Shown: positions 1 to 63,081, numbered from the whole stretch's first letter. The stretch is DNA of 63,081 bases, filler included, from Reclinomonas americana ATCC 50394 (GCA_048213135.1; 29 parts of 29 records of this genome joined end to end with filler, not necessarily neighbours in it), one strand, 5' to 3'. Notes: generated from the letters alone by a model not told the origin. Numbers and translations are program-made.

Positions 1-1412
1 CCGCCCGCCTCACCTGGCAGAACCCGGAGTCGCTCGACATCGAGCCGTGGATCGCCTCCGACTGGACCGTGAACGACGACGCGACCGAGTACACGTTCAA
101 TCTGAAGCCCGACGTCACGTTCTCCGACGGCACCCCGCTCGATGCCGCGGCCGTGGCGAAGAACTTCGACACGTACGGGCTCGGCGTCGCCGATCGAGGG
201 CTCACGATCTCCGAGGCGATCAACAACTACGCCAGCAGCGAGGTCGTCGACGAGGACACGGTCACGTTCCGCTTCTCGGCTCCGGCACCCGGTTTCCTGC
301 AGGCCACATCGACCATCAACTCGGGCCTCCTCTCGCCCGCGACGCTCGACGGCACGATCGAGGACTTCGGCGCCGGCAACGCGGAGGAGATCATCGGCTC
401 AGGCCCCTTCACCGTGACCGACGAGAAGCTGGGCACCGAGTACACGCTCACGGCGCGCGACGACTACGCGTGGGCGCCGGAGAGCGCGGAGAACCAGGGG
501 CGTCCGTACGTCGACGCCGTGCACGTGCTCGTCACGCCCGAGGACTCGGTGCGCATCGGCTCGCTGATCGCCGGACAGGCCGACTACGTGCGGTACGTGC
601 AGGCCTTCGACGAGGACCGTGTCGAGAGCGCGGGCTTCACCCTCTACGCCCCGCAGACCCGGGGTGTGAACAACGCGATCAGCCTGCGTCCGAGCAACCC
701 GCTCCTCACCGACATCCGCGTCCGCCAGGCGCTGGTCGCCGCGGTCGACGCGCAGGAGGTCGTCGACACGCTCTTCACCGAGAACTATCCGGTCGCGACC
801 TCGGTCCTCTCGTCCGAGGCCCTCGGCTACAAGGACGAGTCCGAGCACTACGCGTTCGATCCCGACAAGGCCGAGAAGCTCCTCGACGACGCCGGATGGA
901 AGCCGGGATCCGACGGAATCCGCGAGAAGGACGGCGAGCGCCTCTCCTTCACGGTGTACGAGGCGAAGCCGCAGCCCCTCTCGAAGCAGACCCTCGAGCT
1001 CGTCGCGCAGCAGCTGGCGAAGGTCGGTGTCGAGCTGAGCGTCAAGCCGGGAGACGCCGGAAGCGCCGCCGCCGACAACCGCGACCCGCTCAAGACCGGC
1101 TTCTACCACTCCATGGTCGGACGCGCCGACCTCGACGTGATCAAGAGCCAGTACTTCACGAAGAACCGCGACACGCTCATCTCGAACGACGCCGAGCTCG
1201 ACGCTCTGCTGCTCGCCGTGGCATCCGAGCCCGACCCCGACAAGCGCGTCGCCGCCTCCCAGGCCGTGCAGGACTACATCGCCGAGCAGGCGTACGTGAT
1301 CCCGCTGTTCGAGGAGCCGCAGGTGTACGGCGCGGCGACCTACGTGCAGGGCGTGGCCTTCGAGTCGGTGGGTCGTCCGACCTTCTCCGGCGTGTGGCTC
1401 GCCGAGCACTGA
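1..1412 (+). CDS. ABC transporter substrate-binding protein (family 5, KPN_01854/TIGR04028-like), 5'-partial; actinobacterial
   Basis: Frame is open from the contig start (..RLTWQNPESLDIEPWIASDWTVNDDATEYTFNLKPDVTFSDGTPLDA..IGSGPF) and has SBP_bac_5 motifs. High GC3; TGA at 1410-1412. Confidence 0.9.
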   Translation, partial: ARLTWQNPESLDIEPWIASDWTVNDDATEYTFNLKPDVTFSDGTPLDAAAVAKNFDTYGLGVADRGLTISEAINNYASSEVVDEDTVTFRFSAPAPGFLQATSTINSGLLSPATLDGTIEDFGAGNAEEIIGSGPFTVTDEKLGTEYTLTARDDYAWAPESAENQGRPYVDAVHVLVTPEDSVRIGSLIAGQADYVRYVQAFDEDRVESAGFTLYAPQTRGVNNAISLRPSNPLLTDIRVRQALVAAVDAQEVVDTLFTENYPVATSVLSSEALGYKDESEHYAFDPDKAEKLLDDAGWKPGSDGIREKDGERLSFTVYEAKPQPLSKQTLELVAQQLAKVGVELSVKPGDAGSAAADNRDPLKTGFYHSMVGRADLDVIKSQYFTKNRDTLISNDAELDALLLAVASEPDPDKRVAASQAVQDYIAEQAYVIPLFEEPQVYGAATYVQGVAFESVGRPTFSGVWLAEH

Positions 1413-1428
1413 TGAGCACGGTGCACCG

Positions 1429-2249
1429 ATGAGCTTCGTCCTCCGACGAGCCGGGCAGGCCGCGATCGTTCTGATCGCGGCCTTCACGGCCACCTTCTTC
1501 CTGCTGCAGCTGCTGCCGGGCGATGCGATCCTGATCAAGTTCTCGGACCCGAGCCTCGGGCTCTCGCCCGATCAGCTCGACAGCATCCGCGCGACCTACG
1601 GCGCCGACCTGCCGTGGTGGGAGCAGTACGTGCACGCGGGGCTGGGCTTCCTGGCCGGGGACTTCGGGTACTCGACGCAATTCGGGACTCCCGTGCTCAC
1701 GATGCTGGGCGAGGCGCTGCCGTCGACGCTCCTGCTGGCCTTCCTGGGCCTGGTCGTGGCGCTGGTGATCGCGGTCCTCGTCGCCGGGCTCTCGTCGCTC
1801 GCGCGCTTCGCGTGGCTGCGCGACGGTCTGCGTCAGATCCCCGGACTGTTCGTGGCCGTTCCGGTCTTCTGGCTCGGGATCCTGCTCATCCAGGTGTTCT
1901 CCTTCGGCCTCGGATGGGTGCCGATCGTCGGCGCCGACCCGGTGTCGGGGCTCATCCTCCCGGTGCTCACGCTCGCCGTGCCGATCTCGGCGCCGCTGGC
2001 GCAGGTGCTCGTGCGCAGCATCGATCAGGTGCAGGCCCAGCCGTTCATCACGGTCGTGCGGGCCAAGGGGGCGCCTCCCGTCTGGGTGCTCACCCGCTCG
2101 GTCGCCCGGAACGCGGCGGTGCCGACCCTCACGATCGCGGGTGTGCTGTTCGGCGAGCTCGTCGGCGGCGCGGTGGTGACGGAGACCGTGTTCGGTCGCA
2201 CCGGCGTCGGACGGCTCACCGAGCAGGCCGTCGCGAACCAGGACATCCC
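1429..2249 (+). CDS. ABC transporter permease (DppB/OppB-like), 3'-partial
   Basis: GDFGYS motif, several TM helices, EAA-like loop (VVRAKGA), and GGAVVTETVF.R.G.G motif. Lies directly downstream of the SBP. Confidence 0.9.
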
Positions 2250-2349
2250 NNNNNNNNNNNNNNNNNNNNNNNNNNNNNNNNNNNNNNNNNNNNTTAATTA
2301 ATTAANNNNNNNNNNNNNNNNNNNNNNNNNNNNNNNNNNNNNNNNNNNN
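2250..2349. other. Artificial contig-joining spacer N44-TTAATTAATTAA-N44 (first of 28 in the window)
   Basis: The same 100-nt spacer with a six-frame-stop linker recurs between all contigs. Confidence 0.98.
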
Positions 2350-2728
2350 CCACGCGCACCACCAATGCCAAGAGCAGCAGAGTCACCGCCACCACCACAG
2401 TCTGCACACGCACACACACACACACACAGAGGGAATGCGTGTGAGACAGAGCACACAAGAGAATAAGACGCGGAGAGAGAGAGAGGCGGCGCAACGGAGA
2501 CGGCTGTCTGTTTCTTGTTCTTCTTCGTCACGTGCTTCATCATATGTCGCGAACACTGATGATGATGATGATGTTGTTGTTGTTGTTGTTGTTGTTGCAT
2601 GGATGATAGTGTTGCTTGTGTGTGTTGTTGTTGTGTGTGCACCGCGACGATATAATTAAGAAGCAGACAATGCGGGACACTTTCAGGACTCATCTGTCTT
2701 ACGTATCTCAAACAACAGTGGAGAGTTC

Positions 2729-4586
2729 ATGGCTTCATCCTCTGGCTCCGTCTCCGCCGCAGCTGGCGGCAGCAAGGCCTCGGCGCAGGACCTGGTGGAG
2801 CGCATCGACGCGGCCATCCTCTCGCGCATGGCCACCAGCCCCGACGGCCGCCTGACCTCCACGCTGGCCTTGGCCGCTGAGATGGGCCTCGACCACGTCG
2901 CCGATGTCACACCGGTCAGTGCATGCAAATCAACGAGGGGCGCGGGGGTGGGGAAAAAGTGCGTGACATGTCGCCTGTTTGTTGTCGTTGTCGTGCACAG
3001 CGCGTGATCAGTCTCGAGAGCGAGGACTATGTCAGCAAGACAGTGGTCAGCTCCGTGCAGATGCGAGTTGCGTTTGCATGGTCATTCTCGCGCGCTGTGT
3101 GTGCCTGTGCGTGACATGTCCACTCTCTCTCTCTCACACAGGTGACTCCTCTGCTTGATGCCTTCCTGCGTCACGGCACGCCAGAGCACGTGCTCGTCAG
3201 TCAGTTGCCTCCAGTGGGCGAGTTTGTCAACAAGGACGAGTTTGGTGCGCGTGCTGCAGCGCACTTGGAGGAGCTCGGCCTCGGAGATGCAAAGGTGTGT
3301 GTGTGGGTGGTCGTCGTGTTTGATCATTTCCTCACAGTCACTAATGGATGCATGCGTGTGTGTGCATGCAGAGCTTCAACAATACCTTTGGCAAGGCCAT
3401 GGCCAACAAGTGGGTTGTGTCGGAGAAGCGAGGCAAGGATGTGTTTGTGGCGCGCGCTGCGGTGAGTGTGATTCTGTCTTGCATGCCAACAGACGAGCAG
3501 TTGGGTGACTGTTTTTGGTGGCAAGCAGGAGGCGATCTCTGCGGATCCAATGGTGCCGGTGATGCTGGCGTTCAGGGAGAACCCGGCGTCGGTGTCGGAT
3601 AAGGAGGTGCAGATGTTGAAGACGAGAGGATTGGTGCAGGCGGTGTTGCGTGCAAAAATGACAACTCGCGTCGGTGACCGGTGAGGCGGTATGTGACTGA
3701 TGCTGGTGTTGCTGCCGTGCAGTACCATCAAGGACTTTTCGTTGGAGAAGGGTGTGAGTTGGCGGCCAGCGCGTGTGCGCATGGAGACGGAGATCACCGA
3801 TGAGATGCTGGCGTCGTTGCGTCTCGTCATTCTCTGCGTGCAGTTGTTGCTGTTGTGCGCTGCTTTTTCACACTGCGTTTGGCGCTTGCAGTGGAGCATG
3901 GGCAACTACGTCGTTCAAGAAGGTCAACCTGAACGCTCGTGGACGGAGTGTGGAGGGTGGTCTGTTGCACCCGCTGCTGAAGGTCCGCACGGACATTCGC
4001 AACATTTTGCTGCAAATGGGGTTCGTGGTGCACGTCGGTGGAGGGTCATGTGTTTCGTGAATTATCACCAACGTGCATGAATGTGGTGTAGTTTTGAGGA
4101 GATGCCGACGAATCGCTTCGTGGAGGCTGCGTTCTGGAACTTTGATTCGCTCTTCCAGCCGCAGCAGCACCCGGCTCGCGATCTGCACGACACTTTCTAC
4201 ATTTCAGGTGCGTGGACTAGTCGTTCTCTCTCAACTCCCACTTTGAGAGACTTATGTACGGTGATGGTGTCGCAGATCCACCGGCTGCCGCCTTCTTGCC
4301 ACCCGACTACGTGGAGCGTGTGCGCACCGTGCACGAGGTTGGTGGACACGGGTCCATTGGCTACCGGTACAACTGGTCTGAGGACGAGGCTCGGCGTCTC
4401 TTGCTGCGAACGCACACAACCGCTGTGTCGTCACGTGTGCTGAATGAGCTGGCGGCGGAGCCGGTGTTCCGACCACGCAAGTTCTTCTCGATTGATCGTG
4501 TGTTCCGCAATGAGGACATGGATGCCACACACTTGTGCGAGTTCCACCAGATCGAGGGCATGGTCGTCGATCGCAACCTGTCCTTG
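2729..4586 (+). CDS. FARSA: Eukaryotic cytosolic phenylalanyl-tRNA synthetase alpha subunit, 9 exons seen, 3'-partial
   Basis: Spliced GT-AG exons give [54 protein letters not shown] and [25 protein letters not shown]. Donors at 2915, 3067, 3295, 3462, 3645, 3816, 4021, 4208, 4587. Confidence 0.95.
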
Positions 4587-4697
4587 GTTTGTCGTCANNN
4601 NNNNNNNNNNNNNNNNNNNNNNNNNNNNNNNNNNNNNNNNNTTAATTAATTAANNNNNNNNNNNNNNNNNNNNNNNNNNNNNNNNNNNNNNNNNNNN

Positions 4698-6944
4698 AGA
4701 GAGAGGGTGAACAACCAGTTTCAACACAAACAAAATGGGCACGAGCGCAACGAGGCGGCAGTTCCTCCAGCACACTCGGGTCAATGCGATGAGCGGCCAT
4801 GGCGGTGGCCTGTCGCGTCTCAAGCAGCGTCCGTTGTATCGCACCGGCAACTCGCTTGCCCACAGCACCGCCACCACCCCGACCACGTTTCCGCAACGAC
4901 GGCTCTCCCGCAGCGGCTGTCGCCGGTTGCAGCCGTCGTCGCTTGACCGGTGGTTCGACCAGCTGATCCACGTCCACCACCTCGTCGTCGTCGTCGCCGT
5001 CGTCACCATTGTCAACGTCCACCGGGTCGTCTTCGGCATCGACGTCGATCACGGCATTGCCGCCTTCATCGTCGTCGTCCATGTCCACCACATGCACTGG
5101 TTGTTTGCGTCGCATCATGGACAGCAGCGAGCCCGCCGGCGCCGGCTGCTGTGGTGGCCCTGACGCCGATGGCGGGGGCGGTCGACGAAGACTGCGACCG
5201 TACGAGCGCTCCACCTCCTCTCGAATGGAGGCCGGTAGTTGCGCCAGAACCTGCTCGTCGAGCTGAGACAGTGACGGCAACATGTCGGCCTCGTCTGGCG
5301 AGCGCTTCCTCAACACCAGCTGGTCTGTGTCACTGCTGCGCGCTGCATGAGAGGCCGCCATGCCATCCAGCGTGCCTGTAACGAGAACTTCGCGTTGAGC
5401 TCGTGTAGAAAAAATAGAGAATTGGGGTCGCGAAGACGACGAACCCTGGCGAGGACCACTGGCGCCGGTGCTGACCGACAGTCGGGACAATGCAATGCCG
5501 AGACCGCGCACCTCGATGTACGGGATCTTGAAGGCGAGGAAGAGGGCGCGGGCATGTGCATGTACTGCATCCAACGAAGCTGTCGACTCGGGCAGCATTG
5601 TGCTCTTGGAGAAGTTGACACAGTCGCCGTGACCGAGAAACTTGGCCGGTTGGTCAGAGCCAGGTCGCCGTTGCATCAGCTGCAGGCGACGCACGGAAAT
5701 GGGCCCCTGCACGCGGTTTCGTGAAGGGAGAGCGCACCACAACACTCACTTTCACAGTCACACACTTGCACCGGAGATTGCCCTCGTGCAGTCGCTTCAC
5801 CGACTGCTCGCACATGTTGCGAACGAGGGTCATGGCCTCTTCCTGCGACGCCAACCGCACACCCCACGTCACTTGTGCGCCTACCGACTTGGGTCCCTGT
5901 GACCCGATCGGAAGTGGTCAGCTGCCTCCGCAGAGAGATCATGCGTACTCGGTGGCGTCACTCACCTCGTTGACGACAATCTCACGAGTGTCGTGACCAC
6001 GAGAAAAGTTGTGCAGCATCTCACCGGTCTTTTCGCCAAAGTCGCGCTTGAGCGTAGACTGCAGGCAACAACACAGGTGTCAACACCGACAAACCATCTT
6101 CGACGAGCAAGTGCACGTATGCAACCAAAGGCACTTGCTGCAACTGGCGACACGTTTCCACATTCATTTCCTCCAACTTTTTCGCCAGCGACCAACCGAC
6201 TCCATGCAGGCTGCGCACGGGCAGATCAAGCAGCAGGGACATGGCCTGGGGATTGAGCCAGTGAGTAAGTGTAAGCATACGAGATAATGAGGCGATTCAC
6301 ATACATCGGCTCGCGACAGGTACAGCTGTCCGTTGGGTTTGGCACGACCTGTGGCGAGTCGAGCAAAGAGAATGTTGCACGCTGATCGATGCACAGTCAG
6401 ACGATGTGACGCAGCGGTAACAGGGGGGACAGTAGAATGCAACAAATGCCAGCCGAGGCGGTGCACTGCGTGCGCTCCTCGATCTCGCGCCGGATGTCGG
6501 CCATGGTGGCGACGGGATCTGGCGAGCCCGTGATGTCCAGCAGCGCCTCATCACAGCTCAGCGGCTACAGTAGCAGCACAAGAGAGGTCGTGAATGATAC
6601 ACGGCATGAGAACAAATGCACTTCGAGATGGCGCACCTGCACACGAGCCGACCAGCGGAAAAGCGTCTCATACAGCGCCAGCGACACCTACACCACGAGC
6701 ACAAACGTAAGCATGGCACCTGATGGATATATCAACAGCAACACCATCGGACCTGTTCAAACTGGTCGAACTGGTACGGAATCACGCGCAGGTTCGGGCA
6801 CTGTTTGTGCATGGTCGTGTGAGCAATGTGTGTAGGCTCGTGCACAGCGGTTGCACACTGACCAACTTGCGCGCCGAGCCAAGCCACATGCCATTGCGTA
6901 CGCCGTACTTGCGGGCTTCGTAGTTGACCGAGGCAACTTCGCCA
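4698..6944 (-). CDS. REV1: Y-family polymerase REV1, internal spliced fragment
   Basis: Exons encode EVASVNYEARKYGVRNGM, SCDEALLD, NILFARLAT..AKPNGQ, LHGVGW, FGEKTGEML, KFLGHGDC and RGLGI, plus two UBM-like motifs (LPSLSQLDEQVLAQLPASIREE; IDPSVLEELPP). Confidence 0.9.
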
Positions 6945-7044
6945 NNNNNNNNNNNNNNNNNNNNNNNNNNNNNNNNNNNNNNNNNNNNTTAATTAATTAA
7001 NNNNNNNNNNNNNNNNNNNNNNNNNNNNNNNNNNNNNNNNNNNN

Positions 7045-8082
7045 CTCCTCCGGTTGGTGCTGCTGCGCTTGCTCCTGGTGCAAGTACTCGCGATCGGTTT
7101 CAAGTGGCCACTGATCCGAATGCTCCTCGCCGCGCTGTGAACGTTCGCTCCAATCTGATGGGTGTTGCTCTCGGGCACGCTCTGAAGTTGGGTGTCAGTG
7201 TGGTGGTGCATCCGGCTGCTTCTGCTGGTCAGCCTCCACTGGTGGTCGAACGGCTGGCTGACGCGTACGGTGGTGTTGTGTTTCCCTTTGCCTCTCGCTT
7301 TTTGCCTGCGATGTCACACTTCTACTTCAAGTGCTGGAAGGCGCTTGCGGCAGTGTTGTGCCTTTGTCGACTCTCTGCAGAAGGCTGCTGCTGGAACCCA
7401 TGACGTGGTGGCTCACCTCGCCGAGAAGGAGCAGCGTTTCCTGTGCAAGATGCGGACCAACTCCGTCATGCATATGCTCAACAACAAGGCGGCGGTCTTC
7501 ATCGGCAACCCTGGTGGCCCCGCGTCACTGTGCCCACTCTAGATCTGTGGCAAGGAGTCGGCCGCGGAGTCGCTCGGATACTTGCTCAACGGCTGTGAAA
7601 GGCTGAAGGGCTTGTGGACGACGCGTCACGACAACGTGCTTGACGTCCTTCAAGCGGCTCTGGTGCGGCGCCCCAAGGTGGACGGTGTGGCGTGCCAGCT
7701 GTTGCGCGAGTGTGTCGACATTGGCTTGCTGCCTGCGGCGGTGGACTTTGCCAACCACGCCAACTTGGCCAGGCTCAAGTCGGACCTCACCCTGGTTCAT
7801 ACCAGAGAGGGGACTGGTGAGATCTGCTCGGTCCAGGTGGCCATGGTGGAGCTGACGTGCCCCTTCGCCAACGGAGACTCGGTCAAGTCTGCTGCAGTCA
7901 ACGGCAAGAAGGCCAAGTACGACTCGTTAACGTTGGTCAAGGCCATCAAGCAGAAGGTCGGCGATCAGGCCAAGGTTGAGCTGGTGGTGCTCCCTGTGAC
8001 CTCGATTGGCACGGCCTCGGCCTTGGTGTCGACTGGCCTCCGTCGTCTCGGCGTGCGCAACGTCCGACAGCGCATCTCTTAG
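7045..8082 (+). mobile_element. Decayed 3' part of a non-LTR retrotransposon ORF with a restriction-enzyme-like (REL) endonuclease (R2/R4/CRE-like)
   Basis: Degenerate CCHC knuckle (CPL*ICGKESAAESLGYLLNGC) followed by RHDNV, K[S/P]DL, VELTCPF, KKAKY and VLPVTSIG in the canonical REL order. Frameshift near 7345, in-frame TAG at 7540, no introns. Confidence 0.8.
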
Positions 8083-8680
8083 CACAACGACATGTCGGCA
8101 TGCTACGTACAAGTTACTCGATGTTTGTCCAACGATGCAAGGGAGTGGGTGGTGCACAGGTTCAGGCCGGAGTGCAGCTTGCTCATGGTGGTGCGGTGTG
8201 AGAGAAGTAACAGTTTCCGGATCCCAGTGCTTGCCCCACTGTTCTTCTTGATATGATCAATTTCTCTTTGTCTTCTTCGTAGTTTACCGCGATGGACGTC
8301 TTCTGGTGGTCATTGCTGACGAAGTCTTCTTCCTGGCCTGGAGGCCGTGTGTCCTGAATTCGAATACAGGGCTTTATTCTCAACATCGACAACACACTTA
8401 AAACAGTTTTAGTTGTAGAAGGAAAGCACACGAGACTTGTTGGCGATCACTGGTAGATGCTCATTGTTGTGTATGGATCAGTGAAGTTTCTATTATGATT
8501 ATATTACAAGTAAATGGGGAGGCCTACCGCGGGTCTTCAAGGTTAAATTGTGTGAAGCAGTTCATTGCAAACCATCGTGGCAGTGTAGTCAGGGTGCAGC
8601 TGTGTGGAGGTACGATCTGAGACGCAGAGCGACGCGCCGCCGTGCACGTGGAGAGCTGCCATCCATCTCAAAACGGCTGG

Positions 8681-8926
8681 CCACCAACCATCGTCACACT
8701 GCCGCCGCACGCTGATCAAGGCGATTGAGCAGACGGTGCGCACGTGCCAGACTGCACGCCACCAACCATCGTCACACTGCCGCCGCCAGGTGAACGAGCC
8801 GACGGTCACAGACTGCATGCCACTAACCATCGTCACACTACCACCGCAAGCTGATCAAGGTGTGGGTGAACGAGCAGAAAGTCACAGACTGCACGCCACC
8901 ATCCGTCGTCACACTACCACCGCAAG
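8681..8926. repeat. Four degenerate tandem copies (periods 78, 61, 76 nt) with core CCACCAACCATCGTCACACTGCCGCCGCA
   Basis: Core starts at 8681, 8759, 8820 and 8896. The intervening segments are related to each other (GCTGATCAAGG, GGTGAACGAGC, CAGACTGCAYG). Confidence 0.85.
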
Positions 8927-8981
8927 TCGCTCCCCGCGCGTTGAGGTACGGACTTGCTGCTCCGTCTTGTGCACGCCCGCC

Positions 8982-9287
8982 AAAGTGTGTGCGCGACTGT
9001 CGGGAAAGTGTGCGCGCGGCACACACGCCACGAGAACATACGCACCCGTGGTGTGTTTCCACGCGTCGCCGCACACGCAGCACCGTGTTGTGCTACGCCC
9101 GCCAATTTTTTCCTCTCGATCTGCAGACATGTACATGCACCACCCACAAGAAACGAAGAAAGTGTGTGCGCGACTGTCGGGAAAGTGTGCGCGCGGCACA
9201 CGTGCCACGAGAACATACGCACCCGTGGTGTGTTTCCACGCGTCGCCGCACACGCAGCACCGTGTTGTGCTACGCCCGCCAATTTTT
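8982..9287. repeat. Near-identical 129-nt block repeated with a 177-nt period (satellite-like), truncated by the contig end
   Basis: 8982-9110 is nearly identical to 9159-9287 (AAAGTGTGTGCGCGACTGTCGGG...CGCCCGCCAATTTTT). Confidence 0.95.
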
Positions 9288-9387
9288 NNNNNNNNNNNNN
9301 NNNNNNNNNNNNNNNNNNNNNNNNNNNNNNNTTAATTAATTAANNNNNNNNNNNNNNNNNNNNNNNNNNNNNNNNNNNNNNNNNNNN

Positions 9388-10662
9388 GAAATGGGTGCCG
9401 ACCGTGTTGACGATCAACCCACCCGTTCCTTGCACGAACACGGCGCCGCCGCCCGCATTGCCTGCCGACGCTGCTGTGTTGCCCGACCCTACAACCGTGT
9501 TGCCAGAGAACACGCTGTCTTGGAAGGTGACAGTGGCATCGGCGGCAAGGTTGACCAACGACATGGCGGCTCCAGAGGCATCGTCACCGACCTTGGTGCA
9601 AGCGTGCCACGTCGAACCCGAAACTTGAACGACCGAGAAGGGACCGGAGGCGAGTACGGCAGAGGACTGCGTGCCACGTGCGGCAGCGCGATGGTCCACA
9701 AACTGCGAGTTGGTGACGGTGAGGGAGGCGGTGGAGGTGGAGGGTAGGGCAGTGGCATCCAGCCGCAGGGCGCCCGCCGTGGAGCCTGTGAACAGGCAGT
9801 TGGAGATCACGACTTGCGGCGACACGGTGGTGACCAACGCGCTCCACGAGACCGCCGGCTGACCACCCGTCACGGTGAGGCCAGTCATTTCGAAACGCGG
9901 CGAGTCCTGGACAAGGATGGGAAATGCTGACGCTTGCAAGATGGGCGATGACGATGGCGACGCGGACTGGAGAGTGATGTTGCGACCTGCAAAAGGTGGT
10001 GTTAGATCCTTTGATACCTGCCCGGCCTTCATCTCTATACCCATGTAGTGTAACTCTACAAGCTGTTCTCTGCCCCCCTCATCTCTTGGCTCCTAACCCT
10101 TGCTCTGTTGCTTGCCCCGTCATCCGATCACCAGGGTACACACCTTGTGACCGGCATTGACGAAAGTCGAGAAGGGACCAACAGTGGTCGAAAGTGAGAG
10201 CGACACATAATCAAAGGTGGTGGCATCAACCAATAGGAGTCTTAAGTGTACCTTCCGGAGTTTTCAATCGCAGTGTGTGCATGTGTGCAATATGTGCGCA
10301 TGTATGCGTGTCTTTCTAATTCACTTTCTGCGTATCTCTTGGTTGCCTGTCACGCTGCTGTCTCATTTCGAGCGCGCACTTTCTCACTCTCACTCTCTCG
10401 GTTGCTCGCTCTCTCTCTCTCTCTCTGTTGTGTGCCGCTATGTGTGTGGATGAGAGAGAGAGAGAGAGAGAATGAGCGGAGAGTGACAGGCGTCAAAGAT
10501 ACACAGAGAGAGTGAGAGAGTGAACGTTAACGAGCAATATCAAGAGAAAGAGCGAGCTCGAAAACGAGACAGCAGAGTGAACTAGAAGAAAAGGAGAACG
10601 ACGCGCCTACGCAATGAACACACATACACACGCACAGAGAGAGAAAGATAGAGAAGGAGACC

Positions 10663-10694
<32 letters not shown>

Positions 10695-11393
10695 GGAGCG
10701 CTTGGATCTGGGCATACTCACCACCAAGGGAGAGAGGCTCAGTTATGAGAAATGTGTCCGAGGAGAACAGCACTTGCAGACCCCACTCGGTTGATGTGGC
10801 TGGATAACCACGCTGAGAACACGATGCAGTGATCTGGCTGAGTGCGCAGGGGGTGGCGAGGTCGCCACACGGGGTGGAGGGTGAGCCGGTGGCGGCGACA
10901 TTCACTTGCGGACAATGGAGTTTTGATGAGCCACAGAGACACATACAAACACATGTACAGATCACTGCGTCACACATACACACACGCACATATGCACACT
11001 CTGAGAGAGTCAGAGAGCCAGAGAGAGAGAGAGTGAGAATGAAAGAGAGAGAGACTGGGGTAGAGAGAGGGAGCTGAGGGAGAGGCACATACCACGAACA
11101 CGCACACACTCACGCACACGCAATAATGCAGTCTACACACCTACACAGAGAGGCGATGGAGGCCCGGATGTCGACTCGAATACACGCTCAGTCGTACGCA
11201 GAGGAGGGGCGCGAACAACAATGGCATGGCGAACGACGGAAGACTGGCCATGGGCAAATATTTCTGAATTTGGAGCGGACATGTCGCGTGTCCCTTGCAC
11301 TCCATTCGCCCTCGCTGTGGATGGCAGAGCCACGAGAGAGAGCAGCAGCACGACCACCGCACATGCCGACAGGATGCGGTGGAGGTTCCGCAT
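9388..11393 (-). CDS. Eukaryotic secreted protein with right-handed beta-helix (pectin-lyase-like) repeats, spliced, 3'-partial
   Basis: Signal peptide MRNLHRILSACAVVVLLLSLVALPSTA at 11393. Has a G..S..CG....PC motif, and ISNCLFTG / FQDSVFSGN / GGGAVF beta-helix motifs. Introns are microsatellite-rich. Confidence 0.65.
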
Positions 11394-11728
11394 CGCCCGA
11401 AAAAATGCAGACGATTGCTCAGTTTTGGCCTCGTCTGCACACATGCACACACTTTCTGAGATTCAAGAGCACGTGCAAATGGTGAGCATTATATCGCTGC
11501 ACCACCAGTCAAGCTTTGAAACACACGACGCGCGCTGTGTGAGTGTGAGTGTACGTCCTGCAGCAAAAGGACGATATTTTCCTTGAGAGTGCGCTGGGGG
11601 CACTTGAACGCGCCGCTCCTGACACTCTNNNNNNNNNNNNNNNNNNNNNNNNNNNNNNNNNNNNNNNNNNNNTTAATTAATTAANNNNNNNNNNNNNNNN
11701 NNNNNNNNNNNNNNNNNNNNNNNNNNNN

Positions 11729-11753
11729 GAGCCTCCACGGGATCAGCCATCAT
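11729..11753 (-). CDS. N-terminus (MMADPVEAL..) of a gene overlapping the membrane-protein stop; probably a winged-helix transcriptional regulator
   Basis: ATGATG overlaps the upstream TGA. Only about 8 codons are visible, so the product call is inferred from common actinobacterial gene pairs. Confidence 0.35.
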
Positions 11754-12637
11754 GGCCGCTGGCCGTCGCGCACGCGCCGCTCGGGGAGGACAGCGGATCC
11801 GATCAGCAGGGCCGCGACCAGGGCGCCGAAGAGGAGGTACGTCGACGTCGCCATCGGCCCCGAGTAGACCGTCTGCAGGTTCGCCCACACCATCACCACG
11901 ACCGTCAGTGCGTACGCCAGGAAAATGCGGGCCCATCGCCAGTATCTGCCGAGGGCAGCCGGTCCGGCATCCGTCCTCCACGCGAAGAACCAGCCGACGA
12001 CGATCATCATCAGCACCAGCGTCGAGATGGACGTGGTCAGATCATCGCCGATGCCGATCGACAGTGTGGCCAGCCCCAGCAGCAGCCCGACGGATGCCGT
12101 GGCGATGCGCGTCGCAAGCGGTATCGGATCGCGCGCGGGACGAGCGGCGGGAGCGCTTCCGCGCGCCTTCCAGAGCTGAACGACTCCGATCCCGCCGAAT
12201 CCGACGAGCATGATGGCGCCGGGGATGAAGTACGCCCACATCGGTCGCGCCTCGGGTGAGATCAGCAGGGCGAAGAACGTGCCGACGACCGCGAGGGCGA
12301 AGAGCACGATGAAGACGGTGTACCACCACTTGGAGCGCGGAGTGCGCCACTGCAGGCCGTTCCGCTCTCCCACGCCCGCGATGATCTGCGATGTGACGAG
12401 GAGAAGGAACAGGAGTGGCTGTGCGGCAGAAGACTCCGCCCGCACGACCAGGAGATACGCGGTGAAGATGGCCGCAGTCACCGCGGCGGTGGCGATCGAC
12501 TGCCAGGCGACGGCGCGCCGATCGATCCGCTCCTCACGGCGCTGCTCGATCACCTCGATCTCATCGAGGAAGAGTCGTGCGACCTCAGGAGACGGAGGCT
12601 CGAGGGGCTCGGATCCCTGCATCGACCGCTGCTCCAC
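11750..12637 (-). CDS. Multi-pass membrane protein (about 8 TM), actinobacterial
   Basis: 295-aa ORF with GTG start, alternating hydrophobic segments and high GC3. Confidence 0.8.
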   Translation of the reverse strand: MEQRSMQGSEPLEPPSPEVARLFLDEIEVIEQRREERIDRRAVAWQSIATAAVTAAIFTAYLLVVRAESSAAQPLLFLLLVTSQIIAGVGERNGLQWRTPRSKWWYTVFIVLFALAVVGTFFALLISPEARPMWAYFIPGAIMLVGFGGIGVVQLWKARGSAPAARPARDPIPLATRIATASVGLLLGLATLSIGIGDDLTTSISTLVLMMIVVGWFFAWRTDAGPAALGRYWRWARIFLAYALTVVVMVWANLQTVYSGPMATSTYLLFGALVAALLIGSAVLPERRVRDGQRP

Positions 12638-12655
12638 GGTGGACCCCCACTCTCT

Positions 12656-12694
12656 CTTTCCAGATGGAAAGCATTACTACTTTCCTAATGGAAA
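12656..12694. promoter_or_regulatory. Tandem palindromic operator sites TTTCC-N4-GGAAA
   Basis: CTTTCCAGATGGAAAG (12656-12671) and TTTCCTAATGGAAA (12681-12694) lie in an AT-rich island just upstream of the membrane-protein gene. TTGACG is on the minus strand at 12705-12710. Confidence 0.65.
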
Positions 12695-12727
12695 CCTCTT
12701 GCGACGTCAACCCTTCCCGCGCACGAC

Positions 12728-12758
12728 GAAGGCCGCCCCACACCGTGGGACGGCCTTC
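12728..12758 (-). terminator. Stem-loop terminator downstream of rpsO
   Basis: GAAGGCCGTCCCAC-GGT-GTGGGGCGGCCTTC hairpin about 40 nt after the rpsO stop. Confidence 0.7.
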
Positions 12759-12798
12759 TCAAGAATGTTTTGCGCGATAGTACGCTGGGCGCTCTGCC

Positions 12799-13068
12799 TT
12801 AGCGGCGGAGTCCGAGACGCTCGATCAGCGAACGGTAACGCTCGATGTCGATGTCCTGGAGGTAGCCGAGCAGACGACGGCGCTGACCCACCATGAGGAA
12901 CAGACCACGACGCGAGTGGTGGTCGTGCTTGTGCTCCTTGAGGTGTTCGGTGAGGTCCTTGATGCGCTGCGTCAGCATCGCGACCTGCACCTCGGGGGAT
13001 CCGGTGTCACCGGGGTGCGTCGCGTACTCTTCCATGATCGCCTTCTTGGCGTCTGATTCGAGTGGCAT
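12799..13068 (-). CDS. rpsO: 30S ribosomal protein S15
   Basis: [39 protein letters not shown]...LGLRR, typical of Actinobacteria. SD GAAAGGGG. Confidence 0.98.
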
Positions 13069-13167
13069 AGATGGGATCCCCTTTCAGTTCGTTGCGCGGC
13101 GCCCGACGCCTGATGCGAGGGCTCTCTTTATCCGCGGCCGATCAAACGGCAACCTGAAGAGTCTACC
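13069..13167 (-). promoter_or_regulatory. rpsO promoter (-10 TAGACT) and putative S15 autoregulatory leader RNA
   Basis: Minus strand reads GGTAGACTCTTCAGGTTGCCGTTTGATCGGCCGCGG...GCGCCGCGCAACGAACTGAAAGGGG. The complementary CCGCG/CGCGG segments fit the structured rpsO leaders known in Actinobacteria. Confidence 0.55.
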
Positions 13168-13254
13168 AGCCGCGGACTCCCCCGAGTGACACGGCCCCGG
13201 CGTGCACCCGTCGACGCTCGGATAGTCTCGGATGGTGCAGATGAGAGCCTTCGA

Positions 13255-13960
13255 GTGAGCGCAGCGCGCGGACACCTGATCGACCTCACCCCGCTGAAGT
13301 CCAGCCCGGCGTTCGCCCGGATGTGGATCGGGTCGACCCTCGCCGGCATCGGCGGGCAGCTCACCATCGTCACCGTGATGCTGCACGTCTTCGCGCTCAC
13401 CCAGAGCACGTTCGCCGTCTCCATGATCGCCGCCGCCGGGCTTCTCCCCATGATCTTCGCCGGCCTGTACGGCGGGATGCTCGCCGACGCCTTCGATCGG
13501 CGCCGCGTCGCTCTCATCGCGGCCACCGTGACCTTCGCCGCCACGGGGCTGCTCGCGACGCTCACCTGGACCGGGAACGAGACGATCTGGTGGCTGTACG
13601 TCCTGAGCATCGTCATCTCGGCGGCGAACTCGGTGGGCATGGCGACGCGCACGGCGATCGTGCCGCGCCTCATCCCGCGGAACATGCTGGCCGCGGCATC
13701 CGCCCTGAACGGCGTGGCCTTCGGTGTCACGGTGATGGCCGGCCCGGCGGTGGCCGGAGTCCTCGTGGCGCTCACCGGCTACGGCTGGACCTACACGATC
13801 GACGTGATCCTGATGCTGTCGATGTTCCTCGGCCTGTGGACGCTGCCCGCGCTCCGCCCCGAGGGCGACATCGTTCGTCCGGGGCTGGCATCCCTTGTCG
13901 ACGGCTGGCGGTTCCTCCGCAGCGCGAGCAACATCCGGATGCAGTACGTCATCGACATCA
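13255..13960 (+). CDS. MFS transporter (EntS/MFS_3-like), 3'-partial; start uncertain
   Basis: LIDLTPLK.SPAFARMW and motif A GGMLADAFDRRRV, with TM helices. Divergent from rpsO. Confidence 0.88.
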
Positions 13961-14060
13961 NNNNNNNNNNNNNNNNNNNNNNNNNNNNNNNNNNNNNNNN
14001 NNNNTTAATTAATTAANNNNNNNNNNNNNNNNNNNNNNNNNNNNNNNNNNNNNNNNNNNN

Positions 14061-14470
14061 TCATGCTCATTGACTTGTACTCTGGCCGCCCACTCTCTTA
14101 CACACTCCTCCAGGGCACACTTCACTCACTCTCACAGGCTCACTGACTTGCACCTCGTTCCTCTAGGGCACTCGTCTCATGCTCACTGACTTGCACCTCG
14201 TTCTCTTACTCTCTTCTGCACTCCTCCAGGGCACACTTCACTCACTCTTCACATGCTTGTTGACTTGCACCTCGTTCTCTCACTCTCTTATACACTCCTC
14301 CAGGGCACTCTGCACTCTGGCGTTGACTGCATTCCGTTCTCTCACTCTTTTATGCTCACATGCTCGCTGACTTGCACCCTGCTCTCTTTGCTCTCCTCTA
14401 GGGCACTCTTTACATGCTCATTGACTTGCATTCCGTTCTCTCACTCCCTCCATTCTCTCACACATACTCC
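14061..14470. repeat. Degenerate intronic minisatellite (CATGCTCACTGACTTGCACCTCGTTCTC...CTCCTCCAGGGCAC)
   Basis: About 6-7 imperfect copies of a TGACTTGCA / CTCC(T/A)GGGCAC unit. Confidence 0.7.
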
Positions 14471-14792
14471 TCAACACTTGATCGCTCACTTGTTGCAATG
14501 CACAATTCAGTGACGCCTCTCTCGTCCCCCCCCCCCTCCCCTCTCTCTCTCTCACACTCATGACCATCTCTCTCCTGTCTTCTCTGTACTCTCTCCCTTC
14601 CACCCCTCTCCGCTCTTCACGCTCATGGACTCATCCATTCACTCCCATTTACTCAGCGCTCTCGCTGCACTCTCGCACACTGACTCCCACACCGCACTAA
14701 CCTCGCCGCACTCCGTTTCACTCACAGCGCCCGCTTTCATCGTATTCTCACTCCTCACTCCTCCCTCCTTCCCCGTTTTCCTCCACCCTGCA

Positions 14793-15823
14793 GCGACACG
14801 CGCACCTCGACCACCCGCGAATTCACTGTGGACTTTGCGCTGCCGGTGGACACGGACGCTGTGGTGCTCTCGCAGGTGCTGTGCGACCCGGTCGTGGCGT
14901 GGCTGTTGGAGGGTTTCAACTGCTCGGTGATCAGCTACGGGCTTGCTGGTGAGTCGGAGAAGGAGAGAGGGGGGGTGAGGTGCACACAAAGGAACATTGT
15001 ACTGCATGTTCCCTCCCATTGGCACCTCCGTTCGCTCTAATTCTCATGATGCCTCTCTTTCTCACTCTCTTACTTTCTCACTCACTTGCACAATCGTTCG
15101 CTTCCTCCTTTCCGCTCGCTTATGATCACTCTCTCTCTCTCTCCCTCCCTCCTCTCACCTTCATTTTCTTCTATTCCTCGCCACCCTCTCCTGTTTCTCA
15201 CCCCCTTCTCCTTCCGTTCGACACAGGCTCTGGCAAATCGGTGGCACTCTTCTGCGACTCGCACGACCGCTTCAGCACCGAGGCCATTGTGCCATCCATG
15301 ATTCGTGCCGCGTTCAGCGAGGTCTTGGAACGCAGTGATGGTGCGCGCTATGTTGTCATGCATCTCCACGATTTCATTTCGCCTGACACCCGACTCCACA
15401 GCCATGGATTACTCGTTTGCACTGTCGATCTGGGAACTAACCGGCACGGCCTCTCGCGATTTGCTGCGCATTGCCGGTGTGTTTTGCTCGTATACCGCAG
15501 TACTGTGTGTGTACGTGTGACTCTCACCGACTAACTGCATGCAGACAACAAATACGCATCGACGCGCTCGCCGTATGCCACTGTCGACGTGGTGTCGTTT
15601 GAGGACGCCATGCAGGTGCTACAAGTCGGCCTCATGAATTCTCTAAGCTGGACGACAGCCACTCCCGGCGGCGGTACGTCTGCCTGCCTGTGTCCGCCTC
15701 TGAACGACATGTCTTGTCTCACACACCCGCGTTGCAGTACTCTCACCGGTTCCCAATGCCTCCCATGTATTCGTACGCTTCCATGTATTCAACACGCAAA
15801 GGCGAACCGCCAGCTCCCTTCAT
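14793..15823 (+). CDS. Divergent kinesin-like motor domain, spliced fragment
   Basis: Exons join to VVAWLLEGFNCSVISYGLA|GSGKS (kinesin P-loop context), then IVPSMIRAAF and FALSIWELTGTASRDLL. Confidence 0.65.
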
Positions 15824-16122
15824 GTTGCGTCTCTCTCATCCTCCAACTGGTCTTCCACTTGAGTGCTGGTTTGCCTCTCTTTCCTTGTACCCCGTCTCTC
15901 CATCTGCCACCCGCTCGGCTTTGCCGTCTCTCGTTCCCCACTTCTCGTTTCTCACCTTTACTCTTTCAGTGTTCTCGCTACGCTTCCTCTCCTTTGTCGC
16001 CTCTTTATTTTCTTCCTTCCCTCTTCTCCTCTTCACTCTCCTGCCCCTTTCTCCTTTCTCCCTTCTCTTCCCCCTTCTCCTTTCCCCTTCTCCTTTCCCC
16101 TTCTCCTTTCCCCTTCTCCTTT

Positions 16123-16200
16123 CCCCCTGGTCCTTCCCCCTGGTCCTTCCCCCTGGTCCTTCCCCCTGGTCCTTCCCCCTGGTCCTTCCCCCTGGTCCTT
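16123..16200. repeat. 13-nt tandem repeat (CCCCCTGGTCCTT)x6 in a pyrimidine-rich tract
   Basis: Directly visible. Confidence 0.9.
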
Positions 16201-16392
16201 CCCTGTTCCTTCCCTGTTCCTACCCCTGTTCCTTGCCCCTGTTCCTTCCCTCTGTTCCTTCCCCCTTTTTCCTTCCCCCTTTTTCCTTCCCCNNNNNNNN
16301 NNNNNNNNNNNNNNNNNNNNNNNNNNNNNNNNNNNNTTAATTAATTAANNNNNNNNNNNNNNNNNNNNNNNNNNNNNNNNNNNNNNNNNNNN

Positions 16393-16657
16393 CCTGCCGA
16401 AGCGCATCGACAACATCATCACGCGCATCGACGACGGCAACGTGTCGTTCGACACCTCGCGCCTCGAACGCCGCCTCGACCGGCTCGAGGGCATCGCCCG
16501 TCGCATCGCGTCAGGAGTGCTCTTCGCCGCGATGCTCGTTGGCGGAGCCCTGCTCGTCACGCCGCTGCCTCCGCTCGGCATCACGCTGATCTGCGTCTCG
16601 GCGCTGCCTCTGCTGCACGCGGTCTTCGCGGGAGTCGGGCGGCGCGGGCCGCGCTGA
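16393..16657 (+). CDS. C-terminus of a probable ABC1/AarF/UbiB-family kinase; actinobacterial
   Basis: LPKRIDNIITRIDDG...LERRLDRLE followed by two TM helices, the typical C-terminal layout of this family. Confidence 0.6.
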
Positions 16658-16660
16658 CGC

Positions 16661-16712
16661 GCTTCCCCAGACTCAGCGCCTCAGGGCTGGGTCCCTGAGC
16701 CTGTCGAAGGGG
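16661..16712. repeat. REP-like intergenic inverted pair (CCTTCGACAGGCTCAGG type)
   Basis: GGTCCCTGAGCCTGTCGAAGGG with a degenerate inverted partner GCTTCCCCAGACTCAGCGCC just upstream. Confidence 0.6.
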
Positions 16713-16731
16713 CATGGGAGAATGGTCTTCC

Positions 16732-18616
16732 ATGGAGACCCCTGACGAGAAGCCCGCCGCACGCTCCGAAGGACCACCGCCGGGAACGGGCATCGTCCCG
16801 ACCGCGAAGAAGATCGTCCGCGACATCGCCGCGGTTCCGCCGCGCAGCGTGCACCCGGCGCTCGTGCCCGGCGTCTCGGTCGAGGAGACCGGCCGCTCGT
16901 ACCGCACGGATCCGCTCGTCTTCGGCATCGCGGTCGCTCTGACCGTCGCCTTCATCGCCTGGGGGGTGTTCGCGGGCGACAACCTCGCCGGAACCACCCG
17001 GACCGTCCTCGACGCCGTCGTCGAGTACACCGGCTTCTTCTTCACGACCATCGCCACGGTCATCCTGGTGTTCATGCTCTTCATCGGCTTCAGCCGCTAC
17101 GGTCGCATCCCGCTCGGCCGCGACGACGAAGAGCCCGAATTCTCGATGTTCTCGTGGATCTCGATGCTGTTCGCGGCCGGCATGGGCATCGGGCTCGTGT
17201 TCTGGGGCGCGGCCGAGCCCCTCACCTTCTTCGAGAACCCGCCGCCTGGAACCGTCGAGGCGAACACCCTCGAGGCGATGCACACCGCGCAGGCGCAGGT
17301 GCTCTACCACTGGGGTCCGCAGGCCTGGGCCTTCTACGCGCTCGTCGGAGGGGCCATCGCCTACGGCGCCTTCCGCCGCGGCCGCACCCCGCTCATCTCC
17401 TCGATCTTCGCGCCGCTCCTCGGCGAGCACCGCACCACGGGACCCCTCGGCCGCACGATCGATGTCTTCTCGATCATCGTGACGCTGTTCGGCACCGCGG
17501 CATCCCTCGGGCTCGGCGCCCTGCAGATCGGGCACGGCGTCGAGATCGTCACCGGGATCGGCGAGCTGGGCAACGGCATCCTGATCGCGGCGATCGCCGT
17601 GCTGACCGCCTGCTTCATCGCGTCGGCGGTCTCGGGCGTCTCCAAGGGCATCCGCGCGCTGTCGAACATCAACGCGGTCGCCGCGCTCATCCTGGCGTTC
17701 TTCGTGTTCTTCGTCGGTCCGACGCTGCTCATCCTCAACGTGATCCCGTCGGTCGCGGTGCAGTTCCTCGGCGATCTGCCGACGATGATCGCCCGCTCGG
17801 CCTCGCAGGGTGACGAAGCCCAGACGTTCCTGTCGACCTGGACGATCTTCTACTGGGCGTGGTGGATCTCGTGGTCGCCGTTCGTCGGCATGTTCATCGC
17901 GAAGATCTCGCGCGGACGCTCCCTCCGCCAGTTCGTTTCGGTCGTCATCGTCGTGCCCTCGGCCATCTCGCTGGTGTGGTTCTCGATCTTCGGCACGACG
18001 GCCATCCAGCAGCAGATGGACGGTGCCGGACTGAACGTCGACCCGCCGGAGGAGGTGCTCTTCGGCGTGCTCGGGAACCTCCCGTTCCCGCTGGTCACCA
18101 GCATCCTGCTCATCTTGCTGATCTCGATCTTCTTCATCACCGGCGCGGACTCCGCCTCGCTGGTGATGGGCACGCTGTCGCAGCAGGGTCGACCTGAGCC
18201 CGCGCGCTGGGTGACGGTCATCTGGGGCGTGCTGGTCGGTGTGATCGCCGCGGTGCTGCTCATCTCGGGTGAGGAGGGGAGCGGACTCCGCTCACTGCAG
18301 AACGTGACGATCATCGCCGCGCTCCCCTTCGCGGTGATCATGGCATTCATGATGGTCGCGTTCATGAAGGATCTGCGGCGCGATCCGCTGATCCTCCGCG
18401 ACCGCTACGCCCGGATGGCCGTGCGGCACAGCGTCATGGCCGGACTCGAGGAGTACGGCGACGACTTCGCCCTCGTGCCGGTCGAGTACGACCACTCCGA
18501 GGACGACCTCGCCTGGATCGACGAGGACTCGGTCGACGACACCCTCGCCGAGGTCTACGAGGCCGCCACCGAGGCGATCGACATCATCCCCGTCGAGGCG
18601 GATGCCGAACCGGATC
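16732..18616 (+). CDS. BCCT-family (betaine/choline/carnitine) transporter with acidic C-tail, 3'-partial
   Basis: SWISMLFAAGMGIGLVFWGAAEP, HWG..AWAFY and WTIFYWAWWISWSPFVGMFIAKISRGR signatures. Confidence 0.95.
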
Positions 18617-18716
18617 NNNNNNNNNNNNNNNNNNNNNNNNNNNNNNNNNNNNNNNNNNNNTTAATTAATTAANNNNNNNNNNNNNNNNNNNNNNNNNNNN
18701 NNNNNNNNNNNNNNNN

Positions 18717-19625
18717 TCCAGCGCCGACGGCACGAAGGTGGTGGCGAGTGTGTACAGCGGTCAGATCTACACGCTGGATCTCAGCGGCAGCTGCTGTGTG
18801 CCGAACTGCACCGGCAAGTCGTGCGGCAGTGACGGGTGCGGCGGATCGTGTGGCACGTGCGGAGCCAACACGCAGTGCAATACGTCGTCGTTCCAGTGCG
18901 AGTCCGAGTGTCTGTCGGACTGCAACGGCAAGTCGTGCGGCAGTGACGGTTGCGGCGGATCGTGTGGCGCGTGCGGTCCCAATCAGCAGTGCAACTTGTC
19001 GTCCCAGTGCGAGTGTGTGCCGGACTGTGCTGGCAAGTCGTGCGGCGATGACGGTTGCAGCGGATCGTGCGGCTCCTGCACCGTCGGCGACTTGCTCATC
19101 TCCGAATACGTCGAGGGCACCAGCAACAACAAGTACCTGGAAATCTACAACAACAGCGCCTCCGCTGCGGACCTCACGAACTACGAATTGAGGCTGTTCA
19201 CCAATGGCGCTTCCACTGCAACACAAACTCTGCAGCTGTCGACACTTTCTGGCTTGCCCTCAACATCGTTGGCGTCGGGAGGAATTCTCGTGATTCGCAA
19301 CTCGTCGGCCACACTGACACTGCCGACCGGCGTTACGTCGTATGCGAATAACACGGTCATGGCTTACAACGGCGATGACGCAATCGGCATCTGGAAGAAG
19401 TCGACATCTGCCTACGTGGACATCTTCGGCGTCATTGGACAGAGACCCAGTACCTCGTGGACTTCCGGCTCATTCACCACGGTCGACAAGACGCTGCGCC
19501 GCAAGTCGTCTGTCCTCTCGGGCGTCACGACGAATCCATCGACATTCGCGACGCTGGCGACGGAGTGGGATCAGTTCAACGTCGACACTGTATCTGGCAT
19601 CGGCTCGCACTCGATCACCGGGTAG
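18717..19625 (+). CDS. C-terminal part of a secreted protein: last SSADGTK propeller repeat, three Cys-rich CxGKSCGxDGCGGSCGxC repeats, and a lamin-tail (LTD) domain
   Basis: Open frame from the contig start (SSADGTKVVASVYSGQIYT). LTD motifs LLISEYVEGTSNNKYLEIYN, YNGDDAI and DKTLRRK. TAG at 19623-19625. Confidence 0.85.
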   Translation, partial: SSADGTKVVASVYSGQIYTLDLSGSCCVPNCTGKSCGSDGCGGSCGTCGANTQCNTSSFQCESECLSDCNGKSCGSDGCGGSCGACGPNQQCNLSSQCECVPDCAGKSCGDDGCSGSCGSCTVGDLLISEYVEGTSNNKYLEIYNNSASAADLTNYELRLFTNGASTATQTLQLSTLSGLPSTSLASGGILVIRNSSATLTLPTGVTSYANNTVMAYNGDDAIGIWKKSTSAYVDIFGVIGQRPSTSWTSGSFTTVDKTLRRKSSVLSGVTTNPSTFATLATEWDQFNVDTVSGIGSHSITG

Positions 19626-20246
19626 TCTGGAGGAATGCAGGCAACTGGAACCCGCACCGCAGCGGAAGCGCGTTCTGCGTCACCCAATCGTGAATAAACC
19701 GATCATGATCACGTGCACGTGGTTCCTTACCGTACTATTCGAGTTATTTAAGTTTCTGTTGTCTCGATTCTCTGCACTACGTGATACGTTTATTACAGGA
19801 GGAATGGGTTGCACATAGTTGGTTACGTTAAATGCAACATTTTCCATGCCAGATTCGCCGCACAACAAACTCCGTAAATTTGGGTTTCGCACATTCGCGA
19901 CACTCTTCTCTACTCTACCTCGCTGCGACAGAACTGCGTGGTAATTCACACACAGTGCGAGTCTCTTCAGATACTGGTGAGTGCTTCAGCTTTGCATCTT
20001 GTACACGTCGTCGTGCAGCAGCTGGTACAGTCGTCGTGCACGTGAGCAGCACACGATACATGCGCCGGCCCACTTCGTACCCACTCACGCCTTTCTCTCT
20101 CTCTCACACACACACACACATACACATAATGTCACCCACCATTCGCTCGAGCCATTCGGGTTCGCGAGAAGTACATGTGCATTGTCAGCACACGTTCGCC
20201 CCGTTTTCGCGCGCTTTAAATTTTCCAGCGGTCTTACCGCGCGTGC

Positions 20247-20283
<37 letters not shown>

Positions 20284-20311
20284 TGTGTGGCAGTGCTTGA
20301 CGTAAACTACA

Positions 20312-20940
20312 ATGACAACTTCGACCAGCGTGCTTGTGGCACTGGTGCTGGCGCTGGTGTGCGCTTCGGCGCTTGTTCACGCTCACGACTCGTCCATCAG
20401 CGTCCGTTGCGTTTTTTTGCATGCACATGACGGTGGTCATGCATTCTCTTTCCCTGTAGCCTCATCGTGACTGACGACGACTGCTAAACACCAGGTGGAG
20501 GGACCACATGTGCGGCACCGACTGCCGCAACTGCTCACGAGTCGAAGCGCATTTGGTGGTCGGTGGCCTCCAACGCCGACGGCAGCAAGCTGGTGGCCGT
20601 CGTCGAGTTCGGCCGCATCTACACCTCCACCGACTCGGGTGCGACATGGACGCCGCGCGACACGAATCGCTACTGGGTCAGTGTGGCCTCCAGCACCGAC
20701 GGCACCAAGCTGGTGGCCTGTGTCTACTGCAACGGCAACATCTACACCTCCACCGACTCGGGCGCGACGTGGACGCCGCGCGCTTCCACGCAAGCGTGGT
20801 CGGCGGTGGCCTCCAGCGCTGACGGCACCAAGCTGGTGGCAGTGGCCGTGGGTGACTCCATCTACACCTCCACTGATTCCGGTGTGTCGTGGACGCCGCG
20901 CGATTCTCATCGCCAGTGGGTTGCTGTGGCCTCCAGCGCT
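20312..20940 (+). CDS. N-terminal part of a paralogous secreted beta-propeller repeat protein (signal-peptide exon 20312-20405, intron 20406-20494)
   Basis: MTTSTSVLVALVLALVCASALVHA. The phase-1 GTTGCGT...CCAG intron joins in frame to about 40-aa repeats W.SVASSADGTKLVA...IYTSTDSGATWTPR. Confidence 0.8.
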
Positions 20941-21208
20941 NNNNNNNNNNNNNNNNNNNNNNNNNNNNNNNNNNNNNNNNNNNNTTAATTAATTAANNNN
21001 NNNNNNNNNNNNNNNNNNNNNNNNNNNNNNNNNNNNNNNNAACACATACACACAGCGTGCTGTCAATGACCTGCGCGTCACTACGCGCCTCGGCATTCGT
21101 GCATTCTCCAAGCACGTGAGTGTGTCACGAACACACGCACATGCTCACATATGAGTGAGAGAGAGAGACGACTGATTTTTCCGCGCTTGTCTGTCATTTT
21201 TGATGAGC

Positions 21209-23205
21209 AGCAGGAGCACTCTGCTCCGATCCCGCCGACTGCGAATCTGCATCGCGATGTGGTGCCTGCGTTGCCCAAGGCGGCAAACCTTGCGCCTGCG
21301 CATGTGACCTCTTTGGAGCACTATCACGAAATGTATCGTCGTTCCATTGAGCAGCCGGAGGAGTTCTGGAGTGAGCAGGCCTCGCAGTTCTACTGGAAGC
21401 AGCCGTGGAACAAGGTCGATTCTCATATGCTGTGTTTGTGTGCGGTGACGTGTGTGATAGTCGGTGCTGAGTGTGCCCCGCGTCAGGTTCTGTCGCACAA
21501 CTTTGATGTGCGTCAGGGACCGATCAACATTCGCTGGTTCGAGGGTGCGACGACCAACTTGTGCTACAACTGTGTGGATCGCCACTTGGAGAAGCACGGC
21601 GATACGGTGCGCCTGAGAGAGGGAGGGAGAGAGAGAGAGAGAGGAACAGGCAAGCGTTGTCCGTCTAATAATGTTATGCAGACGGCCTTCTTCTGGGAGG
21701 GCAACGACGGCGAGAGTCGCCAGATGACGTACCGTGAGCTGCACGAGCAGGTGTGCCGCTTCGCCAATGTGCTGCGCGCGCAAGGCGTGAAGAAGGGCGA
21801 CCGTGTGGCCGTGTATATGCCGATGGTGCCGGAGCTGCCGGTCATTGTTGCGTTGCATTGGTGGCATTTTTTCTCTTCTTTTTTCGGCCCTCATCTCACC
21901 GCTTTGTCGACACAGCTGCTGGCCTGCGCTCGGTGGGTCACTGTTGAGCTGCATGCGTGTGCGCCGTGAGCGACTCACTTTTCTTTTGCGTGGGCAGTAT
22001 CGGTGCTCCGCACTCGGTGGTGTTTGGCGGCTTTGCGCCGGACTCCCTCGCCGGTCGCATCTCCAATGCCGGGGTACGTGTGTGTGTGGTCGTCTGTCGT
22101 GTGCTGCATAGTGCATGAGTTGACAAGGCCCGTGCGCAGGCCAAGGTGTTGGTGACTGCCGACGGGTGCAACCGCGGTGACAAGGTACGATGCATCATCT
22201 CCGTTGCGGAATCCTGATCTCGACTCAAATGATGCATCGATGATGGCACACGTGTGCAGAAAGTTCACCTGAAGCAGATCGCCGATGAGGCCATGGACAT
22301 TGCGGCGAAGCGCGGTGATGTTGTGGACAAGTGCATCGTGTTCCGTCGGTTCGTGTGTGTGTGGGTCCACATGTCGTTCCTCTTTAACGCAAGTGACATG
22401 CTCTCGTTGCAGCCACCCGAACGATCCGTCGTTCAAGATCAACATGAAGAGCGGTCGCGATCTCGAGTGGTCAACGGAGATGAGCAAGGCATCGACGGAC
22501 TGCCCGGTGGAGTGGGTCGACAGCGAGCATCCTCTCTTTGTGCTGGTGTGTGGTTTTGCAAGAGAGAGAGAGAGAGAGAGAGCAACAATATGGACTCATT
22601 TGTGTGGAATACTGCCACTCGCGCGCAGTACACTTCGGGCTCCACTGGTGGGTCTCCGGCAGCGCTCTGCCCACTTTTGCTTATGCGCGCCAACTAACTC
22701 GGTCTCCTTGCAGGTGCGCCCAAGGGTGTCGTCCACACCACTGGTGGCTGTTGCGTTGATGCACGTGGGTGCATTTGTGCGAGTGCATGCCGCAAGCTCA
22801 CGTCTGCATCACAGACATGGTGTGGACGTCCTCGACGTGGAAGTGGACGTTCGATTACCACCCCGGCGAGACGTTCTTCTGCACTGCCGACATTGGATGG
22901 TGCGTGAGGCTGAAAGGAAGACACGATCCATGCATACTCGTGGTTGACTGTGCGTGTAATGCAGGGTTGCCGGTCACTCGTTCATGGTGCGACTCGGATG
23001 AGCCGCTGTGGTGTTGCTCGTTGTGGTGTGCGCGCTGACAGAGTTCGCATTCTAGGTGTATGGACCGCTGAACAACCGCGCCACGCAAGTGCTGTTTGAG
23101 GGCGTCCCGGTGCACCCAGGTGTGTTGAATGTGCATGTATACATGCAAGAGGGCGTACAGTGACTGACTCGTGTGTGTGAGACAGGGCCCGATCGCCTCT
23201 GGAAC
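21209..23205 (+). CDS. ACS: Acetyl-CoA synthetase (AMP-forming), eukaryotic, at least 14 introns, partial
   Basis: WFEGATTNLCYNCVDRH, GVKKGDRVAVYMPM, ACARIGAPHSVVFGGF, YTSGSTGAPKGVVHTTGGY and CTADIGWVAGHS after splicing. Confidence 0.93.
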
Positions 23206-23360
23206 GTGAGTATGCCAGCTGCGTGCGTGCATTCAATGGAGAACGTGAATTCACTCGCCGNNNNNNNNNNNNNNNNNNNNNNNNNNNNNNNNNNNNNNNN
23301 NNNNTTAATTAATTAANNNNNNNNNNNNNNNNNNNNNNNNNNNNNNNNNNNNNNNNNNNN

Positions 23361-25146
23361 CCATTTACGATCCGCGGGCGGTGGTGGCGCGCCTCGGAGG
23401 CCGTGCTCCGCGGACCTACCAGTCGTTTCTCAATACTGTGGCGGTGAGCGGTGATGCTGCCTTCTGGAAACGCTTCTGTGCAGCAGTCTGAGTTTGTTTG
23501 CTGGCAGTCACTGCCGGGCCCCGGAGAACCACTGCCTGTGCCACCGTCGCCGTTTCCACCGACGTGCGACACCATCACCGACGACATGTTTGTCGTGCCG
23601 AGTCGCCTCAGTGATTTGCACGGCCACTTGCACGACTTGCCCGACGACGAGCACCCTCCGTTCTTCGGGGGAGAAGTTGCGTGTGTGTCTTCGCAGTTGT
23701 CTTCGCTCCGAGCCTCTCACAACTGCCAGCAGACTGCTGCACTGGCGCGCCTGCGAGCGGCCGTGGAGGAGCGGCCGGCGTGGACGGCCACGTTTGAGAA
23801 GCCACAGACCTCGCCGACTGAGGTAGTGCCGGTTGGCGTCCGCGACATGATTCTGCCGGCAACTACGGTACTCAGCCCCTACCTCAAGTTCGGGTGCATC
23901 TCTCCGCGGACGGTGAGCTCCTCTCTCCACGCTCCTCGGCACGTACATTCTCTCTCACACGATATGTTTCTACTTGACAGGTGTGGATGGCCGTGGACAA
24001 GGCGGCCGCCAAGAGTGGCAAGAAGCGATCACAGCCACCCGTGAGTCTGCACGGGCAGCTGCTGTGGCGCGAGTTCTTCTACACCGTCGCCTGGGACACC
24101 AAAGATTTTCACCAGATGGTTGCGTTGCAGATCTAGAGTGAGCACCACCGCACTCACCGTTTGATATCCGTGATGACTTGAGGGCGCACAGGAGGGCAAC
24201 GAGTTGTGCATCCAAATTCCGTGGCAGGCCGACGAAGAACGGCTGAGTGCGTGGCGCGAGGCTCGCACTGGCTACCCGTGGATCGATGCCTGCATGACAC
24301 AGTTGCGACAGATTGGTGAGTCTCACCGATGGTCGCCAGGTGCGATCGCGCGAGTGCTGACATTGACGAGCAATCGCTGCCGGGCAGGCTGGTTGCATCA
24401 CCTGGCTCGTCACGCTGTCGCCTGCTTCCTCACTCGCGGCGATTTGTGGGTATCGTGGGAGGAGGGCGCCAAGGTGTTTGACGAGTTGCTTCTCGACGCC
24501 GACTACTCTATCAACACCGGAAACTGGCTGTGGCTCAGCGCGTCTGCCTTTTTCCATCAGTTTCATCGCGTCTACAGCCCCGTGGGTGCGTGTGTACGTG
24601 TACCACCTACCCATCCACACGCACCTGGTCGCTGATTTCCTGCAACGTACACAGCGTTTCCGAAAAAGACCGACCCAGATGGCAATTTCGTGCGCCACGT
24701 TGCGTACGGATCGCACAGGGCACCGATCGCTCTCTATCGTCTCACTTGCACTCGTTCACAGTACTTGCCGGTCCTGCGCAAGCTGCCGAGTCGTTACATT
24801 TACGAACCGTGGAAGGCACCGCGAAGTGTGCAGGAGGCGGCTGGCTGCGTCGTCGGGCGTGATTACCCGGCGCCCATCATCGACCACGACACGGCGATGA
24901 AGGAGAACCTTGAACGCATGAAGGCCGCATACGCCAGGAATCGCCAGCTGAAGACCAAGAGGTACGCGTGCAGTGGTGCCACTGTATTCTGCTGCTGCTG
25001 CGCGTGCGGTGTGACTCGAGTTGTGCAGAGTGGCAGGCGGTCACATCGACGATGACGATGGTGCGGGCATGGAGCCGTCAACGAAACGCGCCAAGACTGC
25101 CAAGACCAAGGCCACCACGACCGCGACCAAGAAGAATAGCAAGTGA
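23361..25146 (+). CDS. (6-4) photolyase / animal-type cryptochrome, spliced, 5'-partial, with a basic C-terminal extension
   Basis: [67 protein letters not shown] and [20 protein letters not shown] at 25144-25146. Confidence 0.93.
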
Positions 25147-25518
25147 AGCGTAAGAGTACTTTCAATCGCCTCTCACAGCTCAAATCGTACAACGGTGTCG
25201 CCAGTCGCCGCCACGTCCCTCGCCGACCGCAACAACTCCAAGAACTGCGAAGAGAGGGAGAGACAGTAAGCAAGTGAATTCCGACGGCCGGGGTGTTTTC
25301 ACTGACCGTCTCCCTGCTGGCTGTGCCCGAGTCTGCACCATCGAATGTGTCAACCACACGAACGCACACAGAGACAACAGGAGATCAGGGTCAACGCAAC
25401 ACTTCACATCGTCGTCCCAGTCTGGTCGTCGAATGGTAAGCGGTGTACCATCCCAGAAAACCACCACCGCTGGCGCAAGAAGAACACTGTGACAGGGGGC
25501 GCCAATGAGAAGAGAGGC

Positions 25519-25573
<55 letters not shown>

Positions 25574-27079
25574 NNNNNNNNNNNNNNNNNNNNNNNNNNN
25601 NNNNNNNNNNNNNNNNNTTAATTAATTAANNNNNNNNNNNNNNNNNNNNNNNNNNNNNNNNNNNNNNNNNNNNTCCTTTCATCAAATCTCTCCCTCCTGA
25701 TCACATTCCTCAACCGTGGAAAGGGAAATCGAGAGAACCTTCTTCTCTTTCATCAAAAGAGGAAGGCACCGCAATCTTCCCATTCAAAACACAGTCTCAC
25801 AGTGAGTTTTTCTCATTCAATCGCCTCGCTTTCTCTCTTTCCCTTCGGAAAAGATCACGCAAGGAAATCACCCCTCACAAAAAGCATTCCATTCTCAATC
25901 GCATCGTCTTGCTTTCAAAAGCAAATCCATACACATTTCCCCTCTTTGGTTGATCATCCAAATCATTCTCTCCCTCTATCCTATCAAGAGGAAAAGAGAG
26001 ATGATTTGATGTGATTCCAGAGTGCATGCATCATCTCTTTGTGAGAAGAGAATAGCAGCACCCCATTGTCGATTTCTTTTCATGGTTGTTTGAGGAAGAG
26101 GTGGTGAGATAGATGATGATTATGAAAGGAGAAGAAGAAGAGAAAGCATCATGCAGAAGATAGAACATCTCCACACATCTTCTCTTCCCTTTATACTCCT
26201 CCTTCATGATCTCATTCATTCTCTCCGCTTTCCCATCACAATCATGCCAAGAAATCGCAATCATCTCTCACCGATTGCAGTCAACATCCTTCATCCTCAT
26301 CTCCAATCGTCTCGGCTTGAGAATACGATCGAATGCTCACTCGCAGACGATTCCCTCGCTTCGACGCTGTTGTTCATTTCTTTCGTTGCTTTTTCTTTTC
26401 GTCTCACACATTATATTTCCAGGTACACCTACGCGATTTCTCTGTTCTGGGCGTGCGTGACTTTCTTGGTCAATAGTATAGAAAAGGAGATTGACTGGGA
26501 GTGGGGTGTGTGCGTGATACAAGGGAGGAGGCTGCGTGCAGTGATTCGTGATGATGTGACTGTGCGTGCTATTTTTAGCTGCATGGGTCATCTCATTTAT
26601 TGACAGTGGGTGTGCATTCTGTGATTCAAAAGAGTCGTTTAATGTCTGTTTATGGGGAAATGTGATTTGTGGAGTGGAATCGATTTCACTCACTCTTTCC
26701 CTCCCACCCCTGACGCATTCCACTCGTGTGCATTCCTGAATCTCTTGTTTCATCAGGCTGGTTCATTCGTCACTTTCCGTGCATCTTGTGGAGAATGTGC
26801 GATTGTGTATTCCATGATGGGAGAGGGCGAGCTGATATCACAAGTGGGTGGAAATGAGATCATCTCTCTCCATAGGATATCATCCTTGTATAGTCACCTT
26901 TTCCTCCCCCACACATCTCTTCTCCCTCTTCTTCCCTTCTCTCCCCAGGATATCATCCTTGTATAGTCACCTTTCCCTCCCCCACATATCTCCTTCTTCT
27001 TCTTCCCTTTCTTCTGTGATTGTATAATCAATCACTTTTTTCCTCCTCCACATATCTCTTCTCGCCCCTCTTCTCTTTC

Positions 27080-27356
27080 TTTCTTTTCTTTCATCCAGAG
27101 AGAGAGACTTCATCAAGAGACTTTCTTTCTTTCACTCATCAAAAGAGAGAGAATTTCTTTCTTTCTTTTCTTTCATCCAGAGAGAGAGAGACTTCATCAA
27201 GAGAGTTTCATTCTTTCTTTCACTCATCATGAGAGAGAGAAAGAGTTTCTTTCTTTCTTTTCTTTCATGCAGAGAGAGAGAGAGACTTCATCAAGAGAGT
27301 TTCTTTCTTTCACTCATCAAAAGAGAGAGAGAGAATGAGTTTCTTTCTTTCTTTCC
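27080..27356. repeat. About three copies of a 90-95-nt unit (TTTCATCCAGAGAGAGAGACTTCATCAAGAGA...CACTCATCA)
   Basis: ACTTCATCAAGAGA recurs near 27107, 27191 and 27285 with similar flanks. Confidence 0.8.
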
Positions 27357-27481
27357 NNNNNNNNNNNNNNNNNNNNNNNNNNNNNNNNNNNNNNNNNNNN
27401 TTAATTAATTAANNNNNNNNNNNNNNNNNNNNNNNNNNNNNNNNNNNNNNNNNNNNCTCTCCCACATACCATCGCACAACA

Positions 27482-27523
<42 letters not shown>

Positions 27524-27555
27524 CCTTCTCACTCCCTCTCACACAAGCACCCATC

Positions 27556-28340
27556 TCAAATCGTCTCGCCAGGCTTGCACATCGGCGAGCGGGTGGCCAC
27601 CATACCGCCACGCAGTCCCGTCTTGAGGAAGGGCGCATTCTGTGCTCGTGTAAGCTCACCCCACTTGGTGCTGCCGTCGGGCTTGCGATTGGCGGCGGCC
27701 TCACTGTGCAATTCAAGAAGAAAAAAAAAGGCAGCGGTATGAGTGGTGGGAAGGACATGGGGTGAGCTGTGTGGGAAGAGACGCAACATGGCGGCACGTC
27801 GCAGCTGCTCCTCCTCGAAAGACACTTGAGCAGTCGTCTTGTACGGATCAAACTCGGCAATTTCTGTCCACTCTCTCTGTGCGCGCGCGCGCGATGATGA
27901 GCAACAGTTGAGGAGCGGGGGCGGGGGCGGAGGGCGCAACTCTCTTCTTCTCCAGTGTTTGTGTGCGCAGAGGCGAGTCCACAGGCGCTGGTGGGCGGAA
28001 TCAAGGAGGGTGAGAGACAGGCAGGCGGCAGTGCAGTGGCAGGCGAGGTAGGCATGTACCATCGAGGGCGAGGGAAGGGCGCACGTTGCGATCAATCGTC
28101 AGCTCCTTCAGGCTGACATGGCTCGTGGCCTCGACGTCGTGCCCGTGGCCAAACAGTTGCTCACGGGGCATGTCTGCAGGGGTGGAGGAGGAGGTGGTCA
28201 ACAAACTGCATTCCCTGATTCCGTTCCCAGTCGGACTCACCAGTGGCCGGCTCAATGTGCGCACGCAGTGACGTGCCCTGCGACAGGTCCTGGTACTTGT
28301 TGGTGAAGTCGACCTTGGCCGTCGTCATCATCGCCTGTGG
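27556..28340 (-). CDS. Small spliced eukaryotic protein, possibly a ciliary microtubule-inner protein (CFAP107-like)
   Basis: GT-AG exons give MMTTAKVDF..., DMPREQLFGHG..., DPYKTTAQVSF and ..KTGLRGG. The family call rests only on the LFGHG and YxTT motifs. Confidence 0.4.
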
Positions 28341-28384
28341 CTGCAAAGTGTAGGCGATGAGCACTATAGAAGGGGAAGGAGGAG

Positions 28385-28690
28385 GACGGCAGAAGGGGAA
28401 GTGATCAACCAAAGAGTATTGGAGAACGGTGACTGAGATCATTTTCTTGTTTGCAGCATGCAAGTGCACACATAAGGAGAGGAAGAGAAAGGACGTTGGC
28501 GGGGAGGAGGAGGACGGCAGAAGCGGAAGGGAAAACAGACCGGTGACTGAGATCATGTTCGAAGAGGACGGAGAGGAAGGGAAGGGAAGTGATCAAACAA
28601 AGAGTACAAGAAATTGGAGACTGAGATCATGTTCTTGCTTGCAGCATGCAAGTGCACACATAAAGAGAGGAAGAGGAAGGGCGTTGGAGA
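28385..28690. repeat. Imperfect direct duplication (about 110-nt block, about 190-nt period)
   Basis: GAAGTGATCAA...GACTGAGATCAT.TTCTTG.TTGCAGCATGCAAGTGCACACATAA occurs twice. Confidence 0.8.
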
Positions 28691-28867
28691 GATATCTCAG
28701 CAGGATGTGAGAGCGAACAGGAGAAAGCAGGATGCTCATCCGTTCTCTCTCTTCTCTCTCTCTCTCTNNNNNNNNNNNNNNNNNNNNNNNNNNNNNNNNN
28801 NNNNNNNNNNNTTAATTAATTAANNNNNNNNNNNNNNNNNNNNNNNNNNNNNNNNNNNNNNNNNNNN

Positions 28868-29554
28868 GACGAAACGCAGTCCCGGCAGTGCGGCGAGGAA
28901 GCGGTCGCGCATGGCGATCAGCTCGTCGTGGCCGGGCAGATCGGGATGCAGGTACATGTGGTACTGGGGCCGACGGCTGAAGTACCGGCGGTCGTTCTCG
29001 GTCGTCATCTGCTCCAGCGGCAGCCAGCAGTTGTGCGGCTCGCCCTGGTGGCCGATCAGCACCAACCCGAGCTCGCGCGCCCTTTCCGCGATCGCCACGA
29101 GTCCCGGGTGGTCCAGCATGACCAGGCGACCGTCGGGGTCCTCGGCACCCATCCCGATGTCCTTCCAGAACTTCACCGCACGCGCGCCCTCGGCCGTGGC
29201 CGTGGCCAGATCGGCGGTCACGTGCTCGGCCCACCCCGGCTCACCGAAGCCGTGCATCGAGAAGGACGTCGACCAGTGCACCTCCGACGGGTAGGCCTCG
29301 GCCATCGCGATCGCGATCGCACGCTGATCGGCGATGGGCGTGAAATCCGGCGCGTCGACGTTGATCGTCAACAGCTCGAAACCGTCCTCGAGCGCCAGTT
29401 GGACAAGAGCCGGGTCATCGACGTTGATGTGCACGTGGGCATCGAACTTCCGGACACGGGCGAAGTCCGCCATCCCGTAATGCTCGGAGGTCAGGGTGCG
29501 GGGACCCTCGTCCTGACCGGACGGGGAAGCGCTGGGAGAGTTCACGCCCCTCAT
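28868..29554 (-). CDS. Amidohydrolase-superfamily protein, 3'-partial; actinobacterial
   Basis: KFDAHVH (DxHxH metal motif), GARAVKFWK and VLIGHQGEP. Confidence 0.85.
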
Positions 29555-29630
29555 ACTGGCAGGAAAGCCGTCGGAGGCGGCGCAAGCGCCGCGCGGGACA
29601 TCGGTGACGACACCCGGCGAAGAGCGGCGG

Positions 29631-29990
29631 CTAGTGGGCGGCCTCGGCATGCGGCTCAGAGCCCGACTCGTGCGCATGTCTCGAGCGCACGGCCATGGCG
29701 AGTCCATGCAGGATCAGGCTTCCGAGCACGACGACCACCATCACGTAGACCGCGATGTCGGCGTCGTCGTCGTTCATCGCGTTGTAGGCGAGCAGGCCGA
29801 ACACGATCGATGAGGTGCCGCGAGGGCCGAGCAGCCCGAGGCCCATGCGTTCCCGCCACGGCAGACGGCTGCCGAGCAGGGAGATCAGCACCGGGAGGAG
29901 ACGGACCACGGTGAGGGCCAACAGCGCGAACAGGATCCACGTCCACTGGAACCCGATCTCGAGGACCAGGACGCCGACCGCGCCGAAGAC
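29631..29990 (-). CDS. Cation:proton antiporter (NhaP-type) C-terminus
   Basis: LTVVRLLPV and GLLGPRGTSSIVF...SLILHG motifs. Confidence 0.85.
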   Translation of the reverse strand, partial: VFGAVGVLVLEIGFQWTWILFALLALTVVRLLPVLISLLGSRLPWRERMGLGLLGPRGTSSIVFGLLAYNAMNDDDADIAVYVMVVVVLGSLILHGLAMAVRSRHAHESGSEPHAEAAH

Positions 29991-30090
29991 NNNNNNNNNN
30001 NNNNNNNNNNNNNNNNNNNNNNNNNNNNNNNNNNTTAATTAATTAANNNNNNNNNNNNNNNNNNNNNNNNNNNNNNNNNNNNNNNNNNNN

Positions 30091-30672
30091 GACCCACGAG
30101 CCGAAGTGACCCTCACGCCACCGTCCGCTCGAATCGCTGAGGTACTTCATGGAGGGGTTCATGAACCGCTCCTCGTAGGCGTGATACGCGAGACCCCATG
30201 AGCGCACCAGTTCATCCGCGAACGCGGTGCCGCCCATCCGCGCCGGCTCATGAAGGCTCAGGCCGCCGATCGGGCGTCCGACCGCGGCCTCGAAGATCGC
30301 TCGCTGACGGTCGGCCCAATCGAGGTCGCTCGATCCGAGCCACTCGTGCAGGCCTCCTTCGAGGTGGAGCTGCACTTCGTGACCGAGCTCCTCGATCTCA
30401 CGGATCGCCAGCAGGGAAGAGAGGCTCAGGGGGTTGTACCCCTGCGCATGCACACGGATGAAGAAGCTCGAGGTGCATCCGTGTCGAGCATCGATGCGGG
30501 CCACGCGCACCGCGAGCTCGATGCTGTTGTCGATGTCGTGGCGGAGGATGAGATGTCGCTCGTGCGGAGCGGCGAGATAGTCCTCGAAGCTCGAGACCGC
30601 GTACCCGTGCGCGACGTAGGCATCCAGCGTCTCCGCATAGGACCGCAGAGAGAAGTCGCGCGCGCCGCTCAC
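30091..30672 (-). CDS. Polysaccharide-deacetylase-like (NodB/CE4 fold) protein, 3'-partial
   Basis: LILRHDID, SSFFIR, LGHEVQLH, SLHEP and YLSDSSGRW motifs. GTG start inferred. Confidence 0.75.
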
Positions 30673-30877
30673 CGTCCGACTCCGGAGGCAGCGCTCGAGA
30701 TGACGTCGACGACGCGTTCCGCGACGGCCTGCAGCGAGTGATTCCGCGAGGCCAACGGACGACAAGGCCTTGGACGCATATGAGTACTCATACACCGTGT
30801 CCGGCGTGATGATGGCGAGGCTCGCAACAGCAGCGTCGAGCTGCGGAAGAAGCGCGGAGAACGGATCGATGTCTGGC

Positions 30878-30883
30878 TAGACT
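30878..30883 (+). promoter_or_regulatory. -10 box TAGACT of a probable leaderless transcript
   Basis: TAGACT ends 7 nt before the ATG at 30891, with no SD sequence. Confidence 0.55.
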
Positions 30884-30890
30884 CCTCAGC

Positions 30891-31171
30891 ATGACGACGA
30901 ACTCGCCGAGCGGCTCACGTCGCGGCGTCGCGATCGGCTCCGTGATCGCGGGTGCTCTCGCCGCCGTGATGATCATCGCCTTCTGGCTCATCGCGGGCGG
31001 TTCCGACGGTCAGGGGCTGTCGACAGGGTCCGTTCTCGCCGTCCTGTTCTTCTACGCGGCGCCCGTCGTCGGCGCGATCGCCGTTCTTCTCGGCATCGTC
31101 GCAGCGATCATCTCGCGGTCGAAGCTTCTGGCCGTCGTCGGCATCGTCCTGGGTGTCGTCCCGATCGTGGT
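30891..31171 (+). CDS. Small membrane protein (3 TM), 3'-partial
   Basis: Hydrophobic ORF with high GC3. Confidence 0.7.
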
Positions 31172-31271
31172 NNNNNNNNNNNNNNNNNNNNNNNNNNNNN
31201 NNNNNNNNNNNNNNNTTAATTAATTAANNNNNNNNNNNNNNNNNNNNNNNNNNNNNNNNNNNNNNNNNNNN

Positions 31272-33210
31272 CACACACAGATTTGAAGCAATGAGATGGT
31301 TTCGGTTGTCCGAGTAGGGTGCGACACAAAGAGTACGCACGGCTCAGCGGATCGAACGACGCCTGCTCATCGTCTTCGCCCGCAGTGGCCTACAACAGAG
31401 GCCGCAGGTGAGTAATCTTCCGCACACTTGCAACAGTGCGAGTGGCGACACGCACAAGATCAGAGTCGAGGTTCCGAGCACCACGAATCGGTGCCCATGA
31501 GACAGGCGCACAATCGACACTGTAGATTCGCTGGCTGCCGTCTCCACTGCACAGCTCTTGCATGTCGCCCGACTACCCAACAGAATCAGCAGCAGCAGTA
31601 GCACAAGGGAAAAAGGGAACGTGAGAACAAGCGCGCGAAATTCCGACAAGCAGAAAGTACTCGTATGAACCTGCACGTTGGTGAGCACCACTGTGCCACT
31701 GTACGACCCCGAGACAACCAACTGCGTGGCTGGTGCTGGTGAGGCAGATGCCGCACTACCGGCGTCCTCAAACAACACACAGCGCAGAGCTGCTACTGCG
31801 TTATCCGGGTGCACCACAAACTCGGTGGCCGGAGCCAGTGGATCCTGCGGGACTCCAGCATTCAGCGGATAACTGCGACAGTGAAGGATTCTGTCGGCGG
31901 TAGAATACACGTACGTACCGCCGCATTCATGCAAAACACTGATCCACGGTACGAGCCGCAGCAAAAAGACCACTCGCGAATGTCGTTTCGACGTGAGTAT
32001 GGAGGTGGCATCCAGGCGACCGACGTCAGCGTCTCGTGGTCTGCACTCGGTGCGGTGTTGCTCATCGAGTGCGGCTCGAACACCTGTGCCAGTCGTGTCA
32101 GCAGCCTGAATTGCGGAGTGCAGCACAGTAATCACGGCGTATGCACACCAGTTCCGTTTCCATTCGCCGCAAGTTCCACTTCCGCACCGACCCGTCGTGT
32201 GACGCAGTCAGGAGATGATATTGCAGCGACGCGGCGGCCATGGTCTGCGCATCCGGAAGCAGTGTGTACGCTGAACACACGGACGACACGGCACCCGTGT
32301 GACCCGCCAGCGTGGCGACCACGCGCGGTTTCTGAGCGGCACGTGTGAGATCTCTCGACGCACACATGTTGTAGCAGCGACAGCACACACACACATACAC
32401 ACCCTCGCATCCCACACTCTGACAGTGCGATCCCAGCTGCCAGAGATGATCACATTCAACCCGGCATCGCAAAACACCGCGTCGTTGACACAATCAGTGT
32501 GATCGGTCCACACGCGAACGCAGCGACCAGCCTGTCGCAAAACAGGCGAACCAGTCAGCATATGCACATATACATACACATACACGCGAAGCATTGCTGA
32601 CCTCGAAATCCCACAAGCGCAGTGTGCGATCATACGAGGCCGTGACCAGACGATTGGACGACCCGACTCGCGAGATATCAATCGGCGCCGCCACCAGCGG
32701 CGATTGCCCAATCAGCACCTTGGACACATAGCCCGCGTGCCCGTGGAGTCGCTGAAGGCTCACAGGAGGAACCGCTGCGTGACCATCATTGGCACACCGC
32801 GTCACACGCACACACCCATCGCCGTGACCGCTGACCATCAGCGACGAGCCGCTGCGATTATGAATGACGGAAAATCATCCATGATCAATCACCAATGCCG
32901 CAACGAATAAGTGTGTGTGCATGTGTGCATCAGAAGTGAGCACTCACTTTCCCGCAGCGTGTGGCAGCAGCACGAGTGAGTTGACGCAGAATGCGTCTGA
33001 GGTTCCCGCCGAGCTTGCGTTTGCGGATCCCGTGGACGACGGGAGAGTGTGCTCAGCATGTCGCGCTTGTGCGCTGCTGTTCTCTGACGGTAATGGCGCT
33101 CGCCAGTGCCACAAATCGACGACCGTGGCCATGCGTGGAGACACAACAATCTCTGCGAAAGTAACCGACACTTTGGTTGATTGCGATATTACCTGTGTCA
33201 GTTTGGTCTC
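31272..33210 (-). CDS. Eukaryotic WD40-repeat protein, spliced, partial
   Basis: LHGHAGYV, LVTASYDRTLRLWD, IISGSWDRTVRVWD, LAGHTGAV and LLTASHDGSVRKWN. Confidence 0.85.
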
Positions 33211-33349
33211 ATGGAGTCAAGCTCGCACGTCAAGGTCTGTGTGCGTGTGCGGCCTCTGAACGACGCCGAGTCGCTGCGGGGTGGTGGCGGTGCGTTGAGC
33301 GTGGTCAACACCGCAGATCGTCGACCAACACTCGCAGTTGCGTCAATGA

Positions 33350-33463
<114 letters not shown>

Positions 33464-34139
33464 ACGACACACNNNNNNNNNNNNNNNNNNNNNNNNNNNN
33501 NNNNNNNNNNNNNNNNTTAATTAATTAANNNNNNNNNNNNNNNNNNNNNNNNNNNNNNNNNNNNNNNNNNNNACCATTAGACTTTGGCAATGTGCCGATG
33601 CTGGAGTGGAGACGTGCGATATGTGCCGACATTCTCAGCGTCGAATGTCGCATGTTCCCTCTCGACCACACGTACCACTCGTCCAGATTGCGCGAATAAA
33701 ATGCACAACACAACACATGCAGAGTGCGTGAAACCCGAGTACATTCATTCTGTGGATTGTTGAAGCTAAAGGAAAGGAACGAGGGAAGGGACACAAAAAT
33801 AATCAGCGTTTGTCGGCGAGACGTGGAGAGGAGGAGAAGGGGCGGGGAAAAAAGAGAAAGAAAAAAGGCAATTACATGTGCAGTGTGTGCAAAGCGACAG
33901 ACAAAATAAGCACATCCATGATCATTATGATTGGGTATTGCGTCGACCGCGACGAGCTGGAGACACACACAGAGAGATCGTGAGGAGCAGGAGAATCACA
34001 GAGCATATTGAATAAATGGACTCACAAGAAGCGGATGCCGCGGAACCGCGACGCCGTCGTTTCCTCTGGGGGGCTGCGCAGGAAAAGAAGAAGATCGACA
34101 GGTTAGCACGAAGAGGAGAGACGAACTTCTACAATCCCA

Positions 34140-35771
34140 TCACCCAGGCTCACCGCTGCCGTCCCCTTCATCACCATCGTCATCATCGCCGCCACCTCGG
34201 TCGTCCTCCGAGTGACTAAAGTGATCTCGCAGGTCTCCGGCGTCGCTACTAAAAGCACGCTTTCGCGAACCGTTGCCAAAGCTGCCAGGCTCCTCGCCAT
34301 CGCCATCACCCTCAGCCTCGTCATCCTCGTCGGCGACCGCATACTCATCATCATCGTCCTCTTCATCGTCGTCGTCATCTTCGCCGTCGACTTCGTCCGC
34401 AAAGCCGGCGCTGAAACTTGAATTCTTTCGGCGCGGTCGCGACGATCGTCGCATGGGGACACCAGATCGCGCTTGCAACAGTCGCGCAAAGAAGGATTCT
34501 GTGTGACAACAACTGATGTCAATAACCACGCGTGGGTCGATTATGTGGCGATCAGTCTCTCTCCACTCACCATCCACCATGCCGGCGCCAAAATCAATCG
34601 GCTGCGATGGCGGCGGGCACAGACTCGGCAGCATCTGGCACATGAGGTCGACCATCACCTGCTGCTCGATTGCTGCATCGCAGAAGCACGAGGTGAGCAA
34701 CATTTAAAAACATGCACCTACGGCGGCACGACACACAAAGTTACGCAACTCGGCAACTCAGTGACTCGACGGAAGAACTCGAATCCAGCGCGAATGCGCT
34801 GTCCCGGCGACAAGCGCGCCGGTCCTGAACCGAATGACTGCAGCAGAGAAGCTGCACGACGGACACACGAGATGAGCACGGTCACACACCAGATGAAAGA
34901 AGCCTCTTGCAGACATCCACCCACCTCGGCTGTCGTCCTCGTGCATACTCGGCAGGCTACTGATGCTTCCGTGACGACCACGGTCGGCGTTGACAAAGTG
35001 TGCCGCCTTTTGCGCCTGTGCAATTCCTGGGTAGGCGGCAGCACTCGCACTGACAGGAGCCGGCGGTGGTGGTGGTGGATGTGGCAGCGGGAGCGCTGCC
35101 GGCGACGTCGTGTTCTGCGGATACCCGTAGAATCCGCCAGCTGCCGCACTCATGTCGCTGTTCATGACGGGCGGCAATGGCGGGGCCGAGGGCGGCGGTC
35201 CAGTAATCGGTGGGCCCACAAATGTGCCCGGGCTGTGATTGGTCGCAAACGGCATGCCACCGCCGACAAACTGCGGCGCGCCGGCCATTGGCAGCGGCGA
35301 CACCCCAGGCGACGTACTTGACATGTTGGGCGGTCCACCAGCGCCACCGGCCATCACTGGCATACTGTACACTGGCGAATGCGCGGGTCCGCCCATCTGA
35401 CTTGTGCCAGACGACGACGAATACATCGTCGACATTCTCGGCCCGCGCGTCGATTCCTGCGCACGAGGTGGTGTGAGAACGCAATATGATAGAGAGGCGA
35501 GAAAGGGGTGTGAAACGCACCTCCTCCAGCAGCCGCCGTTTCATATTCTTGGTGACGTACACGTGCTCTTGGTCCTCCTCTGTGGCAGGGAAAGGGAAGT
35601 GAGCAACAAAATAACCAAGGGATATCATCAGAACTCTCTCCCAACGCAACTGTCCGGCACACGCGCATAGATTTCGTACTCGGGGGAGTAGCACATCGCA
35701 ATCGCGGGCTCGTGCAGCGCACCATTGACGTCGACGCAGAACAGAGTGAGGCAGAACTTGAATCGCGGCTT
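34140..35771 (-). CDS. Eukaryotic hypothetical protein, 3' part: beta-rich domain end, Pro/Gly-rich region, acidic tail; possibly a transcription factor
   Basis: Spliced exons give KPRFKFCLTLFCVDVNGALHEPAIAMCYSPEYEIYARVPD|KEDQEHVYVTKNMKRRLLEE, then a Pro-rich region and a D/E-rich tail ending in TGA at 34140. Confidence 0.5.
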
Positions 35772-35871
35772 NNNNNNNNNNNNNNNNNNNNNNNNNNNNN
35801 NNNNNNNNNNNNNNNTTAATTAATTAANNNNNNNNNNNNNNNNNNNNNNNNNNNNNNNNNNNNNNNNNNNN

Positions 35872-36490
35872 AGTCGCGCGTAACCGCATAGATGACGCTT
35901 CCTCCGAGATTGAAGCTCGTCGGGCTGCGTCCTGCAACGTCGAATAGCGAGGTCACACCCGCGTTCGCGTGGAGCGTCACTCGATTGCTGACGATCTTGC
36001 TGAAGGGTAGGTTGCTTTGAAAACCGAAGGAGCCGTTCCCAGTACCCTCTCTAAAGTTCCCGGTGGGCAGAATGAGGCTAATACGAGGGGCAAAAGCGGG
36101 TGTATTGTCACTCTCGAACAAAGCTTGATATCGATAGTTTAGTAGAACGTCGCCTATTCCGCGAGCCTTCTGATCTTTATTTCTTAGGACCGAGTATGGC
36201 AACACGTAAGAGAACTGGTGGGTCTGGCTGCCGAGCGGGAACTCATTTGTAAAAGCGAAGAACCGATCTCGGCCCTGCCCCCGTAGGGTGGCGATACCCT
36301 GAACGATCCCGGGCTCCTGGTTGTAGGCCTCCTCGATGAGGAAAGAGTTATCTTGAACCCCCTTTGCCAGATTATCATCTGTCCGCTCGCTGATCTGAGG
36401 CGGGTCAGTACGATCTATCTGACCCTGAGACTGAGCAAGGGCCAAAGTAACACTAACGAGGTATGCGAAAATGACGTAGTGTAGTTTCAT
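35872..36490 (-). CDS. Exported 'transporter'-family (MetA-pathway/phenol-degradation type) outer-membrane protein, 3'-partial; proteobacterial
   Basis: Signal peptide, QDNSFLIEEAYNQEPG, GIGDVLLNYRYQ and ILPTGN motifs. SD GGAG. Confidence 0.75.
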
Positions 36491-36844
36491 AATGGCTCCG
36501 CACAGTTAAGGCGTTATCTGGTGCCGACAGAGAGGGCTGTTTAATCGAGCGCCGTTGAGTACGCCAAGGCCGCCGAAACAGCTGAGGCTCGGCTTGAAGG
36601 CTTCTTCTCGGCGACCTCAGAGCCTACGGTGAAGCCGAAGCGTGATCGGGACCTACTCGCATCGCTCTCGTGCAGAAGGACAGCACTGCCGGCGCGGCAG
36701 GCATGTCCTTTCGCGAAGGCAGGTCGGCAGCGAGGCGAGCTTCAAGGTCATGTTAGACCCCCCGTGAAGATAACCAATTTATGCATATGAGAAGGATTTG
36801 CAATAGCCCATCGCCGGTTACGTTATGCTATGGTTCGCTTGGCA

Positions 36845-36963
36845 GAAGGGTGTTCGAATTTATCAAGTTGTTCTACGACCCGAAGCGGAAGCACGTCCGG
36901 AACGGGATGCGATCAACCGGCGAGTTCGAAAGGCCGCACAAAATCTGGACCGAGCGCATCTAG
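36845..36963 (+). pseudogene. Remnant C-terminus of an IS3-family transposase
   Basis: VFEFIKLFYDPKRKHVRNGMRSTGEFE resembles the IS3 OrfB tail VFDYIE.FYNP.R.H..NG.LSP.EFE. No upstream ORF remains. Confidence 0.65.
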
Positions 36964-38061
36964 CGGGGCGTTGAAAAATGCCTCGCCGTTTTGACTTTTG
37001 CATGATTCACTGTCTGCGAAGCGATTTCGGAGATTTGCATGCGCGGCGGAGATGAGCGGACGGGGGCGCTGTTCAGCTATGTCGATCTTGAGGCTCGTGT
37101 CCGGCGCGATCATCCTCTGCGCGTGATCCGGCGTCTGGTGAACGAAGCGCTGGGCGCAATGGGGACGCCGACTTCCATGGCGAGAAGCGCTCGAACGCGA
37201 CCCATGCCTCGACGACTGATCCCGCTGCGCGTCTCTACCGCAAGGGTCAGGGCAAGGAGGCGAAGCTCTGCTTCATGGGTCATGGGCTGATGGAGAACCG
37301 GAACGGGCTGATCGTCGATGCGTGCCTGACGCCGGCGGATGGACATGCGGAGCGCGTGGCGGCGCTTGCCATGATCGAACCCTTCGCCGACCGGCCCGGG
37401 CGCATCACACTCGCTGCCGACAAGGCCTACGACACGGCCGACTTCGTGAACGAGCTGCTCAGCATGAACGTGACGCCGCATGTGGCGCAGAACACGTCCG
37501 GGCGTTCCTCCGCCATCGATCGCCGCACGACGCGCCATCCGGGCTATGCCGTCAGCCAGAGGATCCGCAAGAAGATCGAGGAGGCCTTCGGCTGGATCAA
37601 GATGATCGGCGGGCAGGCGCAGACGAAGGTCCGCGGAGAGGCTCGCGTCGGCTTCGGGTTCGTCTTCAGCGCCGCTGCCTACAACCTCAGCCGGCTGCCG
37701 AGACTCCTTGAGGCGCGCCCATGACGGCGTCGATGGACTGCCAGCTGATCGGCCGCTGGCGGATCATCAAGGCTGATCTCTGGGACAGGGATCACCTCGA
37801 TCTCTGCGGCCCGGCGACGATCATCATCAAAGCCAATGGCACCGGCGAGATCAACTTCGGAGCGATGACGGCAAGCATCGACATCGCCTACAGCCGCGAC
37901 GACATTGGCTTCTCGTGGAACGGCTCGGATGAAGGCGATCAGGTTGAAGGCGACGGCGACGCCGAAATCCAGGAAGACGGCTCGATCCTGATCAACTTCG
38001 CCTACCGAAACGGTGATGAAGCCATCCTCAGCGCCAAACGCGACACTTCTTCAACAGCCTG
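36964..38061 (+). mobile_element. IS5-family element, internally deleted, with a passenger ORF
   Basis: Left end CGGGGCGTTGAAAAA (36964) matches the reverse complement of the right end, CAGGCTGTTGAAGAA (38047-38061), at 11/15. Flanked by CTAG (36960-36963) and CTA[G] (38062-38064). Confidence 0.8.
37039..37724 (+). pseudogene. IS5-family DDE transposase with a large internal deletion and frameshift near 37165
   Basis: MRGGDERTGALFSYVDLEARVRRDHPLRVIR..AMG jumps out of frame to DADFHGEKRSNATHASTTDP...ADKAYD...RKKIEEAFGW..AAYNL. The middle region is missing. Confidence 0.85.
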
Positions 38062-38064
38062 CTA
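37721..38064 (+). CDS. 114-aa acidic beta-rich passenger protein inside the IS
   Basis: ATGA overlap with the transposase stop. LIGRWRIIKADLWDRDHLDL...FSWNGSDEGDQVEGDG. The frame runs through the right IR to TA(G). Confidence 0.75.
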
Positions 38065-38164
38065 NNNNNNNNNNNNNNNNNNNNNNNNNNNNNNNNNNNN
38101 NNNNNNNNTTAATTAATTAANNNNNNNNNNNNNNNNNNNNNNNNNNNNNNNNNNNNNNNNNNNN

Positions 38165-40357
38165 CGTGACGGAGAAGGCGACCTGCGGGAAGTACTGGCG
38201 GCCGGGGAGGAGGCCAGAGAGGGTGACCTGCCAGCCGTCGAGGTGAGCAGTGGCGGGCTGGTTGCTGTTGGCCGTGGTGGTGAGGCCCGAGGCGACGGAG
38301 ACACCGCGCACGTTGGCAGTGCCAGTGGCGGTGAAGCCGTAGACGCTGGCAGCCGACGAGGCGTTGACGTTGGCCTGGTTGGCAGTGTATGACGCACCGG
38401 CAGCGGTCAGAGTGATGACGAAGGTCAGCGAGGTGTCGGTGATGTCGATGACGGTGATCGCGTTGGCGGCGGTGAGGGCACCAGCATTGCTGCCGGCACC
38501 GGTGGGGACGACACCAGCACCGTTGGAGGCGACGACGTTGGCAGCGCAGCAGTACAGCTGCACGGCGGTACCACCGCTGACCAGAGTCCAGTTCACGCCA
38601 ACAGTGGCGGTGGCAGATGGAGCCGAGCGAACAGCCACCACAAACTTGGCAGCAGACAACACGGTGGACGAGGTGGTGCCGTCGAGGTACTGGAAGTCAG
38701 TGACAGCCGCGCCGTTGCTGGCGGCGTTTGTGCCGGCAAAGAATCCAACTGCATTGACGCCGCCAACGTTCGTGCCAGTGGCGGCAGTCGCCACCACACC
38801 ACGCTGAGTCGGCGAGCCGACGTTCAGCACCACAAAGTTGTTGCCGACAGTGACGAAGCCGTTGACGTCGGTCACGGCAGTGCCGGAGCGGTTGAACCAG
38901 ACGGCGTTGGTGGGCGCAGTCACAGCAAGAGAAGTGACGAACACGATGTTGGAGCTGACAGTTCCACTGGTGGCGTTCGTCGCCACAAGCGTCACCGTAC
39001 CGGCAGCGGTGGCATTGAAGGTCACAGTGCCAGTGAGGTCGCTCGCGCCCATCGACACGGTGCCGGTGGCACCAGCGACGTTGTTGGGGTTGCCGAAAGT
39101 GTACGGAGTCGCACCAAAGCCACCGTTGCCGATGACCGTGGCAGCAGTCGTGTTGGCCAGGCAGTTGATGGTGTTGCCACCAGTCACCGACCAGCAAGCC
39201 ACCAGAACCGGGGCAGTGCCGAGAGTCGGGTTGGCAGCAGCGCTGAGAGTGAGAGTCTGCTGCGAGGCAGTGTCGAGCGCAGCAGTGCCGTCGCCGTTGG
39301 CGTTCTGAGCGAGCACACGGACGCGGTACGTGGTGATGGCGGCACCGTTCTGGGTCGTCGTCAGCGCCGAGATCAAGACGTGGCCACCAGACACACGGCC
39401 AAAGGCCGTGTCAGTCACCGGCGTGCCCGTGGGAGTCGAGAAGGCGTTGTACAGCACACCGCCATTGTTAAACGCCGCAGTCTCCACCTTCCAGCCGGTG
39501 ATGGCACCGCCAGTCAGCTGAGGGGAAGTCCACGAGATGAGGCCGCCAGCCGAGGCCGCAGCCACAACAGTCGGCTGTCCGACCTTGTTCGGGGACTGCT
39601 TGCCGTCCTGGGTGGTCACCGTGGCGGTCTGCGAGAGAAGAGGAGAGGAGAGAAGGGTGGGGTGAGCAAGCTGCTTCGCACAGATACACACACAACATTT
39701 CACAAAGACAAAAAGACGCAACAGAGCTCCACGGGCCAAAGCCCCACTGGCCCACAGCGCGCGCGCGCACCACGTAGCCGGTGCTCGGCTGCAGGATGCT
39801 GGACGAGGAGGTGGCACCAGTGCCAGACACCACGCACGTCTGCTGCGAGAACGGGCCAGCACTGAACGGGATGATGGCCGCATTGGCGTTGTTGCCGTTG
39901 GTGGTCTCAGTGTAGAAGGTCACCGGAGTCCAGGCGGTCAGCGAGCTGCCAGTCGAGCTGCGGATCTGCACCTGGAAGAAGGGAGTCTGCAGCTGGTTGA
40001 AGTTGGCAACGTTGCCGGAGCCCGTGGCGCCAGTCTGGCCGAGCTTGATCGGCGGGTAGAACGACAGCACAAACGACGTGGCCGACGTGTAGCTGATGGC
40101 CAGGTTGGTCGGCTGGCGCGGGGTACCGCCGAGCGGCACCGTCACGACCTGCGACGAGGTGCGGACGCCCTCACCGTACGAGTTGACCGCGTAGGCCTGT
40201 TGGTGGTGGGAAAGAGGTGAGTGGGGAGGAGGAGGAGGAGGAGGAGGAGGGGGAGGAGAAGAGAAGGACGCAACGGCGATCGTGTACTGCACGCCCTCCT
40301 GGATGTTCTGGTCAAAGTAACGCAGAATCATGCCGTAGCAGCCGGCGCCGCCAGTGG
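38165..40357 (-). CDS. Large Thr/Ala/Asn-rich extracellular protein with fibronectin type III domains, internal spliced fragment
   Basis: FN3 motifs YTIAAYAVNSYGEG, LQPSTGYVVRARAVGQWGFGPWS, YRVRVLAQNANGDG and LSGLLPGRQY. Introns at about 39629-39728 and 40197-40274. Confidence 0.75.
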
Positions 40358-40457
40358 NNNNNNNNNNNNNNNNNNNNNNNNNNNNNNNNNNNNNNNNNNN
40401 NTTAATTAATTAANNNNNNNNNNNNNNNNNNNNNNNNNNNNNNNNNNNNNNNNNNNN

Positions 40458-42645
40458 CCTGTTGCGCGGACCCTGTCCGCCGCCGCCGCAAGTCAAAGAC
40501 TTGAAGGACGAGAAGAAACCAATGGACTGGAACTTTCTGCTGGGCCGTCGCGCGGTGCTGCAAGTGCGCGACATTGGGTTTGATTTGGGTGGGCACGGCC
40601 TGGCCGCGCTGGACCTAAAGTGCACGGAGCAGTTGGTGCTGGACTGGAAGTTCAACGTGACGCTCGAGTACACGCAACATGGCGGTCTCCAGTTTGTTTT
40701 CCCCGCGGATCCCACTTTTGACGCCGTCGTCAATATGACGTTGTCCAACAATGGTGGTGACTGCGACATGTCGGGTCACATTGGCTTCCTGGGAGCAAAT
40801 TTGCTGGGCGCCGGCTTTGTTTGTGGTGAGGTGACGGTGGGTCGTCCACAGACTACGGTGGTGTCAGTGACCAACCGCGGAGCCAGTGCCGGTCGTCTGC
40901 GTCAACTTACCCGTTCTCCCGAGTGGCGCCCGCAACAAGTGCGCAGCTCGCACACACGTTGCGACTTGGTGGTGGAGCTGCGCGCCATGGCGGATCTCGG
41001 TTTTACTGGCATCTTGAAGGGAGACCAGGCTGTGGAGGCGCTGCCGTTCTTCCGCGTTGGTAATCTCCACCTAGCGTGGCAGTACACCCTCGGCAACCCG
41101 GTGACGACGCCGACCATGACTTTCAACGGCACTGAACTCTGCGCTGGTCGTTTGCTGGCGCACATGGTGAAGCAGCTGTCGGATATTCTGAGCGTGTTTG
41201 TGTTGACGCCGCTGCGACCGGTTCTTGGTCCAGACGGCATCTTGCTGCGCAAGGTGCCGATCACATCGTTCCTGTTTGGCCGTCCGTTGTCTGTCGCCGA
41301 GACGCTGCGGTTCGTCGTCGACAACTTCTGTGACGATGAGTGCGCCTTTGACAATGTGTTTGAGACGCTGGACGCGTTTTCCTCCATGTTTGCTCTGCTC
41401 GACAAACTCGCACGGATCGAGGCCATTTTGCAACGAGTGGGCGACGACGGTTGCGGTGTCACCAAGGCTGTGCAGGATTTCATTGCCGTTGTCGACGACG
41501 ACGAGCCGTACCCGGATCCGTTCGGTCCCATTCCTGGTGACAAGTTGGACTTTAGCGGTGCCATTTCGTGGGACAGTGACGACATGGTGGTGATCAGCGG
41601 CACCTACACTGAGATCTCCACGACCGTCACCGGCGAGTTTGTGTTGACGTTCCCCGTTTTCAACCACTTGCCGCAACTGCTCGTGGAGATGTTGGTGGGC
41701 ATTGGCGACTCGCCAATTATTGCTGTGACATTCCCGGTGCTGACGATCAGTGTGGTCAAAGTGTGGTACTCGCCGCCAATCTGGCCCTGGCCCGTGGTGC
41801 AGTTGGAGCTGGACTTGGGTGCATCGCTGACAGCCAACTTGGGCGCCATGGTGCTGCGGCGGTCGGCGATTGTCAAGGCAGTGAAGACGAAGAATCCTCT
41901 GGTTCTGGTGGGTGGCTTCGGCTTCCCGATTACCGAAAATCCACCGGGCGGTGCACCGCGGTATCCGCTCTCCGGACGCTTCTACATGGGTGCCGGAGTG
42001 TCGGTCAGTGTCTTCATCTTCCGTGGTGGTGCCGGATTCGGACTGGAACTGCTGGCGGAGGTGACATTTCAGAACGTGGATGGCAGTGGTTACATGACGT
42101 TGGACGACATTTTGTGGCTGGCACGGTCGGGCGAAGTCTGGAACTCGCTGATGTTCCACTTGCAGCTGCGCGGCTATTTCCAGCTGTACATTCGTGCCTG
42201 CATCCGCATCTGGCACAAACGGTTCTGCTGGACGCTTGTCAACTGGCATCCGTCGGTGGTTCTGTTCGACACCGTTATGACTGGCCCGAAGATACAGCGG
42301 GTGGTGGACTCGCAGGGCACAGTTAACACAAGCCTTCTCTTGGAGGGCTGCACCACTCACGCTCTTCCTTGTGCTGCTTGTGGTTCCGCCAGTGCCAGCG
42401 GTGTGCGTGATATGCCCACCGGACCAACCATTCATCTGTACAACACCGCGGCCGGCTCGGTGGTTGACGTCACTCCCGCAGGCGCTGTAGGTGTTGCCCC
42501 GCGCTCTGGAACGATTCCTGTGCCGGCGGTGACCACGGTGCCTGCGATCCCTGCGGGCTCCGTGAACCCGCCGCCCACTATTATTGTGGATGGCACCAGC
42601 AACCGCGTGAACATTGGCTCCTCGCCCACCACCACTGTGGCCGTG
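40458..42645 (+). CDS. Fragment (over 720 aa) of a large beta-rich protein resembling the non-repeat body of giant bacterial secreted/Ca-binding proteins
   Basis: One uninterrupted frame spans the contig, with GFLG, P..P.L...L...P and FP.F..L.....ML.G segments. The resemblance is recalled, not searched. Confidence 0.6.
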
Positions 42646-42925
42646 NNNNNNNNNNNNNNNNNNNNNNNNNNNNNNNNNNNNNNNNNNNNTTAATTAATTA
42701 ANNNNNNNNNNNNNNNNNNNNNNNNNNNNNNNNNNNNNNNNNNNNGTGTCATGTGTGTGTCCTGGAAATGAGAGTCACGACGTTTTGTGCGTGTGTGTGT
42801 GTGTGCGTGTTTTTGTGCGACATCTCCACTTTTTCTTCTTGTCAGTCCTCCAACTCGATATCGACTTGTCTCGCTCGCTCACACTGGACATGAATGTTGT
42901 GTGTGTGTGTGCATCCTCGGCAGAC

Positions 42926-43971
42926 ATGAGCAGTGCATCGACACCGAAGAAGGTTTGTTCGAGTGTGTGTGTGTGTGCGCGCGATTGGCACGCGCTCTCT
43001 TTCGCCGCACTCTCCCCCCTCACTCTCCTGCACAACAAACAGAAGGCGGCCAGCAAGCCGAAGGCCCCCGCCAGCCACCCCAAGTACGAGGAGATGATCT
43101 GCGCGGTGAGTGAGAGCGAGATTCTTTTGCCTTGTCGCAGTGGGGGTTTGCTGCGTGGCTCATGTCAAATTTGCCGCGAATTTCGTGCAGAGCATTGTCG
43201 GCCTCAAGTCGCGCACCGGCAGCTCCCAGCCGGCCATCACCAAGTACATCAGTGAGCACTACAAGGTGCCGGAGGGCTACCAGAAGCAGATCCTCACGCA
43301 GGTTCGCGCGCGCATGATGGTCCGCTTGTCCCATTTTCGGTACTCAAGTCTGCTGTCTGTGCGTGCAGCTGAAGCGCCTGGTGGCTTCGGAGAAGCTGGT
43401 CAAGGTCAAGGGCTCGTACAAGCTGTCGGTGAAGCAGCGCGAGGCCTTCACTGGCCAGCAGAAGAAGGCCGCCAAGAAGGCCAAGGCGGCCGCTGCCGGC
43501 GACGCCCCGGCCAAGAAGCCGGCGGCGAAGAAGGCTGCTGCTCCCAAGAAGGACGCTGACGCTCCGGCCAAGAAGCCGGCGGCGAAGAAGGCCGCTGCGG
43601 CTGCCAAGCCCAAGAAGGAGGCCGCTGCCGCCAAGCCGAAGAAGGCTGCCGCCGCTGCTAAGCCCAAGAAGGAGGCTGCCGCCGCCAAGCCGAAGAAGGC
43701 CGCCGCCGCTGCCAAGCCCAAGAAGGAGGCTGCTGCCGCCAAGCCGAAGAAGGCTGCCGCCGCCGCCAAGCCCAAGAAGGAGGCTGCTCCCAAGGCCGCC
43801 AAGAAGGAGGCTGCGCCGAAGAAGGCCTCTGGCAAGGCCAAGGAGCCCGTCAAGGCCGCCGCCAAGGCGACTGCCAAGGCTGGCACCACCAAGCGCGCTG
43901 CCTCGAAGGCTGCTGCGGGCTCGGAGGCTCGTGCCTCGAAGGTCGCGGCCAAGCGCGGTGGCAAGAAGTAA
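42926..43971 (+). CDS. Linker histone H1 with winged-helix globular domain and repetitive K/A/P tail; 3 coding introns
   Basis: Spliced HPKYEEMICA|SIVGLKSRTGSSQPAITKYISEHY...LTQ|LKRLVASEKLVKVKGSYKL, then repeated AAAAKPKK units. TAA at 43969-43971. Confidence 0.93.
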
Positions 43972-45016
43972 GCCGTGCAAGTCTGGCGTGTGGTGCGTCG
44001 AGGGAGGGGATATAGGCAGTGATGATGCGCTGGTTGCTCATGTGTTGTGCCCGCCCCCCTGTCGCAGATCACGTCGAGCTTGCGCGTTACTTCGTACCGT
44101 ACCCGCTCTCCATCCTATCCCAATCCTCCTCTCCTCCTTCCCCCCCACACAAACGGCTTCCTTGTCACTGTATTCGGCTTGCCATCCGCCCTTTTCGTGA
44201 CGGTGCGACGAGTCGGAGCGCCCTTTGAATCACGGGCAACAGCTGCATCGACCGTCTCTCTTTCTTTTTCCCCATGGTGTTTCTCGACACCAAACCCCAC
44301 CCATTTTACCCAAAACTGGGATGTTATCACTTTGTTTATCGTGTGTCGTGTGCGGCGGGCCAGACATGCAATGCTTCTGGTGCCGCTGTTGTTGTTGTTG
44401 TTGTAGTGTTCTTGTACGTAAAGGAAACAAGAAAAACATACATTTCGCCTCGAAAGAGTGTGTGTGCTTGAGATTACATGACCAAGGAGTTGGCGGTGAT
44501 TTATCGTGGTGGCGACGAGGAGCTCGACTCGAGTCGTCCCCTTCGACCGCTGGTTACGTGTGTGCAGGCAAGAGTGAGCGATAACACAGCACACCCATGT
44601 GCTAGCGGGTTTGACGCAACGTGCTGTCGACGACGGCACCAGTGGCCACCGGCTCGCGCTTTGACACACCGGTAGGTGTGTAGTACAGTTTCTGCGCGCT
44701 GGCGGCTAGCGGCTCGCTGGCTTCGCGTCGTTCGGGCGACGTGATGTGGCCGGTGAGGCGCGCCACGGTGGCCTCGCCCAGCAAATCGTCCAGCGAGTGC
44801 AGCACCGGTGGTCGCGAGTGTTGCTGCTCTGGAGGCGAGGACGACGACGAGGCGGCACCGCCGCCAGCCGACGCACCCCCATTCGGCGTCATCACACTCT
44901 GCGAGCGACCGCTTCGNNNNNNNNNNNNNNNNNNNNNNNNNNNNNNNNNNNNNNNNNNNNTTAATTAATTAANNNNNNNNNNNNNNNNNNNNNNNNNNNN
45001 NNNNNNNNNNNNNNNN

Positions 45017-45476
45017 CTGCTGCTGCTGCTGCTCGCCCAGCGGCGGCCGCCCGTCCAGTCTCCATGCCCGCCTCGGCGTTTGCAGGCATGAACTTCGATG
45101 CGGCACCGGCACCGGCTCCGCGCCCAGCTGCTTCTGCGGCGGCCCCCGCGGCTTCGTCAGCAGGACAGGATGCAGCGGCCGCCGTGGCCGCTCTCAAGAG
45201 GGAGTTGGCCTCGGTGCAGACGCGCACCGGTGTGATTGAGAGGGAGCTCAACGGGCTGAAGGACATTGCCACGAACCTGCAGAGCAAGGTTTGGTGTGAA
45301 GCACGCATGGGCAAAGCTGGATTCGGCAGCTGATTGTCTTTTGTTGTTGTACATAGATTGCGCAGCTGGAGGCCAGCTTGTCGGCCGCCGCCGCTGCTGC
45401 TGCTGCCCCTGCCCCCGCCCCTGCCGCCGCTGCTGCTGCCGCCCCGTCGAACGAGGAGTCGGCGCCGCCATCGTAA
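45017..45476 (+). CDS. C-terminal coiled-coil end of a eukaryotic protein
   Basis: Ala/Pro linker, then LKRELASVQTRTGVIERELNGLKDIATNLQSK|IAQLEASL. Intron at about 45289-45356; TAA at 45474. Confidence 0.65.
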
Positions 45477-45841
45477 GCGACGGACTGGCATTTCATTTTC
45501 CGCGCGCAGCGTGCTGGGCGGAGAGAGAGAAGCCACTTGAATCACGCTTCTCTTCCTCGTTCTTACTTTCTTTCTTTCTTTTTTTACTTTTTCCCCCCGT
45601 ATGTTTTCCCCATGTTTTGGCCGTGTCGCGAATGCACCGCGCAGAAGAGAGAAAAAACCAAACAATCATGCCAAGCCGTTTCTTTCACTCAGACGCACAA
45701 CGCCGCAACGGGGTGTTTGCGATCAGAAAGTTTAAGGATGCTGATGGGAGAAGCTTCATGCCAGGGATGCGTCGCACCTGTCCTAATTGTTGCTGTCAAC
45801 GTGTTCGAAGTGGCGCAGAGATAACTCGTTTCACTAATGTT

Positions 45842-46581
45842 TCAGCAGCGAAGCGCTGAAGATTGCACATGTAGGAGAATGAGCTCTCTGGCTCCGTCGT
45901 CCAAGTCATCCGTCCACCACGGTGTTTCACTCCGAGTACTTCTGAGCGTAGTCGTCCAGTTCCTCGTCGATCTCCTCGCGAGTGTGGTTCGGAAACATAT
46001 ACTCGAGAATATCGTCGTCGCGATCGTGCGAACAGCTGGCAGTACCGGAAGTAAACCAGCATTGTCCCTCGTCGTCGTGGTCGGAATCATCCGAAGAGTG
46101 CGAATCATCCGAATCGTCGCAGGAGCCCTGCAAAGCATTGGCATTGATAACGTGCATGGCGCCGCGATCAAATCACTTGGGCAATTTGCAAGCACTCACC
46201 GTGCGCTCGCGGCGAATGTGCTCGTAAGTTGACGGCACACCGAGAATGTCCTCGATCAAGTGCTCTTTGCGCTTCGTCCACAGGTACTTCGCCTGCATTG
46301 TCAACATAGATGTTAAAAATTGCTGCGAGCTGAGGAAATCTGCACAATGCACCGATACCTGAATGCGGCGATTGCGGATGATGGCCTTTGGAATTCGAAT
46401 CGAATCGCGAACGAAAAGCACCAAACACACGCAGTTTGTCGAAAGCAAACACCCACTGCGGCCAACTGTGCAAACATACCCTGAGTTCATCCTTCGTCAA
46501 CAGCCTCAGAGCCGTTTCGTCGTGTTCGAGGAGGCGCTGGATGAGAGCATTGCGCGCGGCTGGCCCAGCCATTCTGCACAT
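45842..46581 (-). CDS. Small 4-exon protein with a SAP/HeH-like motif, acidic linker and CUE-like C-terminus
   Basis: Three phase-0 GT-AG introns join LRLLTKDELR|AIIRNRRIQ|AKYLWTKRKEHLIEDIL...RERT|GSCDDSDD...DILEYMFPNHTREEIDEEL. Confidence 0.6.
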
Positions 46582-47387
46582 TTAAATTTGCGGTAAATTA
46601 GTGAGCGACGCACATGCCTTACGCCGAACGACGTCGACTCACGATCTCCCACTCGATTTGACGAGTGGCAGCATGCGCCTTGGTAAGTACAGTGTCCGAA
46701 GTCGACGGCAGCGACATTGTACATGTGTAAGAGTACTGTACGGTACAGCGGAATAATACAAATTCTTCCCATATGCATGCCATACCTGGAGGTTCGCGTC
46801 ATCCATCGCCATGTAAGTCGCTCGGTTGGTCATTTGTCCTGGAGGGTTTCACGTCCTGGGGAAAATAATAAAAGGGAAAAAAGGTCGAAGAAAGATTCAA
46901 CAATAGCTCCAACACAATATAGAACAAATCTCAACGAAGTTGCTGATCACTGTCAACCTCACTCACGCTGTCTACCAAGGCGTAGTGACGTCCTCACTTG
47001 GTTGAAAGAGAGACACAAAATAAAAAAGTGTGTGTGTGCCGTACGAAATGTTGCACCGACGTCACACATGCACACACACAGCGCACGCTTCTAACACGCT
47101 CGAGAAAGGAAAGAAACGAAATGTTTCCTAAGAGAGACAAACGGGAGAGAGAGAGAAAGAGAGCACGGGAATGAATCTTTGCTCACCTGAAGCTCAAGNN
47201 NNNNNNNNNNNNNNNNNNNNNNNNNNNNNNNNNNNNNNNNNNTTAATTAATTAANNNNNNNNNNNNNNNNNNNNNNNNNNNNNNNNNNNNNNNNNNNNGA
47301 ATAAAAAATGTTAATGTGCTGAGAAGTGCGTGAGATGGAAGAGGGGAGGGGAGGAGTGACGGTGCTGACGTGAGTGCATTTGTTGCA

Positions 47388-49347
47388 GCTGGCGATGGTG
47401 GTGCGGCTGCGGCACCTGCTGCCCCGCGCTTTGGTCTGTCGCGACCTGTCGCTCCGGCCACACCGGCGGCGACAGCGGCAGCGGCGGCGGATGATGACGA
47501 AGACGACGGCGATGTGCAACTGTTGCGTTTTGGATATCAGCGTTGTTTTATGATGGTTTGCGCGTGTGTGTGCTGACTGTTGCCTTCGCCCGTCCAGACC
47601 ATCGGCTGATGGGGAGTCGGCACAAAAACTGCCCTCTTTCAAGGCCGGCTTCGGTTTCAAACCACCCGCTGCAGCTGCAGCTGCGCCGCCACCACCACCT
47701 CCCGCCAGCGGTGACGGTGCGGGAGACGGGAGTGCTTCTGCTGCTGGTGCACCTGCTGCGGCGGCTGGTGGTTTCCGACCACCTGCTGCGGCGGCTGCCG
47801 GTGGTGGATTCAAGCCACCAAGCGCCAGTCCGTTTGCCAGTGCTGGATTCAAGCCGCCAGCCGCGGCTGCCGCTCCTTCCAGCACACCGACACCCACACC
47901 CCTGCCGGGCGCAGCTGCCGCGGCGCCAGTGTTTGGTATCAAGCCGCCGGCAGCGGCGGCAGCAGCGGCACCGAACCCAGGTGGTGCTGGATTCACGCCG
48001 AAAGCGCCACAGCAGCAAGCACCAGCAGCTGGTGGAGCACCTGCTTTTGGCTTCAAGCCACCAGCGGCGGCGGCGGCGGGTGGCGCGATGCCTGTCACGG
48101 CCGCGGCTCCCGCCGCGGCGCCAGTGGTTCCCATGGGTGGATTCCGTGCTCCTGGTGCGGGTCAACAACAACCGCAGCAGCAACAGCAGCAACAACCCCA
48201 ACAGCAGCCTGGAAATCCGTTTGGTGGATTCAAGCAGGCGCAAACGCGCTTGGCGCCACCAGCGCAAGTGCAGCAGCAAATGCAGCAGTACCAGCAACAG
48301 CAGGGTGAATACGATTCCGAATCCATGATGGATGCGGCCGCACCGCCGGCATTCAGCGGTGGAGCAGGCGCGGGAATGGGCATGGGCATGGGTATGGGTG
48401 GTGGCGGCGGCGCCAGCGCGGGAGCGAGTCCATTTGGCAACCCGTTCGGTGAGTCGTGTCTGTGCGTCCCTTGCCCTGCTGGCGTTTAGCTCACAGCGTG
48501 TGTGTGTGTGTAACTCGCAGCCAAGGGCCCGGCGCCTCAGGCTGCCGCACCACCGGCACGGTCGCCATTTGGTGGTGGCATGATGCAACAACAACAACAA
48601 CAACAACAACACCAGCAGCCTCAACAACACCAGCAACAACAGCAGCAGCAGCAGAGGCAGTTGATGCAGCGATCGCTGCCGACGAATCCGTTCTCTTCGC
48701 CGACGCCGAGTCCGTTTGGTGGCGGTGCATCCAGCGTGTCGCCGGGTCGATCGATGACCGGTGGTGGAATGGGTGGTGGTGGTGGTGGCGCCAAGAATCC
48801 ATTTGGTGCTCCCGCCGCAGCTCCGGCAGCGCCTGGCAATCCATTTGCTGGCGGTCGCGGTCACCAAGCGTCACCTGCACCCGCATTCGGCGCGCAGCAG
48901 CAGCACCAGCAGCAATATCAGCAACATCAGCAACATCAGCAACATCCGCAACATCAGCAGCAGCAGCAGCAGCAGCGCGGAGCGGCGGCGGGGAATCCGT
49001 TCGGCGCACGAGCGCCTGCAGCACCCGCTGCGACCACCTTTGGTGGTGGTGGCGGCCGCCCTGTCGGTGCCGTGCAAGCGTCGAATCCGTTTGGTGCACC
49101 GCGCGGTGGTGGTGGTGGCGGTGGTGCGGCGGCGGTGGGAGGCGGAATGGGAATGGGCATGGGCATGGGCATGGGAATGGGTGGTGGTGGTGGTGGCGGT
49201 GGTGGAGGTGGAGGTGCTGGCTTTGGTGCATCTCTGCCAAATAATCCATTTGCGGGCGGCAATGCAGGCGGCGCCGGCGCGAGTGGTGCCGGTGCGCGCA
49301 ATCTGTCGGCCGGCACGGCTCGTCCGGCTCGTCGGGCGAGGAGATGA
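47388..49347 (+). CDS. Low-complexity G/A/P/Q-rich C-terminal region with 8 NPF motifs and repeated GF[KR]PP motifs
   Basis: ORFs 47566-48489 and 48580-49347 are linked by an intron (about 48449-48520). Ends ...PARRARR*. Confidence 0.7.
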
Positions 49348-49413
49348 TGATCAACATAGACACAACTCAATGAATGAAAAAGATAAAAGAACGCAAAAGG
49401 GATGGGGGGAGGA

Positions 49414-49462
<49 letters not shown>

Positions 49463-49573
49463 TCGCGTAGTTGNNNNNNNNNNNNNNNNNNNNNNNNNNN
49501 NNNNNNNNNNNNNNNNNTTAATTAATTAANNNNNNNNNNNNNNNNNNNNNNNNNNNNNNNNNNNNNNNNNNNN

Positions 49574-51600
49574 GCATCAGGCCGCCGACTTTCCAAGCCG
49601 AGCACACAAAGACGTCGCACACTGCAGTCAGCGCAAACAAATGTCAGGCACCGGGTGAGTGGAAATATGCACAACAGGTGGGGGGAACACACACCCATCG
49701 ATGGTCCGTCGCTGTACATCCACTTGTCCTGCTCGACCATGGACATGAGGGAGCCAAAGTCGAGGCCGCGCTTGTCCATCTCCGCGTAAATCTGCATGGT
49801 GGTGAGGTTCTGGCTGAGATTGCCAAAGAGGCGGAAGTTGAACGCCTCCTCCCACATCTGGTGCGATGTGGCCGGGCTAATGTGACTGTGTCGCGTTCAC
49901 CATCATCATCCAGTCAGTAATCGCCCCCACTGTGCGGGGGGAAGCGCATTCTGAGCACGAAACGACACGAGGCCCAGGAGGATCTGCAGCGTCTTCATGA
50001 TGAGCGGCGCCGGCAGGTTCTTGTCGGGCGTATCGATCCAGCCTGTGTGATAGGCACGAGCTTCGTTAGTCGACAGGGGCACATGGTCGCACAATCAACG
50101 CAAAAACAAACCACTGTGTTGGTCGACGGAGCGATTGAAGGAATGCAGTGGGTGAGCAGCGAGCAGCATACACACAAAACGAGGCACATGCTTGACGCAA
50201 CAAGAACTGCAGTGAGAGAGGGAGAGGGATATTGTCAGAAGCATACAAATCATGAACAAAAAACGAGCAAAAAAACGACTCACGTAATTGTGGAAACTGG
50301 GGGCAGCAGAATGCAAGAGCAAGAAAGTGAGAAGAGCAAGACAAAGATCATTCACCGGCGGAGCGAAAACAAATCACACACCCGTACGGCTGTAAGAGCG
50401 CAGCAGTCAGCACTCGAAGTGCAAAAGAGGACAAGGAATATCCCGCCTTGCCCTCACAACGTACCACTCCCTCGACCTCGTTCTTGAACCACTCCACCAC
50501 GGCGGTCTCGTTAAAGATCGCCCGCGATTCGGCCGACAGCGGCACGTGAATCACGTTCATGTCGGCGGCCTCGGCCAGCTGCAACCAGCGCTTGTAGGGG
50601 TGGCGCTGAATCTTGTTGTCGGGCCAGTACGAGGTGTTGCTCGTGCTCTCGACCACATTCAGCTCGCCGTCGATCCACAGCGCCATCGTAAAGTGGCCAG
50701 TGTGCGCGCCCGAGCCCCACGCCTCCACCGGACTGTGCGCAGAGCCGAGTTGGCATGTCTTATTAAAAGAATGCAAGTGGAGGGAAGGGCACGCAACTCG
50801 AGTCCGTCAAGACGCAGCACGCCAATCCAATCGCCCGAGTGAATCAGACTCTCGTCCAGCTCCACCTTGGTGATGGTGCGCTCCACCAGCGGGTAGTTGA
50901 CGTACTGATCGAGGAACTGTGCGACAACGATTTTTTGATGAGGACGAACTGCATTTGAATAATGAGAGAGAGAGAGGCAGACAGGGATGACGTACCTCGC
51001 GGTTCGCATCCATGATAATCTTGGGGACGCCGGGTCCCTCCGCCACACCCACAAAGAGCTCGGCGGTGGCAGCCAGAGTCTCGGCCATCTCCGCCTCGGT
51101 GCCCATGAAGCGCAGCACCGCCACACCGTGATTCTGCAACCACGTGTGATCGCCGGCCGACGCCTTCTTGCTCCACTCCCAGTGAATGACATGCTGTCCG
51201 TGCAGCGCAATCGTCTTCAAGTGGAAGCCCTCGCTGGTGGCCAGCAGGTAAAAGTCGCTGCAGAACGTGGACGTGGCCGAGCCGGCAGTGATGCTCAGCT
51301 CAAACCCGCCGTTATTCACATCGCGCCCGTCGTCGGGCATGGCGCTGCCGACCGTCAGGGTGGCGTTGTTCGACTTGAAGCAGGGCGTGGACCAGCTCAG
51401 AGTCTGCCCAGGCACCGCCCCGCCCAGGTACTCGGGAATGAATTGGTAGAAGCGGCCGGGCAGCGGAGTCTTTCTTGGCAATGAGCGACAACACACACGA
51501 TGAAAAATCAGTTGCACGAGTGACACACCGGAGATCCATCGGCCATGTGCAGCTTGCTGATAAAGTCGGCGACCTTGCGACGCTTCACCTCTGCGCGCAC
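49574..51600 (-). CDS. Permuted papain-like (NlpC/P60 superfamily) protein of the plant/protist At1g70160-like family, spliced, partial
   Basis: IHSGDWIGVLRLDGL, GAHTGHFTMALWIDGELNVVES, EG..YG, WIDTP..NLP and W.YSDGPSMVCDVFVC, with the His before the Cys (permuted order). Confidence 0.7.
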
Positions 51601-51656
51601 ATCGGAATCAGTGTCTGTCTAAAAAAATCACCCACTCTCCACAACAGCCCCCAAGT

Positions 51657-51711
<55 letters not shown>

Positions 51712-51955
51712 TGAGGAGAAGATAGAAGCAAACAACACGACCACCACCANNNNNNNNNNNNNNNNNNNNNNNNNNNNNNNNNNNNNNNNNNNNTTAATTA
51801 ATTAANNNNNNNNNNNNNNNNNNNNNNNNNNNNNNNNNNNNNNNNNNNNCAATGGACAAGAGGGGGGGAGAGAGAGCGAGGCGAAGGAAAACAGAGTGGC
51901 GATGCACGTACGCACGCGCGCGCGCGCCACCGCATCACACCGCCAATCCCGAGCA

Positions 51956-52845
51956 TCACTCCACAGTCATCATCTCGTAGCCACCAGACTGGTCGTACGA
52001 GTAGCGTTGTGCGAAGGCAGCTGTTGCGACAAAACGCACACGCATGGCAATTGATCAGTCTTCTGCTCGACAACAACGCGTGGGTGGAACAGTGCCGCCT
52101 CTCACCCTTTTGGTTGAATGGTGTGTGGTGGTACGGCTCAATGACTTCCAATGGTACGCCTGTTGAGCTGCCGGATGCCTCGCCTGCGCCGCCGTGGTAC
52201 ATGACATCGTCGCACTGGAAGCTGACGGCTGAGTCTGTCGAATCGGCCGAGCCACCACGGTCAATGCCGTCGCCGAGCGACTGATGCGACTCGACGCACA
52301 CGCCCTGCGACGCCTGAATGTGCGCGCCAATGCGGCACACCACTTGCTCTGTGCAGCAATGGCACGAGGACTCGTGGACACTGGCCGAGTGGGCGCACAG
52401 CTGTGTGGTTCACGTGTGAGCAATCTTTGTGCAAAAAGAGAAAGATCTCCAATAAACAAACCTCCTGCTGGTAGCGCTGGAAGTCGCTGGTGGAGATTGA
52501 CAGGTTGAAGTTGATGAGGTAGAGGAACTCGAGCTCCAGTGCGTTCATCTCCTTGTTCGAGACACCACCGACGCGGGCGTAGTAGCCGTTGTTGTAGTAG
52601 ACATCGTCAAAGAACTTGGCGGCCGTCATCACCGAGGTGACCAACAATCGGTGCACGTTCAGCGTTGAGATGATGAAGCCCGGATTCCGGTGAATCAGAC
52701 GGTCGAGGTAGATCAGGGCAACCACAAAGCACTCGGGTGAGCAGTGCGCGTACTTGACGAGCCGGTCGAGGTAGGCGCGAATGGTGATGGCTGGTGTCTT
52801 GAGCGCATGGAAAATCGTGACTTGTTGTGCTGACAATGACAACTG
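51956..52845 (-). CDS. PHO80/P-type (cyclin U) cyclin; N-terminus unresolved
   Basis: IFHALKTPAITIRAYLDRLVKYAHCSPECFVVALIYLDR...NVHRLLVTSVMTAAKFFDDVYYNNGYYARVGGV..EMNALELEFL. Two downstream introns lead to TGA at 51956. Confidence 0.92.
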
Positions 52846-54121
52846 TGCGCGGGGGAGAGGCGTGGTGAGAGACTGATGAAAGAGGGTGGAGGGAGAGAGT
52901 GGAGAGGCGGGGACACCCGAATTGAACATTGGTGGCGGGGGAAAAGAGGGCCGGACATGAAGAGAAACACAACGACACGGCACAAGCACGGCACAGCGTA
53001 GCGCAGCACACGTGCCGGGCAAAACAAGCAGGAGCAATCCCAAAGTGGAAACGGGTGCCGCCACGCAACCGGAAGGCAGGTGCAAGGGAGAAAGCGGATG
53101 AAACGCAAAATCGATCTTTTTTCGGCAATGTGCGACTGAAGGAATTGATAGGGCGCACATTGACCACACACACTCTCTCGGCAGAATGTGCGCCCCCGAG
53201 GGGGGCGTGACAGAAGAGGGAGAAGGAGGAGGAGGCGTGGGGGAAAAACTTGCAGACTCAAAGTGGCCACGTCCGCTCATCGCAACGCGTGCACCATCCA
53301 CAGCCATCCACACACGCACAGAGACCCGCGCCCGCGGGGCAAACGGAAGAGTAGCCAATGCACGTCCACAAGCACACCCAGAGAAAATGTGTAGACACCG
53401 GAGTGAAAGAAGAGCGGGGAGAGAGAAGTGGTGAACTGCGAGAAGGAATCTCGTGCAGCAGTCATACCGACAACGACTACAAAATAAAAAACGCCTCTCT
53501 CTTCTCACACGCACACAAGCACACAAGCGCACACACACAACCCAAGCAGTGGGGAGAGGAAGAGCGAAAGAAAGAAAGAGAGGCACGGGGCAGGGGGAGG
53601 AGGAGATGGCGCGATCAAAAAAGACCAAGATGGAAATCGCGCGGCCCGCTAACCGTCTCTCGCGCCCGCGCGCTCTCGTTAATTGCACCCTCTCTTTCCC
53701 TCCCCCCCCACACACACCCACTGTACCCAACACAACACACACCAAGAAAAAAGCGCACAAGACAACATGGAAGCGCATCATCATTCATCACAACACTCAC
53801 CTCATCATTACGCGACGTGATTTGTGACAAGACTGTGCGCGTGGTGACACGAGGTGAGACACAGTGAGAGGGGGAAGGCGGCCAACAGCAAGTGGAGACG
53901 CACCACAGCTGAGAATGGGCACAAAGAATGCGTTGGCGGTTTCGGCATCGGCCAGTGACTGTGTCGCCTCCTCAATCAGACACAACGGTGGCGACGGTGG
54001 CGAAGGTGGTGCACGACGATGNNNNNNNNNNNNNNNNNNNNNNNNNNNNNNNNNNNNNNNNNNNNTTAATTAATTAANNNNNNNNNNNNNNNNNNNNNNN
54101 NNNNNNNNNNNNNNNNNNNNN

Positions 54122-56225
54122 TGTCGACGATCAGGAGGGTGCGTTCCCCATCAAGGCCATTGACGAAAACTACCGAGTGCGATACCTGCCGCAGTACATC
54201 AACCCGATGAAGAGCATTCGCGGGCGTGCGTCACACTTACAGAAGCCACGATGCTGAGTGCTGGTGGATGCTGATCTGAACTCTGTGATTGTGGTTGTGT
54301 GCAGGTGCCCGCAATTACCGGGACCGTGACATTTTCCGCATGGTACGCATGATCCCGTGGCAGAAAGACAGCGAGATTTTCCGGAACCGCGACGATGTCT
54401 GGACGTCGCCGGAACACTTTTTGCAAATGTTGCGTCCGTTCTGCAGACTGCTGCTCTCTTCTCTCTCCCACCCGTGAGCGCTGATGATTTCCGCAGTTTG
54501 AAGGGCGACTCGGAGGATCATGCGATTCTGCTCATCAACTTTTTCATGCACGCCCACTTCAAGAAGGTGACGAGTGGACAGGAGAAAAAGAGAGTGTTGT
54601 GTGTACTGCGCTCTGCTCACGAGTGCGGCTGCCGTAGGACGTGTACCTCTGTGTGGGCAAGACGCGTCACGATGAGGATCACGTGTGGGTCATGGAACGC
54701 GATCGAGAAACAAGTGCCGTCCTCTTCTGGGAGTGTGCCAATGGCAAAATCTACCGGGTACGCCTTGTGCTCCTTGCGCACTGCTCGTGTGCCTTATCGT
54801 TCTCACTGTTTGTGGTGTCGTGTCACGCAGGTTGAGCGCGCCTATGCGCCAGACGAAGGTGAGCTGCTTGCGTCATTCGCTGCATGTTGTAATACAGTTC
54901 ATACTCTAACGCTTGATTCGATGGAGTAGGCGAGGTCGGGAGACTGGAGGTGGGCAGACCTCATTTGGTGTGCACTCGTTTGCTGCAGCATCCACTCACA
55001 CATGTTGCACTTCACAGGAACCCGAGTCGCCAATGGAGGCCGGTCCATCGGTTCGACTCTGTTGCTCGTTCTCTCTCCCCAACCGCAGCGTGCGGTGCAC
55101 TGACTGTTGGCATCTCACAGGGAGCGCAGTCGGAGGGCGAGGCAAACGAGACACATGTGGAGGTGGAGCTGCCGGAGCTGATGCCGGACGACACGTCGGC
55201 ACAAATCGATGTCACTCTTGCCACGCATGCTCAGTTCGATGTGGCGCCCGTCATGTGGTGCGTGCGTGCGTGCGTGCGTGCGTGCTGTGGTCGACCATGT
55301 GCTGCATGGAAAAACTGAAGTCGATTCGTGCATGTGTAGGACTGCGGATCAACTGCGAATGCACGGAGGCCTGGCGATGGGTGATGCGCTAGACCGGCAG
55401 CTGCCGTACAAGTCTATTGAGGTGGTCTTCAACAGAGAGAACATTTGGGCCAATCTGCAAGACATGTCACCGGCGGTGCGTCGCTGTCTGCTCAGCTCTT
55501 TCGTTTTTTGCGTGTTTGACACTCCACGACAGTCCATGCTCTACACCTTCACCGACGAGGATCGCTGGAGGCCGTACATGACACCCGAATTGCGTGCTCA
55601 GCTGGTGCGCGATCGCGAGTGCTGTCCCTATCGTCGCTTTCGCACTCACCCTGTCGAGATAGGGAGAGACGGCACCGGAAATCCTGGAGCCTTACTACCA
55701 GCAGGTGCGCATGCGACCAAAGATGTCGCAGCCGGTGCGCGACCGTTTCGAGAAACGCATCCGTTCTGAGCTCATGAGTTGCGTCGTGGTCCGTGCCTCT
55801 TTCCACCCCCACTTGCGTCACCAACTGTGACATTGCTCTCAGACCATTACATGCAACACCGATTCTATGAAAACCTCGGCGGCAAGGAACACAAGGGTCG
55901 CGAGCTGCAGCTGGTGCTGCGCAGAGGGCTGGAGATCTACGAGCGACTGCAGGTGTGTGTGTGTGTGCATGCGTATGTGTGCGCGTGTTGTGGGATACGC
56001 CTGCAGCACCCTGACTTGCGGCGGCGCAGGTAGAAGATCCTGTGCAGTTGCAACGGCGGAGTCGAGAACGCTCTGACATTTGGGAGGACTTGCGGCTGGT
56101 GCGAAAACAACTGCGTGCCATGGACCGGCCGGATGTGTCGCGTGCAGAGAAGAGGGAACTGATGAGCAAGGAGCGCAAGTTGACTGCGAAATTCAAGGAG
56201 GCCAGCAAGGAGATGAAGAACTTTG
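54122..56225 (+). CDS. CC2D2A/CEP76-family C-terminal transglutaminase-like region (centriole/transition zone), spliced fragment
   Basis: MVRMIPW, VWTSPEHFL.ILKGDSEDHAILLINFF, YLCVG....HVWVM, VLFWE...G..Y and IEVVFNRENIWANLQ. Confidence 0.8.
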
Positions 56226-56390
56226 GTTGCGTGCACTGCCTTTGATGGTAGTGGTGGTGGTGCTGGTGGTGTCGCGAGGTGGTGCTCATTNNNNNNNNNN
56301 NNNNNNNNNNNNNNNNNNNNNNNNNNNNNNNNNNTTAATTAATTAANNNNNNNNNNNNNNNNNNNNNNNNNNNNNNNNNNNNNNNNNNNN

Positions 56391-58527
56391 TTGCACGATG
56401 ACGAGACCGAATCGCTGACACCGCTGGGTCATGGTTGCGTCTGGCGTGTCTCCGTGTTGTTGTTGTTGGTGTGTCCGTATTCACCGCGTGCGCATGCAGT
56501 GCTCTCCCGTCTGCCCGTTGATCTCGAGCTTGGCAAGATGCTTGTGCTCGGCTCCTTGTTCCACCTGATCGACCCGCTGATGATCATTGCAGCTGCGCTC
56601 ACGGTGCAGAGCCCGTTTGTTCGCGTTCCCGAGGGCAATCACGAACTCATGGAGGTAAAGTGCATGCGCGCGCCAAACGTTCCGTTTGTTATCTGCTGTG
56701 CTGACAGACCAATGCAGGCCAAGCGCAGCTTCGACAGTGAGCATGGCGATCCCATCACGCTGCTCAACGTGTTCGACTCGTGGATCAAAGTCAAGAACGA
56801 GCGACAGGTCGGTGGTGCTTTGGTGTGTGGCGGGCGGCGCGCGTGTGTGTGACTGACGTGGACACAATGTGGACAGGGATCATCCCGGCGGTGGGCCACC
56901 AAGCACGCCCTGGAGGAGCAGCGATTGTACGAAATGGCCAAGCTGAAGCAGCAGTTCCGCGACATTCTGCTGGACTCGGGGCTCGTGAACAGGCAGACGT
57001 TGAGCGACTGGCGCACCCAACGCGGCATGGTGGTCGACGAGAAGCACCACTCGTACGAGCAGCATGATCGGCGCGAGGGGGGCGGCAGTCGAGGTGGTGG
57101 TCGTGGTCGGCGCTTTGATCGTCGCCAACAGCGCGGAGATGACGAGGGCGAGCGGGAGCCTGAGGCTGGTGGTGCAAGCGCGAGTGGCGTGGCGTCGTTG
57201 TCACGGCGAGAGAAGCGCGAGAAGCTTTTGGATTTGCAGCGGAAGCGAGAGCGATCCGGCCGCCGACTGCTGCGACTGGACGGAAGTGTGGAAGAAGAAG
57301 GTGCAGTGCGCATCTCGTGGAGTGATTTGCACTGCAGCTTTTTGCTGACCCGTTTGGCTTGATTTTGTCTTGAGCAGCTGCTTCGCGGGACATTGACATT
57401 CGGCACACGGAGTTCCTGCTGACTTGCGACGTGGAGGATCTGGTGGAGAGTGTGGCCAGTCGCGCCATGAGTCGCGAGGACGTCAATGTGCTGCGCTTCA
57501 TCCTCGCATCGGGGTTGTATCCAAACTTGGCCTTCCCCGACGAGTTCAACCTGCAACGACCACTCACCGAGCACACCTTCCACACCAAGTACAAATCATT
57601 CGTGTCGCTCCACCCCGGTAGCTCGCTGTATGGCCGTCCAGCTGTTGCGTGGGGCGGGCGTGGCGATAGCTTCTGTCGATGTTTTTCGGGGGTGATGTTC
57701 ACTCCTTTCCCCTGACACAGGCCTTGCAGCCAAACGAGGCTCTGTGCTATCAGAAGATCCTGGAGACCAACAAACCGTACCTGACGGGCGTGTTCCCGGT
57801 ACCAGCGGTGCATTTCTGTCTCCTGCTCGGACGCCAGCGTTGCGCACACCACGCTCGTTCCACCACTTGTCGTCGACCGTGTCTGATTGTTTTTTCTGTG
57901 CAGTGGACATGTCGGTGAATGGTCGACTGTTGGTTGGTACGTGACGCGTTTCTAACTCACGGATTATTGTGCTTGATGGCTCACCACAAAACTGCGATGC
58001 AGTGGACAACTGGGTGGAGCTCTCGTTTCCCAGCATTTCCACGGCCGAGACCACATTGACGGTGGTGTGCCAACTGCGACGCATGCTGGTCACCCTGCTG
58101 GAGCGCAAGTTGGTTGAGCACGTCCGTCGCTATCAACGTGCCTCCACCATTGCCGAGACATCAGCTGCAGCAGCAGCAGCAGCAGCGGCGGCGGCGGCAG
58201 TACAAACTGCGGCTGCCGAGGGTTCGGCGTCTGATGGCAGACCCGACGAACTGCCGGTCTTCCTCAGCCGCATTCGACAGGAGCACGCGCAGCCGTTGGA
58301 GTGCTCCACGCAAGCCGTCTCGCGTTGCGTCGCCTGAACGGTGTGCTGGACTTGGCATTGCGGTCGACTTACGCACACGATATCTCGCGCAGGTTTGCTC
58401 GCCGAGTTTATGGAGACGAACATCGAGTCCACGCTCAAGTGCCTCTCACATCTCGACGTGATCACCACATTCATTCCGGCCACGAGTGGTACCACCATGC
58501 GTGAACGGGCGACCAAGGCCTTGGAGG
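56391..58527 (+). CDS. DHX34: DEAH-box helicase DHX34-like, HA2/OB-fold C-terminal fragment (copy A)
   Basis: LTPLGHVLSRLPVDLELGKML, AAALTVQSPF, HGDPITLLNVFDSW, LEEQRLYEMAKLKQQF, SGLYPNLA and YQKILETNKPYL. Confidence 0.88.
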
Positions 58528-58682
58528 GTATGTTTCCTTTCTTTTCCCTTTCTCTNNNNNNNNNNNNNNNNNNNNNNNNNNNNNNNNNNNNNNNNNNNNT
58601 TAATTAATTAANNNNNNNNNNNNNNNNNNNNNNNNNNNNNNNNNNNNNNNNNNNNGAAAGGAAAAAGGGGGAGGCAACATAC

Positions 58683-60819
58683 CCTCCAAGGCCTTGGTCG
58701 CCCGTTCACGCATGGTGGTACCACTCGTGGCCGGAATGAATGTGGTGATCACGTCGAGATGTGAGAGGCACTTGAGCGTGGACTCGATGTTGGTCTCCAT
58801 AAACTCGGCGAGCAAACCTGCGCGAGACATCGTGTGCATAAGTCGACCGCAATGCCAAGTCCAGCACACCGTTCAGGCGACGCAACGCGAGACGGCTTGC
58901 GTGGAGCACTCCAACGGCTGCGCGTGCTCCTGCTGAATGCGGCTGAGGAAGACCGGCAGTTCGTCGGGTCTGCCATCAGACGCCGAACCCTCGGCAGCCG
59001 CAGTTTGTACTGCCGCCGCCGCCGCCGCTGCTGCTGCTGCTGCAGCTGATGTCTCGGCAATGGTGGTGGCACGTTGATAGCGACGGACGTGCTCGACCAA
59101 CTTGCGCTCCAGCAGGGTGACCAGCATGCGTCGCAGTTGGCACACCACCGTCAATGTGGTCTCGGCCGTGGAAATGCTGGGAAACGAGAGCTCCACCCAG
59201 TTGTCCACTGCATCGCAGACTGTGGTGAGCCATCAAGCACAATATAACCCGTGAGTTAGAAACGCGTCACGTACCAACCAACAGTCGACCATTCACCGAC
59301 ATGTCCACTGCACAGAAAAAACAATCAGACACAGTCGACGACAAGTGGTGGAACGAGCGTGGTGTGCGCAACGCTGACGTCCGAGCAGGAGACAGAAATG
59401 CACCGCTGGTACCGGGAACACGCCCGTCAGGTACGGTTTGTTGGTCTCCAGGATCTTCTGATAGCACAGAGCCTCGTTTGGCTGCAAGGCCTGTGTCAGG
59501 AGAAGGGAGTGAACATCACCCCCGAAAAACATCGACAGAAGCTATCGCCACGCCCGCCCCACGCAACAGCTGGACGGCCATACAGCGAGCTACCGGGGTG
59601 GAGCGACACGAATGATTTGTACTTGGTGTGGAAGGTGTGCTCGGTGAGTGGTCGTTGCAGGTTGAACTCGTCGGGGAAGGCCAAGTTTGGATACAACCCC
59701 GATGCTAGGATGAAGCGCAGCACATTGACGTCCTCGCGACTCATGGCGCGACTGGCCACACTCTCCACCAGATCCTCCACGTCGCAAGTCAGCAGGAACT
59801 CCGTGTGCCGAATGTCAATGTCTCGCGAAGCAGCTGCTCAAGACAAAATCAAGACAAAATCAAGTCAGCAAAAAGCTGCAATTCAAACCACTCCACGAGA
59901 TGCGCACTGCACCTTCTTCTTCCACACTTCCGTCCAGTCGCAGCAGTCGGCGGCCAGATCGCTCTCGCTTCCGCTGCAAATCCAAAAGCTTCTCGCGCTT
60001 CTCGCGCCGTGACAACGACGCCACGCCACTCGCGCTTGCACCACCAGCCTCAGGCTCCCGCTCGCCCTCGTCATCTCCGCGCTGTTGGCGACGATCAAAG
60101 CGCCGACCACGACCACCACCTCGACTGCCGCCCCCCTCGCGCCGATCATGCTGCTCGTACGAGTGGTGCTTCTCGTCGACCACCATGCCGCGTTGGGTGC
60201 GCCAGTCGCTCAACGTCTGCCTGTTCACGAGCCCCGAGTCCAGCAGAATGTCGCGGAACTGCTGCTTCAGCTTGGCCATTTCGTACAATCGCTGCTCCTC
60301 CAGGGCGTGCTTGGTGGCCCACCGCCGGGATGAGCCCTGTTCACATTGTGTCCACGTCAGTCACACACACGCGCGCCGTCCGCCACACACCAAAGCACCA
60401 CCGACCTGTCGCTCGTTCTTGACTTTGATCCACGAGTCGAACACGTTGAGCAGAGTGATGGGATCGCCATGCTCACTGTCGAAGCTGCGCTTGGCCTGCA
60501 TTGGTCTGTCAGCACAGCAGATAACAAACGGCACGTTTGGCGCGCGCATGCACTTTACCTCCATGAGTTCGTGATTGCCCTCGGGAACGCGAACAAACGG
60601 GCTCTGCACCGTGAGCGCAGCTGCAATGATCATCAGCGGGTCGATCAGGTGGAACAAGGAGCCGAGCACAAGCATCTTGCCGAGCTCGAGATCCACGGGC
60701 AGACGGGAGAGCACTGCATGCGCACGCGGTGAATAAGGGCACACCAACAACAACACGGAGACACGCCAGACGCAACCGTGACCCAGCGGTGTCAGCGATT
60801 CGGTCTCGTCATCGTGCAG
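58683..60819 (-). CDS. DHX34: DHX34-like fragment, near-identical second copy (copy B, probable allele)
   Basis: Reverse complement of 56391-58555 with scattered SNPs and small intronic indels. Confidence 0.88.
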
Positions 60820-61310
60820 NNNNNNNNNNNNNNNNNNNNNNNNNNNNNNNNNNNNNNNNNNNNTTAATTAATTAANNNNNNNNNNNNNNNNNNNNNNNNN
60901 NNNNNNNNNNNNNNNNNNNGAGAGAGAGAGAGAACCACTCTCTCGCAGGCTTCCTGTTCGTCTCTTGTCACACCAAAGTATTGTCTGCAGTCCGACGCCA
61001 TCCAGGTCATCTCTCACCCATTTCCACGTCGCCATTTTCACACACCCTATCTCTTGCCGAGAGAGAGAGAACCACTCTCCCGCAGGCTTCCTGTTCGTCT
61101 CTTCCTCTTTTGTCGTCTCTCATTCCCACTCCCCTCCCTGCGTCACCATCCTCACCCCTTTCCCTTCCCACTCCTCCCCTCCTTTCCCCTCTCCCTTCCC
61201 CTCCCCCGGTTAACATGGACATGCGCCTGTAATATTGCTCAACGCTCCTCACATGTGTGTCTCGAGAAAGAAAAATACAAACAATAAACAATCAAACGCC
61301 TCGCGATAGC

Positions 61311-62870
61311 TTAGCAAGTGGTGGTGATTGTAAAGGACGGCGACGGCGTCGTAATGGCCGCACGCGTAGTCAAGTTGGTGAACGCCTTGATAATGTAGGT
61401 GCCGGAGGGCAGGCTGATCGAGCCCAGCTGGGCGGAGCCGCTGCCCGACACCGCCACAGTGGTGGTGCCGGCGACCTTGCTGGTGTCGCCCACGGCGGCC
61501 ACCACCATCAGGTATGCACCAGACGGCATGTTGGTGAAGTTGGCGGAGATGACGCCCGTGCGCGAGCGGAAGCAGGTGCCGCCAGCAGTGAGCGTCGGTG
61601 GCGCAATCTCACAGAAGGCACCGGTGAAGCCGTTGACGCACTGTTTTGTGTGCGTGTGTGTCAGCAACGGAAGATAATGGTAAGATAATAATGAGGCGCA
61701 ACTGTGCATGTGCCAGTGGTGGTGCACGAGCCGCCGTTCTTGCACGTGGTGCTGGTGCACTGAACGTCGCAGGTCGGGCCAAAGAAGCCAGCGGCACAGG
61801 TCGTGCACGTGGTGCCAGTGTAACCCTGCGGCGGCAAGCAGTGAGACTCGTTGTGTGGCACAGAGTGTGTGATCAAGAGACGAGATCAAACCGTTGCGCA
61901 GGCGGAGCAGGTGGTGCCAGAGAAGTTGACTTTGCACGAGCAGAAGCCGTCAGTGTTGCACAGCAGAGTGTTGGCCGACACGCAAGTGCACGCCGTGCTG
62001 CGCATGAAAAAGTTGTGGTGAGAAATAAGTTGCGCAACAACGCCAACAGTGCACGACAATCACACTCACCATGCGCCATTCGAGCAGAACTGGCCACTCG
62101 GGCACGTGACATTGGTGCACGAGGGCGCCGTAGTGCCCGCCACCGACACCGACATGGTGTAGCGCTGAATCACAGCCGTGGTGGTCGATGCCGAGTACAC
62201 ACGGATAAAGTAGACTCCACCCGTCGACACCGGCAGCGTGAAGTTGGTAATGGCCTCGGCAGTGCCGGCGGCGGTGGCGTTGACGGTGGTGATCACCGTG
62301 GTGCCGTTGCTGGAGATGAGCTGGAAGGCCAGGTTCTGCTGGTTCTGCGGGTTGTACGAGGTGCCAGCCGAGCACGAGCCAGTGGCGTCGTTGTTCTGCG
62401 GGCCGCTCAGGTAGGCCGCCACGCTGGGGGGTGCGACGCTGACCGAAATCGACGAGGCGGTGGTGGTGACCTGTGGGAGGAGAAGGTGAGGGAGAGGCGG
62501 GAGAGGCAAAATTGGGTAAAGAAAGGCACAAACCTTGAAGAAATCAATGTCGGCGGGGGCGTCAATGCTGCGTGGAGATGGGGGAAAGACAGTGATGAGT
62601 GCGAAAGAATAGCAAATATTAAGAGAAAGAAAGAAAGAGAGCGATACCTGGCATTGATGACGGTGGCGGCGGCGCCAGCAGTCAGAGTGCCGAGGTCCTT
62701 GGCCTTGTCAAAGGTGTCATTGTCCTCTGCGCACAATGCGTGGTGAGTGGACGGTGCGGGCAGGAGGGCATGAAGACTCTTGCTCACGCACCATAAATGT
62801 CACCGTACTTGATCTGAGTGGCGCTGACGTCGTCGAACTGTGGGCCGTCAAAGGCGGTGGTGACAAACGG
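61311..62870 (-). CDS. 3' part of a secreted matrixin(M10)-like metalloprotease with a PPC-like domain, EGF-like repeats and an Ig-like C-terminal domain; spliced
   Basis: Exons join to PFVTTAFDGPQFDDVSATQIKYGDIY|EDNDTFDKAKDLG..|SIDAPADIDFFK|...GVYFIRVY..QRYTMSV, then CAAGFFGPTC, CKNGGSC and CVNGFTGAFCE. TAA at 61311. Confidence 0.7.
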
Positions 62871-63011
62871 CTGCGTTGTGAGAGAGGGAAGAGTGAGCGC
62901 AATGGATGGGAGAGGGAGGGATAAAGGGGAGAGAAAGGAGAAGGATGAAGGGGAACAGAGAGGGAAGGGAGGGGAAGGGAAGGGAGAGAGGGACGAAGGG
63001 GGAGTGGGAGT

Positions 63012-63067
<56 letters not shown>

Positions 63068-63081
63068 TGCGCGCGACACAC

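Follow-up and report, generated by a model that had tools for sequence, protein, structure and literature searches.

By the prevailing view, donors are recognised through a single, nearly universal U1 5' end (...ACUUACC...), shifted or bulged pairing being a rare exception. U12-type introns carry the 5' splice site (5'SS) RTATCCTT together with a TCCTTRAC branch site near their 3' end. Roca and Krainer, in 2009, reportedly described 5'SS that pair with U1 in a register shifted by one nucleotide (+1). This shifted-register work is reference 10 of PMC4856993, the excerpted text of which puts validated non-canonical registers at 1.5% of human 5'SS in total and counts 54 curated predicted sites with a one-nucleotide +2/+3 bulge among 201,541 human 5'SS (Table 3). 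Two major 5'SS classes, AG//GUNNN (U5 loop 1) and NN//GURAG (U6 ACAGA box), are set out in the available sections of PMC11732430, and classes of 5'SS linked to LUC7 paralogues in those of 10.1101/2022.12.07.519539. Here we analyse donors that open with GTTGCGT (hereafter variant donors), which a first-pass annotation of the same DNA did not know as a described consensus. The claim of novelty survives in the literature searched, where matches to the raw motif were mostly primers and splicing was absent among the matches listed.

The window, meaning the whole stretch of 63,081 nucleotides that was analysed, consists of 29 contigs, each between 1.1 and 2.3 kb long and joined via N44-TTAATTAATTAA-N44 linkers, and some of these contigs are bacterial DNA. 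It is thus not one locus, and the 'DHX34' and CEP76-like genes lie on two different contigs. The host of the introns is a GC-rich, extremely intron-dense protist, with exons as short as 17 nt, whose FARSA gene clusters with a jakobid. A search of metagenomes for relatives of a FARSA exon returned 21 loci with a top identity of 67%, none of them a close relative. Our literature search on jakobid nuclear introns turned up only Andalucia godoyi, described as intron-poor in the accessible part of PMC7050145; for a chlorarachniophyte genome, the excerpt of PMC12730881 gives 27% GC and introns of 546 nt, which discounts it as the host.

Junctions were placed on the basis of homology, reading frame, polymorphism and a purpose-built gene finder (Table 1). 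In four conserved genes, 11 GTTGCG donors were located by spliced alignment of proteins to the DNA, which bears out the earlier proposal that introns of such genes begin in this way, and the heptamer opens 11 of the 31 homology-defined introns, with positions +1 to +6 invariant in all 11 and T at +7 in 10. All 21 sites initially listed bear GTTGCG, followed by T in 20 (the exception is GTTGCGC at 57839), and their -1 bases had been read correctly, being other than G at 13 of the 16 plus-strand sites. The shares given for individual genes needed some correction: FARSA has three variant donors among 8 to 9 (3/9 had been claimed), the four variant donors of the DHX34-like gene stand among a total of 8 instead of 9, and the two of acetyl-CoA synthetase among 13 introns in the contig instead of 14. 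The gene finder, whose donor model was self-learned from intron positions +1 to +8, resolved two donor classes by mixture fit, GTGnGT and GTTGCGT. It regained 30/30 verified introns with one false call in verified exons, and of the 112 introns that it predicts, 19 (about 17%) have non-redundant variant donors, again invariant from +1 to +6 (19/19) and with T at +7 in 18. Other models were replaced, namely flat-donor self-training and a three-component mixture, which over-predicted (17 to 18 false calls in verified exons), and a dicodon model from four genes, which was over-fitted. Removal of the variant introns, from GT to AG, restores a frame colinear with the homologues. Their median length is 70 nt, against 69 nt for the other introns, and a CAG acceptor ends 22/22 of them and 85/97 of the others.

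Table 1. Introns with variant donors, candidate donors and the contig copy. A slash marks the exon-intron border; ab initio, called by the gene finder.
Feature	Position	Strand	Donor, length, phase	Evidence
FARSA intron	3067..3141	+	cga/GTTGCGT, 75 nt, phase 0	7/30 homologues (weaker), best homologue P0121 included; ab initio
FARSA intron	3645..3722	+	ggt/GTTGCGT, 78 nt, phase 2	28/30 homologues; ab initio
FARSA intron	3816..3891	+	gtc/GTTGCGT, 76 nt, phase 2	29/30 homologues; ab initio
Acetyl-CoA synthetase intron	21847..21915	+	att/GTTGCGT, 69 nt, then 17-nt exon	30/30 homologues; ab initio
Acetyl-CoA synthetase intron	22750..22814	+	gct/GTTGCGT, 65 nt	30/30 homologues; ab initio
(6-4) photolyase/cryptochrome intron	23676..23732	+	gaa/GTTGCGT, 57 nt	27/30 homologues; ab initio
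Photolyase intron	24119..24191	+	atg/GTTGCGT, 73 nt	30/30 homologues; ab initio
Photolyase intron	24699..24761	+	cac/GTTGCGT, 63 nt	28/30 homologues; ab initio
CEP76-like gene intron	54429..54496	+	aat/GTTGCGT, 68 nt	ab initio only; adjoining exons match Pfam CEPT76_peptidase
CEP76-like gene intron	55778..55842	+	tga/GTTGCGT, 65 nt	ab initio only
DHX34-like helicase intron, C-terminal part	56434..56499	+	atg/GTTGCGT, 66 nt	42/46 homologues; ab initio; 5 allelic differences incl. 3-nt indel
DHX34-like intron	57644..57720	+	gct/GTTGCGT, 77 nt	20/46 homologues (rival 57692-57729: 11/46); ab initio; allelic comparison
DHX34-like intron	57839..57903	+	agc/GTTGCGC, 65 nt	27/46 homologues; ab initio
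DHX34-like putative intron	58324..58392	+	cgc/GTTGCGT, 69 nt, phase 1 keeps frame open	6/46 homologues (weak); 2 allelic differences
Unnamed-gene intron	34673..34749	-	cga/GTTGCGT, 77 nt	ab initio only
Unnamed-gene intron	35580..35650	-	aca/GTTGCGT, 71 nt	ab initio only
Intron, gene with weak fn3 matches	40197..40274	-	gcc/GTTGCGT, 78 nt	ab initio only
Intron, absent from earlier list	39629..39722	-	tct/GTTGCGT, 94 nt	ab initio only
Intron	50733..50797	-	cga/GTTGCGT, 65 nt	ab initio only
Intron, absent from earlier list	50114..50201	-	ctt/GTTGCGT, 88 nt	ab initio only
Candidate donor	20406..20412	+	GTTGCGT	after signal-peptide-like exon; plausible phase-1 join to repeat protein
Candidate	27781..27787	-	GTTGCGT	ambiguous, several frames stay open; no ab initio call
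Candidate	56226..56232	+	GTTGCGT	65 nt from contig end; acceptor would fall outside contig
Contig 27, copy of contig 26 (56391-58555)	58656..60819	-		variant donors at 60776, 59567, 59372

These junctions could in principle be mis-modelled, with the true donors at nearby GT or non-GT sites, since the aligner and the gene finder both admit GT/GC-AG introns only, so that the terminal dinucleotides are assumed rather than discovered, and since shifting both borders by one base alters at most one residue. We regard such an artefact as hardly credible. The fit to homologues is exact in length (e.g. PELPVI/LLACAR against PELAVAMLACAR in the homologue P0001), and the motif arises even from a flat donor model: with 'GT' alone as donor, GTTGCGT is the top heptamer at predicted intron starts under three penalties (7-12 of 74-183 introns). 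Polymorphism argues in the same direction. Contig 27 repeats contig 26 in reverse orientation, as an allele or paralogue that is 97.7% identical and has the same three variant donors, and 26 of the 56 differences between the two, together with all 8 indel columns, fall within 462 nt of predicted introns (p = 5e-8). The introns of the two alleles are 5.6% divergent, yet the first 8 nt are unchanged in every homology-supported donor. Taken from sequence, then, the evidence indicates that GTTGCGT is a real second 5'SS class of ordinary GT-AG introns, predicted to open about one in five to one in three of them.

Enrichment of the motif itself, a check proposed together with the original observation, depends on its length. 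The hexamer GTTGCG is not enriched in the window (68 copies against 60.2 in shuffles, with at least 68 in 19 of 100 shuffles), whereas the heptamer GTTGCGT is, with 32 copies observed and 12.8 expected (binomial 4.6e-6). The excess at +7 is unique to T, as GTTGCGA, GTTGCGC and GTTGCGG occur 11, 14 and 11 times against 14.1, 18.6 and 13.2 expected, which is a further point against mis-modelled junctions. Of the 32 copies, 20 are called as donors, and predicted exons contain no copy in sense orientation. No single-substitution neighbour of GTTGCGT is enriched in the window, where GTTGAGT occurs once against 8.9 expected and GTTAAGT is absent. Among predicted variant donors, T is missing at +7 only in 57839 and its allelic copy 59372, and the class is essentially invariant over its seven positions.

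Variant and ordinary donors differ most clearly on the exon side. The usual form in the window is G/GTNNGT, and the plurality consensus of the verified ordinary donors is G/GTGCGTG (n=20: G at -1 in 20, G at +3 in 12, C at +4 in 10, G at +5 in 18, T at +6 in 14). The first-pass annotation had stated that nearly all other donors follow a G, and the verified set agrees, with G at -1 in 20/20 ordinary and 2/11 variant donors (Fisher 2.7e-6). In the predicted set the figures are 2/19 variant and 63/93 other donors, the latter likely meaning either that some calls are false or that G at -1 is not absolute. When slid by one base, GTTGCGT matches G-GTGCGT at 6/7 positions, and the base at -1 of variant donors is A or T in 13/19, as is that at -2 of the other donors in 55/93, against a background of 41%. 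Four readings had been suggested at the outset, namely a +1 register, a bulged register, a variant U1/U6 and a lineage-specific factor, and the first of these, the +1 shifted register, fits these statistics: the match after sliding, the loss of G at -1 and the A/T-rich -1.

Our best explanation, to which we hold tentatively, is that GTTGCGT is a genuine donor class read one nucleotide out of register by the ordinary machinery. A machinery that prefers G/GTGCGT would read GTTGCGT shifted by one nucleotide, the intron's +1 G would take the place of the exon's -1 G, and the lone mismatch (T for the second G) would be offset by a strict demand for an optimal TGCGT. Cleavage would be set later, by U6, U5 and Prp8, just ahead of the heptamer's first GU. 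Several observations sit awkwardly with this shifted reading. Position +8 of variant donors shows no preference for G (4/19), unlike the equivalent +7 of ordinary donors (49/93). A simple shift would lead one to expect GTTGAGT, GTTACGT and GTTGTGT as donors too, at odds with the scarcity of GTTGAGT and the lack of any enriched neighbour, so that the strictness of the class demands an extra assumption, either compensation or an altered guide.

Pairing with U1 raises the same difficulty. In the canonical register, ordinary donors pair well with the universal U1 5' end, and duplexes with this 11-mer average -7.9 kcal/mol for them but -1.1 kcal/mol for variant donors; variant pairing is weak in every register, with none consistent, although the 11-mer may not match the host's U1. 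GTTGAGT and GTTAAGT, which would pair better with it, number one and zero copies in the window. Such near-zero duplexes speak against a shifted reading by a standard U1, and because the universal 5' end pairs poorly with GTTGCGT in any register, we predict that the U1 in question is altered or a variant. What reads GTTGCGT is probably an RNA contact of the U1 type, either shifted or altered, and a guide complementary to GGUGCGU or GUUGCGU would be expected to show a U1 5' end of the form ...ACGCA(C/A)C.... The C at +4 is by itself no proof of an altered U1, as the Micromonas consensus is also AG/GTGCGT in the excerpted text of PMC3879977. An Rfam search of the window gave no match at gathering thresholds, and the 23 weak matches with E values of up to 5 included no snRNA.

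The bulged register, which had also been suggested, would keep standard U1, with G+1 and U+2 paired, one U (+2 or +3) left out and GCGU serving as +3 to +6. This has the attraction of retaining the G+1:C8 pair in an established register (the +2/+3 one-nucleotide bulge of Figure 1C in the available part of PMC4856993). It should, however, keep G at -1 favoured or make it more necessary, contrary to the 2/11 verified and 2/19 predicted variant donors that have it; no stable bulged helix forms when duplexes with the universal U1 5' end are folded, and GTTGAGT and GTTAAGT, rare and absent in the window, would be favoured. We therefore consider a bulge very unlikely.

A dedicated reader is a more serious competitor: a second U1-like snRNA (e.g. 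a duplicated U1 with a changed 5' end that pairs with GUUGCGU at every position) or a protein of matching sequence specificity would take the variant donors, perhaps coupled to a YTCAC branch site, and leave standard U1 to the ordinary ones. The near invariance of the seven positions, the lack of enriched neighbours and the negligible pairing of variant donors with a U1 5' end that ordinary donors pair with well are all in keeping with this. So is a branch-like YTCAC in 13/19 variant against 23/93 other introns (p = 7e-4, post hoc, the test having been framed after inspection of 8 of the introns), which hints at a separate class and to that extent counts against the same machinery serving both; variant intron cores are also slightly more alike (mean local score 8.6 against 7.6). 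However, YTCAC occurs in ordinary introns too (12/39 strict ones), the length and acceptor of variant introns equal those of the others, and the 6/7 likeness to the ordinary consensus would go without explanation unless the reader were a diverged U1. We judge a dedicated reader unlikely, if less so than a bulge, and quite doubtful the stronger proposition that a second dedicated U1-like guide complementary to GUUGCGU and a distinct YTCAC branch preference make up a third sequence-coded intron class. Pairing between the intron ends, as in Euglena, was tried as a mark of the class and rejected, being no different between the two classes (-8.74 and -8.84 kcal/mol), as was U12-type identity, with no RTATCCTT donor and no TCCTTRAC branch site in the intron sequences inspected.

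The heptamer might instead be an evolutionary footprint, the conserved end of young, recently spread introns such as introner-like elements. Micromonas introner families do carry their own typical donors (PMC3879977, in the part available), and the slightly higher scores of variant cores among themselves would agree. Yet introner-like similarity over most of the intron was not found among the variant introns (cores +9 to -6), the top local score of 17 over about 60 nt being on a par with that among the others (19). The unchanged first 8 nt between alleles whose introns are 5.6% apart is a second objection. A third is the FARSA intron at 3645, whose position and phase recur in introns of two unrelated eukaryote FARSA loci (L001 and L009), suggesting that its donor may have arisen in situ. 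A footprint of this kind thus appears highly improbable.

The lineage appears to open a fifth to a third of its introns with a discrete, invariant, register-shifted heptamer and to need G at -1 in all the others. This amounts to a natural experiment on how cleavage is positioned independently of the first recognition helix, on the trade-off of exon-side against intron-side information, and on whether the U1 5' end can change. In genomes of this kind, gene finders trained on GTNNGT-type donors will get as many as a third of the introns wrong. Were a dedicated guide the true reader, a jakobid-related, deep-branching eukaryote would possess a split analogous to U2/U12 and independently evolved.

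Among the described systems, variant donors resemble 5'SS of the shifted (+1) register: the intron letters match the consensus one base downstream, G at -1 is dispensable, and cleavage stays at GU with the recognition helix slid by one. Human shifted sites, however, are rare and atypical, whereas here one fixed heptamer opens 11/31 verified and 19/112 predicted introns, and unlike the U1-paired shifted sites it makes a poor partner for the universal U1 5' end. The +2/+3 bulge register likewise places a surplus U between GU and a tail that resembles the consensus, but it retains the canonical G+1 pair and the expected preference for G at -1, which variant donors lack. With U12-type introns they share a rigid, long 5'SS motif without exon preference, found next to degenerate donors of the major class, and perhaps also a linked preference at the branch site; GTTGCGT is nevertheless unrelated to RTATCCTT, and length and CAG acceptor are as in the window's other introns. 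Micromonas, in the excerpted text of PMC3879977, is likewise a GC-rich protist whose donor consensus is of the GTGCGT type and in which several intron classes stand side by side, but its introners are defined by whole-intron similarity and novel positions, whereas variant introns share the heptamer alone and one of them lies at a conserved position. Finally, as in the AG//GUNNN and NN//GURAG classes of PMC11732430, in the sections available, an exon-dependent class with G at -1 stands beside an intron-dependent class tolerating any base there. Unlike //GURAG, the intron-dependent class of the window reads U, G and C at +3, +4 and +5 and is invariant over seven positions, and its donor classes are discrete, whereas AG//GUNNN and NN//GURAG are the ends of a continuum.

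Introns that begin with GTTGCGT (in one case GTTGCGC) form a distinct class of donors in this genome, an observation that our analysis confirms and strengthens. GTTGCG is present at all 21 positions listed by the first-pass annotation, with T next at 20 of them, and the bases it gave for the last exon position (-1) are all correct. Junctions were placed with our own local protein-to-DNA spliced aligner (BLOSUM62, GT/GC-AG introns, split codons), using as queries homologues obtained from protein searches: 30 of the 120 retrieved for ACS (every fourth taken), 30 of 120 for photolyase/cryptochrome (length at least 480 residues), 30 of 120 for FARSA (at least 470 residues) and 46 of 150 representatives for the DHX34-like C-terminal contig (at least 500 residues). 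On the ACS contig (21041-23260), about 1.06 kb of coding sequence is interrupted by 13 introns of 58-83 nt, with exons as short as 17, 19, 22 and 23 nt and acceptors that are nearly always CAG. Four ordinary donors were also placed on the photolyase/cryptochrome contig. Of the 31 verified introns, 11 are variant, and G occurs at -1 in 2/11 variant versus 20/20 other donors (Fisher 2.7e-6), which upholds the earlier proposal that variant donors are tied to a non-G at -1. The plurality consensus of the verified ordinary donors is G/GTGCGTG (the stroke marks the junction). Their -1G (20/20; e.g. 21415, 22074, 24316, 56808) is far more constant than this base usually is, and they are loose at +3/+4, with GTCGAT and GTAAAG among them.

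Variant donors chosen in spliced alignments to homologues, and bacterial-looking contigs of the window
Feature	Position	Gene or content	Support or remark
Variant donor	3067	FARSA	7/30 homologues only, best homologue (P0121) among them
Variant donor	3645	FARSA	28/30 homologues
Variant donor	3816	FARSA	29/30 homologues
Variant donor	21847	ACS	30/30 homologues
Variant donor	22750	ACS	30/30 homologues
Variant donor	23676	Photolyase/cryptochrome	27/30 homologues
Variant donor	24119	Photolyase/cryptochrome	30/30 homologues
Variant donor	24699	Photolyase/cryptochrome	28/30 homologues
Variant donor	56434	DHX34-like	42/46 representatives
Variant donor	57644	DHX34-like	20/46 representatives, competing site 11/46
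Variant donor (GTTGCGC)	57839	DHX34-like	27/46 representatives
Variant donor	58324	DHX34-like	6/46 representatives only
Contig 0	1-2249	SBP_bac_5 (E 3e-71) and BPD_transp_1 pair	Bacterial-looking, intronless
Gene on contig 5	13161-13959	MFS_3	Bacterial-looking, intronless
Gene on contig 7	16729-18615	BCCT transporter, 629 residues (E 6.5e-168)	Bacterial-looking, intronless
Gene on contig 17	37155-37691	DDE transposase	Bacterial-looking, intronless

The same class emerged without homology. With our own Viterbi gene finder under a flat donor model (any GT), GTTGCGT was the top heptamer at predicted intron starts for all three intron penalties (7-12 of 74-183 introns), and fitting a mixture that included background gave two donor components, GTGnGT and GTTGCGT. 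The self-learned donor model is confined to intron positions +1 to +8, which keeps -1 as an independent read-out; fed back, it recovered 30/30 verified introns with one false call within verified exons. It predicted 119 introns in the window, 22 of them variant, or 112 and 19 when contig 27, the reverse-oriented copy of a DHX34-like fragment, was left out. In the latter set G stands at -1 in 2/19 variant versus 63/93 other donors; the 30 non-G ordinary donors probably include false calls, and we therefore do not claim an absolute genome-wide -1G rule. Predicted donors account for 20 of the 32 GTTGCGT heptamers, and none of the remaining 12 lies sense-oriented inside a predicted exon, where about 2.6 would be expected (P = 0.07, weak evidence).

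When checked against composition, the motif is enriched as a heptamer but not as the hexamer first listed. GTTGCG occurs 68 times in the window against 60.2 in shuffled sequence (at least 68 was reached by 19 of 100 shuffles), whereas GTTGCGT has 32 occurrences where 12.8 are expected (binomial 4.6e-6); with A, C or G in place of the final T, the counts (11, 14 and 11) are at or under expectation. Among the 16 GTTxyGT heptamers, only GTTGCGT is in clear excess: GTTGAGT was observed once against 8.9 expected, GTTACGT 4 times against 2.5 and GTTAAGT never, and GTTGTGT (18 against 10.4) coincides with GT microsatellites and includes no predicted donor. None of the heptamer's single-substitution neighbours is enriched, and the ordinary class is varied (GGTGAGT 21, GGTGCGT 17, GGTACGT 12), so that the variant is a single word; the idea that it is an ordinary donor with one extra base was not borne out.

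Contigs 26 (56391-58555) and 27 (58656-60819) carry a DHX34-like gene fragment in opposite orientation, are 97.7% identical, and are either alleles or recent paralogues. They differ at 56 columns, of which 26 fall within 462 nt of predicted introns, including 8/8 indel columns, while 12 of the non-intron differences crowd into the contig's last 21 nt; with these 21 nt left out, the intron excess has p = 5e-8. At every homology-supported donor of the pair, the first 8 nt are free of differences.

As to how such donors might be read, the proposals of the first-pass annotation are upheld in part: of the shifted and bulged registers that it suggested, the shift fits and the bulge does not, and the variant snRNA that it also named is a possible reader. 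Moved by one base, GTTGCGT agrees with the ordinary consensus G-GTGCGT at 6 of 7 positions, and -1G is not needed; -1 is A/T in 13/19 variant donors, the corresponding -2 in 55/93 others, against a background of 41%. A bulged register is disfavoured because it would keep G+1 in its usual pair and hence predict a retained -1G preference, which the variant lacks. In folding with the universal U1 5' end (sequence taken from PMC4856993), ordinary donors average -7.9 kcal/mol, with the canonical register in all, and variant donors -1.1 kcal/mol, with an inconsistent register. GTTGAGT and GTTAAGT have better predicted U1 pairing than GTTGCGT, yet are absent as a class (1 and 0 in the window). The simplest single-cause reading, which we infer from sequence, is that the optimum of the splice machinery in this organism would be GGUGCGU, and that the variant donor would be read one base out of register, so that its remaining positions must be perfect to offset the mismatch. 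Such an optimum with shifted reading predicts a guide complementary to GGUGCGU; since Micromonas likewise has an AG/GTGCGT donor consensus (PMC3879977), this prediction is not forced.

The donor class may also be coupled to the branch site. A branch-like YTCAC within 45 nt of the acceptor was found in 13/19 variant versus 23/93 other introns (p = 7e-4) in a post hoc test, devised once 8 of the introns had been seen; among variant introns not seen beforehand, manual reading gave 7/11. The motif, often in the form TGCTCAC, lies in the 3' parts of variant introns, e.g. at 21895-21901, 34690-34700 and 40215-40225. Variant intron cores are slightly more similar to each other than those of other introns (8.6 vs 7.6), but no extended similarity was found among them (top score 17), and intron-end pairing did not differ between variant and other introns. 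Two unrelated FARSA loci, L001 and L009, on metagenome contigs of distant eukaryotes, have introns with GTATGT and GTACGT donors that match the FARSA variant intron at 3645 in protein position and phase. Some of the variant donors, at least, thus evolved in situ at introns that are old. The canonical FARSA intron at 4021 has a position common to two further loci, L004 and L005.

The 63,081 bases of the window are not a single locus: 56 runs of 44 N, paired around the 12-mer TTAATTAATTAA, separate 29 contigs, each between about 1.1 and 2.3 kb long (N44-TTAATTAATTAA-N44; e.g. 2250-2349), roughly ordered by size. Genes that adjoin here lie on joined contigs and therefore lack physical linkage. 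The bacterial-looking contigs are likely assembly contaminants or else transfers; the remaining ones are eukaryotic, rich in GC (about 55%) and full of very short introns. Introns throughout are very rich in (GA)n, (GT)n and (CT)n microsatellites (e.g. 21620-21645, 22560-22585), and the heptamers TCTCTCT, GAGAGAG and GTGTGTG have 148 to 246 occurrences. Contig 8 (18717-20940) holds a piece of a Cys-rich repeat protein (CGSDGCGGSCG...) and a signal-peptide-like exon ending at 20405, followed by a protein in which Asp-box-like units (YTSTDSGATW) recur. A palindromic low-complexity stretch at 10374-10502 is probably a simple hairpin repeat; several miRNA models from plants and animals match it weakly on both strands, far under their gathering scores.

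In a FARSA tree of 29 rows, the window adjoins the jakobid Seculamonas ecuadoriensis (support 95/79; 66 to 67.5% identity), and one further sequence groups with this pair (99/98). Coming from one gene with thin sampling, this suggests a jakobid affinity as a lead only. The nuclear genome of another jakobid, Andalucia godoyi, is intron-poor (PMC7050145). We found no report of GTTGCGT/GUUGCGU as a donor consensus in the literature searched, subscription journals falling mostly outside the search. In human, U1 pairing in a shifted or bulged register is established but rare, validated non-canonical registers making up 1.5% of 201,541 sites and the bulge +2/+3 register 54 curated sites (PMC4856993), and two broad classes of 5' splice sites are on record, AG//GUNNN and NN//GURAG (PMC11732430).
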